Assembly (NCBI GenBank): GCA_964509675.1 | Contig: CAZDXC010000002.1 | Coordinates: 71,425 to 135,424, forward strand | Length of the DNA stretch: 64,000 nt | Source: Candidatus Woesearchaeota archaeon | GTDB lineage: Archaea > Nanobdellota > Nanobdellia > Pacearchaeales > GW2011-AR1 | Direction: 5' to 3' | In this document: positions 1 through 64,000 of the stretch, in pieces | How the letters are laid out: each line of letters starts with the position of its first letter | How positions within the stretch are numbered: the stretch's first letter is position 1 | Notes under the pieces: generated by a model | What the model was told of the DNA's origin: nothing | Databases searched by the model: none | What the model saw: the letters and a program-made list of their open reading frames with translations, nothing else | Program-made: the position numbers and the translations under genes

Positions 1-2
1 AA

Positions 3-896
3 AAACAGAATTTTAAGGAAAGGTTTGCTAATTTCCATGACAAGAATTACAAATTATTACTTTTAATACCAATTATTTTAATTATTTCTGGTTTTATATA
101 TATGGGTTTTTTTTATTCACACAACCATGATTTTATTTACAAAGATATTTCTTTGACAGGAGGAACTTCTGTTACAATTAATGATGGAAGCATTAATCCA
201 ATCGATTTAAAAAATGCGATTTCAAATAAATTAGAAAACGTTCATGTTCGTGAAGTTTCAGATTTAGTGACTCAAAAGCGCATTGCAGTAATAGTAGAAA
301 CAAAAAGTAATGAACAACAAACAAAGAAAGTCCTTGAAGGCTACCTTGGCTATAAATTGATTGAAGGCCAAAACAGCAGTTTTGAGTTCACAGGCTCGAC
401 GTTAGGTGAAAGTTTTTACAGACAACTCTTAATTTCTTTATTAATTGCCTTTGTTTTAATGGCTGTTGTTGTCTTTATACAATTTAAAACCTTTGTTCCT
501 TCTACAGCAGTAATCTTTTCTGCTTTTGCTGATATTTTTATGACTTTGGTTTTAGTAAATATTTTGGGAATACAAATATCAAGTGCAGGAATTGTTGCAT
601 TTCTTATGCTTATCGGATATAGCGTTGATACAGATATTCTGCTTACAAATAAGGTATTGAAACGAGAAGGGAAATCCTTAAACAACAAAATTTTCGAATC
701 ATTCAAGACAGGAATAACTATGACATTAACTTCTCTTTTTGCTGTTCTTACAGCTCTTATTATTGTTGGCTCTTTTTCTTTGATATTACATCAAATTTTT
801 CTTATCCTTGCAATAGGCCTGAGCTTTGATATATTGAATACCTGGCTTACTAATGTTTCAATAATTAAATGGTATTCATTAAAAAAGAAAAAATGA
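3..896 (+). CDS. secF: Protein-export membrane protein SecF (5' partial; the ORF is open to the window start)
   Basis: GYSVDTDILLTNKV motif of the SecD/F family near the C-terminal TM bundle. Upstream in-frame codons carry no stop and encode the N-terminal TM helix (LLLLIPIILIISGF) preceding the GGTSVTI periplasmic domain. Archaeal secF-secD gene order. Confidence 0.8.
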   Translation, partial: KQNFKERFANFHDKNYKLLLLIPIILIISGFIYMGFFYSHNHDFIYKDISLTGGTSVTINDGSINPIDLKNAISNKLENVHVREVSDLVTQKRIAVIVETKSNEQQTKKVLEGYLGYKLIEGQNSSFEFTGSTLGESFYRQLLISLLIAFVLMAVVVFIQFKTFVPSTAVIFSAFADIFMTLVLVNILGIQISSAGIVAFLMLIGYSVDTDILLTNKVLKREGKSLNNKIFESFKTGITMTLTSLFAVLTALIIVGSFSLILHQIFLILAIGLSFDILNTWLTNVSIIKWYSLKKKK

Positions 897-2419
897 AAAT
901 TAAACTCACTTTTAAGATTTGGCTTTGGATAATTATTTTTATCTTGGCTTTAGTTTCTATTTTTGTTACTCCTAATTTTCTTCAGAAAGGCGTTTTGGTA
1001 ACCAGTGTTGAGCAAAATTCTTCTGCTTTTGAAGAAGGATTAAGGCAAGGGCAAGTTATTACAGCGATAGATGGAAAAACAGTTAATAATGTCGAAGATT
1101 ATTCAAAAATTGTTCAAAGTAAGTTCATTTCTGATGAAAAAGTGAAAACCATCGTAGCAACAACAGAAGATGAATATATCATTTATTCTAACAATTCTTT
1201 AGAAATAACAGTATCTAATCTTCCAAAGACAAATTTAAAGACAGGACTGGATTTAAGCGGAGGTTCCAGAGCATTAGTGAAAGCAGAGAATCATAAACTT
1301 ACTTCTTCGGAAGTAAATGATTTAGTAAATGTAATAAGCAACAGGTTTAATGTTTACGGGATTTCTGATATGACAATCAGGCCAGTTAGAGATTTAAGCG
1401 GAAATTATTTTATGTTGGTTGAAATTGCAGGCGCAACTCCCCAAAATTTAGAAAATCTTGTTTCTCAGCAAGGAAAATTTGAAGGAAAAATAGGAAATGA
1501 TATCGTTTTTATTGGAGGGGAAAGAGATATTAGAAATGTAGCACAAGGAGGACAAGATTTAGGAATTACTAGTTGTAACTCTTTTTCAGGTGGATATATT
1601 TGCCAATTTAGATTTGGGGTTACTATAAGTTCTCAAGCTGCTGAACGGCAGGCAGCAATAACCAAAAATTTAACTATTATTACTGGTCCTAATGGAGAAA
1701 GTTATCTCTCTAAACCATTAGATTTATATTTAGATGGTAAATTTTACAGTAATCTTTCTATAAGTGCAAATTTGAAGGGAAATCCTGCATTACAAATTTC
1801 AATTAGTGGTTCTGGGGCAGGCCCAACAAAAGATGATGCAATAAATGCAGCAAATGATGAAATGAAAAGATTACAAACAATTCTCATGACAGGAAGTCTT
1901 CCGTATAAATTAGAAATCGTTAAATTACAAACCATTTCTCCTACTCTTGGAACCAATTTTACAAAATACATTTTTATTGCAGGAATTGTTGCCCTTCTTT
2001 TAGTTTCAATTATAATCTTTATAAGATATAGAGTAAAATCTTCAATTTTCCCTTTAATAATATGTATTTCTGAGATAATTATAATATTAGGAGTTGCTGC
2101 TTTTATGAAATGGGATTTAGATTTACCTGCAATAGCAGGAATTTTGGCTGCTATTGGAACAGGCGTAGATGATCAAATTGTTGTGTTAGATGAAGCAAAG
2201 CAAAAAGAATCTCTAAGCATAAAACAGAGAATTAAAAGGGCATTTGCAATAATTTTAGGAGCATATTTTACTGTGGTGGTTTCATTAATTCCTTTATGGT
2301 GGGCAGGAGCAGGATTATTAAAAGGGTTCGTTTTCACAACTCTTGTGGGAATTACAGCAGGGGTTTTAATTACTCGTCCTGCTTTCGCAGATATTGTAAA
2401 ACTGACAGAGAAACAGTAA
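869..2419 (+). CDS. secD: Protein-export membrane protein SecD
   Basis: Large periplasmic domain followed by C-terminal TM bundle with GTGVDDQIVVLDE (SecD/F signature). Immediately downstream of secF. The start may be the internal MKIK at ~893. Confidence 0.8.
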   Translation: MVFIKKEKMKIKLTFKIWLWIIIFILALVSIFVTPNFLQKGVLVTSVEQNSSAFEEGLRQGQVITAIDGKTVNNVEDYSKIVQSKFISDEKVKTIVATTEDEYIIYSNNSLEITVSNLPKTNLKTGLDLSGGSRALVKAENHKLTSSEVNDLVNVISNRFNVYGISDMTIRPVRDLSGNYFMLVEIAGATPQNLENLVSQQGKFEGKIGNDIVFIGGERDIRNVAQGGQDLGITSCNSFSGGYICQFRFGVTISSQAAERQAAITKNLTIITGPNGESYLSKPLDLYLDGKFYSNLSISANLKGNPALQISISGSGAGPTKDDAINAANDEMKRLQTILMTGSLPYKLEIVKLQTISPTLGTNFTKYIFIAGIVALLLVSIIIFIRYRVKSSIFPLIICISEIIIILGVAAFMKWDLDLPAIAGILAAIGTGVDDQIVVLDEAKQKESLSIKQRIKRAFAIILGAYFTVVVSLIPLWWAGAGLLKGFVFTTLVGITAGVLITRPAFADIVKLTEKQ

Positions 2420-2878
2420 ATGCGGCCACAAATTCATTTTCTTTTAGGAATTATCTTTGTGATTTTTTTATATTTCTTTTTCTTTCCAATTATTTCTGTA
2501 TTCGGTTTAACGATTATTTTTCTGTCCTCAGTTTTAATAGACATAGACCATTATATTTATTATGTCTTTAAGAAAAAAGACTTGAACCCTTTCAAAGCAT
2601 ATGAATGGTATAAAAAATACACTTGTAAATTCTGTTCCTTGCCTAATGAAAAACAAAAGAAACTTTTTTTGGGTTTTTATTTTTTACATGGAATAGAAAT
2701 TTTGTTGCTTTTTCTTTTTCTTGGTTATATTTCACAATTTTTTATTTTTATATTTATTGGATTTTTCTTTCATTGGTCTGTTGATTTAATCTCAGACATA
2801 ATTTGGAAAAGAAGATTAGATAAACTTTCCATAATTTATAATATCTTGAATTTTAGAAAATTAACTCCTTTAGAATAA
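2420..2878 (+). CDS. Hypothetical small polytopic membrane protein
   Basis: 152 aa, 4-5 predicted hydrophobic helices, no recognisable motif. Starts exactly at the secD stop. Confidence 0.4.
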   Translation: MRPQIHFLLGIIFVIFLYFFFFPIISVFGLTIIFLSSVLIDIDHYIYYVFKKKDLNPFKAYEWYKKYTCKFCSLPNEKQKKLFLGFYFLHGIEILLLFLFLGYISQFFIFIFIGFFFHWSVDLISDIIWKRRLDKLSIIYNILNFRKLTPLE

Positions 2879-2935
2879 TTTATTTGATATTTCTACTACA
2901 TAAATCTTTTTAAATTTCTATCTTTATGAAGTAAA

Positions 2936-3886
2936 ATGACTAGTAAAAAGAATGTTTTAATCACTGGTGGAGCTGGTTTTGGAGGAAGTGGTTTGGCCAA
3001 AGAACTTCTGAAAAAAGGACATGATGTAAGAATTATTGATATTGTTGCTCCAAATGAAGCATGGAGACTTAAGGGGGTAATAGATAATGTAGATTACAGA
3101 TGGAAATCTGCACAGGATATTAAAGATGATGATATGAAAGGAATAGATTCTGTTGTTCATATGGCTGCCCAGGCAGATGTTCCAATGGGATTTACAGCCC
3201 CTTTTTGGACTGGTTGGGAAGAAACTATGGGAACAATTCCTGTTTTAGAAGCATGCAGAGGAAAAAATTTGGATAGATTTGTTCTTGCTAGCACAGGAAA
3301 TGTTATTGGCAGGCCTTTGTATCTTCCAATAAATGAGAAACATCCTGTAGTTCCTCATAATCCTTATTCTGCTACAAAAGCAAGCCAGGAATTATTAGCC
3401 CATGCGTACAGAAGATGTTATGATATTCCAACTGCTGTGATGAGAAATGGAATAGTCTATGGGCCAGGAATGAGGAAACAAATTTTCATTTATATTTGGC
3501 TTAAGAATATTCTTAATAACAAGCCCATAACAATAGAGGGGGGAGAACAAACAAGAGACCCCTGTTATGCGAGTGATACAATGGATGCATGGGTTAAAGT
3601 TTTAGAAGCTCCTAGGGAAAAAGTTATCGGAGAGACTTTTCAGGTAAGTAGAGGCAAGGAATGGCATATGAAAGATATTGCTAAAATGTGTATGAAAGTT
3701 GCCGGAAAAGAAGTTCCGATAGTTTATACAGATTACAGACCAGGAGAAAGAGGGCAGAGAGAATGTTTTGATAATTCTTTTGCAGAAAAACAAGTTGGGT
3801 ATAAACCCAAGATAGATTTAGAAGAAGGACTTAAACCAACATGGAAATGGGTTCAGGAACAAGAGGCTTACAATCCATTATCTTAG
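2936..3886 (+). CDS. NAD-dependent sugar epimerase/dehydratase (extended SDR, UDP-glucose 4-epimerase-like)
   Basis: N-terminal Rossmann motif VLITGGAGFGGSGL. Catalytic YSATK (YxxxK). Length 316 aa. Confidence 0.85.
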   Translation: MTSKKNVLITGGAGFGGSGLAKELLKKGHDVRIIDIVAPNEAWRLKGVIDNVDYRWKSAQDIKDDDMKGIDSVVHMAAQADVPMGFTAPFWTGWEETMGTIPVLEACRGKNLDRFVLASTGNVIGRPLYLPINEKHPVVPHNPYSATKASQELLAHAYRRCYDIPTAVMRNGIVYGPGMRKQIFIYIWLKNILNNKPITIEGGEQTRDPCYASDTMDAWVKVLEAPREKVIGETFQVSRGKEWHMKDIAKMCMKVAGKEVPIVYTDYRPGERGQRECFDNSFAEKQVGYKPKIDLEEGLKPTWKWVQEQEAYNPLS

Positions 3887-4003
3887 ATTTCTTAGATACC
3901 TATCTATAAACCAATAGGACAAATAAAAAACGTTTATATATCAAAAAAAATATCTAAGTCGATGCAGGATGAGAACTTAAATATTATTTTTTCATAATTT
4001 CAA

Positions 4004-5545
4004 ATGTATAAAAATACAGAAAATCAGGAAATAAAGGGCTCTCTTAAGATAATTGCGAAAACCTCTTTTTTTATTTTTACAATAATTTTATTCTCAAAAA
4101 TTACATCATATTTTTATAGAATAGTTATTGCTAGAGAATTTGGACCTATGATATATGGTACCTTTTCACTAGCTTTAATAGTTTTTTTGCTTTTTATATC
4201 TCTTTCTTCTTTTGGTTTTTTTGAAGGACTTTTGAGATTTATACCATTATATAGAGGAATTAAAAAAATAAATAACATTAGATATATTTTTAGATTTTCT
4301 GTTTTAATATTAACTGTATCAAGTCTTTTCTTTGGGGGAATCCTCTTTTTTTCTTCAGAATTTATTTCAACCAATATTTTTCATGATTCAAATCTGATAA
4401 TTTTTCTTAGAATATTATCCATAGCAATGCCTTTTTATATTATTAGTTTCGTTTTTCTCTCTTTAATCAGAGGTTTTGAAAAAATAAAAATACATTCTTT
4501 TATATCTGAATTTTTCCAGAATTTAGTTAAATTAGTTTCTCTTTTTTTGCTTATCTTTTTTGGATTTAAGATTAATTCGGTGCCACTTTCTTATTTGATT
4601 GGTATTTTATTAGTTTTTGGAGCATCATATTTTTATTGTAGATACAAATTACCCGGAATTTTTAAAAAATATCTTTTAAAAAAGATCATAAAGAAAAAGA
4701 TAAAAAGAAAATTTCTTTTATATTCTACTCCTTTAATTTTTTTGACTATTCTCTATGATATTTTCGGGTATACGGATTCCTTTGTTATTGGATTATTTAA
4801 GGGTTCTTTTAGTGTAGGTTTATATAATGCTGCTCTTCCAATTGCCTATTTAATGTCATTTGTTCCTTCTTTGTTTTTACAGATTTTTTTTCCAATGATT
4901 ACTAGAGAATTTTCTAAAAATAAAATTGATGTTATAAGAGAATTGAGCAAACAAGTCCAGAAATGGATATTAATTATTAATCTTCCTCTATTCGCACTTA
5001 TGTTTTTATTTTCAGGAGCTTTTATTAATTTGCTTTTTGGTTCTCAATATGTAGGAGCAGAACAGGTTCTTAGAATCTTATCTATTGGTTTTTTATTTTA
5101 TTCTATGGTGCAGATTTTAGAGAATTTGATTTTAGTTAAAGGAAAATCAAAAATATTTTTGATGAACATGATATTTTTAGCCCTTTTCAATTTAATATTA
5201 AATATTTTGCTTATCCCTCTCTATGGAATTGAGGGAGCAGCATTTTCTACAACCATAAGTTATGTACTTCTTGGAATAATTCTTCTTTTTCAAGTTAAAT
5301 ATTATTTAAACATAATCCCCCTAAGAAGAAAAATGTTCCAAATATTAATTTCAGTAGCAATTCCTTCTATAATTTTATTTTATATCCGACAATTCTTCCA
5401 AATTAATCTTGTTTCAATAATTCTCCTTGTTTTCTTTTTTATTTTACTATATACTCTGCTAATATTAATAACAAAAAGTTTAGATAAGAATGATTTTGAG
5501 ATATTAAAAATATTTAAAAGAAAGTTAACAGGAAGTCCAAAATGA
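4004..5545 (+). CDS. Oligosaccharide/polysaccharide flippase (Wzx/AglR-like, MOP superfamily)
   Basis: 513 aa, ~12-14 TM helices, polysaccharide-biosynthesis-protein-like N-terminus. Located in the glycosylation island. Confidence 0.7.
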   Translation: MYKNTENQEIKGSLKIIAKTSFFIFTIILFSKITSYFYRIVIAREFGPMIYGTFSLALIVFLLFISLSSFGFFEGLLRFIPLYRGIKKINNIRYIFRFSVLILTVSSLFFGGILFFSSEFISTNIFHDSNLIIFLRILSIAMPFYIISFVFLSLIRGFEKIKIHSFISEFFQNLVKLVSLFLLIFFGFKINSVPLSYLIGILLVFGASYFYCRYKLPGIFKKYLLKKIIKKKIKRKFLLYSTPLIFLTILYDIFGYTDSFVIGLFKGSFSVGLYNAALPIAYLMSFVPSLFLQIFFPMITREFSKNKIDVIRELSKQVQKWILIINLPLFALMFLFSGAFINLLFGSQYVGAEQVLRILSIGFLFYSMVQILENLILVKGKSKIFLMNMIFLALFNLILNILLIPLYGIEGAAFSTTISYVLLGIILLFQVKYYLNIIPLRRKMFQILISVAIPSIILFYIRQFFQINLVSIILLVFFFILLYTLLILITKSLDKNDFEILKIFKRKLTGSPK

Positions 5546-6720
5546 AGAATAAAAAAAGAATAATTTTTTATTATGCCTCTACACCTTCAATTATGATCCA
5601 TAGAATTGCAAAAAGATTTCATAAAAAAGGTTATGAAACTATTCTTTTTGCGATGTGCGAAAAAGACAGGTTTGATTATCAATTTTATTCAGAAGCTTTT
5701 GACAAAATAGAATGTTCAAATTTTCAATTTTTTAAACTTAGTTTAAAGACTCCTTTTTATTTCTTAAAGAGAGGATTTTCTTTAATGAAATTTTTAATCT
5801 CAATGAAATTTGTTAAGCCTTATATTGTAATGGGTATTTCTGGAAATAATTGGCAATTAAAATTAATCCATAAATATTTTCTTAAGAAATACCCTTTTAT
5901 TTATTTTCCTTATGACATTCTTTCTATTATTCTAAATGAAAATAAACCCCCCCAATTTGAAATAAATGCAGAAAAATATTGTTTTGAAAATTCTGATGGA
6001 ATAATACATAAAGGAGATCCTGATGAATTAAAATTTTTTAATAATAAAATGAATCTATCTAAGTTTCAACTAAGTTTTTTACCTTATTGTTCAAATGAGT
6101 CAATAATTCCAATAAATAAAAATAAATTTTCTTCTCAAAATAAGGAAATTCATTTAGTTTATATTGGTTTTTTTTATAATGATCCCCACTCTCTAAAAAA
6201 ATTTATTAAATGTTTTAAGATAATATTACAACAAAAAATTCATATTCATATTTATACTAGAGTTAGTCATATCCCAGAAAAAGAGGAAGAAAAATATATA
6301 CATGATTTTTTCAAACCTCTTTTGGATAATAAATATTTCCATTTACATAAATTAGTTGGGAAAAAAGAAACAATTCAAGAAATTTCCAGATATGATTTTG
6401 GTTTTTGGCCGATTCATGCAGTTACAAAAGAATCAAAAATTGCAACAGGGAATAAACTTGCAGGATTTTTAGAAGCAGGATTACCATTTATTTATGACCA
6501 AGATTTGGAATTTGTAGATAAGCTTATGAAAAAATGGGGGATGGATAACCTTTCTTATAATGAAAAAAATCTTAAGACTTTGAAAAAGAGATTAATGAAT
6601 CTAAATTATAAAAATTTATTAAAAAAATTAGAAAAGGCAAGAAAAAATTTTGATCTTGATAAGAATTTTTCAAGATTAGAGAAATTTATAGCAAGGATTG
6701 TAGAAAGAAAAAACTTTTAA
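5542..6720 (+). CDS. Hypothetical protein, possible divergent GT-B fold glycosyltransferase
   Basis: C-terminal segment GNKLAGFLEAGLPFI resembles the E-x7-E region of GT4/GT1 C-terminal domains. Otherwise no clear motif. Confidence 0.35.
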   Translation: MKNKKRIIFYYASTPSIMIHRIAKRFHKKGYETILFAMCEKDRFDYQFYSEAFDKIECSNFQFFKLSLKTPFYFLKRGFSLMKFLISMKFVKPYIVMGISGNNWQLKLIHKYFLKKYPFIYFPYDILSIILNENKPPQFEINAEKYCFENSDGIIHKGDPDELKFFNNKMNLSKFQLSFLPYCSNESIIPINKNKFSSQNKEIHLVYIGFFYNDPHSLKKFIKCFKIILQQKIHIHIYTRVSHIPEKEEEKYIHDFFKPLLDNKYFHLHKLVGKKETIQEISRYDFGFWPIHAVTKESKIATGNKLAGFLEAGLPFIYDQDLEFVDKLMKKWGMDNLSYNEKNLKTLKKRLMNLNYKNLLKKLEKARKNFDLDKNFSRLEKFIARIVERKNF

Positions 6721-6737
6721 AAAGAAATAAATAATCA

Positions 6738-7400
6738 TTGAAGATGAAATCCCTTACAAAAAATAAAAGATTTAGAGAGAAATATGGTTTTGAGAAACCC
6801 AAAGATTTAAAATCAAGAATAAAAATATGGATAGAGAGAGTTTTTTTCTTAGAATTCTTACATTTACATATTAAAAAACAACACCCCAAACCCCATGTAA
6901 GATTCTTAAAAACTTTTTTTGGAAATAGAGACTTGATTGGATGTGAAATAGGCATATATAAAGGAGAAAATTCAGAACAACTTTTAAAAAATTTGAATAT
7001 CCAAAAATTGTATTTAATTGACCCTTATATTGAGTATAAAGATTATGATATTGAAAATGAGTTTACAATACAGATACCCTTTAAAAAAATTGAACCTGTT
7101 GCACATAAAAAATTATCAAGATATAAAGATAAAATAATTTTTATTAAAGAAAAATCTTCTGATGCCCTTTCAAAAATTCCTTCTAACTTAGATTTTGTTT
7201 ATATAGATGGAAATCATGCCTATAAATTTGTAAAAGAAGATATTGAAAATTATTACAAGAAAATAAGGAAAGGAGGAATCCTTTCAGGGCATGATATTGA
7301 CCACCCAGAAATAGCAAGAGCAGTTATAGAATTTATTCAAAAAGAAAAGATAAACAATTTTCAGGTTGATTTTCAAGATTGGTGGATCAAAAAAAAATAA
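6738..7400 (+). CDS. Class I SAM-dependent O-methyltransferase (Methyltransf_24 / TylF-CmcI-like)
   Basis: LIGCEIGIYKGENS (motif I) and YIDGNHAY, characteristic of macrocin-O-MT/cephalosporin hydroxylase-like methyltransferases. Confidence 0.6.
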   Translation: MKMKSLTKNKRFREKYGFEKPKDLKSRIKIWIERVFFLEFLHLHIKKQHPKPHVRFLKTFFGNRDLIGCEIGIYKGENSEQLLKNLNIQKLYLIDPYIEYKDYDIENEFTIQIPFKKIEPVAHKKLSRYKDKIIFIKEKSSDALSKIPSNLDFVYIDGNHAYKFVKEDIENYYKKIRKGGILSGHDIDHPEIARAVIEFIQKEKINNFQVDFQDWWIKKK

Positions 7401-7469
7401 AAAATATATTATTTATAATACAATATTTTTTAAAGTCTTTTCTTTTTAAAGACATCAAAAAGAAATCCC

Positions 7470-8645
7470 ATGAAAAAGATATCTGAATTAGCAAAAAGAC
7501 TAGAAGGGCAAAAAATGTTTCAGATACTTTCAAAAGCTAAAGAACTAGAAAGAAGTGGAAAAGATATAATCCATTTTGAGATAGGGGACCCAGATTTTGA
7601 AACCCCTGAAAATGTTATTGAGGGAGCTAGAGAATCACTTAGAAAAGGAGAGACACATTATACATCTTCATGGGGATTACTTGAATTAAGGGTAGCTGCT
7701 GCAGATGTCACATTAAGGTCAAGAGGATTTAAACCAGAACTAAATCAGTTACTAGTCACCCCTGGGGCGAATTATCAGATAAGGCTCACATTGGGGTGTG
7801 CTGTAAATCCAGGAGAAGAAGTAATTCTATCAGACCCCTCTTTTGTAAGTTATCCTTCCCTAATAAATGCTATTGGATTAAAACCAATAAAAATTCCTCT
7901 TTATGAAGAAAATGGATTTAGACTAAATCCAAAAGATATAGAGAAAGCAATAACAGATAAAACAAGAATGATTATTATAAATTCTCCACATAATCCTACG
8001 GGAGCAGTTATGAAGGAAGAGGAAATTAAAAAAACATACGAAATAGCAAAGAAATATGATATTTATTTGCTTAGTGATGAGGTGTACGCAAGGTTGCTAT
8101 ATAAAGATGATAAGACTTACTTTTCTTCTCCAAGCAAATATGATCAATGTAAAGAAAGAACAATAATTGTAAATGGTTTTAGTAAATCTTATGCAATGAC
8201 TGGGTGGAGACTCGGGGTTGTTACAGGGCCCCCTGATTTAATTGAAAAGATGAATTTATTACTTGAATCAGAAATTTCTTGTGTTTCATCATTTATTCAA
8301 AGAGCAGGGATTGAAGCACTACATGGAAGTCCTGAGAAAACTTTCGAAATGAGAGAAGAATATAGAAAAAGGAGAGACGCAATTGTAAAAGGATTAAATA
8401 GCTTACCCAATATAAGATGTATGGAACCTAAGGGAGCCTTTTATGCTTTTCCCAACATAAAAAAAACTGGATTCTCAAGCGAAGATTTTGCAAAATTTAT
8501 GCTAGAAGAAGCGAGTGTTGCTTTATGTCCCGGAAATTTTTTTGGAGAAATGGGAGAAGGATATATTCGATTATGTTATGCAAACTCATTAGATAACATT
8601 AATAGAGGAATTGATAGAATGAGGGGGGTCCTCAAAAATATATAG
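7470..8645 (+). CDS. PLP-dependent aminotransferase, class I/II (AspC-like)
   Basis: NSPHNPTGAV and SKSYAMTGWRLG (PLP-lysine region) motifs. 391 aa. Confidence 0.85.
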   Translation: MKKISELAKRLEGQKMFQILSKAKELERSGKDIIHFEIGDPDFETPENVIEGARESLRKGETHYTSSWGLLELRVAAADVTLRSRGFKPELNQLLVTPGANYQIRLTLGCAVNPGEEVILSDPSFVSYPSLINAIGLKPIKIPLYEENGFRLNPKDIEKAITDKTRMIIINSPHNPTGAVMKEEEIKKTYEIAKKYDIYLLSDEVYARLLYKDDKTYFSSPSKYDQCKERTIIVNGFSKSYAMTGWRLGVVTGPPDLIEKMNLLLESEISCVSSFIQRAGIEALHGSPEKTFEMREEYRKRRDAIVKGLNSLPNIRCMEPKGAFYAFPNIKKTGFSSEDFAKFMLEEASVALCPGNFFGEMGEGYIRLCYANSLDNINRGIDRMRGVLKNI

Positions 8646-8690
8646 TGCTTAATAATTAAATTTAAAAACTTTTTTATAATCACATTTTAG

Positions 8691-10457
8691 ATGGAAATAT
8701 CTGATTATGTTGCCAATTTTATAGCAAATCAAAAGGTAAAACATATTTTTTTAATCACTGGTGGAGCTGTTTTTAATCTAGTTGATGCAATTGCAAGAAA
8801 TAATTCTTTAGAATATATCTGTACAGAACATGAACAAGCAGCAGCCATGGCTGCAGATGCATATTCAAGAGTAACTAAAAATTTGGGAGTGGCAGTATCA
8901 ACTAGTGGGCCAGGGGCGACCAATTTGATAACCGGTGTCTGTTGTTCTTGGTATGATTCAATTCCAACAATGTTTTTCTCGGGGCAAGTGTCTACTCCTA
9001 AATTGAAAGGGAAAAGTAAAATTAGACAATTTGGATTTCAAGAGACTGATGTTTCTTCTTTATTTAAGCCAATAACAAAGTATTCAAAAACTATAAAAGA
9101 TCCTCAGAAAATAAGATATGAATTAGAAAAAGCAAATTATCTCGCAAGAAATGGAAGACCCGGACCTATACTTCTTGATTTACCAAATGATATTCAAAGA
9201 GCAGAAATAAACCCAAAAGAGTTAATTGGATACCGCCCCCATAAAATTGAGAAGGATTTAAATAAATTAGAAGGATTAGTGGAAAAAACAACATATCTTT
9301 TAGAAAATTCAGAAAGGCCAATAATCATATTTGGAGGAGGAATAAGATTAGCAAATGTAGAATCTGAAGCGAGAGAATTGATAGAGAAATTAAATTTTCC
9401 AGCATTAATGACTTGGGCAACTAAAGATCTTTTTCCATATACTCATCCTCTTGTGATAGAAGGATTTGGTGTTTCTTCTGAAAGAACAGGAAATTTTGCA
9501 ATACAAAATTCAGATTTGGCATTGGCTTTAGGAACAAGATTAGATACTCATGAAACAAGTGACCTCACGACCTTTGCTCGTAATGCAAAGAAAATAATAG
9601 TAGATGTAGATAAATATGAATTAGAAAAATATGAAAAAAGGGGAATGAAGCCAGATTTATTGATAAACTGTGATCTTAGAGATTTTTTAAGAATTTTAAG
9701 TAAGAAGAATATAAAAATAAATAATATTTCTAAATGGATAAATAAGATTAATGAATGGAAGAAAAATTATCCTATTTGCCTTCCAGAATATTACAATCAA
9801 AAAGGAAATGTAAATCCTTATGTATTTATGGATGAACTATCAAAACAATCAAAAGAGGGAGATATTATAATTCCTGATGCTGGTGGGAACCTTACTTGGA
9901 CAATGCAAGGGTTCAGGGCAAAAAGGAACCAAAGACTTTTTTCTGCTTTTAATCATTCGCCAATGGGATATTCTCTTCCTGCAAGTATAGGTGCATGTTT
10001 TGCATCTGGGAAAAAATCAGTAACTTGTATTATTGGAGATGGAGGAATACAAATGAATATACATGAATTAGCGACTGCAAAACATCATAATCTCCCAATT
10101 AAAATCTTCCTATTCAATAATCAGGGTTATGGCATAATCCGTCAGACTCTTGAAAATTATATGAACTCAAGATATGAGGCAGTTGATGAAAAATCTGCAG
10201 TTCCAATGCCGAATTTAATAAGAATCGCAAATGCATATGGAATTCGTACTTTAAGCATAAAAGACAATAGGGAAATACAAAGGGGGGTAAAAGAAACTTT
10301 GAATTACAAAGGGGGGCCAATATTATGTGATGTAAACATTCATCCTTATCAAAAAATAGAGCCTAAATTAATCTCCAGCAGACCCTTGGAAGAATGTTCT
10401 CCAGAGCTTCCAAGAGAGGTTTTCTTAAAAGAGATGATTATTAAACCCCTTGGTTAA
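8691..10457 (+). CDS. Thiamine-pyrophosphate-dependent enzyme, acetolactate-synthase large-subunit-like
   Basis: N-terminal TPP-Pyr domain (ITGGAV...TSGPGATNLITG). C-terminal TPP-binding motif IGDGGIQMNIHELATA...NNQGYG. 588 aa with a central domain. Confidence 0.8.
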   Translation: MEISDYVANFIANQKVKHIFLITGGAVFNLVDAIARNNSLEYICTEHEQAAAMAADAYSRVTKNLGVAVSTSGPGATNLITGVCCSWYDSIPTMFFSGQVSTPKLKGKSKIRQFGFQETDVSSLFKPITKYSKTIKDPQKIRYELEKANYLARNGRPGPILLDLPNDIQRAEINPKELIGYRPHKIEKDLNKLEGLVEKTTYLLENSERPIIIFGGGIRLANVESEARELIEKLNFPALMTWATKDLFPYTHPLVIEGFGVSSERTGNFAIQNSDLALALGTRLDTHETSDLTTFARNAKKIIVDVDKYELEKYEKRGMKPDLLINCDLRDFLRILSKKNIKINNISKWINKINEWKKNYPICLPEYYNQKGNVNPYVFMDELSKQSKEGDIIIPDAGGNLTWTMQGFRAKRNQRLFSAFNHSPMGYSLPASIGACFASGKKSVTCIIGDGGIQMNIHELATAKHHNLPIKIFLFNNQGYGIIRQTLENYMNSRYEAVDEKSAVPMPNLIRIANAYGIRTLSIKDNREIQRGVKETLNYKGGPILCDVNIHPYQKIEPKLISSRPLEECSPELPREVFLKEMIIKPLG

Positions 10458-10465
10458 TTTAAGAA

Positions 10466-11938
10466 ATGGTAAGAGTGTTATTTATCACAAGAGGAGAAGA
10501 ACATTATCCTCCAATGGGAATTATGCAGATTTCTGCTACTGCAAAACAGGCTGGACATGAAACTTATTTAGCCTTATTATCAAAAGATAATGTATGGGAA
10601 AGGATAGAAGAAGTCCAGCCAAACGTAATTGCTTATTCTGGGTCAACAGGAGAACACAAAGATTACTTTGAATTTAATAAAAAACTTAAGGCTAAAAAAT
10701 CTAATATTATAACAATAATGGGCGGACCCCATGCTACCTTTTTTCCTGAAAATACTTTAGAAGATGCTAAACTTGATGCTGTTTGTATTGGAGAGGGAGA
10801 TTATGCCTTTCCGAATTTTTTAAATGTTGTAAGTGCAGGGGGGGATTTTTTGAATCTTAGAAATATAATGACACGTCCCAATAAAAGACCAGAATTATCT
10901 TCACTTATAAAAAATTTAGACTCTCTTCCCTTTGTAGATAGAGAATTATTTTATGGTTATGGAAAGGCTGGAAAAAATTCATTAAAACATTTTTTTGCTA
11001 CAAGGGGTTGTCCATTTAATTGTACTTATTGCTTTAACGAATCTTTTAGAAATATGTACCCTGGACAGAGATATGTAAGAAGAAGAAGTGTAGATTCTCT
11101 TTTAGAAGAAATTCAAGAGGTAAAAGAAAAATGGCCAATGCAATATATAAAATTTTATGATGATATTTTTGCTTTAAAAGTTGATGATTGGCTAAAAGAA
11201 TTTGCAGAAAAATATCCAAGAAAGATTGGATTGCCATTTTTTGCATTAGCCCGAGTTAATTTAGTTAATAAGGAAATGGTTGATTTATTTTATAAGGCAG
11301 GATGTAGAGCAATAAGCCTATCTATTGAATCTGCAAATCCAAGGATAAGAGAAGAGGTACTAAAAAGAAGGATGACCAATGATGAAATAAAAAATGCATA
11401 CAAATTATTTGGAGACAAAGGAATAGCGATACAAAGTAATAATATTCTTGGACTTCCAACCTCTACTATTGAAGATGATATTCAAACTGTTGATTTTAAT
11501 ATAGAATGCGGTCCGAAACAAGGAGCAATTGTAATGGCGGAATTTGGAACTGCACATCCTTATCCTGGAACAGTTCTTGGAGAATATTGCGAAAATAATG
11601 GGCTTTATGATACTCATAAGGGTTTCTTTGACATGCATCTTTCTTATCAAACAGAATCACCCTTAAATTGTTTTAGTCCTTTAGAAAAAATAATGCAAAG
11701 AAATCTCACTATGCTGGGTCCAATTGCTGTAAGATTTCCTTGGACTAGAAATTTAATAATCAATAATTTAATAAAAAAGCCCACAAATCCATTATACTTC
11801 ATTTTATTTAATATAAATAAAAGCACAGGATATATGAAACACATTTATAAAATAAAAAGGAGTTTTGGAGAATCTTTCGGAGTTATATATAAGAGTTTCA
11901 AGAAAAATTGGTTTAAGAGGATGGGAGAAAAGGTTTAG
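10466..11938 (+). CDS. Cobalamin-binding (class B) radical SAM enzyme
   Basis: N-terminal B12-binding-like Rossmann region (IMGGPHAT, GEGDYAF) followed by the ATRGCPFNCTYCFN CxxxCxxC cluster. Confidence 0.8.
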   Translation: MVRVLFITRGEEHYPPMGIMQISATAKQAGHETYLALLSKDNVWERIEEVQPNVIAYSGSTGEHKDYFEFNKKLKAKKSNIITIMGGPHATFFPENTLEDAKLDAVCIGEGDYAFPNFLNVVSAGGDFLNLRNIMTRPNKRPELSSLIKNLDSLPFVDRELFYGYGKAGKNSLKHFFATRGCPFNCTYCFNESFRNMYPGQRYVRRRSVDSLLEEIQEVKEKWPMQYIKFYDDIFALKVDDWLKEFAEKYPRKIGLPFFALARVNLVNKEMVDLFYKAGCRAISLSIESANPRIREEVLKRRMTNDEIKNAYKLFGDKGIAIQSNNILGLPTSTIEDDIQTVDFNIECGPKQGAIVMAEFGTAHPYPGTVLGEYCENNGLYDTHKGFFDMHLSYQTESPLNCFSPLEKIMQRNLTMLGPIAVRFPWTRNLIINNLIKKPTNPLYFILFNINKSTGYMKHIYKIKRSFGESFGVIYKSFKKNWFKRMGEKV

Positions 11939-11948
11939 GAGAGAATTC

Positions 11949-12935
11949 ATGTCCGAGGATAAAAATTTTCAAAAATATTTTTATAAAAAAATCTTATCTG
12001 TTATTAATTTAGAAAGCAAAGGAAATAATAGAATCTTAGAAGTTATTACATCTGAGGGAAAATTTGCTTTAAAAATTTATTCAAGGAGACATTTTCAAGG
12101 ATGGGATAGGGGTGGAACGGAATTTAAGACATTATCCTACTTATGGAAAAAAGGTTTTAGAGAAATCTCACAACCAATTAAGTTTTATAGAGAAGATAAT
12201 ATCGGAGTATATACTTTTGCAGAAGGAAAAATTCTTAAAACAGAAGAAATAGGGAGAAAGGACATTAATAAAGCTATTAATTTTTTAATACATTTACATA
12301 AATTGGGGGAAGAAGACAAAAAAAAATTCTCTCCTGCTAGTTCAGCATGTTTAAACCTTCAAGAATATATTAATGTTTTAGAATCAAGATTTCAATACAT
12401 AAAAAAAGGATTTTTTGAAAGAAATCCAGAAATTAGAGATTTTTTATTATCTTCCGTTAGGGGTAAGATAACAGAACTTAAAAATAATTTTCTTGAAGAA
12501 ACTAAAGATTTAGATATTACAAGAAAAATTGGTTTAGAACAACAAGTTTTAACTCCTGCAGATTTTGGTTTTCATAATATTTTAAAAAATGGAAAAGAGT
12601 ACACTTTTCTTGACTTTGAATATTTTGGTAGAGATGATCCTGTTAGACAGATACTTGATTTTATATATCATGGAAGTTCCAGAGGAATTAGTGAAGAATT
12701 GAAATCTTATTTCATGGATGAATATCTCTTTTCTATGAATGATTTAGATCTTAGGGATAGACTTAAATTATTAACTCCTCTAATTAAAATGGCATGGATC
12801 CTTATTTGTTTAAATCCTTTTAATGCTGAGTATGAGGAAAATATTCTATCTAAACACTTAGAAGGAGATTATATAAAAAAATTCAAAAAAAAGAGATTTG
12901 AAGAAGCTAAAAAAAGATTCGAGGAACTTCCGTGA
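11949..12935 (+). CDS. Aminoglycoside/choline-kinase-fold phosphotransferase (APH/ChoK family). Candidate sugar-1-kinase or LicA-like kinase.
   Basis: Brenner-type catalytic motif FGFHNIL and DFEYFG (DFG-equivalent). The start is chosen at the internal Met to avoid overlap with the upstream gene. Confidence 0.55.
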   Translation: MSEDKNFQKYFYKKILSVINLESKGNNRILEVITSEGKFALKIYSRRHFQGWDRGGTEFKTLSYLWKKGFREISQPIKFYREDNIGVYTFAEGKILKTEEIGRKDINKAINFLIHLHKLGEEDKKKFSPASSACLNLQEYINVLESRFQYIKKGFFERNPEIRDFLLSSVRGKITELKNNFLEETKDLDITRKIGLEQQVLTPADFGFHNILKNGKEYTFLDFEYFGRDDPVRQILDFIYHGSSRGISEELKSYFMDEYLFSMNDLDLRDRLKLLTPLIKMAWILICLNPFNAEYEENILSKHLEGDYIKKFKKKRFEEAKKRFEELP

Positions 12936-12995
12936 AAACGATTAATTATATAAATATTTTAAATTTGACAATAAATAAGGATTTAATATAATAAG

Positions 12996-14042
12996 ATGGT
13001 GCGATTAGATATAGATGGAACAAACCTCCCATATCAACCAGAAAGAGTTTCTGAATGGAAAAAAAAAGGAGATTGCTTTCCCCTTTATGTTGAAATAGGG
13101 CCTACAAACAGGTGTAATCATAGATGTATTTTTTGTGCATTAGACTGGGTCAAACATGGAAAGATAGATATCAACAAAAAAATTTTGATTAGAAATTTAA
13201 AAGATATGATTCGGGGAGGAGTTAAATCAGTAATGTTTGCAGGAGAGGGGGAACCCGTATTACACAAAAATCTAACTGATTTTGTATGGACAGCTAGCAA
13301 TTATGGTGCTTCTGTTTCAATAACGACAAATGGTTCTATATTTAATAAAGACCTTGCAGAAAAAATAATGCCTTATTTAACTTGGATAAGATTTAGTGTG
13401 GATGCAGGATCAAGCGAGACATATTCTAAAATTCATGGAACTAATAAGGAAGATTTTAGAAGAACAATTAAAAATATAGAGTATGCTGTTAAATTAAAGA
13501 ATGAAAAGGCTAATGTAAGTGTTCAAACATTGGTTCTTCCACAAAATATTCATGAAATAAGTAAACTTGCAAAGATTTTATTAGAAATTGGAGTTGATAT
13601 GTTACAAGTAAAACCCTATTCTTATCATCCGCTTAGTTCAAATAATTTTTATGTAAATCTAAAAGAATATGAATTGTTAGATAAAGAATTAAAAGTTTTT
13701 AATTCCCCAAATTTTAAGATTAAAGTTAGAAAAAAAACATTAGAAAGAATACTAAAAGGGATAGATTATTTACAATGCTATGCTTTACCCTTTTTTGCTT
13801 TAATAGATGCAAAAGGAAATTTAATTCCTTGTAATCTGTTTTATGATAATGAAAATTTTATATATGGAAATTTATATAAAGAAAAATTTAGTAAGATTTG
13901 GAGAGGAAAAAAAAGAAGAATGGTCTTGGAAAAATTAAGGGAAGGGGGACTTGAAAATTGTAGAAAAGGATGCAGATTAGATGCAAGCAATAGATATTTG
14001 GATAGTATCATAAATCGAGGAGAATTTCAAAATTTTCTTTAA
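12996..14042 (+). CDS. Radical SAM enzyme with C-terminal SPASM/twitch-like Cys-rich domain
   Basis: IGPTNRCNHRCIFCAL (CxxxCxxC). Additional C-terminal cysteines (CYALPFF...CNLFYD...CRKGC). Confidence 0.75.
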   Translation: MVRLDIDGTNLPYQPERVSEWKKKGDCFPLYVEIGPTNRCNHRCIFCALDWVKHGKIDINKKILIRNLKDMIRGGVKSVMFAGEGEPVLHKNLTDFVWTASNYGASVSITTNGSIFNKDLAEKIMPYLTWIRFSVDAGSSETYSKIHGTNKEDFRRTIKNIEYAVKLKNEKANVSVQTLVLPQNIHEISKLAKILLEIGVDMLQVKPYSYHPLSSNNFYVNLKEYELLDKELKVFNSPNFKIKVRKKTLERILKGIDYLQCYALPFFALIDAKGNLIPCNLFYDNENFIYGNLYKEKFSKIWRGKKRRMVLEKLREGGLENCRKGCRLDASNRYLDSIINRGEFQNFL

Positions 14043-14043
14043 A

Positions 14044-14892
14044 ATGGATTTAATAAAGCTTCCAGAGAGATATAATTATAGTGAAGCATATCTAACTCTT
14101 AGATGTAATCTTGGCTGTTCTTATTGTATAAATCAACAATCTAGTGTTATAAGGAATAGAAGAGAATTATCTGCAAAAGAATGGGCAAATGCATTAAATA
14201 GGATAGATTTTGGAGATATTCCATTAACATTGGGTGGAGGAGAGCCAACTCTCCATAAAGAATTTTTTGTTTTATTGGATTTATTACGGCCAGATATTAA
14301 CATAGATTTATTAACAAATTTAGATTTTAATATAGATGAATTTATCTCAAGGACTTCTCCTGACAGATTTAACAGTAGAAAAAATTCTGCATATCGTTCT
14401 ATAAGAGTTAGTTATCATGCTGAAAAAATGAATCCTGAAGACTTGATGTATAAAGTTGAAAAATTACAAAAAAAGGGTTTTTCTATAGGTGTTTTTGGAT
14501 TAAATCATCCCCATAATTTAGAATCTAATATGCATATGTCAGAAGTAGCAAGACAAAATCAAGTATATTTTTTTATAAAAGATTTTTTAGGAATATATGA
14601 TGGACATCTATTTGGATATTTTAAATACCCTTCTGGATTAGATGGAAAAAAAAAGAGAGTATTTTGTAGAACAAATGAATTTTTGATAGATCCCTGTGGA
14701 GATGTTTATAGATGTCATAGAGATTTATATAAAAAAGAAGGCGCAATAATAAATATAACTAACCCCCATTTTAAAATAAATGAAAGATTTAAATATTGTA
14801 ATAATTATGGGGAATGTAATCCTTGTGATGTAAAATTAAAAGCAAATCGTTTTTTAAAAGGAGGAAATTGTTCTGTAGAGATTATAGGTTAA
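14044..14892 (+). CDS. Radical SAM enzyme (small, QueE/activase-like core with auxiliary Cys cluster)
   Basis: LTLRCNLGCSYCIN CxxxCxxC. C-terminal CRTNEF...CGDVYRCHRD...CNNYGECNPCD cysteines. Confidence 0.7.
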   Translation: MDLIKLPERYNYSEAYLTLRCNLGCSYCINQQSSVIRNRRELSAKEWANALNRIDFGDIPLTLGGGEPTLHKEFFVLLDLLRPDINIDLLTNLDFNIDEFISRTSPDRFNSRKNSAYRSIRVSYHAEKMNPEDLMYKVEKLQKKGFSIGVFGLNHPHNLESNMHMSEVARQNQVYFFIKDFLGIYDGHLFGYFKYPSGLDGKKKRVFCRTNEFLIDPCGDVYRCHRDLYKKEGAIINITNPHFKINERFKYCNNYGECNPCDVKLKANRFLKGGNCSVEIIG

Positions 14893-15677
14893 CGAATTTC
14901 TGAAACTTTTCTTGATTTATACTTAGATAAAAAAATAGCTATTTTTTCAAATAATTCAAAATTATCTAAAACAGCCATTGTTATTGGATGAATTAATAAT
15001 ATGCTTGGAATTTTTTTTCTTTCATTATCAATAATCCTTTTTTTAATAATCTCAAACCATTCTTCTGGATTAATTCTGCTTTTTACACAACTCGCAAAAG
15101 GACTTTGGTTTTCTGGTCTTAATACCCCATATGCAATTGTATTTTGGTCAGGAGGAATGTTTATTGGGATATGAATGATTCCTCCTTTTTCAAAAGGCAT
15201 AATATCTCCTGCCAAATCAGAAACATATTTTACTTCTTTCTGTTTTAAAATTTTGAATGTTTCTTCATTTGAACCAAAAGCATGTGTTCTCCATGATTTC
15301 ATGTCAAGCCCAGATTTCTCAAATGCCTTTTTGGTTTTTTTTATATCTTTTTTTTGGAATCTTTTTGAACCGTAAACACATTCAAAAAATTTTCTGTTAA
15401 TGTAACTTCTAAAAACATTCATTCTTCCAAAATTGTCGTAGGTATGTCCTCCTAACTCTACATTATAGATTAACAATTCTTTAATTTTGGAAGGATTTTC
15501 ATCTAAAAATTTTCCATTAATAAACAATGTTGAAGATAATTTGTATTTTTTTAAAATTTCCAAATATTTTTTTGCAGCATCCAACTCAGAACCAGCTTTC
15601 TGTTGCTCCCAGTTCCCTTTCATCTTAGTATGAACATCTCCTGTTAGATATATCATAATTCTTTTTGATAATGGCAT
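14889..15677 (-). CDS. Polysaccharide deacetylase-like (CE4/NodB-like) protein
   Basis: IMIYLTGDVH and LGGHTYDNF resemble CE4 motifs 1-2. The start is placed at the internal Met (MPLSKRIM) to avoid overlap with the divergent GT4. Confidence 0.5.
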   Translation of the reverse strand: MPLSKRIMIYLTGDVHTKMKGNWEQQKAGSELDAAKKYLEILKKYKLSSTLFINGKFLDENPSKIKELLIYNVELGGHTYDNFGRMNVFRSYINRKFFECVYGSKRFQKKDIKKTKKAFEKSGLDMKSWRTHAFGSNEETFKILKQKEVKYVSDLAGDIMPFEKGGIIHIPINIPPDQNTIAYGVLRPENQSPFASCVKSRINPEEWFEIIKKRIIDNERKKIPSILLIHPITMAVLDNFELFEKIAIFLSKYKSRKVSEIR

Positions 15678-15737
15678 TATAAAAATCTTTCTTGTTAATA
15701 AAGAAGATTTAAATAGGGGTTTATTTTTTGAATTTTC

Positions 15738-16808
15738 ATGATTAAAAGACTTTGCATATTTACTGTCGATTATGCCTTTAATAGACAATCAATAATCAAT
15801 TATCTGGAGAAAATTATTCCTGAAAATATAGAAATTTATATTTTTACAACTGAAAATAATAAAAATAAATATACTTCAAAGAAGGCTAAAACAGCAGATA
15901 CATATTGTAACAAGTATAATTGTTTTTTTGAATTGAGGAAATTTTGTAAGAAAAACAAAATTGACAGAATAATAAACTTGGGGGTTCTACCTCAAGAAGG
16001 CTTTCTAATGCTATTTGCGACAATATTTACAAAAACAGATTTTATAAGTTATCAATTAGGAAATCCATTAGAAGCCTTTAAGGTAAATGAAGGAAAAAGA
16101 AAAATAAAAACTCTCTTTGAGAAACTATTTTTTTATCCTATTCTTTTCTTTTCAAAAAAGGGCGTTCTTTGTTTAAAGAATTTAACTAATCATTACAAAA
16201 GAAAACTTCCACCCATAAAGAAAAAAATATTTTATTTCCCCCATTTAATTGACATCAGTCTCTTTATACCTAAAAATAAATTAAATTGCAGAAAAAGATT
16301 AAAAATAGGAAAAAAGGATAAGGTGATAATATTTGTTGGAAGAATAGAATATCTTAAAGGTTCTGATATTTTGTATGAAACCATTAAGCAAAATCCAGAC
16401 AAGAAATTCATTTTGATAGGAAAAATAAAAGATGAGACCTATAAAAAAAGAAAATTAAAAAATATTATACATTTAGAATCAAAATCGCAAAAAGAATTGG
16501 TTGATTATTATAATGTAGCGGATTTATGTTTTTTTCCGAGCAGACTTGAAGGAATTCCTGTAGTTCCACGAGAAGCTATGGCATGTGGTATTCCAACAAT
16601 AATTTCTGATATAAGTTGCTCAAAAGAAATAAAAAGTATAATTATTGTTCCTTTGGATATAGAAAAAATGAATTATGAAATAAATAATTTTTTTAAATTA
16701 TCTTCTAGAGAAAAAAAAGAGTTGTCTATAAAATCAAGAAATTCAATTATAAGAGACTATAGTTTAGAAACTTGGAAAGAAGAGTATATAAGGAAAATTT
16801 TAAATTAA
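15738..16808 (+). CDS. GT4 family glycosyltransferase
   Basis: C-terminal RLEGIPVVPREAMACGIPTIISD (E-x7-E retaining GT-B signature). Confidence 0.75.
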   Translation: MIKRLCIFTVDYAFNRQSIINYLEKIIPENIEIYIFTTENNKNKYTSKKAKTADTYCNKYNCFFELRKFCKKNKIDRIINLGVLPQEGFLMLFATIFTKTDFISYQLGNPLEAFKVNEGKRKIKTLFEKLFFYPILFFSKKGVLCLKNLTNHYKRKLPPIKKKIFYFPHLIDISLFIPKNKLNCRKRLKIGKKDKVIIFVGRIEYLKGSDILYETIKQNPDKKFILIGKIKDETYKKRKLKNIIHLESKSQKELVDYYNVADLCFFPSRLEGIPVVPREAMACGIPTIISDISCSKEIKSIIIVPLDIEKMNYEINNFFKLSSREKKELSIKSRNSIIRDYSLETWKEEYIRKILN

Positions 16809-16810
16809 AA

Positions 16811-17572
16811 ATGAAACATATAGCCAGTTCTAAACGTTGGAAAATCGCACAGGATTCTGAAAAAGAATATTGGGGAGAATTTACAAAAGAATTTCTTTTG
16901 AAAGGGGAAGCAGAAAGGCATAGAAAAAAAGCCCAAATTTTAGAAAAAAGATGGAAAAAATTTATAAATCCAAATAAAAATTTTAGGATTTTACAGATAG
17001 GTTGTGGCCCGGAAGATGTTATTAATTACATCTCAACAGGCAGAAAATATGCTATTGATCCTTTAGCAGATTTCTATAAAAGAAAATTTAATTTAGATTA
17101 CAACCAAATAGTATTTATCGAGGGAAGAGCAGAAAACCTTCCATTCAAAGATAAATACTTTGATTTAATAATCTTAGCAAATGTTTTAGATCATGTTGAA
17201 AATTCACAAAAAGCTTTGTCAGAAATAAAACGTGTAATGAAAGATAAAAGTCTATTTTATTTTGAAAATTTATTTTATCAAAAAAACTTTATTAGAATCG
17301 CAAAAATATATGGTGCATTACGAAAAAAATTAACCGGCAATATATTTAATATTCATCATCCTTTTATGTTTATGTTAAAAGACCTTAAATATTTGCTTTC
17401 TAAAGATTTTTCAATTATCAATGAAGAAATAGGTATGGATATTGGTTCTTACAATAGTCTAGAAGAAATGAAAAAGATGAAGAAAAAAGAAAAAAAACTT
17501 ACTGCTAAAATTCCAGCAATGTTCGGATTGTATGGCGCGATTAATTATACTGCTATATGTAATAAAAAATAA
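16811..17572 (+). CDS. Class I SAM-dependent methyltransferase
   Basis: ILQIGCGPEDV motif I. FDLIILANVLDHV motif. Start at the internal MKH to avoid overlap. Confidence 0.7.
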   Translation: MKHIASSKRWKIAQDSEKEYWGEFTKEFLLKGEAERHRKKAQILEKRWKKFINPNKNFRILQIGCGPEDVINYISTGRKYAIDPLADFYKRKFNLDYNQIVFIEGRAENLPFKDKYFDLIILANVLDHVENSQKALSEIKRVMKDKSLFYFENLFYQKNFIRIAKIYGALRKKLTGNIFNIHHPFMFMLKDLKYLLSKDFSIINEEIGMDIGSYNSLEEMKKMKKKEKKLTAKIPAMFGLYGAINYTAICNKK

Positions 17573-17588
17573 TTTTTTTCTTTTTATT

Positions 17589-18161
17589 CTATTCTTTTAT
17601 TAAAAAATTATAAATGTGTGGATGTAATTTTTTTTCATCAGAGGTCTTTTTTTCCTTACTACTAGTATACCTAATAGGAAAACCAAAATGGGGAACTGCC
17701 TTAAAAAGTTTGAAATTTTTTAGTTCATCAGGAATAATTGGAGAATAATAAGAATCCCACCCCAAAATTAAAATCCCTTTTTTTTTCAAAACTTTATAAC
17801 AATTTTTCATAACTTTTTCTGCATCTTTTATAGTATCTACACCAAAACCAAAAACTCCACAAAAGAATATATAATCAAAAAAGTCTTTTGGAAAATATTT
17901 GCCAACATTAACTATGCTTCCTACTATGTGTTTCCGGGCTCCGAATTGTGCAACTTCAGGATTTACATCTATAGTCCATAAATCATTTCTTTCTAGTTTT
18001 TCGGGATAATCTTTAGTATAACTTGCAACTCCAACGAATAAAACCTTTTTATTTTTTATTTTAGGAAACATCTTTCTTTCCAAGTCATATCTTGCTTTAC
18101 ATCGCCATTTTAATAACAATTCTCTCATAATTTTTCTAAAGATATTTTGTCTATTGTTCAT
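17589..18161 (-). CDS. Hypothetical protein with methyltransferase-like Rossmann fold
   Basis: VLFVGVASYT...DLWTIDVNPE...FDYIFFCGVFGF resembles MTase motifs I/II/III but lacks a canonical Gly-rich loop. Confidence 0.3.
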   Translation of the reverse strand: MNNRQNIFRKIMRELLLKWRCKARYDLERKMFPKIKNKKVLFVGVASYTKDYPEKLERNDLWTIDVNPEVAQFGARKHIVGSIVNVGKYFPKDFFDYIFFCGVFGFGVDTIKDAEKVMKNCYKVLKKKGILILGWDSYYSPIIPDELKNFKLFKAVPHFGFPIRYTSSKEKKTSDEKKLHPHIYNFLIKE

Positions 18162-18814
18162 TCTTTTCTCTTAGGTTTTGCAAAAACTACCATGCTATAC
18201 CTTAATTTATCTCCAAGAATATCACAAAGTAGATTTTGCAAAAATCTTTTGATTGTATCTGCATTCTGAAAATTTACAAATTTTATCTTTTCCATTGTAA
18301 AATGATGTCTGTTTAATAAACTTTTAATTACTGTTGGAGAAAACCAAAGAGTATGTTCTGGATGAACTTTAAGGTCATTGTTAAGTAATCTTATTAATCC
18401 CCCAATTTTATAATTAAGAGCAAAAACATTTGGTGTTGTAATTATAAGAAGACCATTTTTTTTGAGGTGTTTCCAAGAACTATCCAAAAACAATCCCGGG
18501 TTACTTAAATGTTCAATGACATCTCCTGCAAAAATAACATCAAATTTCTTATTAAATTTAAAAGTCTCTGCACTTTGACAATAAACATCATAACCCTGTT
18601 TTTTTAGTATATCTATCTTATCTTTGGTTATGTCTATACCTATAACCTCTTTTGCATATTTTTTAAGAAAGCCATGTATCCATCTAGGTTTGTTTTCATT
18701 ATTGATTAATTCTCCTATTTCCGCATAACATCCAACATCTAAAACTATTTTATTTTTAATGTAGGGGGATATAGAAATAATCCTTTGGTCATTGAATTCC
18801 TTTTTTTTTAACAT
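18158..18814 (-). CDS. Class I SAM-dependent methyltransferase
   Basis: VLDVGCYAE motif I. DVIFAGDVIEHL. IITTPN. Confidence 0.65.
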   Translation of the reverse strand: MLKKKEFNDQRIISISPYIKNKIVLDVGCYAEIGELINNENKPRWIHGFLKKYAKEVIGIDITKDKIDILKKQGYDVYCQSAETFKFNKKFDVIFAGDVIEHLSNPGLFLDSSWKHLKKNGLLIITTPNVFALNYKIGGLIRLLNNDLKVHPEHTLWFSPTVIKSLLNRHHFTMEKIKFVNFQNADTIKRFLQNLLCDILGDKLRYSMVVFAKPKRKE

Positions 18815-18904
18815 TTTCTATTTAAGAAACATAAATTCTTAATTTAAAAATATTCCTAAGAAATTACAAGAAAATTTAAAAAGGCATAAAATTCATAAAG
18901 ACTT

Positions 18905-20326
18905 GTGGCAAAAGTTTTGTTAATACAACCAAATAATGATATAAGAAAAAGAGAGATTAGTGCAGAACCTTTTACTCCATTAAGTTTAATCTATTTGGCT
19001 ACGGTTATAGAAGATAAACACTCCGTAAAAATTTATGATAGAAACTTAAATGTAAACGATTTTGCCTTTCTTGATTTTTTAAGGAAATACAATCCAGACA
19101 TAGTTGGATTTACAAGCAATACATCAGAAGTTTTATTTGATATAATCTTATTAGGAAAACTCATAAAAAAAGAATTCCCTAAACTGTTAATTGTTGTGGG
19201 AGGGCCTCACGCAACAATAGAACCAGATTCTGTTTTAAATGAGCCTTATGTGGATTATATAATTAGGGGGGAAGGAGAAGAAGCTTTTTTGGAATTTTGT
19301 GATACTTTTGATAAAAATCCTAAAAAACTTAAGATATTAAAAAACATTAATCATAATCTTTTAAGACCTTACTTAAATATGAACAATTTAAAAATTCCAA
19401 ATTATGGATTACTTGATTTAAAGAAATATAAGATATTCTACGTGAGCATGAATCGGGGTTGTCCAGGAAATTGCACTTTTTGCTATAATGTAAGAAGTTG
19501 GGGTAAAAATGGAAAAGCTTTTGTTAGAACATTTAGCTTAGAAAAATCAAAAGAATTATTCAAACAACTTGCTGAAAAATATCATTTTAAAGTATTTTCT
19601 ATAGTTGATGACCATTTTATTTCTAATAAGCCTTATGCAATTGAACTGTGTACTTATCTAAAAAATTTTAATTTCCATTTTTTTTGTTTTGGAAGAGCAG
19701 ATTATGTAGATGATGAAATATTAAAAGCCCTAAAAAAAGCCGGATGTCACACAATACAAATCGGTATAGAATCAGGCAGCCCCAAAATCTTAAATTTCCT
19801 CAATAAGCAGGTTACAGTTGAACAAAATAGAAAGGCAATAGAATGTTGCAGACGAAACAATATAATTTGCGATGCAAGTTTTATGCTTGGTTTGCCAATT
19901 GAGAATATCTTCAATATGAAAGAAACTGTAGATTTCATTAAAAAGACTAAACCTGATATTATAAACTTAAAAATTTATGATCCACTTCCCGGGGCCATTG
20001 TTTTTGATTTTTGTATTAGCAAGGGCTCATTAGTAAAACCACAAACTTTGGAAGATTGGGCTTCTTGGACAGGGAATATGAGCAGAGTAAACCATAATGT
20101 GAGCCAGGTATCAGATGAAATGATTTTAAAAACTGCAGAAGAAGTATGGAAAGTTAATTTTTATAAGACCAAATTTAAAAAATTAATTTTTTGGTTTAAA
20201 ATTGGAGAATATATTTATGCATTAAAGGGAATTAAGAGATTATTTTTTGATAGAAATCGTATAAGAATTCCTTTTATAGGTCATTTAAATTTAATAAAAA
20301 AGAAAAAAGAGATAAAAAATTATTAA
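18905..20326 (+). CDS. Cobalamin-binding (class B) radical SAM enzyme
   Basis: VVGGPHAT / IRGEGEEAF B12-domain-like region. MNRGCPGNCTFCYN cluster. Apparent GTG start. Confidence 0.8.
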   Translation: MAKVLLIQPNNDIRKREISAEPFTPLSLIYLATVIEDKHSVKIYDRNLNVNDFAFLDFLRKYNPDIVGFTSNTSEVLFDIILLGKLIKKEFPKLLIVVGGPHATIEPDSVLNEPYVDYIIRGEGEEAFLEFCDTFDKNPKKLKILKNINHNLLRPYLNMNNLKIPNYGLLDLKKYKIFYVSMNRGCPGNCTFCYNVRSWGKNGKAFVRTFSLEKSKELFKQLAEKYHFKVFSIVDDHFISNKPYAIELCTYLKNFNFHFFCFGRADYVDDEILKALKKAGCHTIQIGIESGSPKILNFLNKQVTVEQNRKAIECCRRNNIICDASFMLGLPIENIFNMKETVDFIKKTKPDIINLKIYDPLPGAIVFDFCISKGSLVKPQTLEDWASWTGNMSRVNHNVSQVSDEMILKTAEEVWKVNFYKTKFKKLIFWFKIGEYIYALKGIKRLFFDRNRIRIPFIGHLNLIKKKKEIKNY

Positions 20327-21504
20327 GATGCCAATTTAGTATAATCATCAACAGTTTCTTTTATTATCTTTTTCCATTTGTATTTATTAGCATATTTTCT
20401 TATATCTCTTTTTTTCCATTTTAATATACTCCTAACAGCCATAACAATTTCTTCAGAATTTTTTGGCTTTATTATTATCCCTTCTCTACCATTTCTAATC
20501 ATCAGAGAAACTCCCCCTACATTAGTTACTATAACTGGCAAATTCATTGCTATGGCTTCCATTGCTGTAACTGGAGCTCCTTCTTTTGAGCTTGGTAGAA
20601 TTAATGCGTCTGCAGAACTAAGGTATAACAATTTTTTTTCTCCAAAAACTCCTCCAAGAAATTTTACATTTTTTATGTTATTTTTTTCTGCATAATTCTG
20701 AAAGAATTCTTTTTCATTTCCATAACCAAGAAGATATAATTCAACGCCAGTTAATTTTTTCATAGCATCAAGAAGGAATTTAATTCCTTTTATACTATTT
20801 ATTCTTCCAACATAAATAATAATTTTTTTATTTTCTTTTATTTTCAATTTTTTTCTTGCGATTTTTTTGTCGAATTTATGAAAATATTCATTTTCAATAC
20901 CCATTGTTTGAAATTTTATCTTGGACTTAGGTGCAATTTTTTTCAGATATTCTATTTCCCCTTTACTGAGTGCATAAAAGACATTTATGTTCTTCAAAAC
21001 AAAGTTCTCCCAAATCTCTCCAATTATAAAAAAAGGAAAAAAGCACCAATATTTCTTTTTTTCTTTCAAATGTTTTAAGGGGCAACTTCCACCATGGTGT
21101 TGCGTGATTATCTTTTGTTTTTTAAAAAAGCTTGCTATTAACAAGCCATGCAGATTATGGTACTCATGAAGATGAATAATCAAATCATATCCATTATTTT
21201 TACTTTTATCAATTTCTTTTTTAAGTTCTTTTAGCATTTTAATTGAAAAATCTAAAGCATATATTGGAGAAAAATTAACAGGAAAAAATCTGAAAAGAAC
21301 TCCAAATTCTGTAAAATTAGACTCTTTCTTATTTAGTTTTTCAGGAGCCCAGCATTCAACCTCAATTTCAGGATAAAATTTTTTTAATTGCTCTGCAGTT
21401 TTTGAATACCAATCATTCAATGTAATCTTTTTTAAATCATCATCTTTATCTGCAAAATAGGAATGAGAAGCATGTGCTATTTGTATTACTTTTAATCTTT
21501 TCAT
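20323..21504 (-). CDS. GT4 family glycosyltransferase
   Basis: SSKEGAPVTAMEAIAMNLPVIVTNVGG (GT-B C-terminal signature). Confidence 0.8.
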   Translation of the reverse strand: MKRLKVIQIAHASHSYFADKDDDLKKITLNDWYSKTAEQLKKFYPEIEVECWAPEKLNKKESNFTEFGVLFRFFPVNFSPIYALDFSIKMLKELKKEIDKSKNNGYDLIIHLHEYHNLHGLLIASFFKKQKIITQHHGGSCPLKHLKEKKKYWCFFPFFIIGEIWENFVLKNINVFYALSKGEIEYLKKIAPKSKIKFQTMGIENEYFHKFDKKIARKKLKIKENKKIIIYVGRINSIKGIKFLLDAMKKLTGVELYLLGYGNEKEFFQNYAEKNNIKNVKFLGGVFGEKKLLYLSSADALILPSSKEGAPVTAMEAIAMNLPVIVTNVGGVSLMIRNGREGIIIKPKNSEEIVMAVRSILKWKKRDIRKYANKYKWKKIIKETVDDYTKLAS

Positions 21505-21671
21505 TAAAAATTAAAAAGTATCTTTTTGTAAAAAAGATCTTCATTCTCCTGTAACTAAGACTTTTACCATTAATAAAAACACAAAATTCCTTTTAAATAG
21601 ATTTATGTATTAAAAATATATTTTTACCATTCATCAATAATCTTTATAAATAAATACCCTTTTTTCCTAAA
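21505..21671. promoter_or_regulatory. Divergent intergenic region with archaeal TATA-like elements (ctttataaata ~25 nt upstream of the 21672 ATG; AT-rich boxes for the minus-strand GT4)
   Basis: 167-nt non-coding gap between divergently oriented genes. TATA-like tttataaata at ~21641-21650. Confidence 0.3.
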
Positions 21672-22808
21672 ATGCCAACAATGTCTTTTAGTCATAAAGT
21701 TAGACTCTTTTCTAATTTTATTCTTGACAGAAGATTTAAAGAAATAAAAAATATGTTTTGGGTTTATCCTCTTTGGTGGAATAGAAAAACAGCAGCTTTT
21801 TTATTGAATAAATTATTTCCAAAATTAGGAATAGATTTATTTCCTCCTTTTTTGGAAATAGAACCAACAACAGCATGTAATTTTAGATGTGTTTGTTGTG
21901 AGCATACTTATTGGCATGAAAAACCCAAAAATATGACATTTGAACAATTTAAAAAGATATTTGATGATTTCGGAAAACCAAAATGGCTTGGGCTTACAGG
22001 AATAGGTTCTTCTTATTTAAATAGAGATTATCATAAAATGCTTGTTTACGCAAAATCAAAGGGGACTATTGTAGAAGTTTTTGACCATTTTGCACATTTT
22101 AAGAATGATAATCAGATAAAGGAATTAATTGAGATAGGCCCCGATTTTCAGTTTATTTCAACTTACGGAGCATCAAAAAAATCTTTTGAGAAAGTATGCA
22201 AGGGAAGTAATTATAAAAGAATAGAAAAAAATTTGAAAACTTTTGTTAGATTAAAAAAACAAATGAAAAAAAAATTTCCAATATTAAATTTTCATTATAT
22301 CATAACAAGCGAGTCTAAAGAGGAAGTTCTTAAATTTTTAGATTTTGTTCATTCATTAAACACGGAGGTAGGAGAAATTTTATTAACTCCAATGCTTCAT
22401 GGCTTTAAAGAAGCAGAAAAATATGTCGCAGAAGTAGATGAAAATTATGTAAACAAAATAAAAGAAAGAGCAAAAAAATATAATATTCCAATAACAATTA
22501 ATATGTCTGCAAAACAAGAAGCTGAAGGATTAGAAAAAAAACCCCCAATGAAAAATTGTAAGGAATATATAATGCCCTTCATTTTTGTTACCGGGCATAT
22601 TACTCCTTGTTGTGGACAGAATGAGGCTAATGCAAGAGACTGGCAGAAAAAGGTATCATTAGGAAATGCATTAGAAAAGCCCTTCAGAGAGATTTGGTAT
22701 TCTCCGAGATATGTCCAAATGAGAAAGATGATAAGAGAGAATAAATTACCCAAAGAATGTGCATTATGTCCTGCATATAATATAAATCAAAAGAGGTCAA
22801 TAAAATGA
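21672..22808 (+). CDS. Radical SAM / SPASM domain enzyme
   Basis: IEPTTACNFRCVCCEH cluster. C-terminal SPASM cysteines (ITPCCGQNEA...CALCPAY). Confidence 0.8.
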   Translation: MPTMSFSHKVRLFSNFILDRRFKEIKNMFWVYPLWWNRKTAAFLLNKLFPKLGIDLFPPFLEIEPTTACNFRCVCCEHTYWHEKPKNMTFEQFKKIFDDFGKPKWLGLTGIGSSYLNRDYHKMLVYAKSKGTIVEVFDHFAHFKNDNQIKELIEIGPDFQFISTYGASKKSFEKVCKGSNYKRIEKNLKTFVRLKKQMKKKFPILNFHYIITSESKEEVLKFLDFVHSLNTEVGEILLTPMLHGFKEAEKYVAEVDENYVNKIKERAKKYNIPITINMSAKQEAEGLEKKPPMKNCKEYIMPFIFVTGHITPCCGQNEANARDWQKKVSLGNALEKPFREIWYSPRYVQMRKMIRENKLPKECALCPAYNINQKRSIK

Positions 22809-23794
22809 AAATAGATTATCTTTATGCTCTTGAGAACATAATTCCAAATAAAAAAAGGAGAAGGATAATTCTTGCAGTTACGAATTTATGCAATTCTAAA
22901 TGCAAAACATGTTCTATGTGGAAAAATAAAAAAAGAACAGAATTAAGCTTGGAAGAACTGGAAAAATTTGCGAACACAAACCTCTTCAAAGAAGCAAGAT
23001 TTCTTTCTATAACAGGAGGAGAACCTTTCCTCAGAAAAGACATAGATAAAATTGTAAATTTGTTAAGAAGCAAAAATCCAAAATTGCATATCACGATTCT
23101 AACAAATGCCCTCCTTCCAGAAATCATAGAAGAAAAAGTACAGAAAATGCCTAAAGATGTTTTAATAACTTTATCTTTTAATGGAAAAGAACAAGTTCAT
23201 GATGAAACAAGAGGAGTGAAAGGAAATTTCAAAAAACTTCTTCAGACAATAGAAATCCTAAAAAGATTGAATATGAATATGAGTTCTATTTTCACTGTCA
23301 CAAAAGAAAATTATGATCAGTTATTATGGGCTTGGGATTTTGCAAAACAAAACAATCTCAATATAATGTTTTCTCCTGAAATGGATTATGGAAGACTAGA
23401 ACATGAAACAAAAAACAGAACACTAACAGAAGAAGAAAGAAATGCTGTTCTCCAGCAACTGAAAAAAATTTACTTAGAAAGAAGGAGAGGATTTTTTGAC
23501 AAAACCTATCTTTTATTCTTCAAGAAATTCTATGAAAAAAAGACAATTTCAAATAACTGCTATGCAGGAACAAACTCTCTCTATATAGATTTCACAGGAG
23601 ATATCTATCCATGTGAGAATCTCGTAGGAAGAATTCAGTCATTCGGAAATATAAAAACAAGTTTCACAATGCCTCTGAATTATAAAAATAAAGTGAAGAA
23701 GATGAAATGCTACGAAGGATGTTATCTTCTTTGTGAGATGGTTAGGAATATGAGAAAGCATCCTATAAAATCAATGAGAGAGATGAGAAATTAA
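22805..23794 (+). CDS. Radical SAM / SPASM-twitch domain enzyme
   Basis: LAVTNLCNSKCKTCSMW cluster. C-terminal NNCYAGTNSLYIDFTGDIYPCENL. Overlaps the upstream radical SAM gene by 4 nt. Confidence 0.8.
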   Translation: MKIDYLYALENIIPNKKRRRIILAVTNLCNSKCKTCSMWKNKKRTELSLEELEKFANTNLFKEARFLSITGGEPFLRKDIDKIVNLLRSKNPKLHITILTNALLPEIIEEKVQKMPKDVLITLSFNGKEQVHDETRGVKGNFKKLLQTIEILKRLNMNMSSIFTVTKENYDQLLWAWDFAKQNNLNIMFSPEMDYGRLEHETKNRTLTEEERNAVLQQLKKIYLERRRGFFDKTYLLFFKKFYEKKTISNNCYAGTNSLYIDFTGDIYPCENLVGRIQSFGNIKTSFTMPLNYKNKVKKMKCYEGCYLLCEMVRNMRKHPIKSMREMRN

Positions 23795-25695
23795 TCTTTT
23801 TTATGTTTTTTCCATGCATAAATATATGCCTCAAGCATTTTATCTGCAAAAGATTTCCAGCTTAAATTATCCCTTACAAATAATGTAGCTTTTTTTGCCT
23901 GTTCTTTGTATTTTTCTGTGTTATTATAAATTTCAAGAATTGCTTTATCATAATCTCTAGTTACTATTCCAAGATTATTTTTTTTAATCAAGGGTGCTGT
24001 TTCTATCCCTAAAGAAACAATTATTGGAATACCTGCACACAGGGCTTCTATAGGAGCCAAAACTCCTCCCTGCCTTTTTATCGGAAATAATCCGACATTC
24101 GCAGCCTTGTATAAATCTCTCAGCTCCTCTCTTGTCTTAAGATATTCTGCAAATAAGACATTTTTTTGCAAATTTTTCTCTTTTACATATTCTTCCAATT
24201 TCCTCCTGTATTCTGCATCTTCTCTTCCTGTCATGATAAGAAGAACCTTCGGAATCTTTTCTCTCACTTTTTCTATTGCCTTTATGCTGTCAAATTGATT
24301 TTTAACATCGCATAATATTCCAGATTGTATTACAACAAATTTATCTTCCAGGTTGAATTTTTTTACTGCATTGGAAGCTTTTCCTTTTGAGAAAAAATCA
24401 TAATCAATTCCAAAGTCCACAAGTTTAGCATCCTTTCCATATCTTTTCTTCGCTCTTGCTTGATTCAGGCTTTCAGCAACAGTAATAATATCTATGCTAT
24501 TTCTTACAATAAATCTATCTATCGAGTTTCTTATTTTACTTAGAGTTTTTAAAAAAATTCCTGCATTTGGCTTGCTGAATAAATTTGGAGGGAGATTCAT
24601 AAACCACACCGCTGGTTTTTTCCTTGGAAATAAAGTCCAAGTTACAGGAAAGTCATGAAAATTGACAATATCATAATTATGTTCAATTTCCTTCATCTTT
24701 TTCCTGAAAACTTTTATTGCATTTAAAACATCAGACATGCTCTTGTATCCGGGGGGTTGTAAATCGATATTGTTTTTTGTAGTTATTATTGTAGTATTGA
24801 GCAATTTAGCTTCGACTTCTTTTGAACTGGATAATGCTAATATATCATTCTTTATCCCCCTTTTTGTTAATTCATTCGCGAGTTCAACAATTAAAAGTTC
24901 TCCTCCTCCATAATATTTCATCTGATTGTGAACTATCAGAACTTTCTGATTATTCTCTTTTATCATTTGTTTTGCCATGTTTAAGTCTTCAAAGTCATTT
25001 ATATTTACATAGCCGTCCGCAATTTTGTAAATCTTTACATTTTTTCCATCATCAATAGCACATTGTATCATATCAACCATCTCTTTCTGATTTCTATACA
25101 TATTAATTGGAGTTTTCTCTATGTAATCTAATATTTCATTTTTGAAAATGCAATGTCCTGTTCCCTTAATATTGTTGATTGGAAAGCGAGGCTTTTCAAT
25201 CAGCCGGAAAATTCTTCCTTTTTCATTCAGCATTATAGAATATGTTTTTTTTATGCTTGATTTGTCTTTTTCATACACAACTCCACAGATCGCAAACAAT
25301 TCCTTCCTTTTGAATTCATTCAACATTCCTCTTATATCTGAATTAATCATTACTTCATCTCCAAGCATTAAGATGAAATCGCTTTTTCCTATAGCCTCTT
25401 TCGCATTATTAATTGCATTTACTATTCCTTCTCCCTTTTTTTCAATTACATAAGTAATTTTTATTTCCTTGTACCTTTTGCCTATCTTTTTGGTGATATC
25501 TTTTGGTTTGTAGCAAAGAACTAAGATTATTTCTGTAACTCCTGCCTCAACTGCTCTATCTAAATTGTATTCGAGAACAGTTTTGTCATACAATTCAAGA
25601 ATTGTCTTATTTTTGTTTGAAGTGATTTCCTTTAGTCTTGTTCCTTTTCCTCCAGAAATTATAACAGCCTTCATTACTTCTCTTTCACTTTCCAT
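23791..25695 (-). CDS. Bifunctional sugar-phosphate nucleotidyltransferase (LicC/RmlA-short-like N-domain) fused to GT4 glycosyltransferase
   Basis: N-terminal MKAVIISGGKGTRL (G-G-x-G-T-R-L NTP-transferase loop). C-terminal GT-B domain with GGVLAPIEALCAGIPIIVS. Confidence 0.7.
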   Translation of the reverse strand: MESEREVMKAVIISGGKGTRLKEITSNKNKTILELYDKTVLEYNLDRAVEAGVTEIILVLCYKPKDITKKIGKRYKEIKITYVIEKKGEGIVNAINNAKEAIGKSDFILMLGDEVMINSDIRGMLNEFKRKELFAICGVVYEKDKSSIKKTYSIMLNEKGRIFRLIEKPRFPINNIKGTGHCIFKNEILDYIEKTPINMYRNQKEMVDMIQCAIDDGKNVKIYKIADGYVNINDFEDLNMAKQMIKENNQKVLIVHNQMKYYGGGELLIVELANELTKRGIKNDILALSSSKEVEAKLLNTTIITTKNNIDLQPPGYKSMSDVLNAIKVFRKKMKEIEHNYDIVNFHDFPVTWTLFPRKKPAVWFMNLPPNLFSKPNAGIFLKTLSKIRNSIDRFIVRNSIDIITVAESLNQARAKKRYGKDAKLVDFGIDYDFFSKGKASNAVKKFNLEDKFVVIQSGILCDVKNQFDSIKAIEKVREKIPKVLLIMTGREDAEYRRKLEEYVKEKNLQKNVLFAEYLKTREELRDLYKAANVGLFPIKRQGGVLAPIEALCAGIPIIVSLGIETAPLIKKNNLGIVTRDYDKAILEIYNNTEKYKEQAKKATLFVRDNLSWKSFADKMLEAYIYAWKKHKKD

Positions 25696-25791
25696 TATTT
25701 AAAGCATTTATATAAGAAAACTATATTCTTTCAAAATATATATTGAACCTAATTACATAATACTTAAAAATAACCCTTTTTATGTCGTCTG
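25696..25791. promoter_or_regulatory. Divergent intergenic promoter region (TATA-like catttatataag / cttaaaaataa)
   Basis: 96-nt gap between the minus-strand NTase-GT4 fusion and the plus-strand B12 radical SAM gene. Confidence 0.3.
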
Positions 25792-27330
25792 ATGAAGATA
25801 ACCTTAATATCTACTTCAACCTTTCCTTCAGATCAGGGTATAAGAACAATTTCCAGTGTTTTAAAAAAAGAAGGACATGATGTAAAAATAGTTTTTATGA
25901 CTCTTAGTGAAGATTATTCTCAAAATTATAATCTTTCGGAATTAATTCAATTGTTACAAATTTGTAAAGACAGTAAATTAATAGGAGTAAATTCTTTTGC
26001 CTCAACTTCTACAAGAGCATCGAGAATAATTTCTTTTCTTAAGAAAAATCTTTATATACCTATAGTTTATGGAGGAGTTCATGCAACTATTTCTCCTGAA
26101 GATTGCATAAAGTTTTCGGATATTGTTTGTATTGGAGAAGGAGAAGGAGCAATAATAGATATAACAAAAGCAATAGAAAAAGGAAAAAATTTTGAGAAAA
26201 TAAAAAATCTTTGGATAAAAAAAAGAGGAGGAATTGTAAAGAATCCTGTAAGAAATCTCATAGATGATTTAGATTCTCTTCCGATGCCAGATTATGATAT
26301 AGAAACCCATTATATTCTTAACAAGGGAAAGATAAGAAAATTTATTGAAGAGGATTTGGCAGGACAGATTTTTTTCCTGACAGGAAGAGGATGTCCTTAT
26401 GGTTGTGATTATTGCAGCAATTCTTTTTTTAATAAACTTTATGAAAAAAAAAGAAAAAAAATTTTAAGGTGGCATTCCCCCGAATATATAATTAAGGGCA
26501 TACTTGAACTTAAAGAAAAATTTCCTAAAACTCTTTCTTATTTTGATATAAGAGACGACACTTTTTCATTACGGCCTTTAGGAGATATAAAGAAATTTTG
26601 TAAACTCTATAAAGAGAAAATTAAAATGAGATTTAAATGCCTTGCAGATCCACATACTGTTTCTGACGAAAAAATAGCCTTTTTAGTAGATGCAGGCTGT
26701 ACTGATATAATAATAGGAATACAAGGAAGTGAAAGAACTAATCTTGAAGTTTATCATAGAAATCAAAAAGATGAGGATGTTTTGAGGGCCGCACAGATAT
26801 TGAATAAATACAAAGCTAAACTTACTGTTATGTATGATGTAATTACTTGTAATCCATATGAGAATCCAGAAGATATAATAAATTTAATAAAACTTCTACA
26901 GCAAATTCCAAAACCTTATTACCTTTCTGTGAATAATTTAGTATTTTTTCCTGGTTCTCAATTATATAGAAAAGCTATCAATGACCCAAACTTAAATAAT
27001 TTCATAGAAGCATCCTCAAAATTAAACTATTGGGATAGAGCAAAACATATTAGGCTAAAGAAAAAAAATGCTTACCTTGTTTTAATCTTGAATTTAATGA
27101 GGGGGGCAGTTACAGAAAAAAGATTTGGGTTTATGCCCAACAAATTGCTAAAACGGCTTTTGGAACAGGGAAGAATAAATAGAAATCTTATAGATGATTT
27201 TAGGACAAAAATTTTACTAAGAGCTGTAGAAACCAGTGATTTAATACGTGAAAAAATTGCAAAACCTCTTTATCGCTCCTTCCCAGTTAATTTTAAGGGT
27301 TGGTATGATAAAATAAGATATAGGATGTAA
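25792..27330 (+). CDS. Cobalamin-binding (class B) radical SAM enzyme
   Basis: VYGGVHAT / IGEGEGAI B12-like region. GRGCPYGCDYCSNS cluster. Confidence 0.8.
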   Translation: MKITLISTSTFPSDQGIRTISSVLKKEGHDVKIVFMTLSEDYSQNYNLSELIQLLQICKDSKLIGVNSFASTSTRASRIISFLKKNLYIPIVYGGVHATISPEDCIKFSDIVCIGEGEGAIIDITKAIEKGKNFEKIKNLWIKKRGGIVKNPVRNLIDDLDSLPMPDYDIETHYILNKGKIRKFIEEDLAGQIFFLTGRGCPYGCDYCSNSFFNKLYEKKRKKILRWHSPEYIIKGILELKEKFPKTLSYFDIRDDTFSLRPLGDIKKFCKLYKEKIKMRFKCLADPHTVSDEKIAFLVDAGCTDIIIGIQGSERTNLEVYHRNQKDEDVLRAAQILNKYKAKLTVMYDVITCNPYENPEDIINLIKLLQQIPKPYYLSVNNLVFFPGSQLYRKAINDPNLNNFIEASSKLNYWDRAKHIRLKKKNAYLVLILNLMRGAVTEKRFGFMPNKLLKRLLEQGRINRNLIDDFRTKILLRAVETSDLIREKIAKPLYRSFPVNFKGWYDKIRYRM

Positions 27331-27333
27331 AAT

Positions 27334-28047
27334 TTAATTTGCAGTTCTAAAGTCTTTCATTTTTTCTTTATAATTTATGGGGTCTTTTACGTTAGCCCAA
27401 TAAAATCCTTCTTGCCTTAAACGACAAGCAAGACAAGTTCCACAATGTTCTCCTTTTATACTATTGTAACAACTAAAAGTATACTTGAAATTCACACCAA
27501 GTTTTTCCCCTAAAAGAATAATGTCTTCTTTATCCTTCTTTATAAGCGGAGCCTTAATCTGAAAATTTTTATAACAACTTATTTTGCTTAACTTATTCAT
27601 CTGCTTAATAAATTTGGAGGTAGTATCAGGATAAGCTTCTTTTCCCTCGTTTTTAAAACCAACAAATAAATCATATTTTTTTTTGCTTTTGATATATAAA
27701 GATTCTGCAAGTGTAAGAGAGTAAATCAAAAAAACAGTATTCCTGCAGGGAATATACAGCCTCTTAGATTCTTTAGAACTATCTTTTAATTTTCTTCTTG
27801 TAATTTTTTGAGGTTTATTTTTTAAGGATTTTGTTATATCCCCCAACCATTTTAAATCCACTTCAATAAATTCTGCAGAAATATCTTTAGCACATTTTCT
27901 AGATGAATTTCTCTCTTGAATGACGCTTTTTTGGTTATAATTAAAAAAAACAAGTTTGATATCTTTGTATTTTAATATTTTTTTGACATAATAAGCAGTC
28001 GTAACACTATCCAATCCCCCAGAACACAATATTATTGCATTTTTCAT
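27334..28047 (-). CDS. queC: QueC-like PP-loop ATPase (7-cyano-7-deazaguanine synthase family)
   Basis: N-terminal MKNAIILCSGGLDS PP-loop (SGGxDS). C-terminal zinc-ribbon CYNSIKGEHCGTCLACRLR as in QueC. Confidence 0.6.
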   Translation of the reverse strand: MKNAIILCSGGLDSVTTAYYVKKILKYKDIKLVFFNYNQKSVIQERNSSRKCAKDISAEFIEVDLKWLGDITKSLKNKPQKITRRKLKDSSKESKRLYIPCRNTVFLIYSLTLAESLYIKSKKKYDLFVGFKNEGKEAYPDTTSKFIKQMNKLSKISCYKNFQIKAPLIKKDKEDIILLGEKLGVNFKYTFSCYNSIKGEHCGTCLACRLRQEGFYWANVKDPINYKEKMKDFRTAN

Positions 28048-28097
28048 AGATATTTCATTTAGATAATCTTTATAAATTTGTCTTATGAAGATATCTT

Positions 28098-28292
28098 ATG
28101 AAAAAATCTGCAAGGGAGTTAAAAAAGGGAGATAAGATATTAATAGCAAATCGAGAATATTTTGTAGAAGAATTAGAAATATCAGATATAGGAAAACACG
28201 GAATGAGAAAAGTAAGGATTGTTGCAATTTCCCCTCAACAGGAAAAAATAATCCTCATACGTCCTGAAGATTATCCCTTTGACTTCCTTTAA
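28098..28292 (+). CDS. aIF5A N-terminal-domain-like small protein (hypusine-loop GKHG motif). No C-terminal OB domain.
   Basis: KKGDKILIANREYFVEELEISDIGKHGMRKVRIVAIS aligns with the aIF5A N-domain LKVGQYVMIDG...DISVSKPGKHG.AK.R.V.I. The ORF ends where the GT2 gene starts. Confidence 0.45.
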   Translation: MKKSARELKKGDKILIANREYFVEELEISDIGKHGMRKVRIVAISPQQEKIILIRPEDYPFDFL

Positions 28293-29199
28293 AATGATAG
28301 ATGTAATCATAACTTCCTATAATGAACCAAAGTCCACTCTAAGAGCAGTTAATGCTTTTTTAAAACAGAACACAAAAGAAAATTTTAGGATAGTTATCTG
28401 TGATCCATTTAAAAAAGTAAGGAATTTTATAAAAAAAGAAATAAAAGACAAAAGAGTTAGATTTTTCCTTGACCCTGGAGAGGGAAAAAGCTATGCCCTT
28501 AATTTAATTTTTGAAAAATTGAAATCAGATAATAAAGAAGACATATTTATACTTACTGATGGCGATGTTTATGTTTCAGATAACGCTATTGGTGAAATTT
28601 CTAATGCCTTTAAAGATAAAGAGATTGGTTGTGTGACAGGAAGACCAATGTCTATAGATGAAAAAAATACAAAATTTGGATATTGGTCTCATTTGTTATT
28701 TTCAGGAATTCATAAAATAAGAAAAAAATTATCAGATGAGAAAAAATTTTTGGAATGCTCAGGATACTTATTTGCAATACGTAAGGGAGTAATAAATGAC
28801 TTTCTCATAGATGCATCAGAAGATTCTGTAATCCCTTATCTATTCTGGCAAAAAGAGTATAAAATAAAATATCTTCCAGAAGTAAAAGTATATGTAAAAA
28901 ACCCAGATAATATAAAGGACTGGGAAAATCAAAAAATAAGAAATGTAAAAGGACATGAAAACTTGAATAAGATATTCCCCAAAATGTCAAGGACAAAAAC
29001 TTTTTGGAATGAGATTAGATATGGTTTTTTTCACACTTTATTTTTCCCCCAAAACTTCAAGGAATTTATATGGACTATGAGTCTTTTAAAAGCGAGGTAT
29101 AAGATTTATAATAAAGCATTCAAAGACCTAAATAAAGAAAAAATGTATTTTGATGGTTGGAGAGAAACAGAAATAAATTCAACTAAAACTCTTGATTAA
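28279..29199 (+). CDS. GT2 family glycosyltransferase
   Basis: MIDVIITSYNE... and LTDGDVYVSDNAI (DxD) motifs. The start may be the MIDV at 28294. Confidence 0.75.
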   Translation: MTSFKMIDVIITSYNEPKSTLRAVNAFLKQNTKENFRIVICDPFKKVRNFIKKEIKDKRVRFFLDPGEGKSYALNLIFEKLKSDNKEDIFILTDGDVYVSDNAIGEISNAFKDKEIGCVTGRPMSIDEKNTKFGYWSHLLFSGIHKIRKKLSDEKKFLECSGYLFAIRKGVINDFLIDASEDSVIPYLFWQKEYKIKYLPEVKVYVKNPDNIKDWENQKIRNVKGHENLNKIFPKMSRTKTFWNEIRYGFFHTLFFPQNFKEFIWTMSLLKARYKIYNKAFKDLNKEKMYFDGWRETEINSTKTLD

Positions 29200-29602
29200 C
29201 TTTAAATTTCCTAAGTTTTTCTCTTAATTCCTTTAAAGAATTCACTATTTTTGTAGAATGTATTACTATCGCACTTAGGTTATCTAAGGCGTCTTCTATA
29301 GGTTCATCTTCTTTAATCCCTATCACAGGAATTCCTTTCGCATAAGCATAACCTAATTCCCAAGCAGTTCCGGCACCAATATGTAATCCATTTAAATCAG
29401 CGATAACCAAAGAAATATCTTTAAAACCATTTATTATATCTCCATTAAATGCTTTTTCTACATCCCCTATCTCTTTGATTAATCCAATATCTCGATGTGG
29501 AAGAAAGGTTTCAAAATCAAGTTCTTCTGCTATTTTTGCTATTTTTTCCAAGAATTTTCTTTCATTTTCACTACATAATTTGCCTGCAATGTAAACTTTC
29601 AT
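29183..29602 (-). CDS. Nucleoside 2-deoxyribosyltransferase-superfamily (NDT/Rcl-like) small protein
   Basis: MKVYIAGKL N-terminus and GTAWELGYAYAKGIPVIG match the NDT/Rcl flavodoxin-like fold signatures. Confidence 0.55.
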   Translation of the reverse strand: MKVYIAGKLCSENERKFLEKIAKIAEELDFETFLPHRDIGLIKEIGDVEKAFNGDIINGFKDISLVIADLNGLHIGAGTAWELGYAYAKGIPVIGIKEDEPIEDALDNLSAIVIHSTKIVNSLKELREKLRKFKVNQEF

Positions 29603-29662
29603 ATCTTTTTATATAATTTACCTTAATAGATTTTAAATAGCTTATCAGTTTTAAATTTAACT

Positions 29663-31057
29663 ATGATAAAGAGGATATTACTAATAAAGCTTGGAGCAAA
29701 AGGAGATGTAATCAGAACTCTTCCTTTGTTAATAGCAATAAAAGAGAGGTATCCTGATTCTGAAATAACATGGATTACAAAACCTTTATGTAAGGAGATT
29801 TTAGAAACAAGTCCTTATATAAATAGAATTCTAACAATTCCAGTCAATTTAAAAAGATTTTCTGAAGATTTTGATATTTTATTAAACTTTGATGTGGAAG
29901 AAGATGCAACAAAATTAGCAGAAGAAATAAAAGCAAGAAAGAAATATGGGTTTTTTTCACATGGAGAGTATCCCACATCATTTAACCTTTCTGCAGAATA
30001 TTATCTTAACACTCTTTTTGATGATGAATTAAAAAAAACAAACACAAAAACTTACCAACAAATGATGTTTGAAGTAGCAGAACTTCCCTATAAAAAACAG
30101 CATCATCCCCTTTATCTAAACGAAGAAGATATGAAATACGCAGAAGATTTTGTAAATAAACATAATATTAATCCAAAAAAATTAATTGGGATTCATGTAG
30201 GTTCCTCTCCAAGATGGCCCTCTAAAACATGGCATTTGGATATTGTAAAAGAATTTATAAAAAGAGCAAAGGAAAAAGGATATGAAATTCTTATTTTTAG
30301 GGGACCAGATGAGTCCGAGAAACATGAAATACTTATCAGAGATTTAGAAAATCAGGGGGTTGGGGTTTTTACAAATAATCCATTAAATAGAGACAGAGAA
30401 TTTTTATCTCTGATAAATCTATGTGAGAAAATCATATGTGGAGATACCTTTGCATTGCATGTTGCTTTATCTCTTAAAAAACCGACAGTTGGATTATTTT
30501 TCTGTACTTCTCCTAATGAAATTGAAGATTATGGATTATTAAAAAAAATACTCTCTCCAAGATTATATGATTTTTTCCCTGAAAAACAAAATCTATACGA
30601 TGAAGATTTGACAAAAAGTATCTCTGTTGAACAAGTCCTAAATTCTATAGAAAATTTTGAGAAAACAAAAAGAGTAATCAACACCATCATAAAGGACAAT
30701 GATAAAGTTTTAGTTATCAAAAGAAAAAGCGGAATTCACTCAGGAAAATGGGCTTTTCCAGGCGGCATTATGAAAGATAGTGAGACTATCGGAGAAACAT
30801 TAAAAAGAGAAATAAAAGAGGAAACTAACCTTGATGTTTATAATATAATCAAAAAAATTTCAGACTATTCTTATTGGGGAAAGGAAGGAGAAAAAATCTT
30901 GGGGGAATGTTATCTTGTAAATGTAAAAAATGGAGAAGTAAAAATAAATAAAGAAGCAGAAGAATTTAGATGGGTTTCTTTAGAAGAATTTGGGAAATTA
31001 AATTATATAGAGGGACTGGATAAAGAAGTTTTTTTGGCCTTTTATAATAAACAATAA
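29663..31057 (+). CDS. GT9 ADP-heptose-type heptosyltransferase fused to a C-terminal NUDIX hydrolase domain
   Basis: N-terminal ILLIKLGAKGDVIRTLPLL (RfaC/RfaF-like GT9 start). C-terminal Nudix box GGIMKDSETIGETLKREIKEETNL (GX5EX7REUXEEXGU). Confidence 0.7.
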   Translation: MIKRILLIKLGAKGDVIRTLPLLIAIKERYPDSEITWITKPLCKEILETSPYINRILTIPVNLKRFSEDFDILLNFDVEEDATKLAEEIKARKKYGFFSHGEYPTSFNLSAEYYLNTLFDDELKKTNTKTYQQMMFEVAELPYKKQHHPLYLNEEDMKYAEDFVNKHNINPKKLIGIHVGSSPRWPSKTWHLDIVKEFIKRAKEKGYEILIFRGPDESEKHEILIRDLENQGVGVFTNNPLNRDREFLSLINLCEKIICGDTFALHVALSLKKPTVGLFFCTSPNEIEDYGLLKKILSPRLYDFFPEKQNLYDEDLTKSISVEQVLNSIENFEKTKRVINTIIKDNDKVLVIKRKSGIHSGKWAFPGGIMKDSETIGETLKREIKEETNLDVYNIIKKISDYSYWGKEGEKILGECYLVNVKNGEVKINKEAEEFRWVSLEEFGKLNYIEGLDKEVFLAFYNKQ

Positions 31058-31117
31058 TCTCAAATATATATCTTTAAATAATAATCTTTTTATACCACTT
31101 CTTTTTTTGAAGAGAAG

Positions 31118-32524
31118 ATGGAAAGATTATTGGAATTTTTAAAGGATTTTTCTAAAAAAAAGATACTTGTTATTGGGGATGTTATGTTAGATAAGACAAT
31201 TGTGGGGGATGTCTCAAGAATTTCACCTGAAGCCCCTATTCAAATAGTTAATGTAAGAGAAGAATTTTATGAACCAGGGGGGGCAGCAAATACTGCTGCA
31301 AATATTGCTTCTCTTGAAGGAAATGTTTCTTTGTTTGGATTTGTTGGAGAAGATTATAATGCAGAGGTTCTGTTAAAAATATTAAATAAAAAGAAAATCA
31401 GTTGTTTTTTTGATAAAAATCGCATAACCACCCTTAAGGAAAGAATAAGAGGAAGAAACCAACAGCTCTTGAGACTTGATTATGAAGAATCTTCCTTGAA
31501 AAATTTCAGTTTTGAAAATATGAGAAAACTTGAAAAAGAAATGGGACCTACGGATATAATTTTAATATCTGATTATGCAAAAGGAACTGTGACAGGAAAT
31601 TTAATGAATTTTTTGAAATCTTTTGATAAAAAAATTGTAATTGACCCCAAACCACAAAATATGTCTTTATATCGAGATGTTTTTTTAATTACTCCAAACG
31701 AAAAAGAAGCGTTGGAAATCACTTCCCAAAAGAATGTCTATATGGCTGGAAGAATTCTTAAGAAAAAATTTAATTGTAATGTTGTGGTTACAAGGGGGGA
31801 AAATGGAATGACTCTATTTTCAAATAATGAAATTGATATACCCACAACTGTAAGAGAAGTATATGATGTTGCTGGAGCAGGAGATACTGCTATTGCCGCA
31901 CTTTCTTTATCTTTGGCTTCAGGAGCTTCTCTTGAAGAAGCAGTTATTATAGCAAATCATGCAGCAGGTATATCAGTAAGAAAAGTTGGAACTTATCAGG
32001 TTAAATTGAGAGAATTAGAAAATGTGATTTTAGGAGAAGAAAGAAAATTAAAAACTATTGATGAATTATTTGAAATCATAAGAGAATTGAAGAAAAAACA
32101 AAAGAAAATAGTCTGGACAAATGGTTGTTTTGATCTTTTTCATGCAGGACACAAATATTCTCTTGAGCAAGCCAGAAAAAAAGGAGATATTTTAATTGTT
32201 GGTTTAGATTCAGATGAGTCTGTTCGGAAATTGAAGGGTTCTGAAAGACCAATATATAATCAAGAACAAAGAGTAGAGATTTTATCTGGAATGGAGTTTG
32301 TTAATTATATTACAATATTTCCTCCAGAGAAAGCATCAGAATATATTCAACTATTAAAACCAGATGTTTATGTTAAGTCTGGAAATTATACAATAGACTC
32401 AATAAACCAAAAAGAAAGAAAAATTATTGAAGAATATGGAGGAGAGATTTATCTTCCAAGAGGAATTTCAGAACTTTCCACGACGAATATAATAAATAAA
32501 ATAAAAAAACAAAATGGAATTTGA
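31118..32524 (+). CDS. hldE: Bifunctional D-beta-D-heptose 7-phosphate kinase / D-beta-D-heptose 1-phosphate adenylyltransferase
   Basis: N-terminal PfkB-type kinase (GGAANTA...DVAGAGDTAIAAL). C-terminal cytidylyltransferase-like domain (VWTNGCFDLFHAGH). Confidence 0.8.
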   Translation: MERLLEFLKDFSKKKILVIGDVMLDKTIVGDVSRISPEAPIQIVNVREEFYEPGGAANTAANIASLEGNVSLFGFVGEDYNAEVLLKILNKKKISCFFDKNRITTLKERIRGRNQQLLRLDYEESSLKNFSFENMRKLEKEMGPTDIILISDYAKGTVTGNLMNFLKSFDKKIVIDPKPQNMSLYRDVFLITPNEKEALEITSQKNVYMAGRILKKKFNCNVVVTRGENGMTLFSNNEIDIPTTVREVYDVAGAGDTAIAALSLSLASGASLEEAVIIANHAAGISVRKVGTYQVKLRELENVILGEERKLKTIDELFEIIRELKKKQKKIVWTNGCFDLFHAGHKYSLEQARKKGDILIVGLDSDESVRKLKGSERPIYNQEQRVEILSGMEFVNYITIFPPEKASEYIQLLKPDVYVKSGNYTIDSINQKERKIIEEYGGEIYLPRGISELSTTNIINKIKKQNGI

Positions 32525-33530
32525 TAGAAATAAATTAAATATTCTTCCTTTGAATTTTAGGGTAAACAAATCTTCTATAGAACAAATTGTAATAAGTCCT
32601 AATTCAAGATCTTATCCTTCACAAAATTCTAAATTAATTCATAAAATTGCAGAAACTATTCTCTTTGCAAGAAAAAACAACAAGCAGGTTATTTTGGCAT
32701 ATGGTGCCCATTTAATTAAAAATGGATTGGGTTTGGTTTTGAGAAGAATGATTGAAGAAGGTTTTGTTACCCATTTAGCTACTAATGGAGCCGGTTCTAT
32801 TCATGATTGGGAATTTGCATTCCAAGGAGGAACTGAAGAAGATGTTGAGAAATATATTAAAGAAGGGCAATTTGGAATCTGGGAAGAAACAGGACAATAT
32901 ATAAATTTAGCATTAATCTCGGGAGCTGAAAAAGGAATTGGCTATGGAGAATCTGTTTGTGAAATGATTCATAATGAAGAATTAGTAATTCCTGAAAATA
33001 AAAAAATACAAAAAATGAATATAAAGCCAGGAAAAATTGTCATAAAACATCCTTATAAAAAATATTCTGTCCAAGATTCAGCATGGGATAAGATCCCTTT
33101 TACAGTGCATCCTTCTTTTGGTTATGATATAATTTATACTCACCCTTTTAGTGATGGAGCATCAATAGGAAAATGTGCTGAAGTAGATTTTTTAAAATTT
33201 GTTAGCAGCATAAATAAATTGGAAGGCGGCATTTATCTTTCAATAGGTTCTTCAATAATGTCTCCTATGGTATTTGAAAAATCTTTATCTATGGCAAGAA
33301 ATTTGGCAAAACAAGAAAATAGAAAAATTGAAGATTTTACTATTGTTATAAATGATATTCAGAAAGGGGATTGGGATTGGAGTAAAAAGACTGAACCAGA
33401 AAAAAGCAATCCCGCATATTATTTACGTTTTTGCAAAACTTTCCATAGAATGGGTGCAAAAGAAATGTATTATGTAAGGGAAGACAATAGAAATTTTCTT
33501 TTATCTCTTTATCAAAATTTGAAAAAATAA
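32514..33530 (+). CDS. Deoxyhypusine-synthase-like (DHS-fold) protein
   Basis: ILAYGAHLIKNGLG...VTHLATNGAGSIHD aligns with the DHS core LGYTSNLISSGIRE...VTTAGGVEED. THPFSDGASIGK aligns with ALTDGSLGD. IVINDIQ aligns with VYINTAQ. Overlaps the hldE stop by 11 nt and ends 2 nt before gmhB. Confidence 0.45.
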   Translation: MEFDRNKLNILPLNFRVNKSSIEQIVISPNSRSYPSQNSKLIHKIAETILFARKNNKQVILAYGAHLIKNGLGLVLRRMIEEGFVTHLATNGAGSIHDWEFAFQGGTEEDVEKYIKEGQFGIWEETGQYINLALISGAEKGIGYGESVCEMIHNEELVIPENKKIQKMNIKPGKIVIKHPYKKYSVQDSAWDKIPFTVHPSFGYDIIYTHPFSDGASIGKCAEVDFLKFVSSINKLEGGIYLSIGSSIMSPMVFEKSLSMARNLAKQENRKIEDFTIVINDIQKGDWDWSKKTEPEKSNPAYYLRFCKTFHRMGAKEMYYVREDNRNFLLSLYQNLKK

Positions 33531-33531
33531 A

Positions 33532-34062
33532 ATGAAAAATAAAGCTATTTTCTTAGATAGAGATGGAACAATAAATGTTAATAAAGGATACATATATAGA
33601 GTAGGGGATTTAGAGATAATCCCCAAAGTTATAGAAGGATTGAAAATTCTTAGAGAGAATGGATATAAATTAATAATTGTGACTAATCAGTCAAAGATAG
33701 CAAGAGGATATTGTACAAAAGAAGATTACTTTAAATTTAGAGGGGAAATACATAAAAAATTAAGAGAACAGGGCATTATAATAACAGCAGAATATTTTTG
33801 TCCACACCACCCCCTTGATAATTGTAATTGCAGAAAACCAAAAACAGGCATGTTAGAGCGGGCTACAAAGGATTTTAATTTAGATATAAATGAATGCTGG
33901 ATGATAGGAGATAAAGATTCAGATATACTTGCAGGAAAAAATTCAGGATGTAGAACAATTCATGTTCTGACAGGAGAAGAAAAAAAACCCATAGATTATG
34001 CAGATTTTATAGCAAAAGATTTAATTAAAGCAGCAGATTATATCTTAAAACAAAAACAATAA
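33532..34062 (+). CDS. gmhB: D-glycero-D-manno-heptose 1,7-bisphosphate phosphatase (HAD family)
   Basis: AIFLDRDGTIN (HAD motif I). Zinc-binding CPHH...CNCRKPKTGM characteristic of GmhB. Confidence 0.8.
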   Translation: MKNKAIFLDRDGTINVNKGYIYRVGDLEIIPKVIEGLKILRENGYKLIIVTNQSKIARGYCTKEDYFKFRGEIHKKLREQGIIITAEYFCPHHPLDNCNCRKPKTGMLERATKDFNLDINECWMIGDKDSDILAGKNSGCRTIHVLTGEEKKPIDYADFIAKDLIKAADYILKQKQ

Positions 34063-34086
34063 AAACTTATGAATTAATATTTTTGG

Positions 34087-35682
34087 GTGGAAGAAGTAAA
34101 AGGAGAATTAAAAGAACCTGAAAAAGAGATAGAAAAGAGAAAAAATTATATAAAGAAAAAACTTTTCTCCTGGATAAAAGATAATTATGATAAAATTTTC
34201 CTTGTTATTCTAATAGTTGCTTTTATTATAAGATTCCTTATTTTTCTTAAAACAATGAACCAGCCTCTTTGGTGGGATGAAGCAGATTATCTTTCAACTG
34301 CAAAAAAATGGGGGCTGGGATTACATATTAAAGATATTTGGTATTATAGAAGGGGATTTTTATGGCCATTAATAGGAGCCGCCTTTTTTGGAATAGGTAT
34401 GGGGGAAGTAGGAATGAGATTTCTTGTAGTTCTTTTATCAACCGGAACTGTGGCTCTTTCTTATTTTATAATTAGAAAAATGTTTGACAAAAAAACTGCC
34501 CTTTTAGTATCTATAGGAATTTTATTTTCTTGGGTTTCTTTATTTTTTACAGGAAGAGTACTGACAGATATTCCTGCAACTTTCTTTCTTTTATTTGCAT
34601 TGTTATTCTTCTGGAAAGGTTATGTCCTTAAAGAAGGAAATAAATTTTTATATCTTTTTGGAGTATTTTTTGCCCTCTCATTATTGACAAGATTTCAATT
34701 TGCAATGTTTGCATTACCTTTTCTTGTTTTTATATTTACAAGAGAAAAATTCAAATTTGTGAAGAATAAACACCTTTGGATAACACTTGGTTTGGCCTTT
34801 GCTGTTCTTCTTCCTTTTTTTGTTTTGTATTGGATGCATTATGGAAATATTGTTACTGATATCTTATCTCATTATTTTGGAGTCTCGGGAGTGTCTTCCA
34901 CTGAACCTGCTCAGAGAACCTTTTCTACAATATTCAATTATTTCAAAGATTTACCTTATATTCTTACTAAATCTATTTTTGTTCTATTTATTATAGGATT
35001 ATTTGTCTTCTTTCAGGATATGTTTCTAGGGATAGATAAAATTTTCAAAAATGAAGAAGTTCAAAAGAAATTTTTTATTTTTCTATGGATTATTGTTCCT
35101 TTCTTAGTTTTAGGATATATAACAGAATATGTAGAACACAGATATATTCTCTCAACTTTGCCTTTTTTATTTTTAGTTTCAATATCTCCATTAATAAAAT
35201 TTGGAGGCTTATTGAGTAGACACTATAAGAAAATTAATAAAAAAACAGCATATATCTTTTCAGCTATTTTATTTTTGTTTTTAATGATAGTAAGTTTTGG
35301 CAGTAGTATCCCTTCAAATTATTCATGGGGGAATAATTTAATAGCAAATAAATTAACTTCTTATTCAGAAGTACAACAGGCTGGATTATGGATGAAAGAG
35401 AATTCTAATACTACAGACATAATAATCTCTCAGTCAAGACCTCAAATAACTTATTATTCTGAAAGAACAACATATGATTTAACTCAAATGGGGCCAGAAT
35501 CTGCATTTCAAGAAAATTTATCGAGAATAAAGCCAAAATATCTTATGTTATCCAAATTTGAACCCCATCAGCAGTGGATGTACTCCTATCCTCAAGAGCA
35601 TAATAGCACTGTAATTCCTGTGAAGGTATATTATCAAAACCAACAGCCTGCTGCAATAATCTATCAATTCAAATATTCTTAA
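34087..35682 (+). CDS. GT-C fold glycosyltransferase (PMT/ArnT-like, GT39/GT83-type)
   Basis: 531 aa polytopic membrane protein with WWDEADY motif in the first extracytoplasmic loop, as in ArnT/PMT-family lipid-linked-sugar transferases. Confidence 0.65.
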   Translation: MEEVKGELKEPEKEIEKRKNYIKKKLFSWIKDNYDKIFLVILIVAFIIRFLIFLKTMNQPLWWDEADYLSTAKKWGLGLHIKDIWYYRRGFLWPLIGAAFFGIGMGEVGMRFLVVLLSTGTVALSYFIIRKMFDKKTALLVSIGILFSWVSLFFTGRVLTDIPATFFLLFALLFFWKGYVLKEGNKFLYLFGVFFALSLLTRFQFAMFALPFLVFIFTREKFKFVKNKHLWITLGLAFAVLLPFFVLYWMHYGNIVTDILSHYFGVSGVSSTEPAQRTFSTIFNYFKDLPYILTKSIFVLFIIGLFVFFQDMFLGIDKIFKNEEVQKKFFIFLWIIVPFLVLGYITEYVEHRYILSTLPFLFLVSISPLIKFGGLLSRHYKKINKKTAYIFSAILFLFLMIVSFGSSIPSNYSWGNNLIANKLTSYSEVQQAGLWMKENSNTTDIIISQSRPQITYYSERTTYDLTQMGPESAFQENLSRIKPKYLMLSKFEPHQQWMYSYPQEHNSTVIPVKVYYQNQQPAAIIYQFKYS

Positions 35683-36193
35683 ATTTAGAAATATAACTCA
35701 CTGTTAAAAAATTAATTTTTTTTAATTGCCTGAACTCTCCCTTTAAAATTTTCAAAATTTCCTTTAAATTAGTAATATGGTCATTAACTCTTTCATTTTT
35801 TCCTAATATTCTTCTTACTTTTCTAGAAATCCAATTTTCCGTCGGAATAGATGTTATGAGCTCAAAATCAGGATTCATTTTTTTAAAGTTATTTATTATT
35901 TTTTTAATTTCTTTTATTGGGATATGTTCAAAAACATCCATCACAAATATTTTATTTGGTTTTAATAGAGTATAATTTTTTATATCGCTATGTTCGGGGG
36001 TTATATCATATCCAATAATTGTATAGCCTTTTTTTTTCAGATTATTTTTCATCCATCCTGCGCCACATCCAAAATCCAAGATAATATCTGTTTTTTTTAA
36101 ATTGGCAATTTTTAAAGCAATTTTTATTTTGCTTCTACTGAAAAATCTTACTAATGGATTTTTGTTTGAATAAGTGGAAGATATGTTATCCAT
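35669..36193 (-). CDS. Class I SAM-dependent methyltransferase
   Basis: ILDFGCGAGW motif I. VFMDVFEHI. Confidence 0.7.
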   Translation of the reverse strand: MDNISSTYSNKNPLVRFFSRSKIKIALKIANLKKTDIILDFGCGAGWMKNNLKKKGYTIIGYDITPEHSDIKNYTLLKPNKIFVMDVFEHIPIKEIKKIINNFKKMNPDFELITSIPTENWISRKVRRILGKNERVNDHITNLKEILKILKGEFRQLKKINFLTVSYISKFKNI

Positions 36194-37197
36194 TATAAGT
36201 ATCCTTTTTCTTTATAATAGTTCACTGTTCTTTTTATTCCTTCTTCCAAGGAAAAAATTGGTCTATAACTTAATTCTTTTTCTGCTTTTGAAATATCACT
36301 ATACCAAAATTTTTCAGTCATCCATTTAATTGTATCATGTTTAAATGGAGGATGAAAGTTTAGTATTTTTCCTAAGAATTCTAGGAGATATCCTCCAGAA
36401 ATAAAAACAAATTTAGGAAATTTTATAAATAAAATTTTTTTATTTTCTGCTTTTTCCATAGCTTTAATTATTTGATTAATGCTGTAATGCTCTCCATTTG
36501 AAATATTGTATTTTCCCCCCACTTTTCCTTTCTTAATTGCTAATAAGCAGGCTTCAATTAAATTTTTAACATATAAAAATTCCATTCCTTTTATATTGCT
36601 TCTTATTGGAAAAAATCTTTTATTTACAGTCAAGAATAATTTCAGCATTTCAAAATCTCTCTCTCCAAAAACCATGGAAGGACGTAGTATAACAATCGGC
36701 ATTTTATATTTATTAAAATATTCCATTGCAATTTTTTCTTGAGCTAATTTGCTCCAACCATATATATCTACTGGCCTGCATTCTGTTTCTTCATTTACAG
36801 GGATTTCATCTCTTGTTGGTCCTACAGCAGAAATACTACTCATTATAATTATCTTTTTTATTTTTTTATTCTTACATGATTCTAAAAGATTTTTTGTTCC
36901 TTCCTCATTTATTTTAAAATATAAATCATTAGGAATAGTCATAGGTCTTGCAATTGCAGCCAAGTGAAAAATCACATCAATATTTTTAACAGCATCTTTC
37001 AATGAGCGTTTATCTAATAAATCTCCTTCAATGATTTCTATATTTAATCTTTTTAATAATTCTAACGAATCTCGCCTTTTTTCAGATCTTTTCTTTTCTT
37101 TTCTGACCAAAACCTTAATTTTATTTTTTTCTTTTGCAAGTCGTTCTACTAAATGACTTCCAATAAGCCCTGTTGCTCCTGTAACAAAAACTTTCAT
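36193..37197 (-). CDS. NAD-dependent epimerase/dehydratase (SDR)
   Basis: MKVFVTGATGLIGSHLVERL Rossmann motif. YGWSK (YxxxK). Start at MKV, giving a 4-nt overlap with the upstream radical SAM gene. Confidence 0.8.
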   Translation of the reverse strand: MKVFVTGATGLIGSHLVERLAKEKNKIKVLVRKEKKRSEKRRDSLELLKRLNIEIIEGDLLDKRSLKDAVKNIDVIFHLAAIARPMTIPNDLYFKINEEGTKNLLESCKNKKIKKIIIMSSISAVGPTRDEIPVNEETECRPVDIYGWSKLAQEKIAMEYFNKYKMPIVILRPSMVFGERDFEMLKLFLTVNKRFFPIRSNIKGMEFLYVKNLIEACLLAIKKGKVGGKYNISNGEHYSINQIIKAMEKAENKKILFIKFPKFVFISGGYLLEFLGKILNFHPPFKHDTIKWMTEKFWYSDISKAEKELSYRPIFSLEEGIKRTVNYYKEKGYL

Positions 37198-38648
37198 GGT
37201 AAAATAGGAGAAAAAATCCAAGCGATATAAGCAGCTATTTTTCTCATAGTTTTATTTTTCACCAACAATTTTGCAAAATTTTCTGTTAAAAAAAATGCAA
37301 GAATTTTTTCTATTTTTGGATAATCTTTTCTTTTTTTTGAATTTTTGCAGCTCCAGACATGTCCCAGTTGAGTCAAAAAAATCATCTCTCTATCAGAATA
37401 ATTTTTGGTATATAAAGGAGCATTTCCTGTTTTTGGATTGATATAATAAAGCCATAAATAATCATTAATCAGGCCTTCCTTTTTAGCAATATCATAAACA
37501 GTAGTTCCTGGGTAAATTGTCAAGGCATTAATTCCTATCCAGTCTGGTTTTGTTTCTCTTATCAATTCAAAAGTTTTCCATGTATCTTCTGCTTCCTCTT
37601 CAAGCGAGCCTACAATTAAAAAGAATTTTAATTCAATTTCTGCCTTTTTAGTCATTTCAGAAGCTTTTTTTATCTTTTCAATTGTAATATTTTTTCCAAT
37701 AGCTCTTAAAACTTTGTCTGAGCCAGATTCAGCGCCATATTCAATTAAATCACACCCTGCTTTTTTCAATATCTTTAGCATTTCTTCATCAACTGTGTCT
37801 ACTCTTGCCTGTATTCTAAATTTAATGGGAAGTTTATTTTTTATTACTAATTCACAAAATTTTATTACCTTCTCTTTTTTCAATGTGAATAAATCATCAG
37901 CAAATCTTATATAATCTATTCCATATTCTTGGTTCAATTCTTTTACTTGCTTAAATAATTTTTCAGCAGAGGTGCTTCTTACCTTTCTTCCCCAAGCAAG
38001 CGTAGTTTCACAAAATTTGCAACCCATAGGACATCCCCTTGAAGTTGTTACAAGTGTTGTTTGTTTTACATTTTTGACATCTGGAGGTAAGGGATATTCT
38101 TTCATAGGGAATAAATCATAAGCAGGAAGAGGAAGATTTTCTATATTTTCCATAAAACATCTTGGAGGATTAATTTTTATTTTTCCTTTTTCCCTAAAAG
38201 ATATTCCTAAAATCTTATTAATTTTTTTTTTATTTTTTATTGCCTTGATCAATTCATACAGAGTCTCTTCCCCTTCCCCCCTAACAACAATGTCAACAAA
38301 ATTGTAATTTTTTAACAGAAGACTATCTAAAAAAGTAGCATGCAATCCTCCAATTATCGTAATAATATCTGAATTTCTTTTTTTTATTTCTTCTAATGTT
38401 TTTAAGGCAGAATATCTATTTTCAGTTAAGCAGCTTACTCCAACTATTTTTGCTCTGGTTCTGATAGATTCACTTGCAGTTTTTTCAAAATTCCATCCTT
38501 TTATTGGAGCATCTATCACTTGAGATGATATTTCTCTCTCTCTTAAATAAGCTGCTAAACAAGCAATTCCCAATGGAACTCCTGACATGGGAAACTTACT
38601 GGTTGTTTTTTTATCTAAGGGGGGGTTAATTAAACAAATATCATTCAT
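37194..38648 (-). CDS. Cobalamin-binding (class B) radical SAM enzyme
   Basis: IIGGLHAT / VRGEGEET B12-like region. TSRGCPMGCKFCET cluster. Confidence 0.8.
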   Translation of the reverse strand: MNDICLINPPLDKKTTSKFPMSGVPLGIACLAAYLREREISSQVIDAPIKGWNFEKTASESIRTRAKIVGVSCLTENRYSALKTLEEIKKRNSDIITIIGGLHATFLDSLLLKNYNFVDIVVRGEGEETLYELIKAIKNKKKINKILGISFREKGKIKINPPRCFMENIENLPLPAYDLFPMKEYPLPPDVKNVKQTTLVTTSRGCPMGCKFCETTLAWGRKVRSTSAEKLFKQVKELNQEYGIDYIRFADDLFTLKKEKVIKFCELVIKNKLPIKFRIQARVDTVDEEMLKILKKAGCDLIEYGAESGSDKVLRAIGKNITIEKIKKASEMTKKAEIELKFFLIVGSLEEEAEDTWKTFELIRETKPDWIGINALTIYPGTTVYDIAKKEGLINDYLWLYYINPKTGNAPLYTKNYSDREMIFLTQLGHVWSCKNSKKRKDYPKIEKILAFFLTENFAKLLVKNKTMRKIAAYIAWIFSPILP

Positions 38649-39739
38649 AGAATCTTTCTAATTTCATTTATTTTTAAAGATTTATTTGCTCTTTTTTTAT
38701 AATTAGTAATAAGAAATCCATTTAATTCTTTGTCATTGGGGTAACCATGCATAGCCTTGAATTTCTCTTTTTGATAAAAATTAGGAAAAAAATATTTTCC
38801 TTTTTCTACATAAAAAATAATTTCTCCGTATCTTTTATCTAAGGGAATTTTATATTTTTTTGCAGTTTTTTTATTCAAAATTTTAAGCTCTTTTATCTTA
38901 GATAATTTTCCTAAAACTTCTTTTTTAGCCTCCTCATTTTTAAACCAAAAGGAAGCAGTAGTTCCTGCGATAAAAAAAAGGTAATCTTTCCTTTTAGGTA
39001 GAATTTTTTCTAAATCTATGTATTCTTTGATATCTGCAAAACCATGATCTCCCCACAAAATAATTCTTGCTCCCCTATTTTCTTTTAAGAATTTTTTTAT
39101 ATATTTCTCTATTATTTTATCTATATTAAACAATGCTTCTTTTGTTTCTATACTTTCTTTTCCAAATTTATGTATAGTTTTATCTACTGACATTAATTGG
39201 GTGTAATAAATTTCTACATTTTTTTCTTTAGTCAATCTTTCAAGTCTCTCTTCATCAGATTCATATTTGAATATTATTCTTCTTTTTTCCTTTTTCTTTT
39301 TTATAACAAAAAATGGCCACTTATAAAAACAGAAATCTTTTTCTTGAAAATAAGGCAATTTCCACAGCCCAAATTTAACACTAGAATCAAAATATTTTAG
39401 TTTTTCTGCTGGAATATTATGCAATGCAGAAATATATGTTCTTTTATTTAAAAGTTGAAAAATTGCTCCAAGGTAAGTTCTTAATTTTTTATTAAAAGAA
39501 AAAAACCTTAATAGAAAATTATTAAATGTAGAATTTTCAGATTTTGAAAATTCCAACCAAATTCCATTTTCTTCCAGAGTGCTTCCTGTGAAAAAACCAT
39601 ATTCAATTCCAGTAAAAGCAAAAAATGTTTCTAAAACACTTAAATTATTTTTAGCCCCGAATTCATACAAAAAAGGAGTATTTTCTTTTGAAATTAAATC
39701 ATATCCTAATCCATCAATGCAGATTATCAATTTTTTCAT
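38645..39739 (-). CDS. Alkaline-phosphatase-superfamily metalloenzyme (type I phosphodiesterase/nucleotide pyrophosphatase or phosphotransferase-like)
   Basis: N-terminal IICIDGLGYDLI (metal-ligand DGL motif of PF01663-like enzymes). C-proximal ILWGDHGF (GDHG metal site). Confidence 0.55.
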   Translation of the reverse strand: MKKLIICIDGLGYDLISKENTPFLYEFGAKNNLSVLETFFAFTGIEYGFFTGSTLEENGIWLEFSKSENSTFNNFLLRFFSFNKKLRTYLGAIFQLLNKRTYISALHNIPAEKLKYFDSSVKFGLWKLPYFQEKDFCFYKWPFFVIKKKKEKRRIIFKYESDEERLERLTKEKNVEIYYTQLMSVDKTIHKFGKESIETKEALFNIDKIIEKYIKKFLKENRGARIILWGDHGFADIKEYIDLEKILPKRKDYLFFIAGTTASFWFKNEEAKKEVLGKLSKIKELKILNKKTAKKYKIPLDKRYGEIIFYVEKGKYFFPNFYQKEKFKAMHGYPNDKELNGFLITNYKKRANKSLKINEIRKIL

Positions 39740-41001
39740 TAAATTTTTTGAAGAAAAAATGCTATATAAGCATTTGCGTAGTCTGTACTTATTTCTTCCC
39801 AGTTCTCTCCTTCCGAGGGATATATTTTACTAAGTAATTCTTTTCCTTTATCTAACATTTTTTTATCTATTCCCGATTCATTTATCGCCCCAATTATGTA
39901 AATTAATGAAGAGAAGATAACAGAATCAGGAGTATATTTTATTGGGTGTTTGGATTTAAAATAGATGCTCATGTCTTTTAATCTTTTATTATATTTTTTA
40001 TTTAATAAAATAATTGCTGCCCATCTGGCTATTGGAATAGAAATAAAATGCAATCCTCTTATCGGAATCATTTTTTTGAGATAAGGATTATAAAATTTTT
40101 TACTCATATCTAATATGGAATAAGATAATTCATCTAAATTTTCTATATTTTTTTTTAGGAATTTGCTAAAAAAATATTTAGAGACTTCCAAAATATTCTT
40201 CCTTGCTATAAACCATTCTTTTTCTATGCTTTTTATAGGTTTATTCGGATTTAGTTTCCATTGTATGAATTGCTCTATTTTTTTATCTAAATTTGGGATT
40301 TTTTTATGAAGTTCTGGGAAATTCTTTTTATATGTTTTTTTTAATATTTCCATTGCCTTTTTATATCCAATTTCATATTTTTTGCTTAATAAGAGAAGGG
40401 AAGTGCAACAGGCAGCATATGCTTGTTGGATTATATAAGTTAGAAATTCTTTTTCATATTTTCCATTAATTGAATAATATTCAACCATTTGACTCATTCT
40501 GTCTAATAAAAGTTTGGCACCTTCTGATAATGGGATTTCTTTTAGAGAGTAATTTGGGATCAAATATCTCAAATCTTTTCCATATAAAATTTTTGATTTA
40601 TTTTTCAATTCATATGTCCTTATCCGCGGAAGCATTTTTTTGAGAGATTGTAGAGAATCCACTTTTAAATCAATGTAAAAATTATTTCTCATTTTTTGCT
40701 CTTCTTTTTTGAAGGGATAAAAATTAGTAATTCCCTTATATCCTAATTTTTCAGAAATTTCTATAGAAATTTTATCTATTTCTTTTTTTGTTAGAATAGT
40801 TCTACTAATAACCTGGATGTCATAATCATTGTATGGAAAAACTTTTTTTCCTTCTATTTTTACAGCCCCCTCTCCTTTTGAGTACCCTCCTGTTAGAATT
40901 ATTGTCTCAATATTTTTTATCCTGTTTAAAATTTCTTTGCAGATAATTTCCATATCTGATATTATCTTACTGTCTCCGATTTCAGAAGTTGTATATTTCA
41001 T
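39739..41001 (-). CDS. Pol-beta-superfamily nucleotidyltransferase with large C-terminal helical domain
   Basis: LTGGYSKGEG...NDYDIQV fits the hG[GS]x9-13[DE]h[DE]h signature. 420 aa. Confidence 0.4.
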   Translation of the reverse strand: MKYTTSEIGDSKIISDMEIICKEILNRIKNIETIILTGGYSKGEGAVKIEGKKVFPYNDYDIQVISRTILTKKEIDKISIEISEKLGYKGITNFYPFKKEEQKMRNNFYIDLKVDSLQSLKKMLPRIRTYELKNKSKILYGKDLRYLIPNYSLKEIPLSEGAKLLLDRMSQMVEYYSINGKYEKEFLTYIIQQAYAACCTSLLLLSKKYEIGYKKAMEILKKTYKKNFPELHKKIPNLDKKIEQFIQWKLNPNKPIKSIEKEWFIARKNILEVSKYFFSKFLKKNIENLDELSYSILDMSKKFYNPYLKKMIPIRGLHFISIPIARWAAIILLNKKYNKRLKDMSIYFKSKHPIKYTPDSVIFSSLIYIIGAINESGIDKKMLDKGKELLSKIYPSEGENWEEISTDYANAYIAFFLQKI

Positions 41002-41945
41002 TTTTCTTTCCTTGAAAATAAAAGCAATATTGCAAATACAGACGGAATTATATTGGAGATAAGAATACCAAGTATGGACATGGAAAATATCTTAACAGCC
41101 CCAATTCCGAACAATCCAAACAGACTTATCATAGTTAACTCCCTCGTTCCAAGCCCACTTATTGTTATTGGGATTTGAGCCACAAGCGTAGATATGGGAA
41201 GTATTGCTAAAAAATAAATAAAGTTTAAATTTACTCCAAGAGATAACCCAATAAAATAAAGAATGCAATAATTAATTGTCCAACTTATTACATTAAAAAT
41301 CAAAACACCAATTAGAAAAAAAGGAGAAGGCATATTTTCATAAAAAGAATAAAAAGTTATTTTTGCTTTCTCTTTCATCTTTTCGGGAATAAATCTTCTA
41401 TATATAAATCTTAAAAAAAATCTGCTTGAATTTTTTCTGTAAAAAACAAAAGAAAACAAGATTAAACTAAAAAATATTGCTATAAGAATATATAATATCT
41501 CTTTTGAAATTATTTCTATTTTGTTGTAAAAAATAAATCCAAAAGTTATTGCTAAAATAAATAATGAACTTAAATCCAAAATTTTGTCTATAACAAAATT
41601 GCTTAACCCTCGTCCAACCCCTCCGCTATATTTGCTTAAATAATCTGCTCTCATCGCACTTCCAATTTTAGCAGGGGTTACAAATCCATAAAAATCTGAT
41701 TTTAGATTTATTTTAAAGGCTTCACCGAATGGGACATCAATTTTTTGTTTTTTTGCTATAATAAACCACTTTGCTGTCTGAAAGATTAAGAAAATAAGAA
41801 CAAAAATTGCTGCAATAAAGAAATAATAAAGATTTATTTTAGTTATTTCTTGAAATATTTTTTTAATGTCTAATCTTATTAGAAGATAAATAAACAATCC
41901 AATACCTATAATCGGGAGGAATTTTCTGACCCTTTTCCATTCCAT
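40998..41945 (-). CDS. UPF0104 / lysylphosphatidylglycerol-synthase-TM-like (flippase-like) membrane protein
   Basis: ~8 TM helices. GFVTPAKIGSAMRADYL conserved loop typical of the LPG_synthase_TM / TIGR00374 family. Confidence 0.5.
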   Translation of the reverse strand: MEWKRVRKFLPIIGIGLFIYLLIRLDIKKIFQEITKINLYYFFIAAIFVLIFLIFQTAKWFIIAKKQKIDVPFGEAFKINLKSDFYGFVTPAKIGSAMRADYLSKYSGGVGRGLSNFVIDKILDLSSLFILAITFGFIFYNKIEIISKEILYILIAIFFSLILFSFVFYRKNSSRFFLRFIYRRFIPEKMKEKAKITFYSFYENMPSPFFLIGVLIFNVISWTINYCILYFIGLSLGVNLNFIYFLAILPISTLVAQIPITISGLGTRELTMISLFGLFGIGAVKIFSMSILGILISNIIPSVFAILLLFSRKEK

Positions 41946-41984
41946 TAAAATTATTGCTTTTCTGCCAATAAAAACCTTTTGATA

Positions 41985-43493
41985 TTATTGTTTAGATAAA
42001 ATTTTCTTCGGTAAAAAATCTCTTAAATGCCCAAAAACAGCCTTTATCCCTCTTAAATTAAATTTGAGATCATTCAAATTTTGTATATTTTTTGTTCTTT
42101 GAATAATATAACTTGGGGTTAAAAATATTGTGTAGATTTTTCCGCAAATATTTGCAATTTCCTTGGCTCTTTCAGAATCAGAGTGAATTTGATCTTTTTC
42201 ATCAGAATTTTTAGTTTTCAAAACAGGTTCCTTCATATCATATCTTTCATATTCTTCAGGAGAAAATAAAAATTCATTTTTCTCTTTTGCTTCTTTCCAT
42301 AAAAGAGTTCCTGGATAAGGAACAAGGACTGTAGCCTGAAGAAGGTCTGCCTTGCCTTTTTGCATTAATTCTTTTGCTAAATTAAAGGTTCTCAGTGCAT
42401 CCTCTTTATTCTCCCAAGGATATCCCACAATCATTGTCAAATGAACAGTTAATCCTGCTTTTTTTGCCATTTCACATCCATTAAGTATATCTTCAACTTT
42501 TATTCCTTTATTCAGTTTGTCTAGTGTTTTCTGATTTGCACTTTCTAATCCAAATTTCAACAATCTAAATCCTGCTTTTTTCATCAAATTGAAATCTTCT
42601 TGTTTTAATGCTCCAAATCTCATGTTACAGGAATATTTTATTTTTTTATTATATCTCCTTTCTATCAGTCCATTGCATAATTCTGTAAGCCAGTTTCCTG
42701 TCATCAACGTTCCAGAATCATCAAAGATTTCTTTTGCATTATATTTGTCAATTAACATTCCTATTTCATCAAGAACATTTTCAACACTCCTGACTCTGAA
42801 TTTTGGAAAAAGGGTCGGCCATGCACAGAATTTGCATTTTCCCCACCAACAATCTCTCCCAGACATTATATAAAAAAATGGTTTCCCTTGTAAGTTATAC
42901 TCTTTTTCATACAATTTCCATTTTGTTAATTCTCTGTCAATAAAAGGAAGTTCATCCAAATTATGTTTCAGGTTAAATTTTCCAGAATTGATTATCTTAT
43001 TATTTTTTCGATAATATATTCCTTCAGGAATTCTTTTTTTATTTCCTGAAAGCCAATCACAAAGAGCAGAAAGACTAAAATCAAAATCTCCCCCTTGCAA
43101 GACAAAATCCACTCTGGAATTTTCAAGACTTTCCTTTGGAAGAAAAGTAACATGGTCCCCCATTATTACTATTTTCATTTCAGGGAATTTCTCTTTTAAT
43201 TTGTCAATAATTCTCCAATGTTGCTTTATTACAGGGGTTTTGGTTTCAAAAGCAAATAATTCTGGTTTTTCATTTTCAATTGTTTTTGTAAATTCTTCCC
43301 ATGAAATATTTTCTGCTATGCAATCCTTCCAAATTACTTCATTTCCATTTTTTTTTAAAAGAGTTGCCGCGCTTCCTAATACGACAGGAAATAAATAAGA
43401 AGGATTTGAAAACCATTGAAATTGCCTGTTTTGGCTTAACAATGCAACTCCTTTCTCTGATTTTAGCGGAGGATATCCTATAAGAATTTTCAT
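41985..43493 (-). CDS. Cobalamin-binding (class B) radical SAM enzyme
   Basis: N-terminal B12-like domain (IVIMGDHVT). SGRDCWWGKCKFCAW Cys cluster. ESANQ and VGYPWE radical SAM core motifs. Confidence 0.75.
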   Translation of the reverse strand: MKILIGYPPLKSEKGVALLSQNRQFQWFSNPSYLFPVVLGSAATLLKKNGNEVIWKDCIAENISWEEFTKTIENEKPELFAFETKTPVIKQHWRIIDKLKEKFPEMKIVIMGDHVTFLPKESLENSRVDFVLQGGDFDFSLSALCDWLSGNKKRIPEGIYYRKNNKIINSGKFNLKHNLDELPFIDRELTKWKLYEKEYNLQGKPFFYIMSGRDCWWGKCKFCAWPTLFPKFRVRSVENVLDEIGMLIDKYNAKEIFDDSGTLMTGNWLTELCNGLIERRYNKKIKYSCNMRFGALKQEDFNLMKKAGFRLLKFGLESANQKTLDKLNKGIKVEDILNGCEMAKKAGLTVHLTMIVGYPWENKEDALRTFNLAKELMQKGKADLLQATVLVPYPGTLLWKEAKEKNEFLFSPEEYERYDMKEPVLKTKNSDEKDQIHSDSERAKEIANICGKIYTIFLTPSYIIQRTKNIQNLNDLKFNLRGIKAVFGHLRDFLPKKILSKQ

Positions 43494-43525
43494 ATCAATT
43501 CTTAAAAAAAGTCCTTTAAATAAAT

Positions 43526-44428
43526 TTATCTACCTTTTATATATCCAAAAATCATTCCTGCACCATAACTTATGTGAATTATTGGATAAATAAATGGAAG
43601 AACAAAGAATGCTATGAAATCTTTATTCTTTACAGAATCATAAAAAGAAAAAGAAATTGCAAGAAAAAAATATACAAGAAGGGGGATAAATATTGTTTTT
43701 TTCACATAAAAAATTATTGGCAGAATAATAAGACTTATCAAATAAATTACAAATAAACTTGGAATGAGAAAAAAGGGATTTTTTAATGTATCGCTTAAAT
43801 TTTCTTTTAAAGGACGTGCCTTCCCATAATTGAATATCTGTTTTATCAATCCTCCTACATTTTCTCTTCTTCTATGATATAAAACAATGTTTGGGGTGTA
43901 AGCTACCTTAAATCCCTGTTCTTTAACATCTGCAATAAATTTAGGGTCTTCCCCCGGAAACAGGCTTGGATCAAATTTAACTTTTTCTAAAACTGCTCTT
44001 TTGCATATTAAATTGGCAGAAGTAAGAGCTGTTTCATCAACATTTAAGGCTTCTTTTTTTGAACTATACCTATTTGAGAGTTTCCATGCGCCGAATTTAG
44101 AACCAAGAGCATATCCCGAGATTTTAGCAAAACCCTCTTCGTTTTTTGGAGTTAGCTGGGGGCCGCCGACAACATCAATGTTCGGGTGTTTTTCAAAAAA
44201 TTCCTTTACTTTCTTTAAATAATCGGTCTCTAAGATTGCATCATCATCTAAAAAAATAATAATATCCCCTTTTGCTTTTTCAAATCCCCTATTTCTGTTT
44301 TCAGAGGGGTTTTCACCTTTTTCAACAATAACTTCGTATTGTTTTTTTGGGAAATCCAAATTTTCTATGCTGCCCAATATCTCTGCATCTCTGTAAGGAG
44401 CAACAGGGATTACTAATGAGAATTTCAT
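43526..44428 (-). CDS. GT2 family glycosyltransferase with C-terminal TM anchor
   Basis: FSLVIPVAP...IIIFLDDDA (DxD). C-terminal hydrophobic helices. Confidence 0.75.
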   Translation of the reverse strand: MKFSLVIPVAPYRDAEILGSIENLDFPKKQYEVIVEKGENPSENRNRGFEKAKGDIIIFLDDDAILETDYLKKVKEFFEKHPNIDVVGGPQLTPKNEEGFAKISGYALGSKFGAWKLSNRYSSKKEALNVDETALTSANLICKRAVLEKVKFDPSLFPGEDPKFIADVKEQGFKVAYTPNIVLYHRRRENVGGLIKQIFNYGKARPLKENLSDTLKNPFFLIPSLFVIYLISLIILPIIFYVKKTIFIPLLVYFFLAISFSFYDSVKNKDFIAFFVLPFIYPIIHISYGAGMIFGYIKGR

Positions 44429-44464
44429 TAATTTAAAAATGAGAACTTTCTTATAAAGATTTCT

Positions 44465-45244
44465 TTAATCTATCTTTAATTTTTTTGGAAGTTTTCTATA
44501 AGCTCTTACTATGAACCTAAAAGGAGAATGGATGAGCCTTAATCTGACGGATGAAGCAAACATTCTTAGAGGAGTTTTTTTTAAATTGATTTTTGAGCCG
44601 ACTTTGTCATGCCAAACAGTTGGAATTGATTTTATTCTTGCATTGCTTTCTTTTCTTAAACAATATAATAGTGCTATATCAAAACCCCAATTACTCGTTA
44701 CTAATTTTTTAAGATTTTTTTCAATAATGTTTCTTTTGAATAGTTTTGCTCCGCATTGAGTATCTCTAAAGGGAAAAAAGAAAAGAGCTCTGACAATTAG
44801 GTTATATCCTCTGCTCATAAATCTTCTAAGAAAACTCTGCTTCGGAGATATTATGCTTTTTTTGTGCCATCTGTCTGCGATAATTCCGTCATAATTTTTA
44901 ATATTTTTAATTAAATCATAAAAAGATCCTGGAGAAGTAGACATATCCGCATCAACATAACCTATAAATTCATTTTTTCTTTTTAATGCATCCTTAAACC
45001 CCTCAATTATCGCAAAACCCTTTCCTCCCTGTTTAAAGTTTAGGTATTTTATTTCAGGATATTTTTTTGAAATTTCTCTTACAACTTCTTTTGTTTTGTC
45101 TGTTGTGTTGTTTATTACAACTATAATTTCAAAATCTGCTATTTCCTTTTTTTCTTTCTTTTCTGTAAAAAAATCCCCATAACCTTCCAAACTTTTTCCT
45201 ATCCTCTTTTCTTCATTATGAGCAGGAATTATTATTGAAATCAT
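44465..45244 (-). CDS. GT2 family glycosyltransferase (dolichyl-phosphate hexosyltransferase, Dpm1/AglJ-like)
   Basis: MISIIIPAHNEEKRI. YVDADMSTSPG. DTQCGAKLF motifs of Dpm1-like GT2. Confidence 0.75.
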   Translation of the reverse strand: MISIIIPAHNEEKRIGKSLEGYGDFFTEKKEKKEIADFEIIVVINNTTDKTKEVVREISKKYPEIKYLNFKQGGKGFAIIEGFKDALKRKNEFIGYVDADMSTSPGSFYDLIKNIKNYDGIIADRWHKKSIISPKQSFLRRFMSRGYNLIVRALFFFPFRDTQCGAKLFKRNIIEKNLKKLVTSNWGFDIALLYCLRKESNARIKSIPTVWHDKVGSKINLKKTPLRMFASSVRLRLIHSPFRFIVRAYRKLPKKLKID

Positions 45245-45297
45245 TTATCTTAATCTTCTTGATAAGATTAAAAATTTAATTATATTATAATATCTAA

Positions 45298-46314
45298 TTA
45301 AGAGAACATCATAGAAGGAATTTTTAGAATATCTACCTTGAAAATAATAAAACCAATTATTATGATTAAAATCTGAAAGGCATTTATGAGATATACTACT
45401 TCTCTTTCATATGCTTTTTTGCTAGGTTTTATTTTTTTTAATATGCGGATTGCCAAATGTTCTAACCCATAAATTTTATTATAAGGAACTTCCAAACTTC
45501 CATCTTTATTCACTTTGGCAAAACTCTCTTTTTTTAGTCTTCCTTTTAACTTAAGAATTGTTTCAATTATATACGGAATAAAAAAGAAAATTGCAATTTT
45601 TTCAATATTTCCCAAAATTGCAATGATTGCAATAAGCCCCCCAAGGCTGTAAGTCAAAATGTCTCCAGGAAATACCTTTGCGGGATATTTATTGAATATA
45701 TAAAAAGCTGTTAAACATGCTACCATAACCAGTCCAATAATGCTCAACCACCTGTTTCCAATAATATAATTTACTAAAGAGAGGCTTATTAGAATTATTG
45801 CTCCTTGGCTTGCCTCCAATCCATTATATCCTGCTAAAAAATTAAAAGTTGCACTGGCTCCCACAACTCCAAAAACAATTAATATCACAGGATATATTAA
45901 CTCAAGATTTGTTCCTATTATTGTTTGCCCTGCATTTATAACTATTAGTGGAAGTGAGGCAAAGATTAAGAAAATAATTCTAAGAGGTTTGTTGAGTCCT
46001 ATTTTCCATCCAAGAATATCATCTGTAAAGCCAATAAAAGAAATTATTAATATCACACTTAAGAGGGAAAATATTTCCATAATATCATCATAAGATTTAA
46101 AATAAAATGTTTTTACAGCAATATAAGCCAATAGCCCGATAATAAATCCCATAATGACACATATTCCTCCGGCTTCGGCAATTTTTTCGCCACTAGTTTT
46201 ATTTATGTCTTTTCCCGTAAGTCCTACCTTTTTTGCTCTTTTTATCCAAAAGGGCAGGGAAAAAAAAGAAACCAAAAAACCTAAAAAAAGCGGAACTAAT
46301 AGTAAAATTTGCAT
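45298..46314 (-). CDS. aglH: UDP-GlcNAc:dolichyl-phosphate GlcNAc-1-phosphate transferase-like (GPT/MraY family, AglH-like)
   Basis: Polytopic membrane protein with FTDDILGW (DDxxD). NFLAGYNGLEASQG. VFPGDILTYSLG motifs of the MraY/WecA/GPT family. Confidence 0.7.
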   Translation of the reverse strand: MQILLLVPLFLGFLVSFFSLPFWIKRAKKVGLTGKDINKTSGEKIAEAGGICVIMGFIIGLLAYIAVKTFYFKSYDDIMEIFSLLSVILIISFIGFTDDILGWKIGLNKPLRIIFLIFASLPLIVINAGQTIIGTNLELIYPVILIVFGVVGASATFNFLAGYNGLEASQGAIILISLSLVNYIIGNRWLSIIGLVMVACLTAFYIFNKYPAKVFPGDILTYSLGGLIAIIAILGNIEKIAIFFFIPYIIETILKLKGRLKKESFAKVNKDGSLEVPYNKIYGLEHLAIRILKKIKPSKKAYEREVVYLINAFQILIIIIGFIIFKVDILKIPSMMFS

Positions 46315-46315
46315 A

Positions 46316-49120
46316 TTAATACTCTCCAGGTATTACTTTCTGAAACTCTAATGGATATTCTGTGCTTAAATAGGTAGAATTTAATTCCATATTAAGAGGA
46401 TAATTTATCTGCCAAATCTTGACAGGCCCCTGGAATCCCTGATAATAAACAAAATCTCCAACATTAAGTCCTTGTTTTGTGAGATCATCAATTATTAAAT
46501 TTTGCTCTGTATGCACTAATTTGAAATAATCTGATTGTTCATTGAACAAATAAAGCTTTACTAATTCAGAATGAATTGTCTTTTCACTTAAATAAAATGC
46601 TGCCCCCTTTTTGTCAAGACTTAATTTGCCGTTTTGAGAATTATCTAATTTTGGATACACAAAGATTCCTGCATCTAATCCCTTTTTAAAATCATGCAAT
46701 TTGTTGTTAATGTAGACATATCTTAAAGGCATTTGGTATTGTTGTTGTTTATATACAAAGAAAACCATTGGCTGAAGTATCTCTTCATTTTTATTTTCCC
46801 TCAGTGCAACTGCAGCAACAATAGTTTTTTTTCTGGGCAATAAAATTTCTTTTCCATCTTGGTTTAGTATGATGTCCTTATCAGTTATGCTCCCAACAGG
46901 GTATATGTAACTTGTTTCATTATTTGTTTCCCTTGTTTGTGACGGGTCTAAAAGGGCAGTTGGAATCCATGAATAACGATCATAATTTCCATTGGAACCA
47001 ATACTAGAAAAAGCAGGATATTTTCCTATATCTGTTGAATCAATTAATAAATGTGTTCCATTATGAGCATAAAGAAAATCAAGTGCCATCTTTTCATCTT
47101 CTCCGGTAAGTACTAATCTTCCCATAAAATAATTCCAATAACCGATAGCATTTCCCCCATCCAAAATTGTGGCTCTTTCTCCAATACTTTGAACCCAGTA
47201 CCCGTAGTCCCACCAGTGCGCAAAAACTGCATTTGTAGGAGTATTGTCTCTCACCCATGCCATTGCTTTTTGCCATTGCCACTGGTACAAACCAGGGGCA
47301 AAATTTTCAGCCATGTTTTTATCACTTTGGTAATATGCCCAAACAGTGAAGATAGATGCAATTAGTATAATTAAGACAGCAATTCCGACAAAAATTTTGT
47401 TACTTTCTTCTTTTTCACGGAGATATTTTTGAGAACTCTTTGTAATTAAGAATGCAATTGCAATCGGACTTACTGCTCCCAAGACCATTATTAATCTTAT
47501 CGCCCCTCTTGCAGCAACAACCATCATTGTAAAAATGATAAAATAAAATATATATGAAAAATTAAATTCTTTGAAAATTGAAAATTTTTCTCCTCTGTGT
47601 CTTTTGAAGTAGATGTATCCAAAGGCAAAGATAAATGCGAGTGTTCCGCCAAAATAAACAAATAAACTCAAACCACTTTCCCCATTAAGAATGCTCCCCG
47701 AGGAATATTTACTGAAGATTAAACTCAATAAGAAAATTATATAACCCAATGTTAGAATTATCTTTTCTTTTTTAGCAAGGGGTTTTATCATATGATAAAA
47801 TAAATAAACTGAACCAATAAAAAATAACCAAAAATATAAGGGTATATTCAATACAACAGGGCCAAATTCTCCTACCCAGTCATTCATAAAGTATGGCTGT
47901 TTATTCTCTGCAACAGTTACTCCAAATCTGCTTGGAGTGAATGGTTCTACTGCATGAGATATAACATCTTTAGCCATTCCAGGAACGAAAGAAATTCCAA
48001 ATGCAATTGAAGATAGAATTATTAATAATCCTGAAGCAACAATGATGGAAATAATCTGTCTTGGAAGTTTTATTTTTTTTAATTTGTCATTTAGGTTAAA
48101 TATCCTCTTTTTGAATAATAAAAAATCAATAAACAAAATAAAAAATATCATAAAAGCTAATCCTGTAGAACTTGAAGTAGCTAAACTTTTAATTGTATAT
48201 CTTGTTGAAAAAGGCATCATAATTAGAATTGATGAAACGAGCCATAAAGAATAAAAAAAGAATCTTTTTTTATTAACTTTCCCAAGTAAAAAAGCAAATA
48301 AAACTGCTCCTGCAATCCCCAAAAAAGCAAAAGTCACTCCCCCCCAAACTAATCCTAATGCGCCCGTGAATATTCCTGCCAATACACTAAAAATTATTCC
48401 TCTTTTTAATTTTCCAGAGGTATAAGCTTCCAAGAAAAAATAAAATGCCATAAATAAGAAAAAGAAAGCTGCAGATTCTTTTTCTGGAATTCCTGCAATT
48501 GTTCTTGAAAGAAGTGAAGGAACCAAAATGAACAGGGCAGTTGCAATCAATGCAATTATGTTTGCTATTTTTTTATCTTCTTTATAGAATAATTTACGGG
48601 CAAATAAGAAAAATGCAATTCCTGTCAAAACTGCCATAACTACAGGAAAGATAATTGAGGCGTAGGTTACTGTAACATTTTTATCAAAAAAAGATAAAAA
48701 TTTGTAGAGAGAACTCATCATATATGGGAGCAATCTCATCTCTCCTGCAGTATTTACAGCATCACACGCATTCCCAGAACAAATCTGCGCCAATGGAACA
48801 TATCTCATTGTATCTAAAACAAATAATTTCCCATGTTCTACTATGTATTTCGCCCATCGCAGAAATAAAAATGGGTCTAAATCAGGTCCTAATGTCCATG
48901 TTCCTGTTGTGATGTCTTTCAATTTTGGAATATTTCTTGTTCTTATATAAACACTAACAGAAAGAATAATTGTCAGAATAACATAATAAATCCAATTTCC
49001 ACTTTTTTTAAAAAAATCAATTATTTTTTTCTTTCTTTTTTCTATTTCTTCTCCAGAAAAAACAGAATCTTTTTTTTCTGAACTTACTAATCCTATCTCT
49101 TCCACCATAAAAAACTCCAA
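46316..49120 (-). CDS. aglB: Archaeal oligosaccharyltransferase AglB (STT3 family)
   Basis: 934 aa. N-terminal 13-TM region with DLDPF loop. Canonical WWDYG motif (FAHWWDYGYW). C-terminal soluble domain. Confidence 0.85.
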   Translation of the reverse strand: MEFFMVEEIGLVSSEKKDSVFSGEEIEKRKKKIIDFFKKSGNWIYYVILTIILSVSVYIRTRNIPKLKDITTGTWTLGPDLDPFLFLRWAKYIVEHGKLFVLDTMRYVPLAQICSGNACDAVNTAGEMRLLPYMMSSLYKFLSFFDKNVTVTYASIIFPVVMAVLTGIAFFLFARKLFYKEDKKIANIIALIATALFILVPSLLSRTIAGIPEKESAAFFFLFMAFYFFLEAYTSGKLKRGIIFSVLAGIFTGALGLVWGGVTFAFLGIAGAVLFAFLLGKVNKKRFFFYSLWLVSSILIMMPFSTRYTIKSLATSSSTGLAFMIFFILFIDFLLFKKRIFNLNDKLKKIKLPRQIISIIVASGLLIILSSIAFGISFVPGMAKDVISHAVEPFTPSRFGVTVAENKQPYFMNDWVGEFGPVVLNIPLYFWLFFIGSVYLFYHMIKPLAKKEKIILTLGYIIFLLSLIFSKYSSGSILNGESGLSLFVYFGGTLAFIFAFGYIYFKRHRGEKFSIFKEFNFSYIFYFIIFTMMVVAARGAIRLIMVLGAVSPIAIAFLITKSSQKYLREKEESNKIFVGIAVLIILIASIFTVWAYYQSDKNMAENFAPGLYQWQWQKAMAWVRDNTPTNAVFAHWWDYGYWVQSIGERATILDGGNAIGYWNYFMGRLVLTGEDEKMALDFLYAHNGTHLLIDSTDIGKYPAFSSIGSNGNYDRYSWIPTALLDPSQTRETNNETSYIYPVGSITDKDIILNQDGKEILLPRKKTIVAAVALRENKNEEILQPMVFFVYKQQQYQMPLRYVYINNKLHDFKKGLDAGIFVYPKLDNSQNGKLSLDKKGAAFYLSEKTIHSELVKLYLFNEQSDYFKLVHTEQNLIIDDLTKQGLNVGDFVYYQGFQGPVKIWQINYPLNMELNSTYLSTEYPLEFQKVIPGEY

Positions 49121-49171
49121 AATTTATCACTACTTATTATGAATTTGGAACTAAAAAACCTATTTAAACTT

Positions 49172-50032
49172 TTACTTAAATAAAAGCGGAGTAAAATATA
49201 CTTCTATTATTGCCGCGATTATTAAAATAAATAATGCAATAAATAGTAAAATTCCTACGTGTCTTAAAACCTTCATAAATTTTTTATCTGCAATTCCATG
49301 TCTTATGGCTCCTACACCAAACATTCCTCCTGCTAAAGCGGTCGTGAAATATGCCGCTATCTCTGGAAAACCATGGATCATATATCTCAATAAGCCAAGT
49401 GGGATTTCATGTATATTGTATCTAGTGAAAATTCCTATTGCTGCAGATATGACACTGGCGTTCCATGCCAAAACAAAAATGGCTCCTGCCCCAAAAATAA
49501 GAGAAAAAATTAATGTTAGTATCATAACTCCGAGATTGTTTCCAACTATCGACAAAAATCGTGCAATACCATTTGATGCACTTGAAGAAATTGTTCTGCT
49601 TGTGAGAGAATATTTGGCAATACAATCTTCTATACTTCCGGGGCTATTTATGCTGCAATAAGTTTCTATCTGTGCATTTAACAATTTTGGGTCCTGTAGA
49701 ATAACATTCCAAAAAGCAAAGGCAATGATAAAACCTAAGAAAAGCCATAAAAATGCATAAATTGCATCGCTGTGTGTTTTCCATACTGACAGAGCACCTT
49801 CTATTTGCTCATCTTCTTTTTCTTCCTGTTTGATTATAAAATACATAAAAGGAAGAGAAAACATAACACAAAATAAAACAACAATTAACCCGGAGAATTT
49901 TGACAGCACAGAATCTCCCTTAAAAATAAAATGCACCAATATAAGAGAAAGTGAAGCATACAAGAGTCCAATGAAAAACATTTTCCATGGTCCCCTTTCA
50001 GCCCTTTTTGGATTAATCATCGACTCTAACAT
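49172..50032 (-). CDS. SpoIIM/DUF95-like polytopic membrane protein
   Basis: ~6 TM helices with GFPEIAAYF segment resembling the stage-II-sporulation-M family. Weak. Confidence 0.35.
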   Translation of the reverse strand: MLESMINPKRAERGPWKMFFIGLLYASLSLILVHFIFKGDSVLSKFSGLIVVLFCVMFSLPFMYFIIKQEEKEDEQIEGALSVWKTHSDAIYAFLWLFLGFIIAFAFWNVILQDPKLLNAQIETYCSINSPGSIEDCIAKYSLTSRTISSSASNGIARFLSIVGNNLGVMILTLIFSLIFGAGAIFVLAWNASVISAAIGIFTRYNIHEIPLGLLRYMIHGFPEIAAYFTTALAGGMFGVGAIRHGIADKKFMKVLRHVGILLFIALFILIIAAIIEVYFTPLLFK

Positions 50033-50088
50033 TCAGTATAAAGAAAAAGAGATTTTTTAAACTTTCATATTCTATTTTTTATAATAAG

Positions 50089-50913
50089 ATGATACAAAAA
50101 AAAAGAGAAAAATTTGATAAAATTGCGAGAGATATAAAAAATGTTAAAATTCAGGGAGCAAGAAATATCGCAAGAGCTGCCCTTTGTGCTTATTCGCTTA
50201 TGCCAACGAAAACTTCAGCAAAAAAACTTTTGTCTCTTCGTCCTACAGAACCCATGCTAAAAAATGTTTTGATTTTAGCGGAAAAAAAACCTTATACTGA
50301 AATCCTGGAACATTTTGATTCTGCTCAAAACAAAATAAACAAATACATTTTAAAATTGATAAAGAATAATGATGTTATCTTTACTCACTGTCATTCAACA
50401 AATGTTTCTAATGCCTTAATATATGCTAAAAAGAAAGGAAAAAAATTTCAGGTTTATAATACAGAAACTCGTCCATTATTTCAAGGAAGAAAAACAGCAA
50501 AAGAACTTTCAAAGGCGAAAATAAAAGTAACTATGTTCGTTGATTCTGCTATTGAAGATATTTTGACAGGAGAGGGAAAATTAAAAAAGGTAGATAAAGT
50601 TTTTTTGGGGGCAGATGCTTTGCTTAACAACGGAATCATAAATAAAATAGGTAGTGAGTTAGTGGCAAGAATTGCAAAAGACGAGAGGATTCCTTTTTAT
50701 ATAGTAGCAGACTCATGGAAATTCACAAAAAGCAAGGTTTCTATAGAAAACAGAAATTTGAATGAAATATGGAATAATGCTCCTAAAAATGTAAAAATAA
50801 AAAATCCCGCCTTTGAGTTTGTAAGAAAAAAATATATTATGGGAATTGTGACTGAATTTGGCCTAATGAAATATGATAAGTTTTTAAGAAAAATGAAGAA
50901 TTATTCTTTATGA
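50089..50913 (+). CDS. aIF-2B alpha/beta/delta-family protein (translation initiation factor 2B-like / ribose-1,5-bisphosphate isomerase family)
   Basis: IQGARNIARAAL, THCHSTNV, YNTETRP..QG and GADALLNNGIINKIGS family motifs. Confidence 0.75.
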   Translation: MIQKKREKFDKIARDIKNVKIQGARNIARAALCAYSLMPTKTSAKKLLSLRPTEPMLKNVLILAEKKPYTEILEHFDSAQNKINKYILKLIKNNDVIFTHCHSTNVSNALIYAKKKGKKFQVYNTETRPLFQGRKTAKELSKAKIKVTMFVDSAIEDILTGEGKLKKVDKVFLGADALLNNGIINKIGSELVARIAKDERIPFYIVADSWKFTKSKVSIENRNLNEIWNNAPKNVKIKNPAFEFVRKKYIMGIVTEFGLMKYDKFLRKMKNYSL

Positions 50914-51317
50914 TTTGGGGGATTTTCTTTTTTCTGAATCTCCTCCATCATTGCTGTTAATTCTTTTCCGACTTCCTCTAAATTATCTTCTAATTCTTTT
51001 TTAATCTGCTCCAATTTTTTAATCTGTTCTTCAATGAGTTCCTTAGTTTCAGGAATGCTTTTTTTTACAAAATTGCCATTTCCAATATCAACATTTAATT
51101 TCTTGGATGTTATTTTTCCTTTTATAAAAATTCCTTTTCCGACAGAAGCAAATATTTCTTTGTCTTTTGAATTGACAAGTTCATCCAGTCCGAAATTTAT
51201 AGAATCAAGCTCAATTATCCCTTTCTCAACTGCCCTTATCTGTTCTTGAAGTTCCTGAATTTGCTTTTCAAAAATACTAAATTTAAAAAACAATTCCTGC
51301 TCCTGTTCTTCTGTCAT
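50901..51317 (-). CDS. pfdA: Prefoldin alpha subunit
   Basis: 138 aa coiled-coil / beta-hairpin / coiled-coil organisation. IFASVGKGIFIKGKI hairpin region. Confidence 0.65.
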   Translation of the reverse strand: MTEEQEQELFFKFSIFEKQIQELQEQIRAVEKGIIELDSINFGLDELVNSKDKEIFASVGKGIFIKGKITSKKLNVDIGNGNFVKKSIPETKELIEEQIKKLEQIKKELEDNLEEVGKELTAMMEEIQKKENPPNHKE

Positions 51318-51329
51318 AGGAATATATTC

Positions 51330-51881
51330 TTATACTACTTTTAAAACTTTTCTTAAAATACTACTAAGTATCATTGTAAAAATAAGATAAAACCAAAACC
51401 AGCTAAGAAATCCAAAAAATTTTGGCTGTCCGAGAGCAGCAAAAGTATCATAGAACCACCTGAAGAATAAAATAAAAGGGATTCCTGTAAATAAGACACT
51501 CCTGCTTGTTAGTTTGAATGTACGTGGAATAAATTCCAGTTGTTTTTTTGACAATTCAGCCATTTTTTCTGGATGGTCTCTGAATTTTTTCATTTCTTCC
51601 TGAAGAATTTTCTGCTCTTTTTTCAATTCCCTTAATGCTTTTTGGTCTGTGGCATATTTTTGGATAATTGTTGTTATCAATGTGATAATAAAGACAACCA
51701 AGAGCATCCCCAAAGTTAGATTCCAGTTTAATAAAGCTCCGGCACTTGGATCTAAAACACTATGCACTGCATTTTTAATGAATGGAACTCTATCCCAAAA
51801 AATTGCCATTGCCAAGGAGACAATCATTACGAAAATAATCGGAAAAAAACTTCCTTGCTTATTCATTTCAATAGTAAACAA
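51330..51881 (-). CDS. Archaeal DUF106 (YidC/Oxa1/EMC3-like) membrane protein
   Basis: 3 TM helices with coiled-coil between TM1 and TM2. Conserved position downstream of secY in archaea. Confidence 0.6.
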   Translation of the reverse strand: MFTIEMNKQGSFFPIIFVMIVSLAMAIFWDRVPFIKNAVHSVLDPSAGALLNWNLTLGMLLVVFIITLITTIIQKYATDQKALRELKKEQKILQEEMKKFRDHPEKMAELSKKQLEFIPRTFKLTSRSVLFTGIPFILFFRWFYDTFAALGQPKFFGFLSWFWFYLIFTMILSSILRKVLKVV

Positions 51882-51908
51882 ATTTAGTTTTTAAAATTTA
51901 GGTTTAAT

Positions 51909-53348
51909 TTACGAAGACATGAATTTTCTGAGTGCAGGATTCATATCTGTTTGATGCTGTTGAGCAATGCTCTGATAAAACTGGAAAAATATCATTATTA
52001 CAAGCAATATTGCTGTTCCTGATATTAATGCTCCCATAAGATTTGTTACAGAAGCCAAAAAACCAATCGCCATTCCTCCCATAACTGTTAAAGGCATTAT
52101 ATATCTTTCGAGTATGCTTTCCAGAACTCTTTCATCCTGTCTGAAACCTGCTATCTGCAATCCAGAAGAAGCAATTTTATGTGCCTGCGTTTTTGCATCC
52201 ATTCCAGATGTCTTAACCCAAAAAATTGCAAATATTGTGGACAAAATAACATAAATGAGGGTGTGTGTCAGTCCCTGAAGAAGATACCTCGGTAGAAAGC
52301 CCCCTCTTATTGTTAATTCAAGAAGATTTGTAGAGCCCATCCAAAATGCCAAACCAGAAACTGGTTGTCCTTCTACAAAATGTCCTAAAAATCCAAAATG
52401 AGAAGCAAATTTTGCAAGCCCTGTGCATGTTCCTCCTTCTATGAGGCATGGAGCAGCAGCATTTTCAAGTATTCCTCCAAATACCTGAAAACTCACAATG
52501 AGAGCAGCAGTTAAAATAACCGGAATTACAGAAGCATAGAAAAAAGACAATGGCCATTTCACACTATATCCTCTTAATTTTCCATATGCCAACGGGACTT
52601 CCACCTTAAGGGATTGTGTCCAGACTATAATTAAAAAAATCAATACTGTCACAATAATTGCTCCTGCTGCAGAAAGCAACTCTGTAGGATATTTGTTAAT
52701 TATTGCCTGTATTAATACAAAGACTTTTCCCGGACATGCAGTATTTCCAAAATCAAACAGACAATTTTTTCCCTGTTGATTTATGAATTGGAATGCACTC
52801 GTTATTAATCTCCAGGATGCTCCTGCGCCTATAAATAAACTGATCCCAGAACCAAATCCCCATTTGCTTGTCAAATCATCCATATAATAAATCGCTAATC
52901 CTCCTAATACTAATTGAAAAATCAGCAAAGGAGCTAATCCGGGAGCAGCTTGCAATCCCTGCATCAAAACATAAATTACTGCTTCAAGTATTATGAAAAA
53001 GAAAGTCAGAATTCTCTGAATTCCCTGAAAGAATTTTCTGCCTTCAGTAGTCGTGGTATCTATGTTTAAGATTCCGCTTCCTGTTAATAATTGCAAAATA
53101 ACAGAAGCCATTACAATAGGACCAATCCCAAGAGAGATAATGCTTCCAAAATCAGTTCCAAGAATTATAGCTAAATATTTAAACCTGTCAAGAGCATTAT
53201 TTGACAAGCCAAAAAGAGGAATATTTGTCAAAATAAAAAAGGCTACCAAAACTATTAGTGTCCATTTTAATTTTATATTAAAACTTAATTTTTTTTCTTC
53301 AGGACTCTTTACTTCAGGGATAAACTGAAATATTTTTCTAAAATCCAT
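51909..53348 (-). CDS. secY: Preprotein translocase subunit SecY
   Basis: 479 aa, 10 TM. Follows uL15 as in all archaea and bacteria. Confidence 0.95.
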   Translation of the reverse strand: MDFRKIFQFIPEVKSPEEKKLSFNIKLKWTLIVLVAFFILTNIPLFGLSNNALDRFKYLAIILGTDFGSIISLGIGPIVMASVILQLLTGSGILNIDTTTTEGRKFFQGIQRILTFFFIILEAVIYVLMQGLQAAPGLAPLLIFQLVLGGLAIYYMDDLTSKWGFGSGISLFIGAGASWRLITSAFQFINQQGKNCLFDFGNTACPGKVFVLIQAIINKYPTELLSAAGAIIVTVLIFLIIVWTQSLKVEVPLAYGKLRGYSVKWPLSFFYASVIPVILTAALIVSFQVFGGILENAAAPCLIEGGTCTGLAKFASHFGFLGHFVEGQPVSGLAFWMGSTNLLELTIRGGFLPRYLLQGLTHTLIYVILSTIFAIFWVKTSGMDAKTQAHKIASSGLQIAGFRQDERVLESILERYIMPLTVMGGMAIGFLASVTNLMGALISGTAILLVIMIFFQFYQSIAQQHQTDMNPALRKFMSS

Positions 53349-53380
53349 TATGCAAAATCTCCTCTCCTTTTTCAGTGTTT

Positions 53381-53403
53381 TGCGATGCGTATGCGTAATC
53401 GCA
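53381..53403 (-). promoter_or_regulatory. GC-rich hairpin in the secY leader (6-bp stem tgcgat/atcgca, 11-nt loop containing tandem atgcgt-atgcgt)
   Basis: Read directly in the 113-nt uL15-secY intergenic spacer. Markedly GC-rich for this genome. Confidence 0.3.
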
Positions 53404-53461
53404 TTTTGTATTTACAAGTTCATAAGAACTGAGGACTTTGAAAAATTTCCTGTTTTTCATA

Positions 53462-53917
53462 TTATTTTAACTGAATTTCTCCACCCCTCTTTTTTACTTT
53501 CTCTATTGCAGACTTTGAAGCTTTATTTGCTCTTATAATTAGCTTGTTTTTCACTTCCCCTGTTCCCAATATTTTATAACTCTTCAAATTAATTTCCCAT
53601 TTGTCACCCTGCTTTTTTCCATAACTTTCCAGATTATTTTCTATTGTTTCTAGATTGATTTTTTTCTCCTGATTTTTTTCTGTTTTTTTGCTTGTTATTC
53701 CCTGCTTTCCAAAATATTTATTTCCGTAGAGTTTTGTAATAAGAGTTTTTTTCTGGTCTGCCCTTTTTCCTGTTCCAGACATTCCTTTTCCTCCTCTGTG
53801 TCCTTTTTTCTTGTGCTTTTTTCTTTCACCCCAACCATGGCTTCCTCTGCCTCTTCCATTCATTCTTGAAGATTTTTTTCTTTTGTGAGTTTTTATCATC
53901 TTATAACATCCTTTCAA
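53462..53917 (-). CDS. rpl15: 50S ribosomal protein uL15
   Basis: Gly/Lys-rich N-terminus (GRGRGSHGWG...GHRGGKG). Position between uL30 and secY. Confidence 0.85.
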   Translation of the reverse strand: MKGCYKMIKTHKRKKSSRMNGRGRGSHGWGERKKHKKKGHRGGKGMSGTGKRADQKKTLITKLYGNKYFGKQGITSKKTEKNQEKKINLETIENNLESYGKKQGDKWEINLKSYKILGTGEVKNKLIIRANKASKSAIEKVKKRGGEIQLK

Positions 53918-54254
53918 TTAAATCATTTATTTTATTTTTATTGTCTCCCAGGACTCCCTTTCCTGTTCCAAAATTTTTTTTGCTTTCAATTCCTCCTCTT
54001 GGAGGATGTAACCTGAAATATTTTTTTGATTTTGAGAATTTCTCTCTCGCTTCAACTAATTTTTTAAATGTTTCCTGATTTATCTCTCCGAATGCAACAA
54101 AATTTTTTACTTTTTCTATCATTCCTGACTCTTCTGATTTTGGATTTTCCAAAATAACGCATGAATATTTTTTCTTTACCCCGAGTCTCTTTAGAGTTTC
54201 TTCTATCTCTTTCCTTATCTTAACTTTTCCTTTTATTCTGATAACTGCTATCAT
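53901..54254 (-). CDS. rpl30: 50S ribosomal protein uL30
   Basis: MIAVIRIKGKV start. Position. Confidence 0.85.
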   Translation of the reverse strand: MIAVIRIKGKVKIRKEIEETLKRLGVKKKYSCVILENPKSEESGMIEKVKNFVAFGEINQETFKKLVEAREKFSKSKKYFRLHPPRGGIESKKNFGTGKGVLGDNKNKINDLIERML

Positions 54255-54256
54255 CT

Positions 54257-55024
54257 TTAATCTCCTTTCTGATTTGTTTTTTTCAGTGCATCAATACAAG
54301 CCTTAATTAAATTAAAAGTTGTCCTTTTTTTTCCGAATGTCTTGCTATAAATGTCTTTTATTCCTGCTAATTTTAATATCTTCTTTAATTCACTCGCAAC
54401 TACAAGTCCAGTTCCTTGAGGTGCAGGAACCAAAATGATTCTTACGCTTCCTGATTTTCCTTCTACTCTGAATGGAATGCTGTGGGGTTCATCACATGCA
54501 CAATCAAAACTGGCGCAACCTCTTGTTACTTTTATGATATTTAACTTTGCTTTTCTTATTGCCTTGTCTCTTGCAGGCAAGGTTTCTTTTGCTCTTCCCA
54601 TACCAATCCCAACATGCCCGTTTTCATCTCCAACAACAGCAAGAGTCGAAAAGGTGGGGATATTTCCTTCTTTTGTTTTTCTTTGTGTTTGTTTCCATGC
54701 ACGCCTTTTTCCTCCACCAAATTTTCCTTTTGATTGTCCTATTGAGATTAAATCAGATTTAATATCCAATAAAGCATCAACAATTTGCTCTTCAAGAATT
54801 TTCTTTCCAGAATCAAGTATTTCATCTATATCTTTTATTTTTTTTGCCTTTACTTCTTTTCCAAGGTTTGTCTTTGGTTTCCACGAAGCAATTTCAGTAT
54901 CTTTTTCTTTTTCTTTTTCAGTTCTTTCATCAACTTCTAATTCCTTGTCCATTTCTTTCTCAAGCAATTCTTCACTGATTTCCTCAGCAGTTCTTTCTTC
55001 ATTCTTTTTTTCTTTTTCAGTCAT
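54257..55024 (-). CDS. rps5: 30S ribosomal protein uS5 (with N-terminal Glu/Lys-rich extension)
   Basis: GGGKRRAW...FSTLAVVGDENGHVGIGMGRAKE core. Confidence 0.9.
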   Translation of the reverse strand: MTEKEKKNEERTAEEISEELLEKEMDKELEVDERTEKEKEKDTEIASWKPKTNLGKEVKAKKIKDIDEILDSGKKILEEQIVDALLDIKSDLISIGQSKGKFGGGKRRAWKQTQRKTKEGNIPTFSTLAVVGDENGHVGIGMGRAKETLPARDKAIRKAKLNIIKVTRGCASFDCACDEPHSIPFRVEGKSGSVRIILVPAPQGTGLVVASELKKILKLAGIKDIYSKTFGKKRTTFNLIKACIDALKKTNQKGD

Positions 55025-55518
55025 TTTTTGTTTTCTATATTTGATTTAATTTCTTTGAATTTATTTGAAAAATCTTCTTTCATATTTTTTCCGGTTATTC
55101 TTTCTTCTTCTGGAAATTGCTTCTCATTGTATTTTATCTTAATACCTGCATCACCAACGCCTCTTAAGAAAGCATATCCTTTATTTTTATCCAAAACTCT
55201 CATCATTCCAAAATCAATAATTGGGGTTTCCAATTTCTTTTTAATTATCTCTTTTCCGATAAGCAGTCCTGTCAAATATGCAGCAGCAATAGATTTCAAA
55301 CTTCCTTCAAATGTTTCAGGCCATCCAAACTCTTTTAATTTTTTAGAAGTTAATCCTATTTCAACTTTGTCCTGCGCTTCTTTACTTATTATATATTGAG
55401 CAATTAGGTACTTGTTTGTTTTTCTAAAAACCAACCTTGGAGAGTTAGATTTCAGCAATTTCAGTCTTTTTCCATAATCTGTTTTTCTTTCTAGTTTTCT
55501 TTTCTTTGGAATTTTCAT
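55021..55518 (-). CDS. rpl18: 50S ribosomal protein uL18
   Basis: PRLVFRKTNKYLIAQ motif. Position. Confidence 0.85.
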   Translation of the reverse strand: MKIPKKRKLERKTDYGKRLKLLKSNSPRLVFRKTNKYLIAQYIISKEAQDKVEIGLTSKKLKEFGWPETFEGSLKSIAAAYLTGLLIGKEIIKKKLETPIIDFGMMRVLDKNKGYAFLRGVGDAGIKIKYNEKQFPEEERITGKNMKEDFSNKFKEIKSNIENKK

Positions 55519-55910
55519 TTTTTCCCTCCAAGATGTTCTTTAAGATGAGATTTACTTCTAAAAAATTTGTTTCTTATTTTTTTTCTTATATCTTTTCTTT
55601 CTTTTATGGTCAATTTTTCTTTGTTTTGTGCAAGGTGCTTTCTTAATTTTTTTGTAAGTGCTACATAATCTTTTTTTCTTCTATTGACTTTTTTTCTGAC
55701 ATTTCCTATTGTTCTTCTTTTCTTTTTCCTTGTTTTTCTTCTTCCCTTGATACTTTTTATCATTATGGCACCATCTTTATGTAAATCCCTTATATCTTGT
55801 TTTGTAATTGCTTCTTTTATCTCATCCAGCCTGGGCTCAAGAAACTCAATCCTTGATATTCCTACTTCAAAAGTTTTTGCTGCCAATGCCTTTTTCTTTC
55901 TTAGATTCAT
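55515..55910 (-). CDS. rpl19e: 50S ribosomal protein eL19
   Basis: MNLRKKKALAAKTFEVGISRI start. Confidence 0.85.
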   Translation of the reverse strand: MNLRKKKALAAKTFEVGISRIEFLEPRLDEIKEAITKQDIRDLHKDGAIMIKSIKGRRKTRKKKRRTIGNVRKKVNRRKKDYVALTKKLRKHLAQNKEKLTIKERKDIRKKIRNKFFRSKSHLKEHLGGKK

Positions 55911-56317
55911 TTCTTTTTCTCCTGATTTTTTTCTGCTTTCATTTCTTTTATTTTTATTTTCTTTAGCATTTTGTTTATGTTTATATTATGAACAGCAATT
56001 CCTTTTTCTTTTGCCTTTTTTGCTATTTCTGTTTTTTTTCTTTTTCCAATCTTTCCGAGAATCGCAATTTCTCCTTTTTGGATTTTTTCAAACTCTTTTA
56101 AATTATTGACTAATACAGGTTTTTTCTCTTTTATCTTGTTTCTTTTTTTCTTTTCTTGCTTAAATCCTACCATTACTTTAACAGGATAGCCTTTTCTTTT
56201 CTCTCTTGTTTTACTATGTCTTCCCTTTGGAGCCCTCCATGTTTGTTTTTTCTTTCTCTTTTTTCCTAGCCTTGAATATTTGTTCCAGTTTCTTCTTATG
56301 AATTTTGTTTTTTTCAT
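55907..56317 (-). CDS. rpl32e: 50S ribosomal protein eL32 (Lys-rich C-terminal tail)
   Basis: RRNWNKYSRLGKKRKKKQTWRAPKGRHSK core. Confidence 0.85.
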   Translation of the reverse strand: MKKTKFIRRNWNKYSRLGKKRKKKQTWRAPKGRHSKTREKRKGYPVKVMVGFKQEKKKRNKIKEKKPVLVNNLKEFEKIQKGEIAILGKIGKRKKTEIAKKAKEKGIAVHNININKMLKKIKIKEMKAEKNQEKKK

Positions 56318-56856
56318 ATTTCTTTTCCTGCTTTATTTATCATGAAAATTCCATCCTGGAACACTCTTCTGTCCCTATTAGATATTCTTGTTACATTTTC
56401 AAAATTTGCAGCAGCCTGTCCTGCCTTTTCTATATCAGAAGAAGTTACTGTTATGATATCTTTATCTACCTTTACTTCTGCTCCTTCAGGAATTTTTACC
56501 TTTCTTGGGGTTCTCTCTCCTAAAAAATTCTTTATTAGTGCTTCATTTCCTTTAATCTCAACACTAATGGGAAAATGACTGAAACATATTTTTAATTTAT
56601 ATTCGAAATTTTCTTTAGCTCCTTTTATCATATTTCTAATATGTGCTGTTATAGTGTTCATTTTTCTTTTTTCTTTTTTTGAAGATTTTTTATTTCCGAT
56701 TATTATTTCTTTTCCCTTTTTCTCTAAGGTTAAATTGGATATATCAAATTCTCTTTCATTTGTTTTTTCTTTTCCTTTTACAATTACTTTAGCTCCGTCT
56801 ATTTCTATGTCTATTCCTTCTGGGATCCCAATTTTTTGAAATAATTCTTTATGCAT
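56314..56856 (-). CDS. rpl6: 50S ribosomal protein uL6
   Basis: Two-domain uL6 pattern (IPEGIDIEIDG...). Position. Confidence 0.85.
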   Translation of the reverse strand: MHKELFQKIGIPEGIDIEIDGAKVIVKGKEKTNEREFDISNLTLEKKGKEIIIGNKKSSKKEKRKMNTITAHIRNMIKGAKENFEYKLKICFSHFPISVEIKGNEALIKNFLGERTPRKVKIPEGAEVKVDKDIITVTSSDIEKAGQAAANFENVTRISNRDRRVFQDGIFMINKAGKEI

Positions 56857-56858
56857 TT

Positions 56859-57239
56859 TTAATAAAAGTAAGCAATAAGACTTCCTCCAATCTTTTCTTC
56901 ATGAGCCTCTTCATGCGTTACTAATCCTTTATTTGTTGATATGATCATAGTTCCAATTCCCCTTGCGGGAAGGTATCTTCTCTCATATTTTTCTATTTGA
57001 TTTTTTTTAACTGTGAACCTTGGTTTTATTGCCTTGCATTCAGAAAGTTCCCCCAGACTTATTTCTACACTTTTCTTTTTGGGGTTGATTTTGTATTTCT
57101 TTATAGCATTTTTTTGTTTCATTATTTTTAGAATCTCAATTAACAAATTTGACATTTTCATTATTTCTATTCTTTCCTTTCCTGCCTTCTTTGCATTCCT
57201 TATCATGTTCAATGCATCAGCAACAATATCCTGTGACAT
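56859..57239 (-). CDS. rps8: 30S ribosomal protein uS8
   Basis: DIVADALNMIRNA start. GSLIAYFY end. Confidence 0.9.
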   Translation of the reverse strand: MSQDIVADALNMIRNAKKAGKERIEIMKMSNLLIEILKIMKQKNAIKKYKINPKKKSVEISLGELSECKAIKPRFTVKKNQIEKYERRYLPARGIGTMIISTNKGLVTHEEAHEEKIGGSLIAYFY

Positions 57240-57240
57240 T

Positions 57241-57471
57241 TTAACTATATTTTTTAAAGCCGATTTCTTCTGCTACTTCTCTGAAACAGTGTCGGCATAA
57301 ATTTAATCCATAGGACTTGATATGTGCGCCAAACCTTCCACAACGTTCGCATTTTTTTGCGGCGATTCCCCCCTTTCTTTCTTTTGGTTTATTATGCTTC
57401 AGGAACCTTTCCATTTTTGCCGGTTTGTTTTTCAGTTGTTTTAATATTTTTTTCCAATCACTTGCTGTCAT
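57241..57471 (-). CDS. rps14: 30S ribosomal protein uS14 (type Z, zinc-binding)
   Basis: CERCGR...CRHCFRE CxxC-x12-CxxC. The true start may be the internal MERF. Confidence 0.8.
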
Positions 57472-57476
57472 TTTGC

Positions 57477-57974
57477 CTAAGAAAATTCTGTCTGAAAATT
57501 CTCCTCCATAAATTTAATTATTTCTTCTGATGTTATTTTTTGTCTCGCAGGAATTTTCCCTCTTTTTATTTTTTTTATTCTAGATCTTTTTCCTGCCCTT
57601 TTGAACACTACTGTAACATCCAAACCCATAATTCCTATATCTCTTTGGTATTCCATTCCAGGAATTTCAATATATTCTTTAATTCCAAAAGAAAAATTGT
57701 TTGTGCTTATCTGTTTTTTCCTTAATTTATTATCTATAACAACCAACATCCTTTTCAGAATTTCGTTGATGTTTTTTCTGATTGTGACCATTGCACCCAC
57801 TTCTAATCCTGGACGAACTCCGAAGGCAGGAATTCTTTTATGAGATTTCATCTTAGCTGGTTTTTTTCCTGTAATCAGTTTTAGCAATTTTACTCCCTTT
57901 TCCAATTGTTCCGCAGTTCCGCCTATGCTTAACACAATTTTTTCTATTTTTATCGCTTGCATTTTTTCTGCCAT
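57477..57974 (-). CDS. rpl5: 50S ribosomal protein uL5
   Basis: IEKIVLSIG start. GMDVTVVF region. Confidence 0.9.
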
Positions 57975-57975
57975 C

Positions 57976-58626
57976 TTATTCCACCACCATCAGTTGTTTT
58001 AACAAGATATTGATCTCTTTTTTGCCTATCTTAACTTTTGCAGTTTTTCCTTTTAAATCTAATTTTTCCATTTCTCCTCTCTTTCCTATATGTTTTCCTG
58101 CAAATATGATTACTTTTTCTTTTTCCTTTAAGGGAAGGCATTTTTCTATCTTTCTTTCCTTTAAATTAACAACAACAGAATCATTAATCTTGCATTTGAT
58201 CTCTGACAAAAAGTTTCTTCCGTCACTTAAATTTAACTGAGCTTTCTTTCCTTTTAATATTTTTTTATTGATTATTTTTACTATTTTTTTACTTGTTTCA
58301 CTTTCTTTTATTTCTTTAAGATAAAATTTTCCCTTTTCAGAGAGCTCCAATCTGTAATATTTTTTCAAGGGAATCATATTAATGGTGTCAAATAATAAAA
58401 TAGTATTTTTTTCATTTGTTATTGGTTTTTCATTTACCAATACATTTTTTGAATGGATTATTTTTTTTACTTCATTTCTGTTTTGGGCTATCTTTAACAT
58501 ATCCCTAAGTACAATCAGTGTTGGAACCCCTTCTCTTATGCTGAATTTTGGTTTAACTACATATTTTTTTCCTTTTCTTGCTATTGGCCAGTTCTTTGGC
58601 ATTGATTGTCTTTTTATGTGATTCAT
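57976..58626 (-). CDS. rps4e: 30S ribosomal protein eS4
   Basis: HIKRQSMPKNWPIARKGKKYVVKP N-terminus. Confidence 0.9.
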   Translation of the reverse strand: MNHIKRQSMPKNWPIARKGKKYVVKPKFSIREGVPTLIVLRDMLKIAQNRNEVKKIIHSKNVLVNEKPITNEKNTILLFDTINMIPLKKYYRLELSEKGKFYLKEIKESETSKKIVKIINKKILKGKKAQLNLSDGRNFLSEIKCKINDSVVVNLKERKIEKCLPLKEKEKVIIFAGKHIGKRGEMEKLDLKGKTAKVKIGKKEINILLKQLMVVE

Positions 58627-59036
58627 TTCTTTTTCTCCTGAGTTTTACTTTCTGTTTTTTTCTCTTTTTGAGCTTTAATCCTTTTTTTATCTTCTAAATC
58701 TAGTTCAATAATTTGTAGATTCGAAGGATGTATTTTCACGTTAACTTTGCTTCCGTCTTGTTTTTTTATCATAATTCCTTCTATCCTTATTTTTGAATTT
58801 TTTACATCTATGGATATTATTTTTCCCTGTTTTTTTCTGAATTTTCCTTTCATAATTTTAACAGTGTCTCCTTTTCTTGCAGGAATGTTTCTTCTGGTGT
58901 ATTTTTTTCTTAATTCTTTTGATAAATTTACACCCAATAATTTTCTTTTTATATGCAAAGGAGCATTTGCTAAGTATTTTCTCTGCCTACGTGGCTGAGA
59001 ACTTGCCTTCCAATGTTTGCTGAATTTTTGTTTCAT
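58623..59036 (-). CDS. rpl24: 50S ribosomal protein uL24 (KOW; Lys-rich C-tail)
   Basis: KGDTVKIMKGKFRKKQGKI KOW motif. Start placed at the internal Met directly after uL14. Confidence 0.85.
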   Translation of the reverse strand: MKQKFSKHWKASSQPRRQRKYLANAPLHIKRKLLGVNLSKELRKKYTRRNIPARKGDTVKIMKGKFRKKQGKIISIDVKNSKIRIEGIMIKKQDGSKVNVKIHPSNLQIIELDLEDKKRIKAQKEKKTESKTQEKKK

Positions 59037-59037
59037 T

Positions 59038-59439
59038 TTAATATACACTAGATGCGATTTTTGCAACTGAAGGCCACCGCTCCATAACTTCCCTTGCAAC
59101 TACTCCTTTAATCTGTGTTCCTTTTGGATTTCCTTTTTCGTCCTTCAAAAGAGCAACTGCATTGTCTTCAAATGCAATTCTCTCTCCATTTAGTCTCCTG
59201 TAGGGTCTTTTTTGTCTTACCACTATTGCATCAAATACTTTTCCTTTCATGTCTGGAACACCTTTTCTCACACTTACTTTTACCCAATCTGCTATTTTTG
59301 CATATCCCTGTCTTCCTTTTGTGCTTTTTCCTCTCTTTACAGAGACAAGTTTGACAATCTTTGCTCCGCTATTATCAGCAGCAATAATTTCTGCTCCAAG
59401 ATTTAATCCACGTGTTACTTTTGCATTTATTGCTTTCAT
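59038..59439 (-). CDS. rpl14: 50S ribosomal protein uL14
   Basis: GLNLGAEIIAADNSGAK signature. Confidence 0.9.
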   Translation of the reverse strand: MKAINAKVTRGLNLGAEIIAADNSGAKIVKLVSVKRGKSTKGRQGYAKIADWVKVSVRKGVPDMKGKVFDAIVVRQKRPYRRLNGERIAFEDNAVALLKDEKGNPKGTQIKGVVAREVMERWPSVAKIASSVY

Positions 59440-59786
59440 TTAGTTTCTCCTGATTTTATTTTTTTAATTACAACAAAATGGATTATCTTGCTTAATGGAC
59501 GACATTCCTGCACCATTATATAATCTCCAATATTGATTTCATTTTCCATACAAGAAGGAAGATGTGCATGGATTTTTGTTTTTGATTTAAAATATCTCTC
59601 ATATTTTCTTGAATAAATCATTCTTTCAAATTCAATTACAATCCTGCCTTTGAATTTTTTGGTTACCTTTCCCTCAAAAATTCTTCCTCTTACTTTCAAA
59701 TTTCCATGAATGTGACATTTCTTATCATTGCAGATAGCTCCGGCTATCTCTTTTCCTTCTATCTTTTTATTTTCTTTCTTTTTCAT
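59436..59786 (-). CDS. rps17: 30S ribosomal protein uS17
   Basis: CNDKKCHIHG...VRGRIFEGKV archaeal uS17 N-terminus. Confidence 0.85.
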   Translation of the reverse strand: MKKKENKKIEGKEIAGAICNDKKCHIHGNLKVRGRIFEGKVTKKFKGRIVIEFERMIYSRKYERYFKSKTKIHAHLPSCMENEINIGDYIMVQECRPLSKIIHFVVIKKIKSGETK

Positions 59787-59801
59787 TTTCTGTTTGTTGT
59801 G

Positions 59802-60095
59802 TTAATCTATCGCCTCTTCATCAAATCCAAGTTTCACAAGAGCTTCTTTTATCTTCTTCCTGTGGTCTCCTTGAAGCTCTACTTCATTGTTTCTGTAAGT
59901 TCCGCCGCATGCAAGCTCATTTTTCAGGGCTTTTGCGATTTCTTTTACATTCACTCCATCAAGTCCACTTACGATAGTGACATACTTCCCGTATCTTTTT
60001 CGTTCGGTAGTCACTTTTATATTCTGTGAACCCTTTGCGATTTTTTCACACACACAGGCTTGCTTAGGCAAGCCACATTTTGGACATATTTCCAT
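59802..60095 (-). CDS. Translation initiation factor aSUI1 (eIF1 homologue) with N-terminal zinc ribbon
   Basis: CPKCGLPKQACVC zinc ribbon. SUI1 fold. Conserved position between uL29 and uS17. Confidence 0.75.
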   Translation of the reverse strand: MEICPKCGLPKQACVCEKIAKGSQNIKVTTERKRYGKYVTIVSGLDGVNVKEIAKALKNELACGGTYRNNEVELQGDHRKKIKEALVKLGFDEEAID

Positions 60096-60099
60096 TGTT

Positions 60100-60315
60100 T
60101 TACTTATTTATCTCAATTTTCTTTGAAGATTTGTCTTCTTCATTATTGAGTGTGAATATTCTTGCAATTATTTTTTTAATCTCCTTTGTCTTTGAAGTTC
60201 CTGTCTTTGAAGCATGAGCCTTGGATTTTACCAATTCAAATTTTAATTCTTCTATTTTTTTCATTCTTTCTTCCTTGTTCATTTTTTTGATATCTTTTGT
60301 TTTTAATGTTGCCAT
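60100..60315 (-). CDS. rpl29: 50S ribosomal protein uL29
   Basis: 71 aa helical. MATLKTKDIKKMNKEERMKKIEELKFEL. Confidence 0.85.
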   Translation of the reverse strand: MATLKTKDIKKMNKEERMKKIEELKFELVKSKAHASKTGTSKTKEIKKIIARIFTLNNEEDKSSKKIEINK

Positions 60316-60316
60316 T

Positions 60317-61012
60317 TTATTTTTTCTTCACTTTTCTCTTTGGTTTTTCTTCCTTCTGCTTTTCAGCTTCTATATTTATTTTTAATTTTTCTAAAACATC
60401 TTTATTAATATCCAGTCTGTCCTTTAGAATTGCGTAAGGAGAAAGAATACTAACTTTAACTCCGATTGTTCCAGGTCTTGTCTGTGCTACTGCTTTGGCT
60501 CTGTCAACGACTTTTGCACTGTCTCCGATTTTCTTTAAATATCCTTGTGCAAATCTCCATGTTTTTGCTCTTGAACCAGGAAGTTTTCCACTTAAAATAA
60601 TTTCTGCCCCCAAAGCTCCCGCATCCATTATTTTTTGCAGACTTTTATATGCTATAACTTTGAATTTTAAAGGCCCAAGTCTCTCTAACCCGAGTGCAAT
60701 TTCATCTGCAACTATCTGCGCATCAAACTCGGGCTGTTTTATTTCATCAATTTCTACTCTTGGATTTTCAAGTTTGAATTTTGTTTTTAATACATTTGTA
60801 AGTTCATCTATTTTTTCTCCTCTTTTTCCTATAATCAATCCCGGTTTGTTTGTTGAAACAATGACTTTTTCTCCTACTGGAGTATATTCTATTTTTACTT
60901 TGCTTATTTTCCCCTTTCCAAGTATGCTTTTAATATATTCCTTAATAGCAAACTCGTCTTTCTTAAATTTTACAATATTTTTTTCTTCCATCATGAAAAA
61001 TCCCAACTCCAA
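60317..61012 (-). CDS. rps3: 30S ribosomal protein uS3 (KH domain; Lys/Glu-rich C-tail)
   Basis: KH motif GLIIGKRGEKI. The start may be the internal MMEEK. Confidence 0.9.
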   Translation of the reverse strand: MELGFFMMEEKNIVKFKKDEFAIKEYIKSILGKGKISKVKIEYTPVGEKVIVSTNKPGLIIGKRGEKIDELTNVLKTKFKLENPRVEIDEIKQPEFDAQIVADEIALGLERLGPLKFKVIAYKSLQKIMDAGALGAEIILSGKLPGSRAKTWRFAQGYLKKIGDSAKVVDRAKAVAQTRPGTIGVKVSILSPYAILKDRLDINKDVLEKLKINIEAEKQKEEKPKRKVKKK

Positions 61013-61072
61013 GGGAATGTTTCATCCGCAAGTCTTAGCTGAGGACTGAAAAAATTTATTTCTTCTTTCATT

Positions 61073-61672
61073 TTAACTTCTTGGTTTTTTCTCGATAGCT
61101 TTTATTTTAATATGAGTCCTTTTTTTTCTGACACTCCCAAATCTGCCATAGGGTTGTGAAGCTTTATTTGAAACAGCCTCATTGATTATCGGTTCTTCCA
61201 ATCCATTTACATTTGAATTTGCCTGCAGGTTTTTTAACATCTTTATAAAAAATCCAATGGCCTTTATAGGATATCTTCCCGACATAATTTTTCCTTTTCT
61301 GTGGGGAATTTCTCCTTTCATTGGAATTGCTTTTTTAAATTTCAAAACTTCCTCTAAATCTGCAATTGCCTTTCTTATACTTTTCTTTTTTATGAATTTA
61401 CAGATTGCAACAGAATCTTTTGTTGATATTGGCAAACTAATCCCATTAATAACTGCCTCATCTTTTTTGATTTTCTTTTCTTTCTTTTCTTTTTTTTCAA
61501 CCTTTTTTTCTTCTTTTTTCTCGGTTTTTTCAACTTCTTCGACTTTTGTTGCTTTAGTTTCAACCTTTTTTTCTTCTTTTACAGGAGTTTCTATTTTTTG
61601 CTCTGCTGCATTTTTTTGTTTTTGCATTGTTTTCATCATTTTTTGATGTGGGTTATAATCTTTTTCTGTCAT
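61073..61672 (-). CDS. rpl22: 50S ribosomal protein uL22 with ~70-aa N-terminal Lys/Glu-rich low-complexity extension
   Basis: C-terminal uL22 core. N-terminal (E/K)n repeats. Confidence 0.8.
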   Translation of the reverse strand: MTEKDYNPHQKMMKTMQKQKNAAEQKIETPVKEEKKVETKATKVEEVEKTEKKEEKKVEKKEKKEKKIKKDEAVINGISLPISTKDSVAICKFIKKKSIRKAIADLEEVLKFKKAIPMKGEIPHRKGKIMSGRYPIKAIGFFIKMLKNLQANSNVNGLEEPIINEAVSNKASQPYGRFGSVRKKRTHIKIKAIEKKPRS

Positions 61673-61677
61673 TTTGA

Positions 61678-62076
61678 TTATTTCTTAGATTGGGATTTAC
61701 TTCCTTTTGTTGCTCCAACTCCTGCACTTCCATGTTTAATTTTTCCTCTTGTTGGAGAAAATTCTCCTAATCTATGCCCCAACATTTGGTTTGTTATTTC
61801 TACTGGGACAAATGTATGTCCGTTGTAAATTTGAATTCTCATTCCAACCATCTGAGGAACAATAACTAATTCTCTCTTGTGAGTTTTTACTAGTTTATTT
61901 TTCTCTATTTTTTTCTTTGCTCTGCTGATGAAATTTTCTATAATCTGAAAATGTTTGAGAACAGCCCTTCTCTGCCGAGCTTTTAAATATTTTGCAAATT
62001 CCCGAACATCTAAAGATTTCAGTTCTTCAATAGTCTTTCCACGAAATGTAAATTGTTTTTTAATTAATTCTGGCAT
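61678..62076 (-). CDS. rps19: 30S ribosomal protein uS19
   Basis: NGHTFVPVEI...GHRLGEFSPTR signature. Confidence 0.9.
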   Translation of the reverse strand: MPELIKKQFTFRGKTIEELKSLDVREFAKYLKARQRRAVLKHFQIIENFISRAKKKIEKNKLVKTHKRELVIVPQMVGMRIQIYNGHTFVPVEITNQMLGHRLGEFSPTRGKIKHGSAGVGATKGSKSQSKK

Positions 62077-62077
62077 T

Positions 62078-62779
62078 TTATCTTTTCTTCTTTCCTGTTC
62101 TCTTTGGCCTTAATAATCCTACTTTTGCTCCAGGAGGAGCATTTCTTTTGGCAATTTTTCCCTTTATTCTTTTTCCTCTACCGCTTCCGAAAGGATGGTC
62201 TATTGCATTCATTTTTACTGCAGAAGTTCTTGGCCATAATTTATTTCTTGATTTTTTAATATAAAAGTTCTTACCTGCTTTAACAATCGGTTTGTCCAGT
62301 CTTCCTGCCCCCGCAACAACCCCAATTATTGCCCTGCATTTAGGATTGAATTTTTTTTCTTTTTTGGAAGGCATTAAAATAAAAATGTTTTTCCCCACAA
62401 TTCTATTAACAATAGCAAAACTTCCTGCCGTTTTTATGAATACACCTCCATCTCCGGGCCTTGATTCTATATCATAAATGAATGTTTTTATTGGAATATC
62501 TTTTAATCTCAAGATATTTCCATCTTTAATTTCATTTCCTTCAAAATTTATTTTTTGCCCTTCAATCATTCCTTTGCATGCAGGAATGTAGAATATTCCT
62601 TTATTATATCTGATTTTTGCCAAAGGAGCAGAGTGTCCCGGTGAATTAAATAATTCTACAACAATTCCTTCTTTAGTAAGTTCTCGTGGATATTTTAATC
62701 TGAATCTGTAAGCATTTCTTCTTACTCTGTAACTGAAACTTCCTTTTCCTCTAGCCTGTTGAATTATTCTTTTTCCCAT
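62078..62779 (-). CDS. rpl2: 50S ribosomal protein uL2
   Basis: GKRIIQQARGKGS start. GGVFIKTAG and HPFGSGRG motifs. Confidence 0.95.
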   Translation of the reverse strand: MGKRIIQQARGKGSFSYRVRRNAYRFRLKYPRELTKEGIVVELFNSPGHSAPLAKIRYNKGIFYIPACKGMIEGQKINFEGNEIKDGNILRLKDIPIKTFIYDIESRPGDGGVFIKTAGSFAIVNRIVGKNIFILMPSKKEKKFNPKCRAIIGVVAGAGRLDKPIVKAGKNFYIKKSRNKLWPRTSAVKMNAIDHPFGSGRGKRIKGKIAKRNAPPGAKVGLLRPKRTGKKKR

Positions 62780-62784
62780 TTTCC

Positions 62785-63024
62785 TTACATTAATCCTAAT
62801 TTCGTTGCTATATCAATAGCAGGAAATTCTTTTTTTAATTTAACATAAACATATTTTTTGTTTCCTTTAATCATTGTTCTTAAACTTTTGATTTTAACAT
62901 TGAATAAATTTGCAATTTCTTTTGCAATCTCAATCTTTGTTCTTTCTTTTTCAGTTACAAAAGTCAAAACATTTTGCATTTCTATTGCCATAACTGCTTT
63001 TTCTGTTACAATCGGTTTCATCAT
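62785..63024 (-). CDS. rpl23: 50S ribosomal protein uL23
   Basis: 79 aa. KPIVTEKAV...TFVT...KIEIAKEI pattern. Confidence 0.85.
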   Translation of the reverse strand: MMKPIVTEKAVMAIEMQNVLTFVTEKERTKIEIAKEIANLFNVKIKSLRTMIKGNKKYVYVKLKKEFPAIDIATKLGLM

Positions 63025-63641
63025 TTTCTTAATTCCTCTGGAATTTTATATTTTGAAAATTTAGAAAATAAATTTTTTCCATATATTAATCTTGAAAAAC
63101 ATTCTGCTTCTAATTCACAATCTTCTAATGCATTATGAGCATTTCTATTATCTTCCATTCCAACAAAATTTAATATGTTTTTTAAGCCCATGTCAGTATA
63201 ATCCTCTTTAATCAAAAATTTTTTATAAATATCAAAATATCTTATTAATGCAATTGTTGATATGTCCAAAGTTCTATGATAAAAAGGAACTTTTAACCCA
63301 TATTTATTTGCCTTTGTCCAGATAAATCCATAATCAAATTGCGGATTATGACATATAAAGTTTTTAATCTTACATTTTTTAATAAATTCAAAGAAATTTT
63401 CTATTAATTGTTTCTCTGATTGTTTATCCTTATCTCTCATCTGTTCTTCTGTCATATCTACAACTTCTATAACTGATTTTGCATTTACTAAATTTGTTGC
63501 ATTTATTATTTCATATTCTTCATTTAGTCTAGCATTCTCAAGGAAAATATTTTTAGGATTTTCTAACTCAATTGCTCCAATCTGTAAAATTCCGCATTTA
63601 GTGAAATCTGCTCCGCTTGTTTCAATATCTACAACTATCAT
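63021..63641 (-). CDS. DEDDh-family (DnaQ-like) 3'-5' exonuclease embedded in the ribosomal protein operon
   Basis: Exo I VVDIETSG. Exo II HNPQFDYGFI. Exo III HNALEDCELE (H-x4-D). 206 aa. 4-nt overlaps with both the uL4 stop and the uL23 start. Confidence 0.7.
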   Translation of the reverse strand: MIVVDIETSGADFTKCGILQIGAIELENPKNIFLENARLNEEYEIINATNLVNAKSVIEVVDMTEEQMRDKDKQSEKQLIENFFEFIKKCKIKNFICHNPQFDYGFIWTKANKYGLKVPFYHRTLDISTIALIRYFDIYKKFLIKEDYTDMGLKNILNFVGMEDNRNAHNALEDCELEAECFSRLIYGKNLFSKFSKYKIPEELRK

Positions 63642-64000
63642 TTTAGTTTTTCTCCTATCTCATCAATTGCTTTTTCAGTGTAAATTGTAAGTCTCCCAAT
63701 CCCCCCTTTTGCGAGATCACTCACATTCAAATTCCCAACATTTTTTGTATCTATTATGTTTGTTTTTAATTTTTCTTTCTTTCCTGTTACTAAGAGCAAC
63801 CCCAAATTTTTTTTGTATTTTCTTCCCCTTGATTTTCCCTTTCCACTTCTTATTGTTTTTTTCTTTAGAGATATTTCAAACAAATCCCCCAGAATTTTTT
63901 TCAGACTCTCTATTAAGGTTTTTGTTTTCAAAGAAATTATTTTTGATTCAACGACAATTGGCAGCCCCGAAATTTTTTTGCTTTTTAATTTTTCATATCT
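63638..64000 (-). CDS. rpl4: 50S ribosomal protein uL4 (3' portion; gene continues beyond the window end)
   Basis: SGKGKSRGRKYK and C-terminal AKGGIGRLTIYTEKAIDEI match archaeal uL4. Expected position upstream of uL23. Confidence 0.75.
   Translation of the reverse strand, partial: RYEKLKSKKISGLPIVVESKIISLKTKTLIESLKKILGDLFEISLKKKTIRSGKGKSRGRKYKKNLGLLLVTGKKEKLKTNIIDTKNVGNLNVSDLAKGGIGRLTIYTEKAIDEIGEKLK

Follow-up and report, generated by a model that had tools for sequence, protein, structure and literature searches.

Gene content of the locus

The locus occupies 46 kb of a 64-kb stretch of DNA (the window) from a Pacearchaeota/Woesearchaeota-type DPANN archaeon with a tiny genome, a placement that supports the DPANN host suspected in the initial annotation. 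Window ORFs of at least 100 aa were scanned, using Pfam and NCBIfam profiles, phmmer, PDB sequence and structure comparison, and AlphaFold models. Nine radical SAM ORFs had been proposed here; all are present with domains found by Pfam, and a phmmer sweep of the window's ORFs returned exactly nine, every one inside the 46-kb island of ~40 genes. Radical SAM genes make up an estimated 1-2%, roughly, of the genes of small archaeal genomes, and their share of the island is far above that estimated background. Likewise borne out were a Wzx-like flippase, an AglB/STT3 oligosaccharyltransferase, a GPT, a GT9, a PMT_2 GT-C enzyme, two epimerases and a CE4 deacetylase. Other counts shifted: three GT2 genes (28279, 43526, 44465) replace the two described, three GT4 genes (one NTP-transferase-fused) stand of a proposed three to four, and five class-I SAM methyltransferases are detectable where at least six had been counted. 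Nor is this one continuous locus, as first described, but a conserved core plus exchangeable cassettes, interrupted by QueC (27334-28047) and a deoxyribosyltransferase-like ORF (29183-29602); given these two genes, co-location alone is no proof of function. The cassettes and remaining genes are as follows.

2936-3886, +, NAD-dependent sugar epimerase/dehydratase (PF01370, 1.5e-42)
4004-5545, +, Wzx-like polysaccharide flippase, 16 hydrophobic segments (PF01943, 3.9e-20)
5542-6720, +, soluble protein, 392 aa, no Pfam or NCBIfam match
6738-7400, +, class-I SAM methyltransferase, Methyltransf_24 (PF13578, 2.4e-15)
7470-8645, +, class I/II PLP aminotransferase, Asp-aminotransferase-like (PF00155, 1.3e-69; under all NCBIfam cut-offs)
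8691-10457, +, three-domain ThDP enzyme, acetolactate-synthase large-subunit-like (PF02775, PF02776, PF00205; TIGR00118, 401 bits against a cut-off of 538)
10466-11938, +, B12_1, class-B-type radical SAM enzyme, B12-binding domain and radical SAM core, CX3CX2C (Pfam)
11865-12935, +, APH/CotS-like kinase, weak assignment (PF01636, E=0.002)
12996-14042, +, SPASM_1, radical SAM enzyme with SPASM/twitch domain (PF04055, 1.2e-21; PF13186, 8.4e-8)
14044-14892, +, rSAM_2, radical SAM enzyme, Cys-rich C-terminus, no SPASM HMM match (PF04055, 5.5e-12)
14889-15788, -, CE4 polysaccharide deacetylase (PF01522, 1.1e-9)
15738-16808, +, GT4 glycosyltransferase (PF00534, 4.8e-22)
16772-17572, +, class-I SAM methyltransferase (PF08241, 1.1e-15)
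17589-18161, -, class-I SAM methyltransferase, weak assignment (PF08241, 9e-6)
18158-18814, -, class-I SAM methyltransferase (PF13489, 1.5e-13)
18905-20326, +, B12_2, class-B-type radical SAM enzyme (PF02310, 2.4e-20; PF04055, 2e-23)
20323-21504, -, GT4 glycosyltransferase (PF00534, 7.4e-36)
21672-22808, +, SPASM_3, radical SAM/SPASM enzyme (PF13186, 6.2e-11; PF04055, 7e-10)
22805-23794, +, SPASM_4, radical SAM enzyme with partial SPASM (twitch-like) domain (PF04055; PF13186, 2e-4)
23791-25695, -, sugar-1-phosphate nucleotidyltransferase::GT4 fusion (PF00483, 3.4e-31; PF00534, 2.2e-19)
25792-27330, +, B12_3, class-B-type radical SAM enzyme (PF02310, 1.6e-11; PF04055, 2.7e-17)
27334-28047, -, QueC, 7-cyano-7-deazaguanine synthase, probably housekeeping and outside the glycan pathway (PF06508, 1.9e-49)
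28279-29199, +, GT2 glycosyltransferase (PF00535, 7.8e-17)
29183-29602, -, nucleoside 2-deoxyribosyltransferase-like protein (PF05014, 2.3e-12)
29663-31057, +, GT9 heptosyltransferase::NUDIX hydrolase fusion (PF01075, 5.6e-18; PF00293, 2.1e-18)
31118-32524, +, HldE-like bifunctional heptose-7-P kinase/heptose-1-P adenylyltransferase (NF008454, 426 bits; cut-off 521)
32514-33530, +, GSU2086-family protein, deoxyhypusine-synthase-like fold (NF052581, 320 bits, exceeding the cut-off of 250)
33532-34062, +, GmhB-like heptose 1,7-bisphosphate phosphatase (NF006506, 171 bits; cut-off 178)

The core comprises a string of 11 genes read in one direction, with AglB (49120) at one end, a methyltransferase (35669) at the other and overlaps or gaps of at most 53 nt between neighbours, together with the GT-C gene. 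The string runs AglB, GPT, GT2, GT2, B12_5, flippase-like, NTase-like, phosphodiesterase, B12_4, epimerase, methyltransferase.

34087-35682, +, PMT_2-type GT-C glycosyltransferase (ArnT/PMT-like), 13 hydrophobic segments (PF13231, 9.2e-13)
35669-36193, -, class-I SAM methyltransferase, final gene of the string (PF13489, 1.2e-9)
36193-37221, -, NAD-dependent epimerase/dehydratase (PF01370, 9.8e-42)
37194-38648, -, B12_4, class-B-type radical SAM enzyme (PF02310, 1.3e-23; PF04055, 4.1e-24)
38645-39739, -, alkaline-phosphatase-superfamily phosphodiesterase (PF01663, 2e-20)
39739-41001, -, conserved protein, nucleotidyltransferase-like GGYSKGEG...DYD motif (sequence reading; no HMM match)
40998-41945, -, LPG_synthase_TM (MprF flippase-like) membrane protein (PF03706, 9.1e-41)
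41985-43493, -, B12_5, class-B-type radical SAM enzyme, CX4CX2C (PF02310, PF04055)
43526-44428, -, GT2 with transmembrane segments at its C-terminus, adjoining B12_5 on the upstream side (PF13641, PF00535)
44465-45244, -, GT2 with a weak likeness to Dol-P-Man synthase (PF00535, 1.7e-21; PDB 5mlz, 1.6e-10)
45298-46314, -, AglH-type polyprenyl-phosphate GlcNAc-1-P transferase, GPT (PF00953, 7.5e-28)
46316-49120, -, AglB/STT3 oligosaccharyltransferase (PF02516, 1e-12; PF21436)

Domains and family identity of the radical SAM proteins

A cluster-binding Cys triad is present in all nine radical SAM proteins, the non-canonical spacing of B12_5 being family-wide. The five described as B12-binding (B12_1 to B12_5) each carry PF02310 and PF04055, although the B12-binding domain of B12_5 is marginal (33.1 bits; cut-off 32.1). 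Of four proposed SPASM/twitch enzymes the SPASM HMM recovers three, in SPASM_4 only in part; the fourth, rSAM_2, which matches PF04055 alone and has 7 Cys in its final 75 residues, is SPASM/twitch-like as read from its sequence, not by HMM.

No protein among the nine reached the cut-off of a named NCBIfam family, the strongest case being B12_5 against HpnJ (178 bits; cut-off 578), and since no curated cut-off was met, housekeeping roles are taken as excluded. It is thus extremely improbable that these genes are MiaB/RimO, MoaA, QueE, CofG/H, PflA or HemN enzymes that merely lie nearby: sub-threshold weak matches to MiaB/RimO, MoaA, HemN and QueE models, and QueC within the locus, would favour such neighbours, but the housekeeping-model scores are all 5- to 15-fold under their curated cut-offs, glycosyltransferase synteny is kept across distant taxa, and fusions to GT2 domains exist. 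Housekeeping identity, the scenario that the initial annotation had set against itself, is effectively refuted by the sub-cut-off scores.

The top NCBIfam models of the five class-B proteins are HpnJ, BchE and ApyD (for B12_2, BchE and HpnJ at ~142 bits, far under their cut-offs). ApyD, a RiPP enzyme, leads for B12_4 (198 bits), which also matches rSAM_ocin_1; the peptide maturases WgkB, StsB and PapB lead for SPASM_4; and QCMT, a protein Gln C-methylase, is among the top structural matches for B12_5. These matches would suit RiPP-type maturation, or protein post-translational C-methylation, thioether formation or epimerisation, with S-layer or pilin proteins modified first and glycosylated afterwards. 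Such a role is nonetheless quite improbable, as the scores are all well under family cut-offs, the fusions in relatives join GT2 and flippase-like domains, and the ORFs of at least 100 aa include neither a RiPP recognition element nor a protease or ABC exporter. Most intergenic gaps are shorter than 120 nt and none exceeds ~235 nt, although a short (<100 aa) precursor-peptide gene is still conceivable.

The closest structures to the AlphaFold models of B12_5 and SPASM_4 are AprD4 and BlsE, both sugar-modifying radical SAM enzymes, at only 16-17% identity; the runners-up are the methylases TsrM, QCMT and CysS for B12_5 and the peptide maturases SkfB, SuiB and anSME for SPASM_4. Consequently, the fold leaves the substrate class unfixed. 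By PDB sequence, B12_4 neighbours AprD4 (1e-26), QCMT, OxsB and TokK, and SPASM_1 neighbours BlsE, GDGT-MAS, BtrN and DesII, all weakly.

Gene order and domain fusions in relatives

In many relatives the core string adjoins the SecY/ribosomal cluster, and both GTDB genomes and metagenome contigs repeat the order SecY...AglB-GPT-GT2-(GT2)-rSAM-LPG_synthase_TM-...-PMT_2, with AglB orthologs (61-81% identical) in the same position. AglB is found in 9 of 12 close-homologue loci, a second class-B enzyme in 10 of 12, the NTase-like protein in 10 of 12 and, among loci extending far enough, PMT_2 in 11 of 12; in 16 of 20 close loci a flippase-like gene lies no more than 5 kb from the radical SAM gene. 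B12_5 is the most conserved radical SAM enzyme of the locus. Among distant loci (49-58% identity, mean GC 43%), 27 of 30 have a GT2 gene immediately upstream in the same orientation, and one such locus, L155, additionally carries PMT_2, GT4 and GT2 genes along with those for an oxidoreductase and an epimerase. Matches to B12_4 (70-81% identity) adjoin the phosphodiesterase in L084, L106, L116 and L123.

Two cassettes recur in other genomes. The triad of aminotransferase (7470-8645), ThDP enzyme and radical SAM enzyme is found in L087, which has an APH gene at the matching position and four class-B plus two other radical SAM genes in 21 kb; the B12_1 family itself shows 60-72% identity within Pacearchaeota and 42-50% across many bacteria. 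The SPASM_3/SPASM_4/NTP-transferase::GT4/B12_3 cassette occurs in L089, where the fusion gene again adjoins SPASM_3/4 and B12_3 homologues, and in part in L104; both loci hold ortholog-level matches to SPASM_3, and for B12_3 there is an ortholog at 70% identity in L104 and an equivalent gene in L089. In our locus SPASM_3 shares 4 nt at its 3' end with SPASM_4, and the rSAM_2 start codon lies one base past the SPASM_1 stop codon (14042/14044). Given that related glycan loci (L087, L089, L095, L104) hold 4-6 radical SAM genes per 21 kb, such density is a feature of the lineage, not of one genome.

Three independent, Pfam-confirmed fusions in relatives join radical SAM to GT2 or flippase-like domains: GT2::rSAM-SPASM (L084:15238-17100; radical SAM part 32% identical to SPASM_4), B12-rSAM::GT2 (P0234; 45% identical to B12_1) and rSAM-SPASM::LPG_synthase_TM (P0336). 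The locus of the last (L090) reads B12-rSAM, GT2, rSAM::flippase-like, rSAM, PMT_2, the same grammar as the core. The membrane LPG_synthase_TM fusion fits a lipid substrate and a glycolipid substrate equally. The enzymes might then act on dolichol, or on isoprenoid membrane lipids obtained from a host, instead of sugar, by methylation, cyclisation, cross-linking or saturation, on the model of GrsA/GrsB, Tes/GDGT-MAS or GDGT methylases, and glycan genes would adjoin because both pathways use membrane lipids. GrsA and GrsB offer a precedent as B12-domain radical SAM enzymes working on lipid chains (PMC13459092). All five class-B proteins also match TIGR04072, 'lipid biosynthesis B12-binding/radical SAM' (78-129 bits), but far under its cut-off of 360 and below their HpnJ and BchE scores. 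Lipid modification is rather unlikely in that two of the fusions, independent of each other, join GT2 catalytic domains and not lipid enzymes, GT2 is the strongest conserved neighbour, and Pfam detects neither a prenyltransferase nor a GGGP/DGGGP synthase or geranylgeranyl reductase in the window. In general, DPANN archaea are not known to make their own lipids.

A proposed glycan-tailoring pathway

The locus is probably the main surface-glycosylation super-locus of this archaeon, with the nine radical SAM proteins as glycan-tailoring enzymes acting on activated sugar intermediates before export. Their tie to glycan synthesis is supported by the conserved GT2-radical SAM adjacency, the three fusions and the sugar-modifying structural neighbours of two AlphaFold models; guilt by association points to activated sugars as the likely substrates. 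In the core module (34087-49120), in an order that we infer, the GPT and two GT2 enzymes would load sugars onto dolichyl phosphate at the cytoplasmic face; B12_5 would remodel the lipid-linked sugar, abstracting an H atom via the 5'-deoxyadenosyl radical; B12_4 may continue downstream with the epimerase, phosphodiesterase, NTase-like protein and methyltransferase; the LPG_synthase_TM protein would flip the product, PF03706 proteins being assumed to be flippases for polyprenyl-linked sugars; and AglB and/or the PMT_2 GT-C enzyme would pass it on to proteins or glycans at the surface. The intermediates acted on would be polyprenyl-phosphate-linked or nucleotide-linked, before export and attachment. 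This logic resembles ArnC/ArnD/ArnEF/ArnT and HpnI/HpnK/HpnJ, and HpnI/HpnK/HpnJ and the calditol synthase Cds provide precedent for radical SAM enzymes on lipid-linked sugars (PMC13459092). The other seven, in the cassettes (6738-27330) with the NDP-sugar-forming NTase::GT4, GT4s, deacetylase, methyltransferases, aminotransferase and ThDP enzyme, probably modify additional sugars in a glycan that Wzx exports.

The reactions may include C-methylation, dehydration/deoxygenation, ring contraction, oxidation, epimerisation or decarboxylation, and the 'heavily C-methylated' glycan first envisaged is only one option among these; HpnJ and BchE are non-methylases (PMC9204698). A cobalamin demand of the five class-B proteins is plausible but not secure, since AprD4, the nearest structure to B12_5, is a cobalamin-independent sugar 1,2-diol dehydratase placed apart from B12-dependent enzymes as 'unrelated' (PMC12931638).

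The initial annotation held the product of such a locus to be undescribed; in line with this, our literature search found no published description, nor any paper connecting radical SAM enzymes to DPANN glycans or to N-glycosylation in archaea. The conserved gene order and fusions in relatives suggest that radical SAM enzymes remodel sugars chemically before display, which would be chemistry so far undescribed in the glycosylation of archaea.

Organization of the locus and its radical SAM genes

The initial annotation had described a single continuous glycan locus of 46 kb. The gene order is that of a mosaic instead, flanked by SecF/SecD on one side and by SpoIIM, IF-2B, prefoldin, SecY and ribosomal proteins on the other.

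Parts of the locus, in window coordinates (rSAM, radical SAM gene)
2936-27330, variable cassettes, comprising the next four lines
Cassette: epimerase, Wzx-like flippase, protein without assigned function
Cassette: methyltransferase, class I/II aminotransferase, acetolactate-synthase-like ThDP enzyme, rSAM 10466-11938, APH-like kinase, rSAM 12996-14042, rSAM 14044-14892
Cassette: CE4, GT4, three methyltransferases, rSAM 18905-20326, GT4
Cassette D: rSAM 21672-22808 and rSAM 22805-23794 (4-nt overlap), NTP-transferase::GT4 fusion, rSAM 25792-27330
29663-34062, heptose module: GT9::NUDIX, HldE-like, GSU2086-family, GmhB-like
34087-49120, core: 11-gene minus-strand string (AglB, GPT, GT2, GT2, rSAM 41985-43493, MprF flippase-like LPG_synthase_TM, NTase-like protein, PF01663 phosphodiesterase, rSAM 37194-38648, epimerase, methyltransferase) and a converging PMT_2-type GT-C gene

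Pfam was run on all plausible genes from 102 to 53917 (the window holds 77 ORFs of at least 100 aa), and the glycan inventory is as initially described overall, except that GT2 genes number three rather than two and class-I methyltransferases five rather than at least six. There are three GT4 genes, one of them fused with a sugar-1-P nucleotidyltransferase. A set for AglB-dependent N-glycosylation is clustered here (PF02516 with PF21436, PF00953, GT2, GT4 and PF01943), and the 11 core genes are co-directional, with gaps of at most 53 nt or overlaps.

All nine proposed rSAM ORFs were recovered by Pfam where they had been placed, and a phmmer sweep across the 64 kb found no rSAM ORF beyond them. 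The five assigned to class B (10466-11938, 18905-20326, 25792-27330, 37194-38648 and 41985-43493) each carry an N-terminal B12-binding domain (PF02310) together with PF04055, as predicted. The SPASM/twitch label given to the other four holds for three, with PF04055 and PF13186 in 12996-14042, 21672-22808 and 22805-23794 (partial); for 14044-14892, whose start codon lies one base past the stop codon of 12996-14042, the HMMs recover just the rSAM core, with no PF13186 match in Pfam even at E<=5, and 7 Cys lie within residues 208-276, in its last 75 residues. Because only 4-5 C-terminal Cys are found in the other three, these are twitch-like rather than full 7-Cys SPASM proteins. A Cys triad for cluster binding is present in all nine, as CX3CX2C in four of the five class-B proteins and as CX4CX2C in the fifth, 41985-43493 (CWWGKCKFC; Cys 215, 220 and 223). 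The CX4CX2C form is kept in each of the 120 listed homologues of 41985-43493 (P0001-P0120) and in most of its distant homologues from other taxa (49-58% identity), and the paralogous 10466 family is strictly CX3CX2C. Pairwise identity among the five class-B paralogues is just 24-31%; they represent old, separate families rather than recent duplicates.

QueC (27334-28047) and a nucleoside 2-deoxyribosyltransferase-like ORF (29183-29602) sit mid-locus on the opposite strand. QueC belongs to the preQ0/archaeosine pathway, and no gene for QueD or QueE lies near it; the two ORFs may be housekeeping insertions or may be tied to a deazapurine or nucleotide-sugar function. Over 4001-6000, which covers the Wzx-like flippase and an adjoining 392-aa protein, GC falls to 24% against about 29-32% elsewhere, and dips of such kind are typical of horizontally exchanged O-antigen-like segments. 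The SecD homologue (869-2419) has an N-terminal-proximal PDZ domain (PF13180, PF17820, PF00595; residues 38-87), which seemed unusual. Within the core, 39739-41001 encodes a 420-aa protein with no HMM match but with a motif (GGYSKGEG...DYD) like that of Pol-beta-type nucleotidyltransferases. The gene overlaps the flippase-like and PF01663 phosphodiesterase genes by a few nt and recurs in 10 of 12 loci of close relatives, and its product may add or process a phospho-linked substituent.

Family assignment and possible chemistry

Curated NCBIfam cut-offs are reached by none of the nine rSAM proteins with any model. For the class-B proteins the best models are HpnJ, BchE, ApyD and MJ_1487-type (87-198 bits against cut-offs of 251-750), HpnJ being the top model for both 41985-43493 and 10466-11938, and scores fall short for the named subfamilies HpnJ, BchE, HpnR/HpnP, PhpK, BzaD, QCMT/MJ_0865, KedN5, TsrM and ladderane rSAM. 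The SPASM proteins come nearest to tungsten-cofactor maturase, prokaryotic viperin, WgkB and MoaA, far under threshold. Nor are the NCBIfam cut-offs reached for the housekeeping families MiaB/RimO/MtaB, MoaA, QueE, HemN/HemW, NrdG, PflA, or lipoyl and biotin synthases: MoaA attains 62 bits against 284-325, MiaB/RimO 24-49 against 251, and the scores for MiaB/RimO, MoaA, QueE and HemN are 5- to 15-fold under their cut-offs. The initial annotation had named as its own undoing the case in which unrelated housekeeping rSAM genes merely lie nearby. With scores so far below every cut-off that scenario fails; together with the synteny statistics they rule it out, and a chance co-location of housekeeping enzymes is scarcely credible.

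AlphaFold models of 41985-43493 and 22805-23794 have as their top structural neighbours AprD4, which dehydrates a 1,2-diol in an aminoglycoside sugar, and BlsE, respectively. Both are carbohydrate-modifying enzymes, at an identity of only 16-17%; the runner-up matches act on peptides or small molecules, and further matches are CysS (24.4), RimO, MiaB, TokK (18.6) and OxsB (18.0). By sequence, the closest PDB entries to 37194-38648 are AprD4 (1e-26), QCMT, OxsB and TokK, and those weakly closest to 12996-14042 are BlsE, GDGT-MAS, BtrN and DesII. Elsewhere in the core, 44465-45244 matches P. furiosus Dol-P-Man synthase 5mlz weakly (1.6e-10 over residues 2-208), and a PDB sequence search with 43526-44428 gave no informative match.

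Reaction class was judged from NCBIfam and PDB scores, which do not separate methylases from rearrangases. The heavily C-methylated product first envisaged is thus possible, but C-methylation is not favoured over dehydration/deoxygenation, ring contraction, oxidation, epimerisation or decarboxylation, because methylases and non-methylases share one cluster of the similarity network: the non-methylases HpnJ, BchE and the ladderane enzyme fall in the main cluster with the methylases Fom3, MoeK5 and GenK (PMC9204698). The class-B proteins may use cobalamin, given that their B12 domains pass Pfam thresholds; such a domain is not proof, because AprD4, set down as unrelated to true B12-dependent enzymes (PMC12931638), shows that it can be cofactor-free. 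No cobalamin riboswitch, other RNA or tRNA gene was found in the window. If cobalamin is used, its import would probably be needed. In Woesearchaeota, cofactor pathways including that of cobalamin are reported to be rarely complete (PMC8421398), and a DPANN survey records cobalamin genes in Altiarchaeota, Diapherotrites and Micrarchaeota (PMC8407392).

Conservation and gene fusions in relatives

The organism's membership of the DPANN archaea, left conditional at first, is borne out by its SecY, which is 72-93% identical to that of MAGs labelled Pacearchaeota, Woesearchaeota or Nanoarchaeota. GC content of the window is about 29%, and identical proteins occur in Logan assemblies SRR14802572 and SRR14802574. 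Among 80 GTDB loci retrieved via SecY, those long enough for gene order to be read share the order SecY, EMC3-like, prefoldin, IF-2B, SpoIIM, AglB, GPT, GT2 and rSAM. Two contigs with SecY 75% identical to the window's, DATKUW010000020.1 ('Bacillota bacterium', L054) and JAFCDN010000065.1 ('Candidatus Iainarchaeum', L040), have probably been mis-binned or mislabelled in public MAGs.

Homologues of the core enzyme 41985-43493 at 71-85% identity make up more than 100 sequence clusters (over 120 representatives), every one of Pacearchaeota-type origin, and the enzyme is conserved about as strongly as SecY. Three long contigs hold the full core (L083, 777 kb; L084, 652 kb; and one of 182 kb); the class-B gene in second position differs among them, and L084 has three class-B genes and a GT2::rSAM fusion. 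A metagenome scan yielded at least 572 relatives, of which 80 loci were analysed. Close homologues (at least 59% identity) have PMT_2 no more than 10 kb away in 11 of the 12 loci reaching far enough; a further class-B gene, the NTase-like gene and the phosphodiesterase gene are found in 10 of 12 each, 9 of 12 have AglB upstream, and in 16 of 20 the flippase-like gene (PF03706) lies no more than 5 kb away. Among the distant homologues (49-58% identity), whose mean GC of 43% indicates that they come from other taxa, 27 of 30 loci have a same-strand GT2 gene immediately upstream, and 15 of 23 have two GT2 genes. One such locus, L155, also carries a PMT_2 GT-C, GT4, a GFO-type oxidoreductase, an epimerase/dehydratase and a further GT2.

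The cassettes likewise recur. In L089 (GCA_028711165.1), relatives of 21672-22808 and 22805-23794 (the latter 73% identical), an NTP-transferase::GT4 fusion and a relative of 25792-27330 are followed by GT2 and heptose genes, and two more class-B genes adjoin Wzx; L104 has counterparts of 25792-27330 (70%), the NTP::GT4 fusion (58%) and 21672-22808 (65%). The combination of aminotransferase, ThDP enzyme, class-B rSAM and APH-like kinase is common to the window (7470-12935) and L087 (7015-13384), two Pacearchaeota genomes, and L087 packs four class-B and two other rSAM genes into 21 kb. Counts of 4-6 rSAM genes per ~21 kb are repeated in L087, L089, L095, L104 and L086, so that a high density of rSAM genes in glycan loci is a trait of the lineage; the window's nine are the highest number seen here, in what is also the longest stretch compared. 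Beyond the archaea, the 10466 family is found at 42-50% identity in Thermodesulfobacteriota, Chloroflexota, Brocadiales, Omnitrophica and Elusimicrobiota, and on a Brocadiales contig its gene lies among those for an NDP-sugar nucleotidyltransferase, an epimerase and further rSAM proteins.

In the 7470-12935 cassette the aminotransferase is class I/II and Asp-aminotransferase-like, and the ThDP enzyme is three-domain and acetolactate-synthase-like. A phosphonate pathway (AEP or fosfomycin-like) was considered for this cassette and rejected as unlikely, there being no PEP-mutase domain anywhere in the window and the ThDP enzyme, unlike phosphonopyruvate decarboxylase, having all three acetolactate-synthase-type domains. 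By analogy, the ThDP enzyme might presumably carry out a YerE-like C2-branching of a keto-sugar. In L088, a bacterial relative, the 10466 family is paired with a split transketolase instead.

The window's heptose module (29663-34062) is a bacterial-type ADP-heptose module within an archaeon, with GT9 fused to a NUDIX hydrolase. Its HldE-like and GmhB-like proteins fall slightly under their cut-offs (426 bits against 521, and 171 against 178), and GT9 is present. No SIS/GmhA isomerase was found in the window; a GSU2086-family gene takes its place between HldE and GmhB, and the encoded protein, which has a deoxyhypusine-synthase-like fold and exceeds its NCBIfam cut-off, could be a stand-in isomerase. 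At a similar position, L083 (19029-21467, adjoining PMT_2/GT2 genes) and L089 (15389-20984) carry another heptose set of SIS, GHMP kinase, HAD and NTP-transferase that resembles a GDP-heptose route. The differing sets suggest pathway replacement.

Three independent fusions in relatives, each Pfam-confirmed, join these rSAM families to glycan machinery.

Fusion proteins in relatives (residues)
L084:15238-17100: GT2 (10-207), rSAM (293-458), SPASM (535-593); rSAM part 32% identical to 22805-23794 over its full length
P0234: B12-binding (6-116), rSAM (176-344), GT2 (514-627); 45% identical to 10466-11938
P0336: rSAM, SPASM, LPG_synthase_TM (360-490)

The neighbours of P0234 are an epimerase, a methyltransferase, another class-B rSAM and a split transketolase. 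The locus of P0336 (L090) runs B12-rSAM, GT2, fusion, LPG_synthase_TM, rSAM and PMT_2/TPR, and in gene order repeats the grammar of the window's core. It is bracketed by 23S_rRNA_IVP (four-helix-bundle) genes at 5151-5510 and 12707-13072, after a 1703-aa ORF, and these may mark a mobile or variable cassette.

Modification of lipid chains, as carried out by GrsA/B or Tes, would accord with the membrane-domain fusion, with matches to TIGR04072 and with the GrsA/B precedent (PMC13459092), but it is unlikely, fitting poorly with the GT2 fusions, the conserved GT2 adjacency and the absence of lipid-synthesis genes. Modification of a peptide or protein, RiPP-type or similar, is suggested by likeness to ApyD, WgkB, SkfB and QCMT; neither a maturation protease nor an exporter is found among the ORFs of at least 100 aa, however, and intergenic gaps are short, so that a RiPP cluster was set aside and peptide modification in general seems quite improbable.

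Proposed sugar tailoring in an AglB-centred locus

The best-supported interpretation of these gene associations is that the rSAM enzymes would act on lipid-linked or nucleotide-linked intermediates of AglB-centred glycosylation and tailor their sugars. The core route would run from GT2 (or GT2-GT2) to rSAM, PF03706 and PMT_2; for cassette D, the presence of the nucleotidyltransferase::GT4 fusion points to substrates that are NDP-sugars, as they are with DesII. More speculatively, and with considerable doubt, the conserved module of GT2, GT2, CX4CX2C B12-domain rSAM, PF03706 and PMT_2, often extended by a second class-B rSAM, the NTase-like protein and the phosphodiesterase, might constitute a new type of three-component glycosylation in which a polyprenyl-phosphate-linked sugar, prior to being flipped, has its carbon skeleton remade by the rSAM enzyme, whether by ring contraction to a cyclitol or carbasugar, by deoxygenation or by addition of a C-methyl branch.

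Several known systems offer partial parallels. Tailoring of sugars by rSAM enzymes is well known from antibiotic pathways and two lipid head groups. AprD4, GenK/GenD1/Fms7, DesII, BtrN and BlsE dehydrate, C-methylate, deaminate, oxidise or decarboxylate sugars, and as here some have a Rossmann (B12-type) N-terminal domain and some a twitch/SPASM domain. They act on soluble aminoglycoside, nucleoside or TDP-sugar intermediates in actinomycetes, whereas the present genes lie in an archaeal primary cell-surface glycosylation locus, fused or adjacent to GT2 and flippase-like proteins. In ArnC/ArnD/ArnEF/ArnT and GtrA/GtrB/GtrC, GT2 loads polyprenyl phosphate, tailoring is cytoplasmic, a small flippase follows and a PMT_2/ArnT-type GT-C transfers the sugar outside the cell; all of these gene types appear to be present and syntenic in the core. 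Unlike in these systems, the tailoring enzyme would be an rSAM protein rather than a hydrolase, and the flippase candidate is of the MprF type: PF03706 (40998-41945) and PF13231 (34087-35682) are encoded with GT2, as in L090 and L155, with the flippase role assumed. Archaeal agl clusters similarly combine AglB, an AglH-type GPT, GT2, GT4, a Wzx-like flippase, methyltransferases and epimerases, but not nine rSAM genes and an ADP-heptose/GT9 module, the latter being typical of bacterial LPS cores.

A further parallel may be drawn with the route of HpnI (GT), HpnK (deacetylase) and HpnJ (rSAM ring contraction), and likewise with calditol synthase (PMC13459092). In the Hpn system and with Sulfolobus Cds, as proposed for the core, GT2 glycosylates a lipid and rSAM remodels the lipid-linked hexose, ring contraction being proposed. 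The adjacency of GT2 and rSAM is kept, and in one relative the rSAM gene is flanked by CE4 deacetylase and GT2 genes. That relative is the only one with CE4 beside rSAM; in the window the core module has no deacetylase and CE4 lies 27 kb off, so that the HpnJ-type set is not found there. Moreover, unlike HpnJ, 41985-43493 scores 178 against a cut-off of 578 and has the CX4CX2C motif, and, unlike in Hpn and Cds, the locus contains no hopanoid or GDGT genes, the setting is AglB/GT-C protein glycosylation and the carrier is presumably dolichyl phosphate.

Full-text searches of the literature library found no paper linking rSAM to DPANN, Pacearchaeota, archaeal N-glycans or AglB; matches for Pacearchaeota and rSAM concern the lipid enzyme Tes, radical SAM is mentioned in none of the 15 papers listed for AglB and N-glycans, and the archaeal N-glycosylation and B12-dependent rSAM reviews searched do not cover the combination. 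What is new is the setting, a primary AglB-linked surface glycosylation locus, and the density of nine rSAM genes, together with a conserved module of GT2, rSAM, flippase and GT-C marked by its CX4CX2C enzyme and with naturally occurring fusions of the GT2::rSAM and rSAM::flippase-like kinds. Since the feature is lineage-wide and several reaction types fit it, the finding is less of an exception than the initial annotation held, and it is nonetheless a genuinely interesting lead for enzymology and DPANN biology. For enzymology, it offers several large uncharacterised rSAM families that have a clear substrate hypothesis and reach into many bacterial phyla; since the partner GT2 is adjacent or fused, the rSAM substrates are accessible by enzymatic synthesis.

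DPANN archaea have genomes of ~1 Mb and are host-dependent. Even so, this lineage retains a locus exceeding 40 kb, in which as many as nine iron-sulfur radical enzymes are encoded next to the oligosaccharyltransferase. Given this retention and the SecY-like conservation of one rSAM enzyme, unusual surface-sugar chemistry is probably central to the lifestyle of these organisms, and the sugars could serve in host attachment, recognition or virus evasion. If the three-component route is real, Pacearchaeota and the taxa with its distant version would decorate surface proteins or glycans with non-canonical, hydrolase-resistant sugars, and the reduced genomes would be made dependent on host-derived cobalamin. 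Should cobalamin indeed be the cofactor, the locus predicts that the host passes this vitamin on to its symbiont.

Follow-up and report, generated by a model that had tools for sequence, protein, structure and literature searches.

A GT9 glycosyltransferase and a Nudix hydrolase are encoded as one protein in a DPANN archaeon with Pacearchaeota/Woesearchaeota affinity. The fusion is genuine and recurs in related archaea, and it is a new domain architecture assembled from known families. The gene lies in a 64-kb stretch of archaeal DNA (the window), next to genes related to heptose synthesis. Our overall reading, which is plausible but tentative, is that the GT9 half would transfer heptose while the Nudix half would serve as an accessory acting on the NDP-heptose pool.

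Architecture of the fusion protein

The features on which the analysis rests are the following.

28279..29199, + strand: GT2 glycosyltransferase of the conserved core (PF00535, PF13641)
29663..31057, + strand: GT9-NUDIX fusion gene (464 aa), a single ORF with both Pfam domains above cut-off
29663..30667, + strand: GT9 (GT-B) glycosyltransferase half, aa 1-335 (Foldseek, WaaC residue mapping)
30668..31054, + strand: minimal Nudix hydrolase half, aa 336-464 (PF00293, fold matches)
30764..30832, + strand: Nudix box GX5EX7REUXEEXGU, GIMKDSETIGETLKREIKEETNL, with N for the penultimate G
31118..32524, + strand: hldE-type bifunctional heptose-7-P kinase/heptose-1-P nucleotidyltransferase (PfkB + CTP_transf_like)
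32514..33530, + strand: GSU2086-family protein, 338 aa, heptose-linked, with an 11-nt overlap at the hldE stop
33532..34062, + strand: gmhB-type HAD heptose-1,7-bisphosphate phosphatase (HAD-IIIA and histidinol-phosphatase-type models pass)
34087..35682, + strand: GT-C membrane glycosyltransferase (PMT_2/ArnT-like), conserved partner of GT9 (PF13231, 49.1 bits)

The initial annotation had proposed a single-ORF fusion, and the frame bears this out: it opens with ATG and runs for 464 residues with zero internal stops. Both Pfam profiles exceed their cut-offs on the same chain, Glyco_transf_9 (PF01075) at residues 68-298 (65.6 bits, cut-off 22) and NUDIX (PF00293) at residues 338-450 (67 bits, cut-off 21.1). 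The identical protein is present in an NCBI assembly, on a contig of 169,666 bp, and again in a Logan assembly made independently (L001), which excludes an assembly artefact of the window. A hidden stop or frameshift that splits the domains is ruled out by the one frame and by this identity between two assemblies. The same architecture was found in other genomes, in 41 homologues that share 48-71% identity with the window protein. A literature search covering heptosyltransferase-Nudix fusions, ADP-heptose with Nudix, and DPANN heptosyltransferases returned nothing relevant, and it found no paper describing a GT9-NUDIX fusion, in agreement with the initial statement that no characterised one was known.

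The AlphaFold2 (AF2) model of the protein has a pLDDT of 91.5 and a pTM of 0.75. About 6 residues separate the two halves, and the model contains no flexible linker; the final GT9 helix (322-333) runs straight into a Nudix strand (335-345).

The glycosyltransferase half

The GT9 half is an inverting GT-B glycosyltransferase in which the catalytic Asp and the residues for donor binding are retained as in WaaC. Its best Foldseek matches are 3TOV (1.8e-21, TMt 0.74), RfaF (1PSW, 5e-16) and WaaC (1e-14; structures 2GT1, 2H1H and 6DFE). WaaC residues D13, K192, E222, D261 and H266 align by hmmalign with D15, K188, E217, D261 and H266, which show either no variation or at least 90% conservation across the 41 homologues. 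We take D13 of WaaC to be the catalytic Asp and the other four to be ADP-heptose-binding residues. The RfaC/RfaF-like character first assigned to this half thus holds by profile, fold and active site. The equivalog models of the LPS heptosyltransferases are all missed (TIGR02193, 72.1 against 185.3; TIGR02195, 51.5 against 134.6; TIGR02201, 51.5 against 170.2), and the protein is a GT9 member without being orthologous to the LPS-core enzymes. Since the archaeal host lacks LPS and Kdo2-lipid A, the acceptor must differ from that of the LPS heptosyltransferases. An operon with HldE and GmhB, together with GT9 fusions to GmhA, GmhB and HldC in relatives, makes heptosyltransferase the most likely predicted activity.

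Candidate heptose genes in the operon

The hldE and gmhB homologues reported downstream of the fusion are both present in the same operon, but they are not adjacent, as the GSU2086-family gene intervenes. From the fusion through hldE and the GSU2086-family gene to gmhB, successive genes overlap by at most 11 nt or lie at most 60 nt apart. The hldE product matches the HldE model NF008454 over its full length with 426.5 bits (equivalog cut-off 521), and the gmhB product scores 170.9 against 178 for PRK08942 and 146.6 against 149.6 for TIGR00213. The GSU2086 family is widespread among bacteria and archaea.

The ADP-heptose module had been described as complete, which the window does not support. 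A tblastn search of the 64 kb with the SIS domains of two GT9-GmhA fusion proteins (P0050 and P0061) found no SIS-type GmhA (best E = 0.3). No HldD equivalog was found in the window either, the best SDR candidates reaching 116.2 and 58.1 bits against a TIGR02197 cut-off of 274.6. Scans of the window for tRNA genes and Rfam families were empty. The view that such a pathway is unusual for archaea has also been overtaken, because GT9 is near-universal in the DPANN clade of the host and because Tang et al. 2024 (Science) describe, in summary, functional archaeal NDP-heptose enzymes (PMC11461863).

The Nudix half

The C-terminal half contains the sole Nudix box of the 64-kb window. As the initial annotation had recognized, the box is canonical; its catalytic residues are intact, and G368, E374, R382, E383, E386 and E387 are invariant across 41 sequences. 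From this intact and conserved box we infer that the Nudix half is probably an active pyrophosphohydrolase.

Judged by sequence and fold, the Nudix half is closest to the Ap4A-hydrolase/NudI/MutT type and not to the ADP-ribose pyrophosphatases. The nearest folds are Ap4A hydrolase 3I7U, RppH, MutT, NudI and NudG, among many Nudix structures that Foldseek matches at TMt 0.7-0.84. Identity to the Aquifex Ap4A hydrolase 3I7U is 28-30%, at a TM of 0.74-0.76. In profile-to-PDB comparison the top matches are NudI (7e-14), MutT (1e-13) and CTP pyrophosphohydrolase. The ADP-ribose pyrophosphatase domain of NadM-Nudix (2QJT), matched at 3.3e-7, and 3I7U resemble the window domain as much as MutT does. 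Every NCBIfam Nudix equivalog falls far under its cut-off, including MutT (TIGR00586, 41.6 against 97.9), NudI (NF012016, 39.5 against 95) and NudE (NF008736, 20.1 against 169). Dunn et al. 1999 are said to have found that a proline about 16 residues past the Nudix box marks ADP-ribose and ADP-sugar pyrophosphatases. The window protein has no proline there, and residues 405-407 are W-G-K. The AF2 model and Foldseek revealed no extra N-terminal dimerization domain, and the half is a bare core of 129 residues.

Distribution and origin of the fusion

Across 83 loci of the clade, the core order is GT2, GT9, a variable slot and PMT_2. The GT2 gene lies upstream and the PMT_2 GT-C gene downstream of GT9 in nearly all of them, and PMT_2 is retained even in a distant relative (L088) with the order GT9-GmhA-HldE-PMT_2. 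NUDIX occupies 15 of the 83 loci, fused to GT9 in 11 and as a separate gene overlapping GT9 by a few bases in 4, and in all 15 it stands at the 3' end of GT9. It is missing from the other 68, and is thus optional rather than integral to the heptosyltransferase. All close NUDIX homologues (at least 45% identity) are fused to GT9 or lie a few nucleotides from its 3' end, in a slot that also houses heptose genes; the next-nearest Nudix proteins (37-44% identity) occur in unrelated gene contexts. One locus (L085) has a second, separate Nudix gene.

Fusions of GT9 to other proteins also occur. GT9 is joined to GmhB (P0032), to GmhA (P0050, P0061), to HldC (P0334) and to HldC plus NUDIX (P0104), as well as to GT2 (P0355, P0400) and GT-C (P0445). 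GT9 and HldE share an operon in the window and in L005, L015, L026, L027 and L088. About three quarters of the GT9 loci of the clade have no heptose-synthesis gene within 10 kb, among them 8 NUDIX-positive loci. Heptose-synthesis genes lie beside GT9 in 7 of 15 loci with NUDIX and 17 of 68 without it, and the idea that NUDIX tracks heptose genes was set aside because the association is not significant (Fisher p = 0.12).

In relatives the NUDIX gene is absent, an overlapping gene or fused, which shows that the fusion arose by stop-loss merger of two translationally coupled genes. A single ancient fusion is not supported, given the split forms and the scattering of NUDIX-positive loci in small groups on a neighbour-joining tree of GT9, which is poorly resolved. 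Outside the clade, no GT9-NUDIX fusion was found among the best 150 representatives, a list on which weaker, more distant fusions would not rank.

Proposed function and alternatives

The GT9-NUDIX gene would encode a bifunctional cytoplasmic enzyme. Operon structure and the fusions found elsewhere suggest that the GT9 half would most likely take heptose from the NDP-heptose of the co-transcribed HldE/GmhB and place it on a lipid-linked glycan intermediate, which would then be handled by the adjacent GT-C (PMT_2) and/or AglB. The Nudix half would be an optional accessory of the NDP-heptose pathway. Its likeliest substrate, a best guess that we hold with reserve, would be the NDP-heptose donor itself, with ADP-heptose and water giving AMP and heptose-1-phosphate. 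Nudix enzymes generally split NDP-sugars into NMP and sugar-phosphate (PMC7729866). The domain could in this way act as a valve on the NDP-heptose pool or repair it, recovering nucleotide and sugar-phosphate from donor that is surplus or of the wrong kind, much as Nudix enzymes hydrolyse GDP-mannose or ADP-glucose beside polysaccharide pathways. A stricter version, in which a dedicated NDP-heptose pyrophosphatase is tethered to the donor-consuming transferase as an editing or overflow device at the point of use, is somewhat unlikely; its targets may be excess or non-cognate NDP-heptose, for example with the wrong nucleotide or the wrong C6 epimer. A role in NDP-heptose hydrolysis is favoured by the confinement of NUDIX homologues to the 3' end of GT9 and by the fusions of GT9 to heptose-synthesis enzymes (GmhA, GmhB, HldC), as well as by a resemblance to the ADP-ribose pyrophosphatase domain of NadM-Nudix no smaller than that to MutT. 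Weighing against it, no feature of sequence or fold places the domain among ADP-sugar pyrophosphatases, 68 of 83 loci dispense with it, its association with heptose genes is not significant, and an enzyme that destroys the donor it needs seems wasteful unless the hydrolysis is regulated or selective.

The Nudix half could instead be a house-cleaning or salvage enzyme, a pyrophosphohydrolase of NTPs or dNTPs like MutT, NudI and NudG, whose place after GT9 would be an accident of a compact genome. The fusion would in that case be a neutral outcome of gene overlap and have no role specific to heptose. The ranking of NudI, MutT and CTP pyrophosphohydrolase as best profile matches agrees with this, as do its dispensability across most of the clade and the salvage-type neighbours, an NDT-like gene and QueC, with Vut_1 and thymidylate kinase beside the NDT-like gene in relatives. 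We nevertheless consider it somewhat unlikely: the close homologues are found solely at the GT9 3' end and on the GT9 strand, GT9 itself stands between the Nudix domain and the NDT/QueC genes, HldC lies between GT9 and NUDIX in the single chain of P0104, the MutT and NudI cut-offs are well missed, and L085 keeps a second, separate Nudix gene. The NDT-like neighbour was set aside as a part of the mechanism, as relatives have it on the opposite strand, paired with Vut_1 or thymidylate kinase. It is improbable that the GT9 half uses another nucleotide sugar, with the Nudix domain tied to that donor. The CAZy family GT9 also includes a GlcNAc-transferase, the HepI/II/III equivalogs are under cut-off, and most GT9 loci of the clade have no heptose gene nearby; yet GT9 is fused directly to GmhA, GmhB and HldC, shares an operon with HldE in six loci including the window, and conserves the ADP-heptose-binding residues of WaaC.

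Two further substrates were weighed. Inhibition by the NDP product is common among glycosyltransferases, and a Nudix domain coupled to GT9 without a linker could split released ADP into AMP and Pi, easing inhibition and pulling the transfer forward. Nucleoside diphosphates are, however, unusual Nudix substrates, most GT9 enzymes of the clade operate without a Nudix domain, and ADP is abundant in the cytoplasm, where a fused ADPase would presumably drain the adenylate pool before lowering ADP locally. ADP clearance is thus unlikely, and we give it a very slim chance. The least probable proposal has the domain cleave a polyprenyl diphosphate, either dolichyl-PP or a sugar linked to Dol-PP, on the side of the membrane where GT9 works. 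NudI, which the domain resembles, and plant NUDX1 use prenyl diphosphates as substrates, Foldseek matches the geraniol-NUDX1 complex 5GP0, and the gene stands among those for lipid-linked glycans (AglH-like, AglB, a Wzx-like flippase and GT-C). The domain resembles many other Nudix enzymes at least as closely as NudI and NUDX1, however, its 129 residues include no hydrophobic extension or membrane segment, and in P0104 the fusion of HldC with NUDIX suggests a soluble nucleotide as the substrate.

Should the stricter version, a dedicated NDP-heptose pyrophosphatase tethered to the transferase, prove right, no glycosyltransferase with such a donor-hydrolysing domain would have been described before, and the ADP-heptose class of innate-immune agonists would gain its first dedicated hydrolase. 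According to the summary of Tang et al. 2024, NDP-heptoses are made in all domains of life and are potent ALPK1 agonists, and their use in archaea is left open (PMC11461863). The attached domain is a candidate natural NDP-heptose hydrolase; if this is confirmed, it would be of use as a reagent and would reveal a new way of regulating glycosyltransferases. If it is a generic house-cleaning enzyme, the fusion is merely a curiosity of a compact genome. The linkage of GT9, GT2 and GT-C by synteny and fusions, in this locus and about 80 relatives, points to a heptose-containing surface glycoconjugate of DPANN archaea, and the co-operonic GSU2086 family is a candidate for an enzyme still missing from heptose metabolism.

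Comparison with known systems

The heptose genes of the window resemble the enzymes of Tang et al. 2024, an archaeal HldE-type kinase/nucleotidyltransferase and a GmhB-type phosphatase that, by the summary of that study, function across kingdoms (PMC11461863). As summarized, its scope is NDP-heptose synthesis and immune recognition, and the summary says nothing of heptosyltransferase-Nudix proteins or of the GSU2086 family (PMC11461863).

With E. coli WaaC (HepI), WaaF/RfaF (HepII) and Veillonella 3TOV, the GT9 half shares the Pfam family, the GT-B fold, the GD motif of the catalytic Asp, the D-x-x-x-x-H donor-site motif and the equivalents of K192 and E222. Like the LPS heptosyltransferases of E. 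coli, it shares an operon with ADP-heptose synthesis genes. Identity to WaaC, RfaF and 3TOV is only 14-21%, however, and none of the solved GT9 enzymes matched by Foldseek has a C-terminal Nudix domain.

The Nudix half is a single domain of about 130 residues like Ap4A hydrolase 3I7U, NudI, MutT, NudG and RppH, its closest relatives in sequence and fold, but unlike these housekeeping enzymes its clade of close homologues is confined to the GT9 neighbourhood. NadM-Nudix (2QJT, 2QJO) offers a parallel in which a small, detectably similar Nudix domain is fused to an enzyme handling an adenylylated product. The partner there is a nucleotidyltransferase, whereas here it is a glycosyltransferase, and the ADP-ribose specificity of NadM-Nudix is not transferable to the window domain, which scores far under the PRK05379 cut-offs. 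P0104 recalls NadM-Nudix more directly, as its NUDIX domain follows HldC (PF01467), a member of the nucleotidyltransferase superfamily of NadM. In E. coli, Gmm/WcaH is a GDP-mannose mannosyl hydrolase and AspP/NudF an ADP-sugar pyrophosphatase. Such Nudix enzymes stand in or beside glycan-synthesis clusters, where they can trim the pool of activated sugar (PMC7729866), and the window domain is placed likewise. The two E. coli enzymes are free-standing and belong to other Nudix subfamilies, whereas the window domain is fused to the transferase; the box of GDP-mannose mannosyl hydrolase is atypical and its cleavage falls at the sugar carbon, whereas the window box is canonical.

The GT9-NUDIX gene and its operon

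The fusion gene (29663..31057, plus strand) is one open reading frame of 464 codons with an ATG start and no internal stop, which excludes the hidden stop between the domains that the initial annotation had considered. Both Pfam profiles match the same chain: Glyco_transf_9 at aa 68-298 (65.6 bits, cut-off 22), so that a failed GT9 match is likewise excluded, and NUDIX at aa 338-450 (67 bits, cut-off 21.1). An identical protein is found in an NCBI assembly (169,666-bp contig) and again, flanked by the same genes, in a Logan assembly made independently. The fusion gene is the first of a tight same-strand run.

Genes following the fusion gene, all on the same strand
hldE: 60-nt gap after the fusion gene
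GSU2086-family gene: overlaps hldE by 11 nt
gmhB: 1-nt gap after the GSU2086-family gene
GT-C/PMT_2 membrane transferase: 24-nt gap after gmhB

The placement of hldE and gmhB directly downstream is correct in that both belong to the run, but the GSU2086-family gene lies between them. In the 64-kb window the module does not amount to the complete ADP-heptose pathway first described: a SIS GmhA is not detectable there, and every SDR falls short of the HldD cut-off. The HldE C-terminus (32480-32524) ends in ...YLPRGISELSTTNII, with Arg six residues, not five, ahead of STT. It is not an exact match to the (F/L)xxGxSTT motif tied to nucleotide promiscuity (PMC11461863), and ADP-, CDP- and UDP-heptose all remain candidate products.

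The window has a G+C content of ~29% and is rich in glycosyltransferase and B12-radical-SAM genes. It also encodes a 934-aa AglB/STT3 oligosaccharyltransferase and a SecY, the latter carrying a plug of the Sec61 type. AglB/STT3 adjoins an AglH/WecA-like polyprenyl-phosphate sugar-1-P transferase; the pair (45298-49120, minus strand) also lies near GT9 in the homologous locus L004. At 23791-25695 (minus strand), a sugar-1-phosphate nucleotidyltransferase (NTP_transferase) and a GT4 glycosyltransferase form one 634-aa protein, which is kept in L002 (627 aa). It is the second example in the window of a transferase joined with the enzyme that handles its nucleotide sugar. Radical SAM genes are unusually dense inside this glycosylation island.

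Radical SAM genes in the window
B12-binding radical SAM: 10466-11938, 18905-20326, 25792-27330, 37194-38648, 41985-43493
rSAM/SPASM: 12996-14042, 21672-23794

The hopanoid-associated families HpnA, HpnJ, HpnL and HpnB match genes at 36-45 kb below threshold. From 54000 to 64000, GC skew is negative and AT skew strongly so (-0.24 to -0.38), over short minus-strand ORFs that follow one another upstream of SecY in window coordinates; spurious-looking plus-strand ORFs overlap them.

Properties of the two halves

The AF2 model of the fusion protein is confident (pLDDT 91.5, pTM 0.75), and the best structural matches of the GT9 half are the GT9 structures 3TOV, RfaF and WaaC. Alignment of E. coli WaaC and WaaF to the family HMM places WaaC D13/K192/E222/D261/H266, the catalytic Asp and the ADP-heptose-binding residues according to the WaaC structural papers, at D15/K188/E217/D261/H266. 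Across 41 homologues, each of the five is either invariant or conserved at 90% or more. Judged by predicted fold and these residues, the GT9 half is a bona fide GT9 enzyme. Its acceptor must differ from that of LPS HepI/II/III, since the host lacks LPS and the protein does not come near the equivalog cut-offs that NCBIfam sets for these enzymes.

The Nudix half is a bare 129-aa core joined to the last GT9 helix by ~6 residues. Its box, GIMKDSETIGETLKREIKEETNL (30764-30832), is the only Nudix box in the 64-kb window; initially called textbook, it is canonical overall but has N for the penultimate G. The family (41 homologues) keeps G368, E374, R382, E383, E386 and E387 invariant, and likewise H359, W363, Y404, G414 and E455. 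This invariance argues for an active enzyme under selection.

Distribution among relatives

Using phmmer, 83 non-redundant loci were tabulated. The named homologues and 80 species-representative loci carry the labels Pacearchaeota, Woesearchaeota or Nanoarchaeota; the exceptions are a few records with no more than 'archaeon' in the title, one Parvarchaeum and one 'bacterium'. Together with the window's gene content, these labels identify the host as a DPANN archaeon. The near-universal core is QueC(-), a 64-aa ORF, GT2, an NDT-like gene(-), GT9, a variable slot and PMT_2. The slot is empty or holds combinations of HldA, HldC, HldE, SIS-GmhA, GmhB, S6PP-type HAD and GSU2086. NUDIX is present in 15/83 loci, first in the slot every time. 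The search for the same architecture in other genomes was productive: 11 loci have the fusion, and in four NUDIX has its own ORF, with an overlap of a few nucleotides at the GT9 stop. The split form comprises stand-alone proteins of 127-139 aa with 45-54% identity; in L085, one such locus whose context was checked, the order is GT9, a 57-aa ORF, then NUDIX. The next most similar Nudix proteins, at 37-44% identity, have unrelated gene contexts. On a star-like, poorly resolved NJ tree of GT9 domains, the NUDIX-positive loci fall into several small groups. These comparative data show that two translationally coupled genes have merged recurrently by stop loss, and that NUDIX is an accessory found exclusively at the GT9 3' end. 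The fusion is confined to DPANN clusters among the best 150 of 1.84 billion representatives.

The block upstream of GT9 in nearly all loci (window 27334-29602) consists of QueC(-), the 64-aa ORF, GT2 and the nucleoside 2-deoxyribosyltransferase-like gene(-). In L085 and L088 the partner of the last is Vut_1 (a YhhQ-type preQ0 transporter) or thymidylate kinase. This pairing and the conserved QueC block suggest that a set of genes for nucleotide or 7-deazaguanine salvage is interspersed among the glycan genes.

The probable heptose link and a possible role of the Nudix half

Homologous proteins join GT9 to other partners.

Other GT9 fusions
GT9 + GmhB: P0032
GT9 + GmhA: P0050, P0061
GT9 + HldC: P0334
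GT9 + HldC + NUDIX: P0104
GT9 + GT2: P0355, P0400
GT9 + methyltransferases: P0373, P0421
GT9 + GT-C: P0445 (Sumerlaeota bacterium, 1117 aa)

L088, whose protein is a 36% identity relative, has the order GT9-GmhA-HldE-PMT_2, two more GT9 genes (three within 17 kb), a Wzx-type flippase and an AglH-type initiating transferase. From these fusions and this gene set, the GT9 donor is likely an NDP-heptose, and the acceptor is likely a lipid-linked glycan handled later by a GT-C enzyme. A donor sugar other than heptose is improbable beside the fusions to GmhA, GmhB and HldC.

Gmm/WcaH and AspP are precedents for Nudix enzymes beside polysaccharide pathways. The Nudix half may cleave the nucleotide-diphosphate linkage of a metabolite of its own pathway, and NDP-heptose would then yield NMP and heptose-1-P. 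Conversion to NMP and sugar-phosphate is the ordinary reaction of Nudix enzymes with nucleotide sugars (PMC7729866). Hydrolysis of NDP-heptose, taken alone, is possible but doubtful; the overall explanation, a GT9 heptosyltransferase with a Nudix domain acting on the NDP-heptose of the same pathway, is our tentative preference at somewhat less than even confidence. Heptose-synthesis genes stand beside GT9 in 7/15 loci with NUDIX and in 17/68 without it, a difference that is not significant (p = 0.12). A generic house-cleaning or salvage Nudix is unlikely, though a serious contender. Clearance of ADP, as opposed to the nucleotide sugar, is quite improbable, and a prenyl or dolichyl diphosphate substrate is the least probable of these readings.

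Comparison with known systems

No description of a heptosyltransferase-Nudix protein came up in full-text literature searches, in agreement with the initial annotation, and a structure search with the model found no PDB chain joining the two folds. Tang et al. (2024) found archaeal NDP-heptose enzymes functional, according to a commentary (PMC11461863) that leaves unsettled what archaea use heptoses for. The Nudix half reaches none of the NCBIfam equivalog cut-offs, and its substrate cannot be read from homology. The nearest relatives are small Nudix enzymes with varied specificity: the Ap4A hydrolase 3I7U (28-30% identity, TM 0.74-0.76), RppH, MutT, NudI and CTP pyrophosphohydrolase, near by both sequence and fold, with the Nudix domain of NadM-Nudix at a comparable level. 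ADP-ribose pyrophosphatases, in contrast, have an extra domain and a marker Pro, and the Nudix half has neither. The GT9-NUDIX domain architecture is real, recurs across loci and is so far undescribed, and it occurs in a lineage with unexplored heptose glycobiology. What the Nudix half cleaves is the chief point of interest, and the GSU2086 family is a further one that emerged as a by-product; the architecture itself is assembled from two well-known families.

Follow-up and report, generated by a model that had tools for sequence, protein, structure and literature searches.

Protein X, our label for the GSU2086-family protein in question, is encoded at 32514-33530 on the plus strand of the window, by which we mean the whole 64,000-nucleotide stretch of DNA that was analysed. 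The sequence-only reading had claimed an open reading frame of 338 aa at this position, overlapping hldE by 11 nt and ending 2 nt before gmhB. The frame is real and the overlap with hldE stands, but the spacer to gmhB is 1 nt, as the X stop codon ends at 33530 and gmhB runs from 33532. The features of the locus are as follows.

29663..31057, plus strand: fusion of a GT9 heptosyltransferase and a NUDIX hydrolase, first gene of the operon (PF01075 65.6 bits; PF00293 67 bits)
31118..32524, plus strand: HldE, fusion of heptose-7-phosphate kinase and heptose-1-phosphate adenylyltransferase (NF008454 426.5 bits; TIGR02198 317; TIGR02199 160.8; Pfam PfkB and CTP_transf_like)
32514..33530, plus strand: X, GSU2086-family protein with a predicted DHS / ornithine-cyclodeaminase fold (338 aa, ATG start)
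33532..34062, plus strand: GmhB, heptose-1,7-bisphosphate 7-phosphatase of the HAD-IIIA type (NF006506 170.9 bits, cut-off 178; TIGR01656 149.8)
34087..35682, plus strand: PMT_2 / ArnT-like GT-C membrane glycosyltransferase, the final gene of the plus-strand run (PF13231 49.1 bits)
36193..37221, minus strand: HpnA-like SDR, an alternative epimerase candidate

HldE, X, GmhB, the GT9 heptosyltransferase and the GT-C transferase are co-transcribed in the window archaeon, and X therefore participates in making the surface-glycan heptose. The hldE gene is present as a single copy in the genome.

By its profile score X is a full-length member of the large, catalogued family NF052581 ('GSU2086 family protein'), which has a name and, as yet, a predicted activity only. 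It scored 320.2 bits against a cut-off of 250, with residues 2-334 covering model positions 1-300 of 301. All 12 family-invariant residues (G64, H66, D98, E100, E109, G118, G121, G203, G219, D225, N263 and D281) and 25 of 25 near-invariant positions are kept. The family comprises more than 7000 near-length matches, forms 1812 representative clusters at 50% identity and extends over many bacterial phyla; its archaeal acquisitions were two separate ones. The window protein was placed in a deep subfamily shared with bacterial kinase-phosphatase-linked forms, and both of the two deep subfamilies have been recruited into ADP-heptose operons in DPANN archaea. The clade of the window protein carries the motif changes M201 to S/G, H204 to Y, V280 to N and A283 to Q. 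A search of the ESM Atlas returned only the family's own unnamed clusters.

NF052581 takes its name from Geobacter sulfurreducens GSU2086, a gene flanked by hldE and gmhA. X likewise adjoins hldE, but it is archaeal (DPANN) and sits between hldE and gmhB in the company of GT9 and GT-C transferases. Literature searches for the family together with heptose, or for archaeal hldE, gmhA or gmhB, gave nothing relevant besides a Geobacter Tn-seq table (PMC5585712).

The AlphaFold model of X (pLDDT 95.6) indicates a single-domain enzyme with the dinucleotide-cofactor fold common to DHS and the AgrE/ArgZ-type ornithine cyclodeaminases. Its best fold matches were the C-terminal cyclodeaminase domain of AgrE/ArgZ (6lrf, Z 18.1 with 212 aligned residues; also 6lrg and 6juy; PF21570) and the LOR-SDH-like TIGR00300 type (3c2q, Z 17.2), together with DHS itself (8put, Z 17.2, 259 aligned), while the sirtuins scored well below these at Z ~11. 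Foldseek matched the model to the DHS-like superfamily with probability 1.0 and E values of 5e-8 to 1e-5. AgrE/ArgZ-type and TIGR00300/3c2q-type relatives were also the best PDB matches by sequence (E 2e-6), and they share with X the motifs G-x-x-[IL]-x-x-G and NA/G-x-x-HDxE; sequence similarity to the NAD-binding relatives was significant for residues ~39-112 only. The corresponding profiles scored X below their cut-offs (PF21570, ArgZ-like_C_2nd, 22.6 bits against 27; TIGR00300, ornithine cyclodeaminase, 19.4 bits against 410.8). Unlike these relatives, X has sugar-phosphate enzymes as partners and no amino-acid-metabolism context, and H66 and other invariants of X are specific to the GSU2086 family. 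The cofactor of AgrE is NAD+ according to the title of PDB entry 6lrg.

The resemblance to DHS that the sequence-only reading had seen is real but remote. X and DHS have the same fold over ~259 residues and can be aligned at the nucleotide-loop motifs of the N-terminal part and at the '[IV]N[DT][IA]Q' strand, whereas the DHS profiles scored it far below threshold. The Pfam DS search (PF01916) that had been proposed as a check gave 18.6 bits (cut-off 27) and matched no more than residues 51-105, and TIGR00321 gave 20.7 bits against 304.25. An hhalign comparison of the family alignment with the genome's own single DHS aligned just 51 columns at 2% probability, so a profile of 30 DPANN DHS sequences was needed; against this profile the family aligned over 252 columns (E 5e-4). 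Among the motif pairs that had been matched by eye, GAHLIKNG...NGAG with TSN...TTAGG and VINDIQ with YINTAQ were recovered in the profile-profile alignment. The pair SDGASIGK and TDGSLGD was not; the DHS motif TDGSLGD aligns instead to HPSFGYD of X (residues 199-205). The invariant E109 falls opposite the glutamate of the DHS 'EED'. Both the catalytic-lysine motif EAxSWGK, whose conservation had likewise been in question, and the GGG-x-x-K-H motif are absent from X in the comparison with the 30 DHS sequences: R312 stands opposite the DHS lysine and GSSIMSP opposite GGG..KH. A conserved lysine, K308, lies four residues upstream of R312 and may be structurally equivalent to the DHS lysine. Given the conserved HDxE motif shared with ArgZ and E109 opposite EED, X may bind a dinucleotide cofactor (NAD+ or a nickel-pincer dinucleotide).

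In the DPANN archaea X is an optional gene, present in 8 of 401 genomes and, in a smaller sample, in 4 of 46 kinase-positive genomes. Every one of the eight X-positive genomes has a heptose kinase, and in seven X lies within the ADP-heptose operon, at varying positions. The context of the closest archaeal relatives was drawn from genome searches and one metagenome scan. The closest metagenome relatives keep the NT-X and X-GmhB-PMT2 arrangements, the latter on contig L124, and the X-PMT2 order recurs in genome G268; the matching operons of G268 and G433 also begin with a GT9 gene. In genomes G132 and G147 a second heptose kinase adjoins X. The X-linked kinases did not form one clade in the kinase tree (6 changes; 95 of 500 shuffles were as low), which gives no dedicated kinase lineage.

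HldD is an epimerase that works by transient oxidation and acts on ADP-heptose. HldD-like genes (>=210 bits) were found in none of the 8 X-positive DPANN genomes versus 17 of the 42 X-negative, kinase-positive ones, and in 9 of these 17 the gene lies at most 1.5 kb from the kinase. This exclusivity has a one-sided Fisher P of 0.026, on 8 X-positive genomes and with relatedness ignored; 25 kinase-positive genomes have neither X nor an HldD-like gene. The best HldD-like hits in the window genome were other genes, at 104-116 bits against the TIGR02197 cut-off of 274.6. HldD (an SDR, TIGR02197) and X occupy the same optional slot beside the DPANN heptose kinase, but X is not an SDR, the two folds are unrelated, and X is a possible functional analogue only. 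The HpnA-like SDR at 36193-37221 on the minus strand could act as an epimerase instead of X.

The bacterial members of the family are tied to the same pathway. A PfkB gene resembling HldE domain I was present in 48 of 80 bacterial X loci; in most cases it stands immediately upstream of X, and in most it carries a fused HAD domain. At least 23 loci have a GmhA-like SIS gene. X also occurs in fusions: HldC-X, GmhB-like HAD-X, PfkB-HAD-X and DUF89-HldC-X. True HldD (>=350 bits) was found in 9 of 50 X-positive bacterial genomes, and X as a strict HldD replacement in general was therefore rejected. An HldC-type transferase was missing from 21 of the 50, which are MAGs of unknown completeness; for this reason it is unlikely that X acts on ADP-heptose as a general rule. 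Some bacterial loci look catabolic, with GH38, GH92, AGE-type epimerase, ROK, SSF and LacI genes and no nucleotidyltransferase. In Geobacter, Tn-seq showed the electrode-growth defect of GSU2086 mutants to match that of hldE and gmhA mutants (PMC5585712); polarity on gmhA could explain this phenotype.

The ADP-heptose pathway is textbook biochemistry of four or five enzymes, and its intermediates double as innate-immune signals. To heptose-phosphate pathways X adds an optional fifth member. Its DHS-fold family occurs together with heptose-sugar enzymes and probably performs an additional tailoring step on a heptose phosphate. The sequence-only reading was right in its observation and is partly supported in its interpretation. 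Its suggestion that a DHS-fold enzyme had been recruited to sugar metabolism is supported by the family membership, the fusions and the conserved archaeal and bacterial context, whereas nothing points to the aminobutyl or alkyl-amine transfer that it had attached to this idea.

We tentatively favour a redox-neutral, hydride-shuttling enzyme of the epimerase type acting on a heptose phosphate, with substrate, carbon position and cofactor all put forward as predictions. Like its fold relatives, X would bind a nicotinamide-type cofactor tightly, NAD(P)+ or a nickel-pincer nucleotide, and use it to take up a hydride transiently. It would oxidise and then re-reduce a secondary alcohol of the heptose phosphate, and not an amine. 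Candidate substrates are heptose-7-P and heptose-1,7-bisphosphate, at the kinase and phosphatase stages. An epimer would be the net outcome, and X would thereby take the tailoring role that falls to the SDR epimerase HldD in other heptose operons of DPANN archaea. Gene fusions and gene order tie this very large family to the heptose pathway. Knowledge of its reaction would extend heptose metabolism by a step or a branch and would account for heptose modules that lack nucleotide activation. For the window archaeon, it would mean a surface glycan with a tailored heptose, made from a bacterial-type operon.

A lead on the cofactor came from LarC, a gene for synthesis of the nickel-pincer cofactor that co-occurs strongly with the family: 37 of 50 X-positive bacterial genomes have it, whereas in a sample of Bacteroidales the figure was 21 of 141. 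LarC was present in 1 of 201 DPANN genomes, and that genome is X-positive; two further X-positive archaeal genomes also have it. Neither LarA nor a TIGR00300 protein was found in G132 or G356. The TIGR00300 cyclodeaminases related to X are described as users of nickel-pincer adenine dinucleotide in a passage of PMC13524815 that cites Desguin 2025, and the TIGR00300/3c2q type now goes by the name of nickel-pincer-dependent ornithine cyclodeaminases. The same article treats the LarA-type and NphT-type nickel-pincer enzymes, whose nicotinic-acid-derived cofactor shuttles hydride in racemisations, epimerisations or sugar redox reactions (PMC13524815). These are possible mechanistic analogues of X, the likeness being the genome-level co-occurrence of LarC with X, but their folds differ from that of X and the window genome has no Lar genes. 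In that genome (92% complete) PF01969 had no match and TIGR00268 gave hits of 17-22 bits only, and tblastn with LarB, LarC and LarE of G132 returned nothing at E 0.01. The LarC association of the family clashes with this lack of LarB, LarC and LarE; therefore the cofactor here would be NAD(P)+ or derived from the host. On the nickel-pincer reading given next, this host-dependent archaeon, which keeps X without the cofactor genes, would import the nickel cofactor, or its clade would have reverted to NAD(P)+. Comparison of family residue columns with LarC status gave no clean cofactor signature: the best P, 4e-4, did not survive correction for multiple testing, and clade is a confounder.

A bolder reading, which we hold to be rather doubtful, makes the GSU2086 family a heptose-phosphate epimerase that depends on a nickel-pincer cofactor (or NAD). 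It would count as the first enzyme of the nickel-pincer type in glycan biosynthesis and would give an HldD-independent route to an alternative heptose stereoisomer. Action would then be at the sugar-phosphate level, both in anabolic operons (archaeal glycan, Geobacter LPS) and in the catabolic bacterial loci. If the LarC link is causal, nickel-pincer catalysis would be extended to sugar phosphates.

The same type of cofactor could also serve another hidden-redox chemistry on the heptose phosphate, such as dehydration to a deoxy-heptose, an aldose-ketose or ring rearrangement, or amination via a keto intermediate. The transient oxidation used by the fold relatives has varied outcomes (transfer in DHS, cyclisation-deamination in AgrE), the catabolic-looking loci lack a nucleotidyltransferase, and the second kinase beside X in G132 and G147 looks as if an altered substrate required a kinase of its own. 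We nevertheless consider such chemistry rather unlikely. The archaeal and Geobacter product must still pass GmhB, the adenylyltransferase and GT9, which favours a conservative change, and no conserved deoxygenation or amination partner lies beside X.

Less probable is a housekeeping or proofreading role, in which X would recycle or repair a wrong anomer, a side-product or a damaged heptose phosphate and the final sugar would be made without it. Fusions of X to ARMT1/DUF89 'damage-control phosphatase' domains (P0129 and P0255) fit such a role, as do the optional occurrence of X among the kinase-positive DPANN genomes and its presence beside the complete canonical pathway, HldD included, in 9 bacterial genomes. 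It is rare, however, for repair enzymes to be built into a pathway and fused with each of its steps. The defect of the Geobacter transposon mutants is as strong as that of hldE mutants, and the non-co-occurrence of HldD and X in DPANN archaea would be left unexplained.

We also think it quite improbable that X is a non-catalytic binder whose old NAD pocket takes ADP-heptose or heptose bisphosphate, making it a sensor, scaffold or regulator of the pathway. ADP-heptose is akin to the ADP-ribose-type ligands of the fold superfamily, to which the more distant sirtuin match belongs, and one form among the representative hits is fused to an HTH domain (P0126). Yet the invariant and near-invariant positions, rich in His, Asp, Glu, Lys and Arg and kept across two deep subfamilies, look like an active site. 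The transferase that forms ADP-heptose is lacking in the 21 X-positive bacterial genomes noted above, and co-occurrence with LarC suggests catalysis.

That X is the organism's DHS or a polyamine aminobutyl transferase, or else a replacement for GmhA, can be dismissed as extremely improbable: the DHS-like fold, the N-terminal motif similarity and the absence of gmhA from the 64-kb window, which the sequence-only reading had reported correctly, are outweighed by separate DHS, aIF5A and gmhA genes in the genome. A canonical DHS is encoded on contig C3 (G000:C3:119160-119996; TIGR00321 308 bits, cut-off 304) and a full-length aIF5A with the SKTGKHGHSKARV loop on contig C2 (C2:146813-147202), while X, as described above, falls far below the DHS profile thresholds and does not keep the SWGK and GGG-KH motifs. 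DHS belongs to the core gene set (40 of 41 sampled DPANN genomes encode it), and X does not. The genome's gmhA lies on contig C5 (TIGR00441 208.5 bits against a cut-off of 209.45). The SIS profile had no hit in X, and the X model matched the GmhA fold only generically (Z 8-9, rmsd >= 6 Å). Relatives of X are operon mates of gmhA, beside it or near it, in G356, G132, G147 and G397 and in Geobacter GSU2085-2087.

The ORF at 32514-33530 on the plus strand begins with ATG and encodes X, a protein of 338 aa. Its start shares 11 nt with hldE (31118-32524), and gmhB (33532-34062) begins one base past its stop codon. The sequence-only reading of a deoxyhypusine synthase (DHS)-like gene inside an hldE-gmhB operon was thus confirmed in its ORF, its 11-nt overlap and its fold match to DHS (8put). 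The plus-strand run is as follows.

29663-31057 (+): GT9 heptosyltransferase fused to NUDIX, first of the run
31118-32524 (+): HldE, with kinase and adenylyltransferase parts (NF008454, 426 bits)
32514-33530 (+): X, between HldE and GmhB
33532-34062 (+): GmhB (NF006506, 171 bits)
34087-35682 (+): PMT_2-type GT-C transferase, last of the run

The window is a glycan-biosynthesis island of a DPANN archaeon whose assembly holds 550 kb in 5 contigs and is 92% complete. The GT9-NUDIX fusion corresponds to separate neighbouring GT9 and NUDIX genes in genome G433 (L225:8585-10059) and to a plain GT9 without NUDIX in genome G268 (L224:4768-5742).

Pfam searches of X gave sub-threshold matches only, confined to residues 44-105 (ArgZ-like_C_2nd, 22.6 bits; DS, 18.6 bits; cut-off 27 for each), and the DHS model TIGR00321 scored 20.7 bits against a cut-off of 304. 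The NCBIfam model NF052581, 'GSU2086 family protein', matched over the full length with 320 bits (curated cut-off 250). This family is catalogued but functionally uncharacterised, and X adds a new archaeal member to it. The family forms 1812 representative clusters at 50% identity and accounted for more than 7000 near-length matches among 8000 scored candidates. A 40-sequence alignment covering both deep subfamilies defined 12 invariant residues (G64, H66, D98, E100, E109, G118, G121, G203, G219, D225, N263 and D281) and 25 near-invariant ones, among them R16, H87, H97, D205, K256, Y302, R305 and K308. Because X retains every one of these residues, it looks like an active enzyme.

A very confident AlphaFold model built from the same 40-sequence alignment (pLDDT 95.6, pTM 0.93) was compared with known structures using Foldseek and an all-against-all structural search. 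The top relatives were the ornithine-cyclodeaminase domain of AgrE/ArgZ (6lrf, Z 18.1), DHS (8put, Z 17.2, 259 residues aligned) and the LOR/SDH-like protein 3c2q (Z 17.2), with sirtuins (approximately Z 11) and ThDP-enzyme middle domains far below. Since DHS is among these matches, the earlier description of a 'DHS-fold' protein is correct at the level of fold. Sequence similarity to solved structures covered residues ~39-112 only; ArgZ/AgrE, which has the HDxE motif in common with X, was the first match (E 2e-6) and DHS the last (E 0.15). A profile of 30 DPANN DHS sequences aligned with the X family over 252 columns (E 5e-4). In this alignment GAH66 of X faces TSN of DHS, VINDIQ faces YITTAQ, and invariant E109 faces the 'EED' glutamate, which from DHS mutagenesis we take to be an NAD-site residue. 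Neither the GGG-KH motif of DHS nor its EAxSWGK lysine motif is kept; R312 faces the lysine of the latter, with K308 four residues upstream. A previous by-eye pairing of SDGASIGK with TDGSLGD does not hold, as the DHS motif falls on HPSFGYD instead.

The proposal that X stands in for GmhA was ruled out by a gmhA gene on contig C5 (208.5 bits, cut-off 209.45); furthermore, X adjoins gmhA in genome G356 and in Geobacter, and shares one operon with a kinase-GmhA fusion in genomes G132, G147 and G397. The suggestion that X is the organism's genuine DHS, hitch-hiking in a glycan operon, was excluded by a canonical DHS on contig C3 (PF01916, 322 bits; TIGR00321, 308 bits, over its cut-off) and a full-length aIF5A of ~127 aa with the SKTGKHGHSKARV loop at C2:146813-147202 (-), 11 kb past the window end. 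DHS was present in 40/41 sampled DPANN genomes and X in 8/401. A 64-67-aa ORF at 28089-28292 (+) in the window encodes a GKHG loop (..ISDIGKHGMRKVRIV..), without an OB domain. The part of the earlier interpretation that stands is a DHS-fold enzyme recruited to sugar metabolism, for which the family, fusions and conserved gene context argue.

Fusions connect X with every other heptose-pathway enzyme type: HldC-type adenylyltransferase (P0119, P0135, P0040), GmhB-like HAD (P0086, P0170), PfkB-HAD (P0122) and DUF89 phosphatase-adenylyltransferase (P0129, P0255). In G. sulfurreducens the gene order is hldE (GSU2085), GSU2086, gmhA (GSU2087), and all three have an equal Tn-seq defect on electrodes, with polarity on gmhA possible (PMC5585712). 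X lies inside an ADP-heptose operon in 7/8 X-carrying DPANN genomes, at varying positions (NT, adenylyltransferase).

G268: GT9, kinase, NT, X, PMT2
G433: GT9, NUDIX, kinase, GmhB-NT, X
G356: GmhA, X, kinase, GmhB, NT
G397: X, kinase-GmhA, GmhB-NT
G132: kinase-GmhA, X, kinase 2, NT-GmhB, transketolase
G147: kinase-GmhA, NT-GmhB, X, kinase 2

The NT-X and X-GmhB-PMT2 arrangements persist in the two nearest metagenomic relatives (64% identity). The X tree splits with branch support 100 into two deep subfamilies that are each represented in DPANN heptose operons, and its archaeal sequences require at least 5 label changes; the X-heptose link therefore arose more than once. KSB1, Cytophagia and Zhuqueibacterota relatives nest within the archaeal X clade. 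The G132 (L091:6639-11211) and G147 (L092:5742-10177) operons each contain two heptose-7-P-kinase genes, one GmhA-fused and one stand-alone beside X, as well as an adenylyltransferase-GmhB fusion; the transketolase N-terminal gene next in G132 may possibly supply sedoheptulose-7-P.

The 80 GTDB loci closest to window X (43-57% identity) were nearly all bacterial, from Bacteroidota, Spirochaetota, Verrucomicrobiota/Lentisphaerae, Planctomycetota, KSB1, Calditrichota, Hydrogenedentota, Acidobacteriota and Nitrospirota. A PfkB kinase with HldE domain I as its best model (134 bits) was found in 48/80 loci, mostly HAD-phosphatase fused and directly upstream of X, and a GmhA-like SIS protein, scoring 164 bits against phosphoheptose isomerase, in at least 23/80. 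Other neighbours were ROK kinase, GH38 and GH92 alpha-mannosidases, AGE-type epimerase, SSF or MFS transporters, LacI, GFO oxidoreductases and 3-keto-disaccharide hydrolases. Nucleotidyltransferase was absent from these bacterial loci, which look catabolic. A recurrent Bacteroidota order (L013, L014, L029, L038, L059 and similar; X at ~10001-11092) runs ROK, GmhA-like SIS, GH38/GH92, PfkB-HAD, X, AGE epimerase, SSF transporter, 3-keto-disaccharide hydrolase, and resembles a sugar-utilisation locus around a nucleotide-free heptose-phosphate module. In the KSB1, Cytophagia and Zhuqueibacterota relatives noted above, a URO-D/MtaA-like protein (424-469 aa; L008:8583-9857, L009:5027-6301, L010:8410-9819) precedes X. 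Downstream of X come a PfkB gene that is not fused and two proteins of ~305-360 aa that lack annotation.

An HldC-type transferase was missing from 21/50 bacterial-locus genomes (E 1e-20), and true HldD (≥350 bits) was present in 9/50, each time with HldC. Therefore X does not require ADP-heptose and is not a strict HldD replacement. Its substrate is most likely a heptose phosphate, and interconversion of heptose-phosphate stereoisomers, anabolic in some operons and catabolic in others, would fit these contexts. The preferred mechanistic reading, a tentative one, is that X may be a redox-neutral, hydride-shuttling epimerase-type enzyme on such a substrate.

Among 201 sampled DPANN genomes, 46 had a heptose-7-P kinase (≥207 bits); only 4 of these carried X, 17 carried an HldD-like gene (≥210 bits; 9 within 1.5 kb of the kinase) and 25 had neither. 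No HldD-like gene was found in the 8 X-carrying DPANN genomes (these 4 plus 4 more from a 401-genome sample; best scores ≤128 bits where measured), compared with 17/42 X-negative kinase-positive genomes (one-sided Fisher P = 0.026, the genomes being related and the numbers small). X is optional in DPANN, and this pattern is suggestive of its taking the HldD slot there. The best HldD-like match of the host genome is an HpnA-like SDR at 36193-37221 (-) (TIGR03466, 170 bits; heptose_epim, only 116 bits). This SDR belongs to the tailoring operon on the other strand, lies 2.6 kb away from gmhB and could act on a nucleotide sugar.

AgrE, among the nearest characterised relatives of X, uses NAD+ (entry 6lrg), and TIGR00300 cyclodeaminases use nickel-pincer adenine dinucleotide according to a passage in PMC13524815 citing Desguin 2025. 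LarC occurred in 37 of a set of 50 mostly bacterial X-carrying genomes. In a Bacteroidales order sample LarC was present in 21/141 and X in 3/141, and among Bacteroidia-labelled genomes LarC was present in 12/14 with X versus 20/138 without (Fisher P = 8e-8, relatedness uncorrected). The only LarC among the 201 DPANN genomes was in X-carrying G132; X-carrying G356 and an X-carrying 1-Mb archaeal MAG (L011) also had it. The X-LarC association at the family level is therefore strong. LarB, LarC and LarE were not found in the 92% complete host genome, nor LarC in G268 and G433, which share the window's X subfamily.

Near the presumed active site, the window's clade has HP[SG]FGYD and V[IV]NDIQ, and the LarC-rich bacterial clade HPM[FI]GHD and VVDLA. 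Clade-specific substitutions lie at residues 95, 198-204 and 275-283 (nt ~32796-33362) in otherwise conserved motifs: S95, S/G201, Y204, N280 and Q283 versus I/V95, M201, H204, V280 and A283, respectively. The residue-LarC association was not significant when multiple testing and phylogeny were taken into account. Candidate cofactors in this archaeon are NAD(P)+ and a scavenged nickel cofactor.

Neither LarA nor a TIGR00300 protein was found in G132 or G356. G132 has a larE-larB-methyltransferase-larC operon which, together with an uncharacterised 228-aa gene, is the direct neighbour of the canonical DHS gene (L228:6652-12209; G132:C6, ~50.6-56.2 kb). This adjacency could be chance, or could reflect another DHS-fold protein that uses the nickel cofactor.
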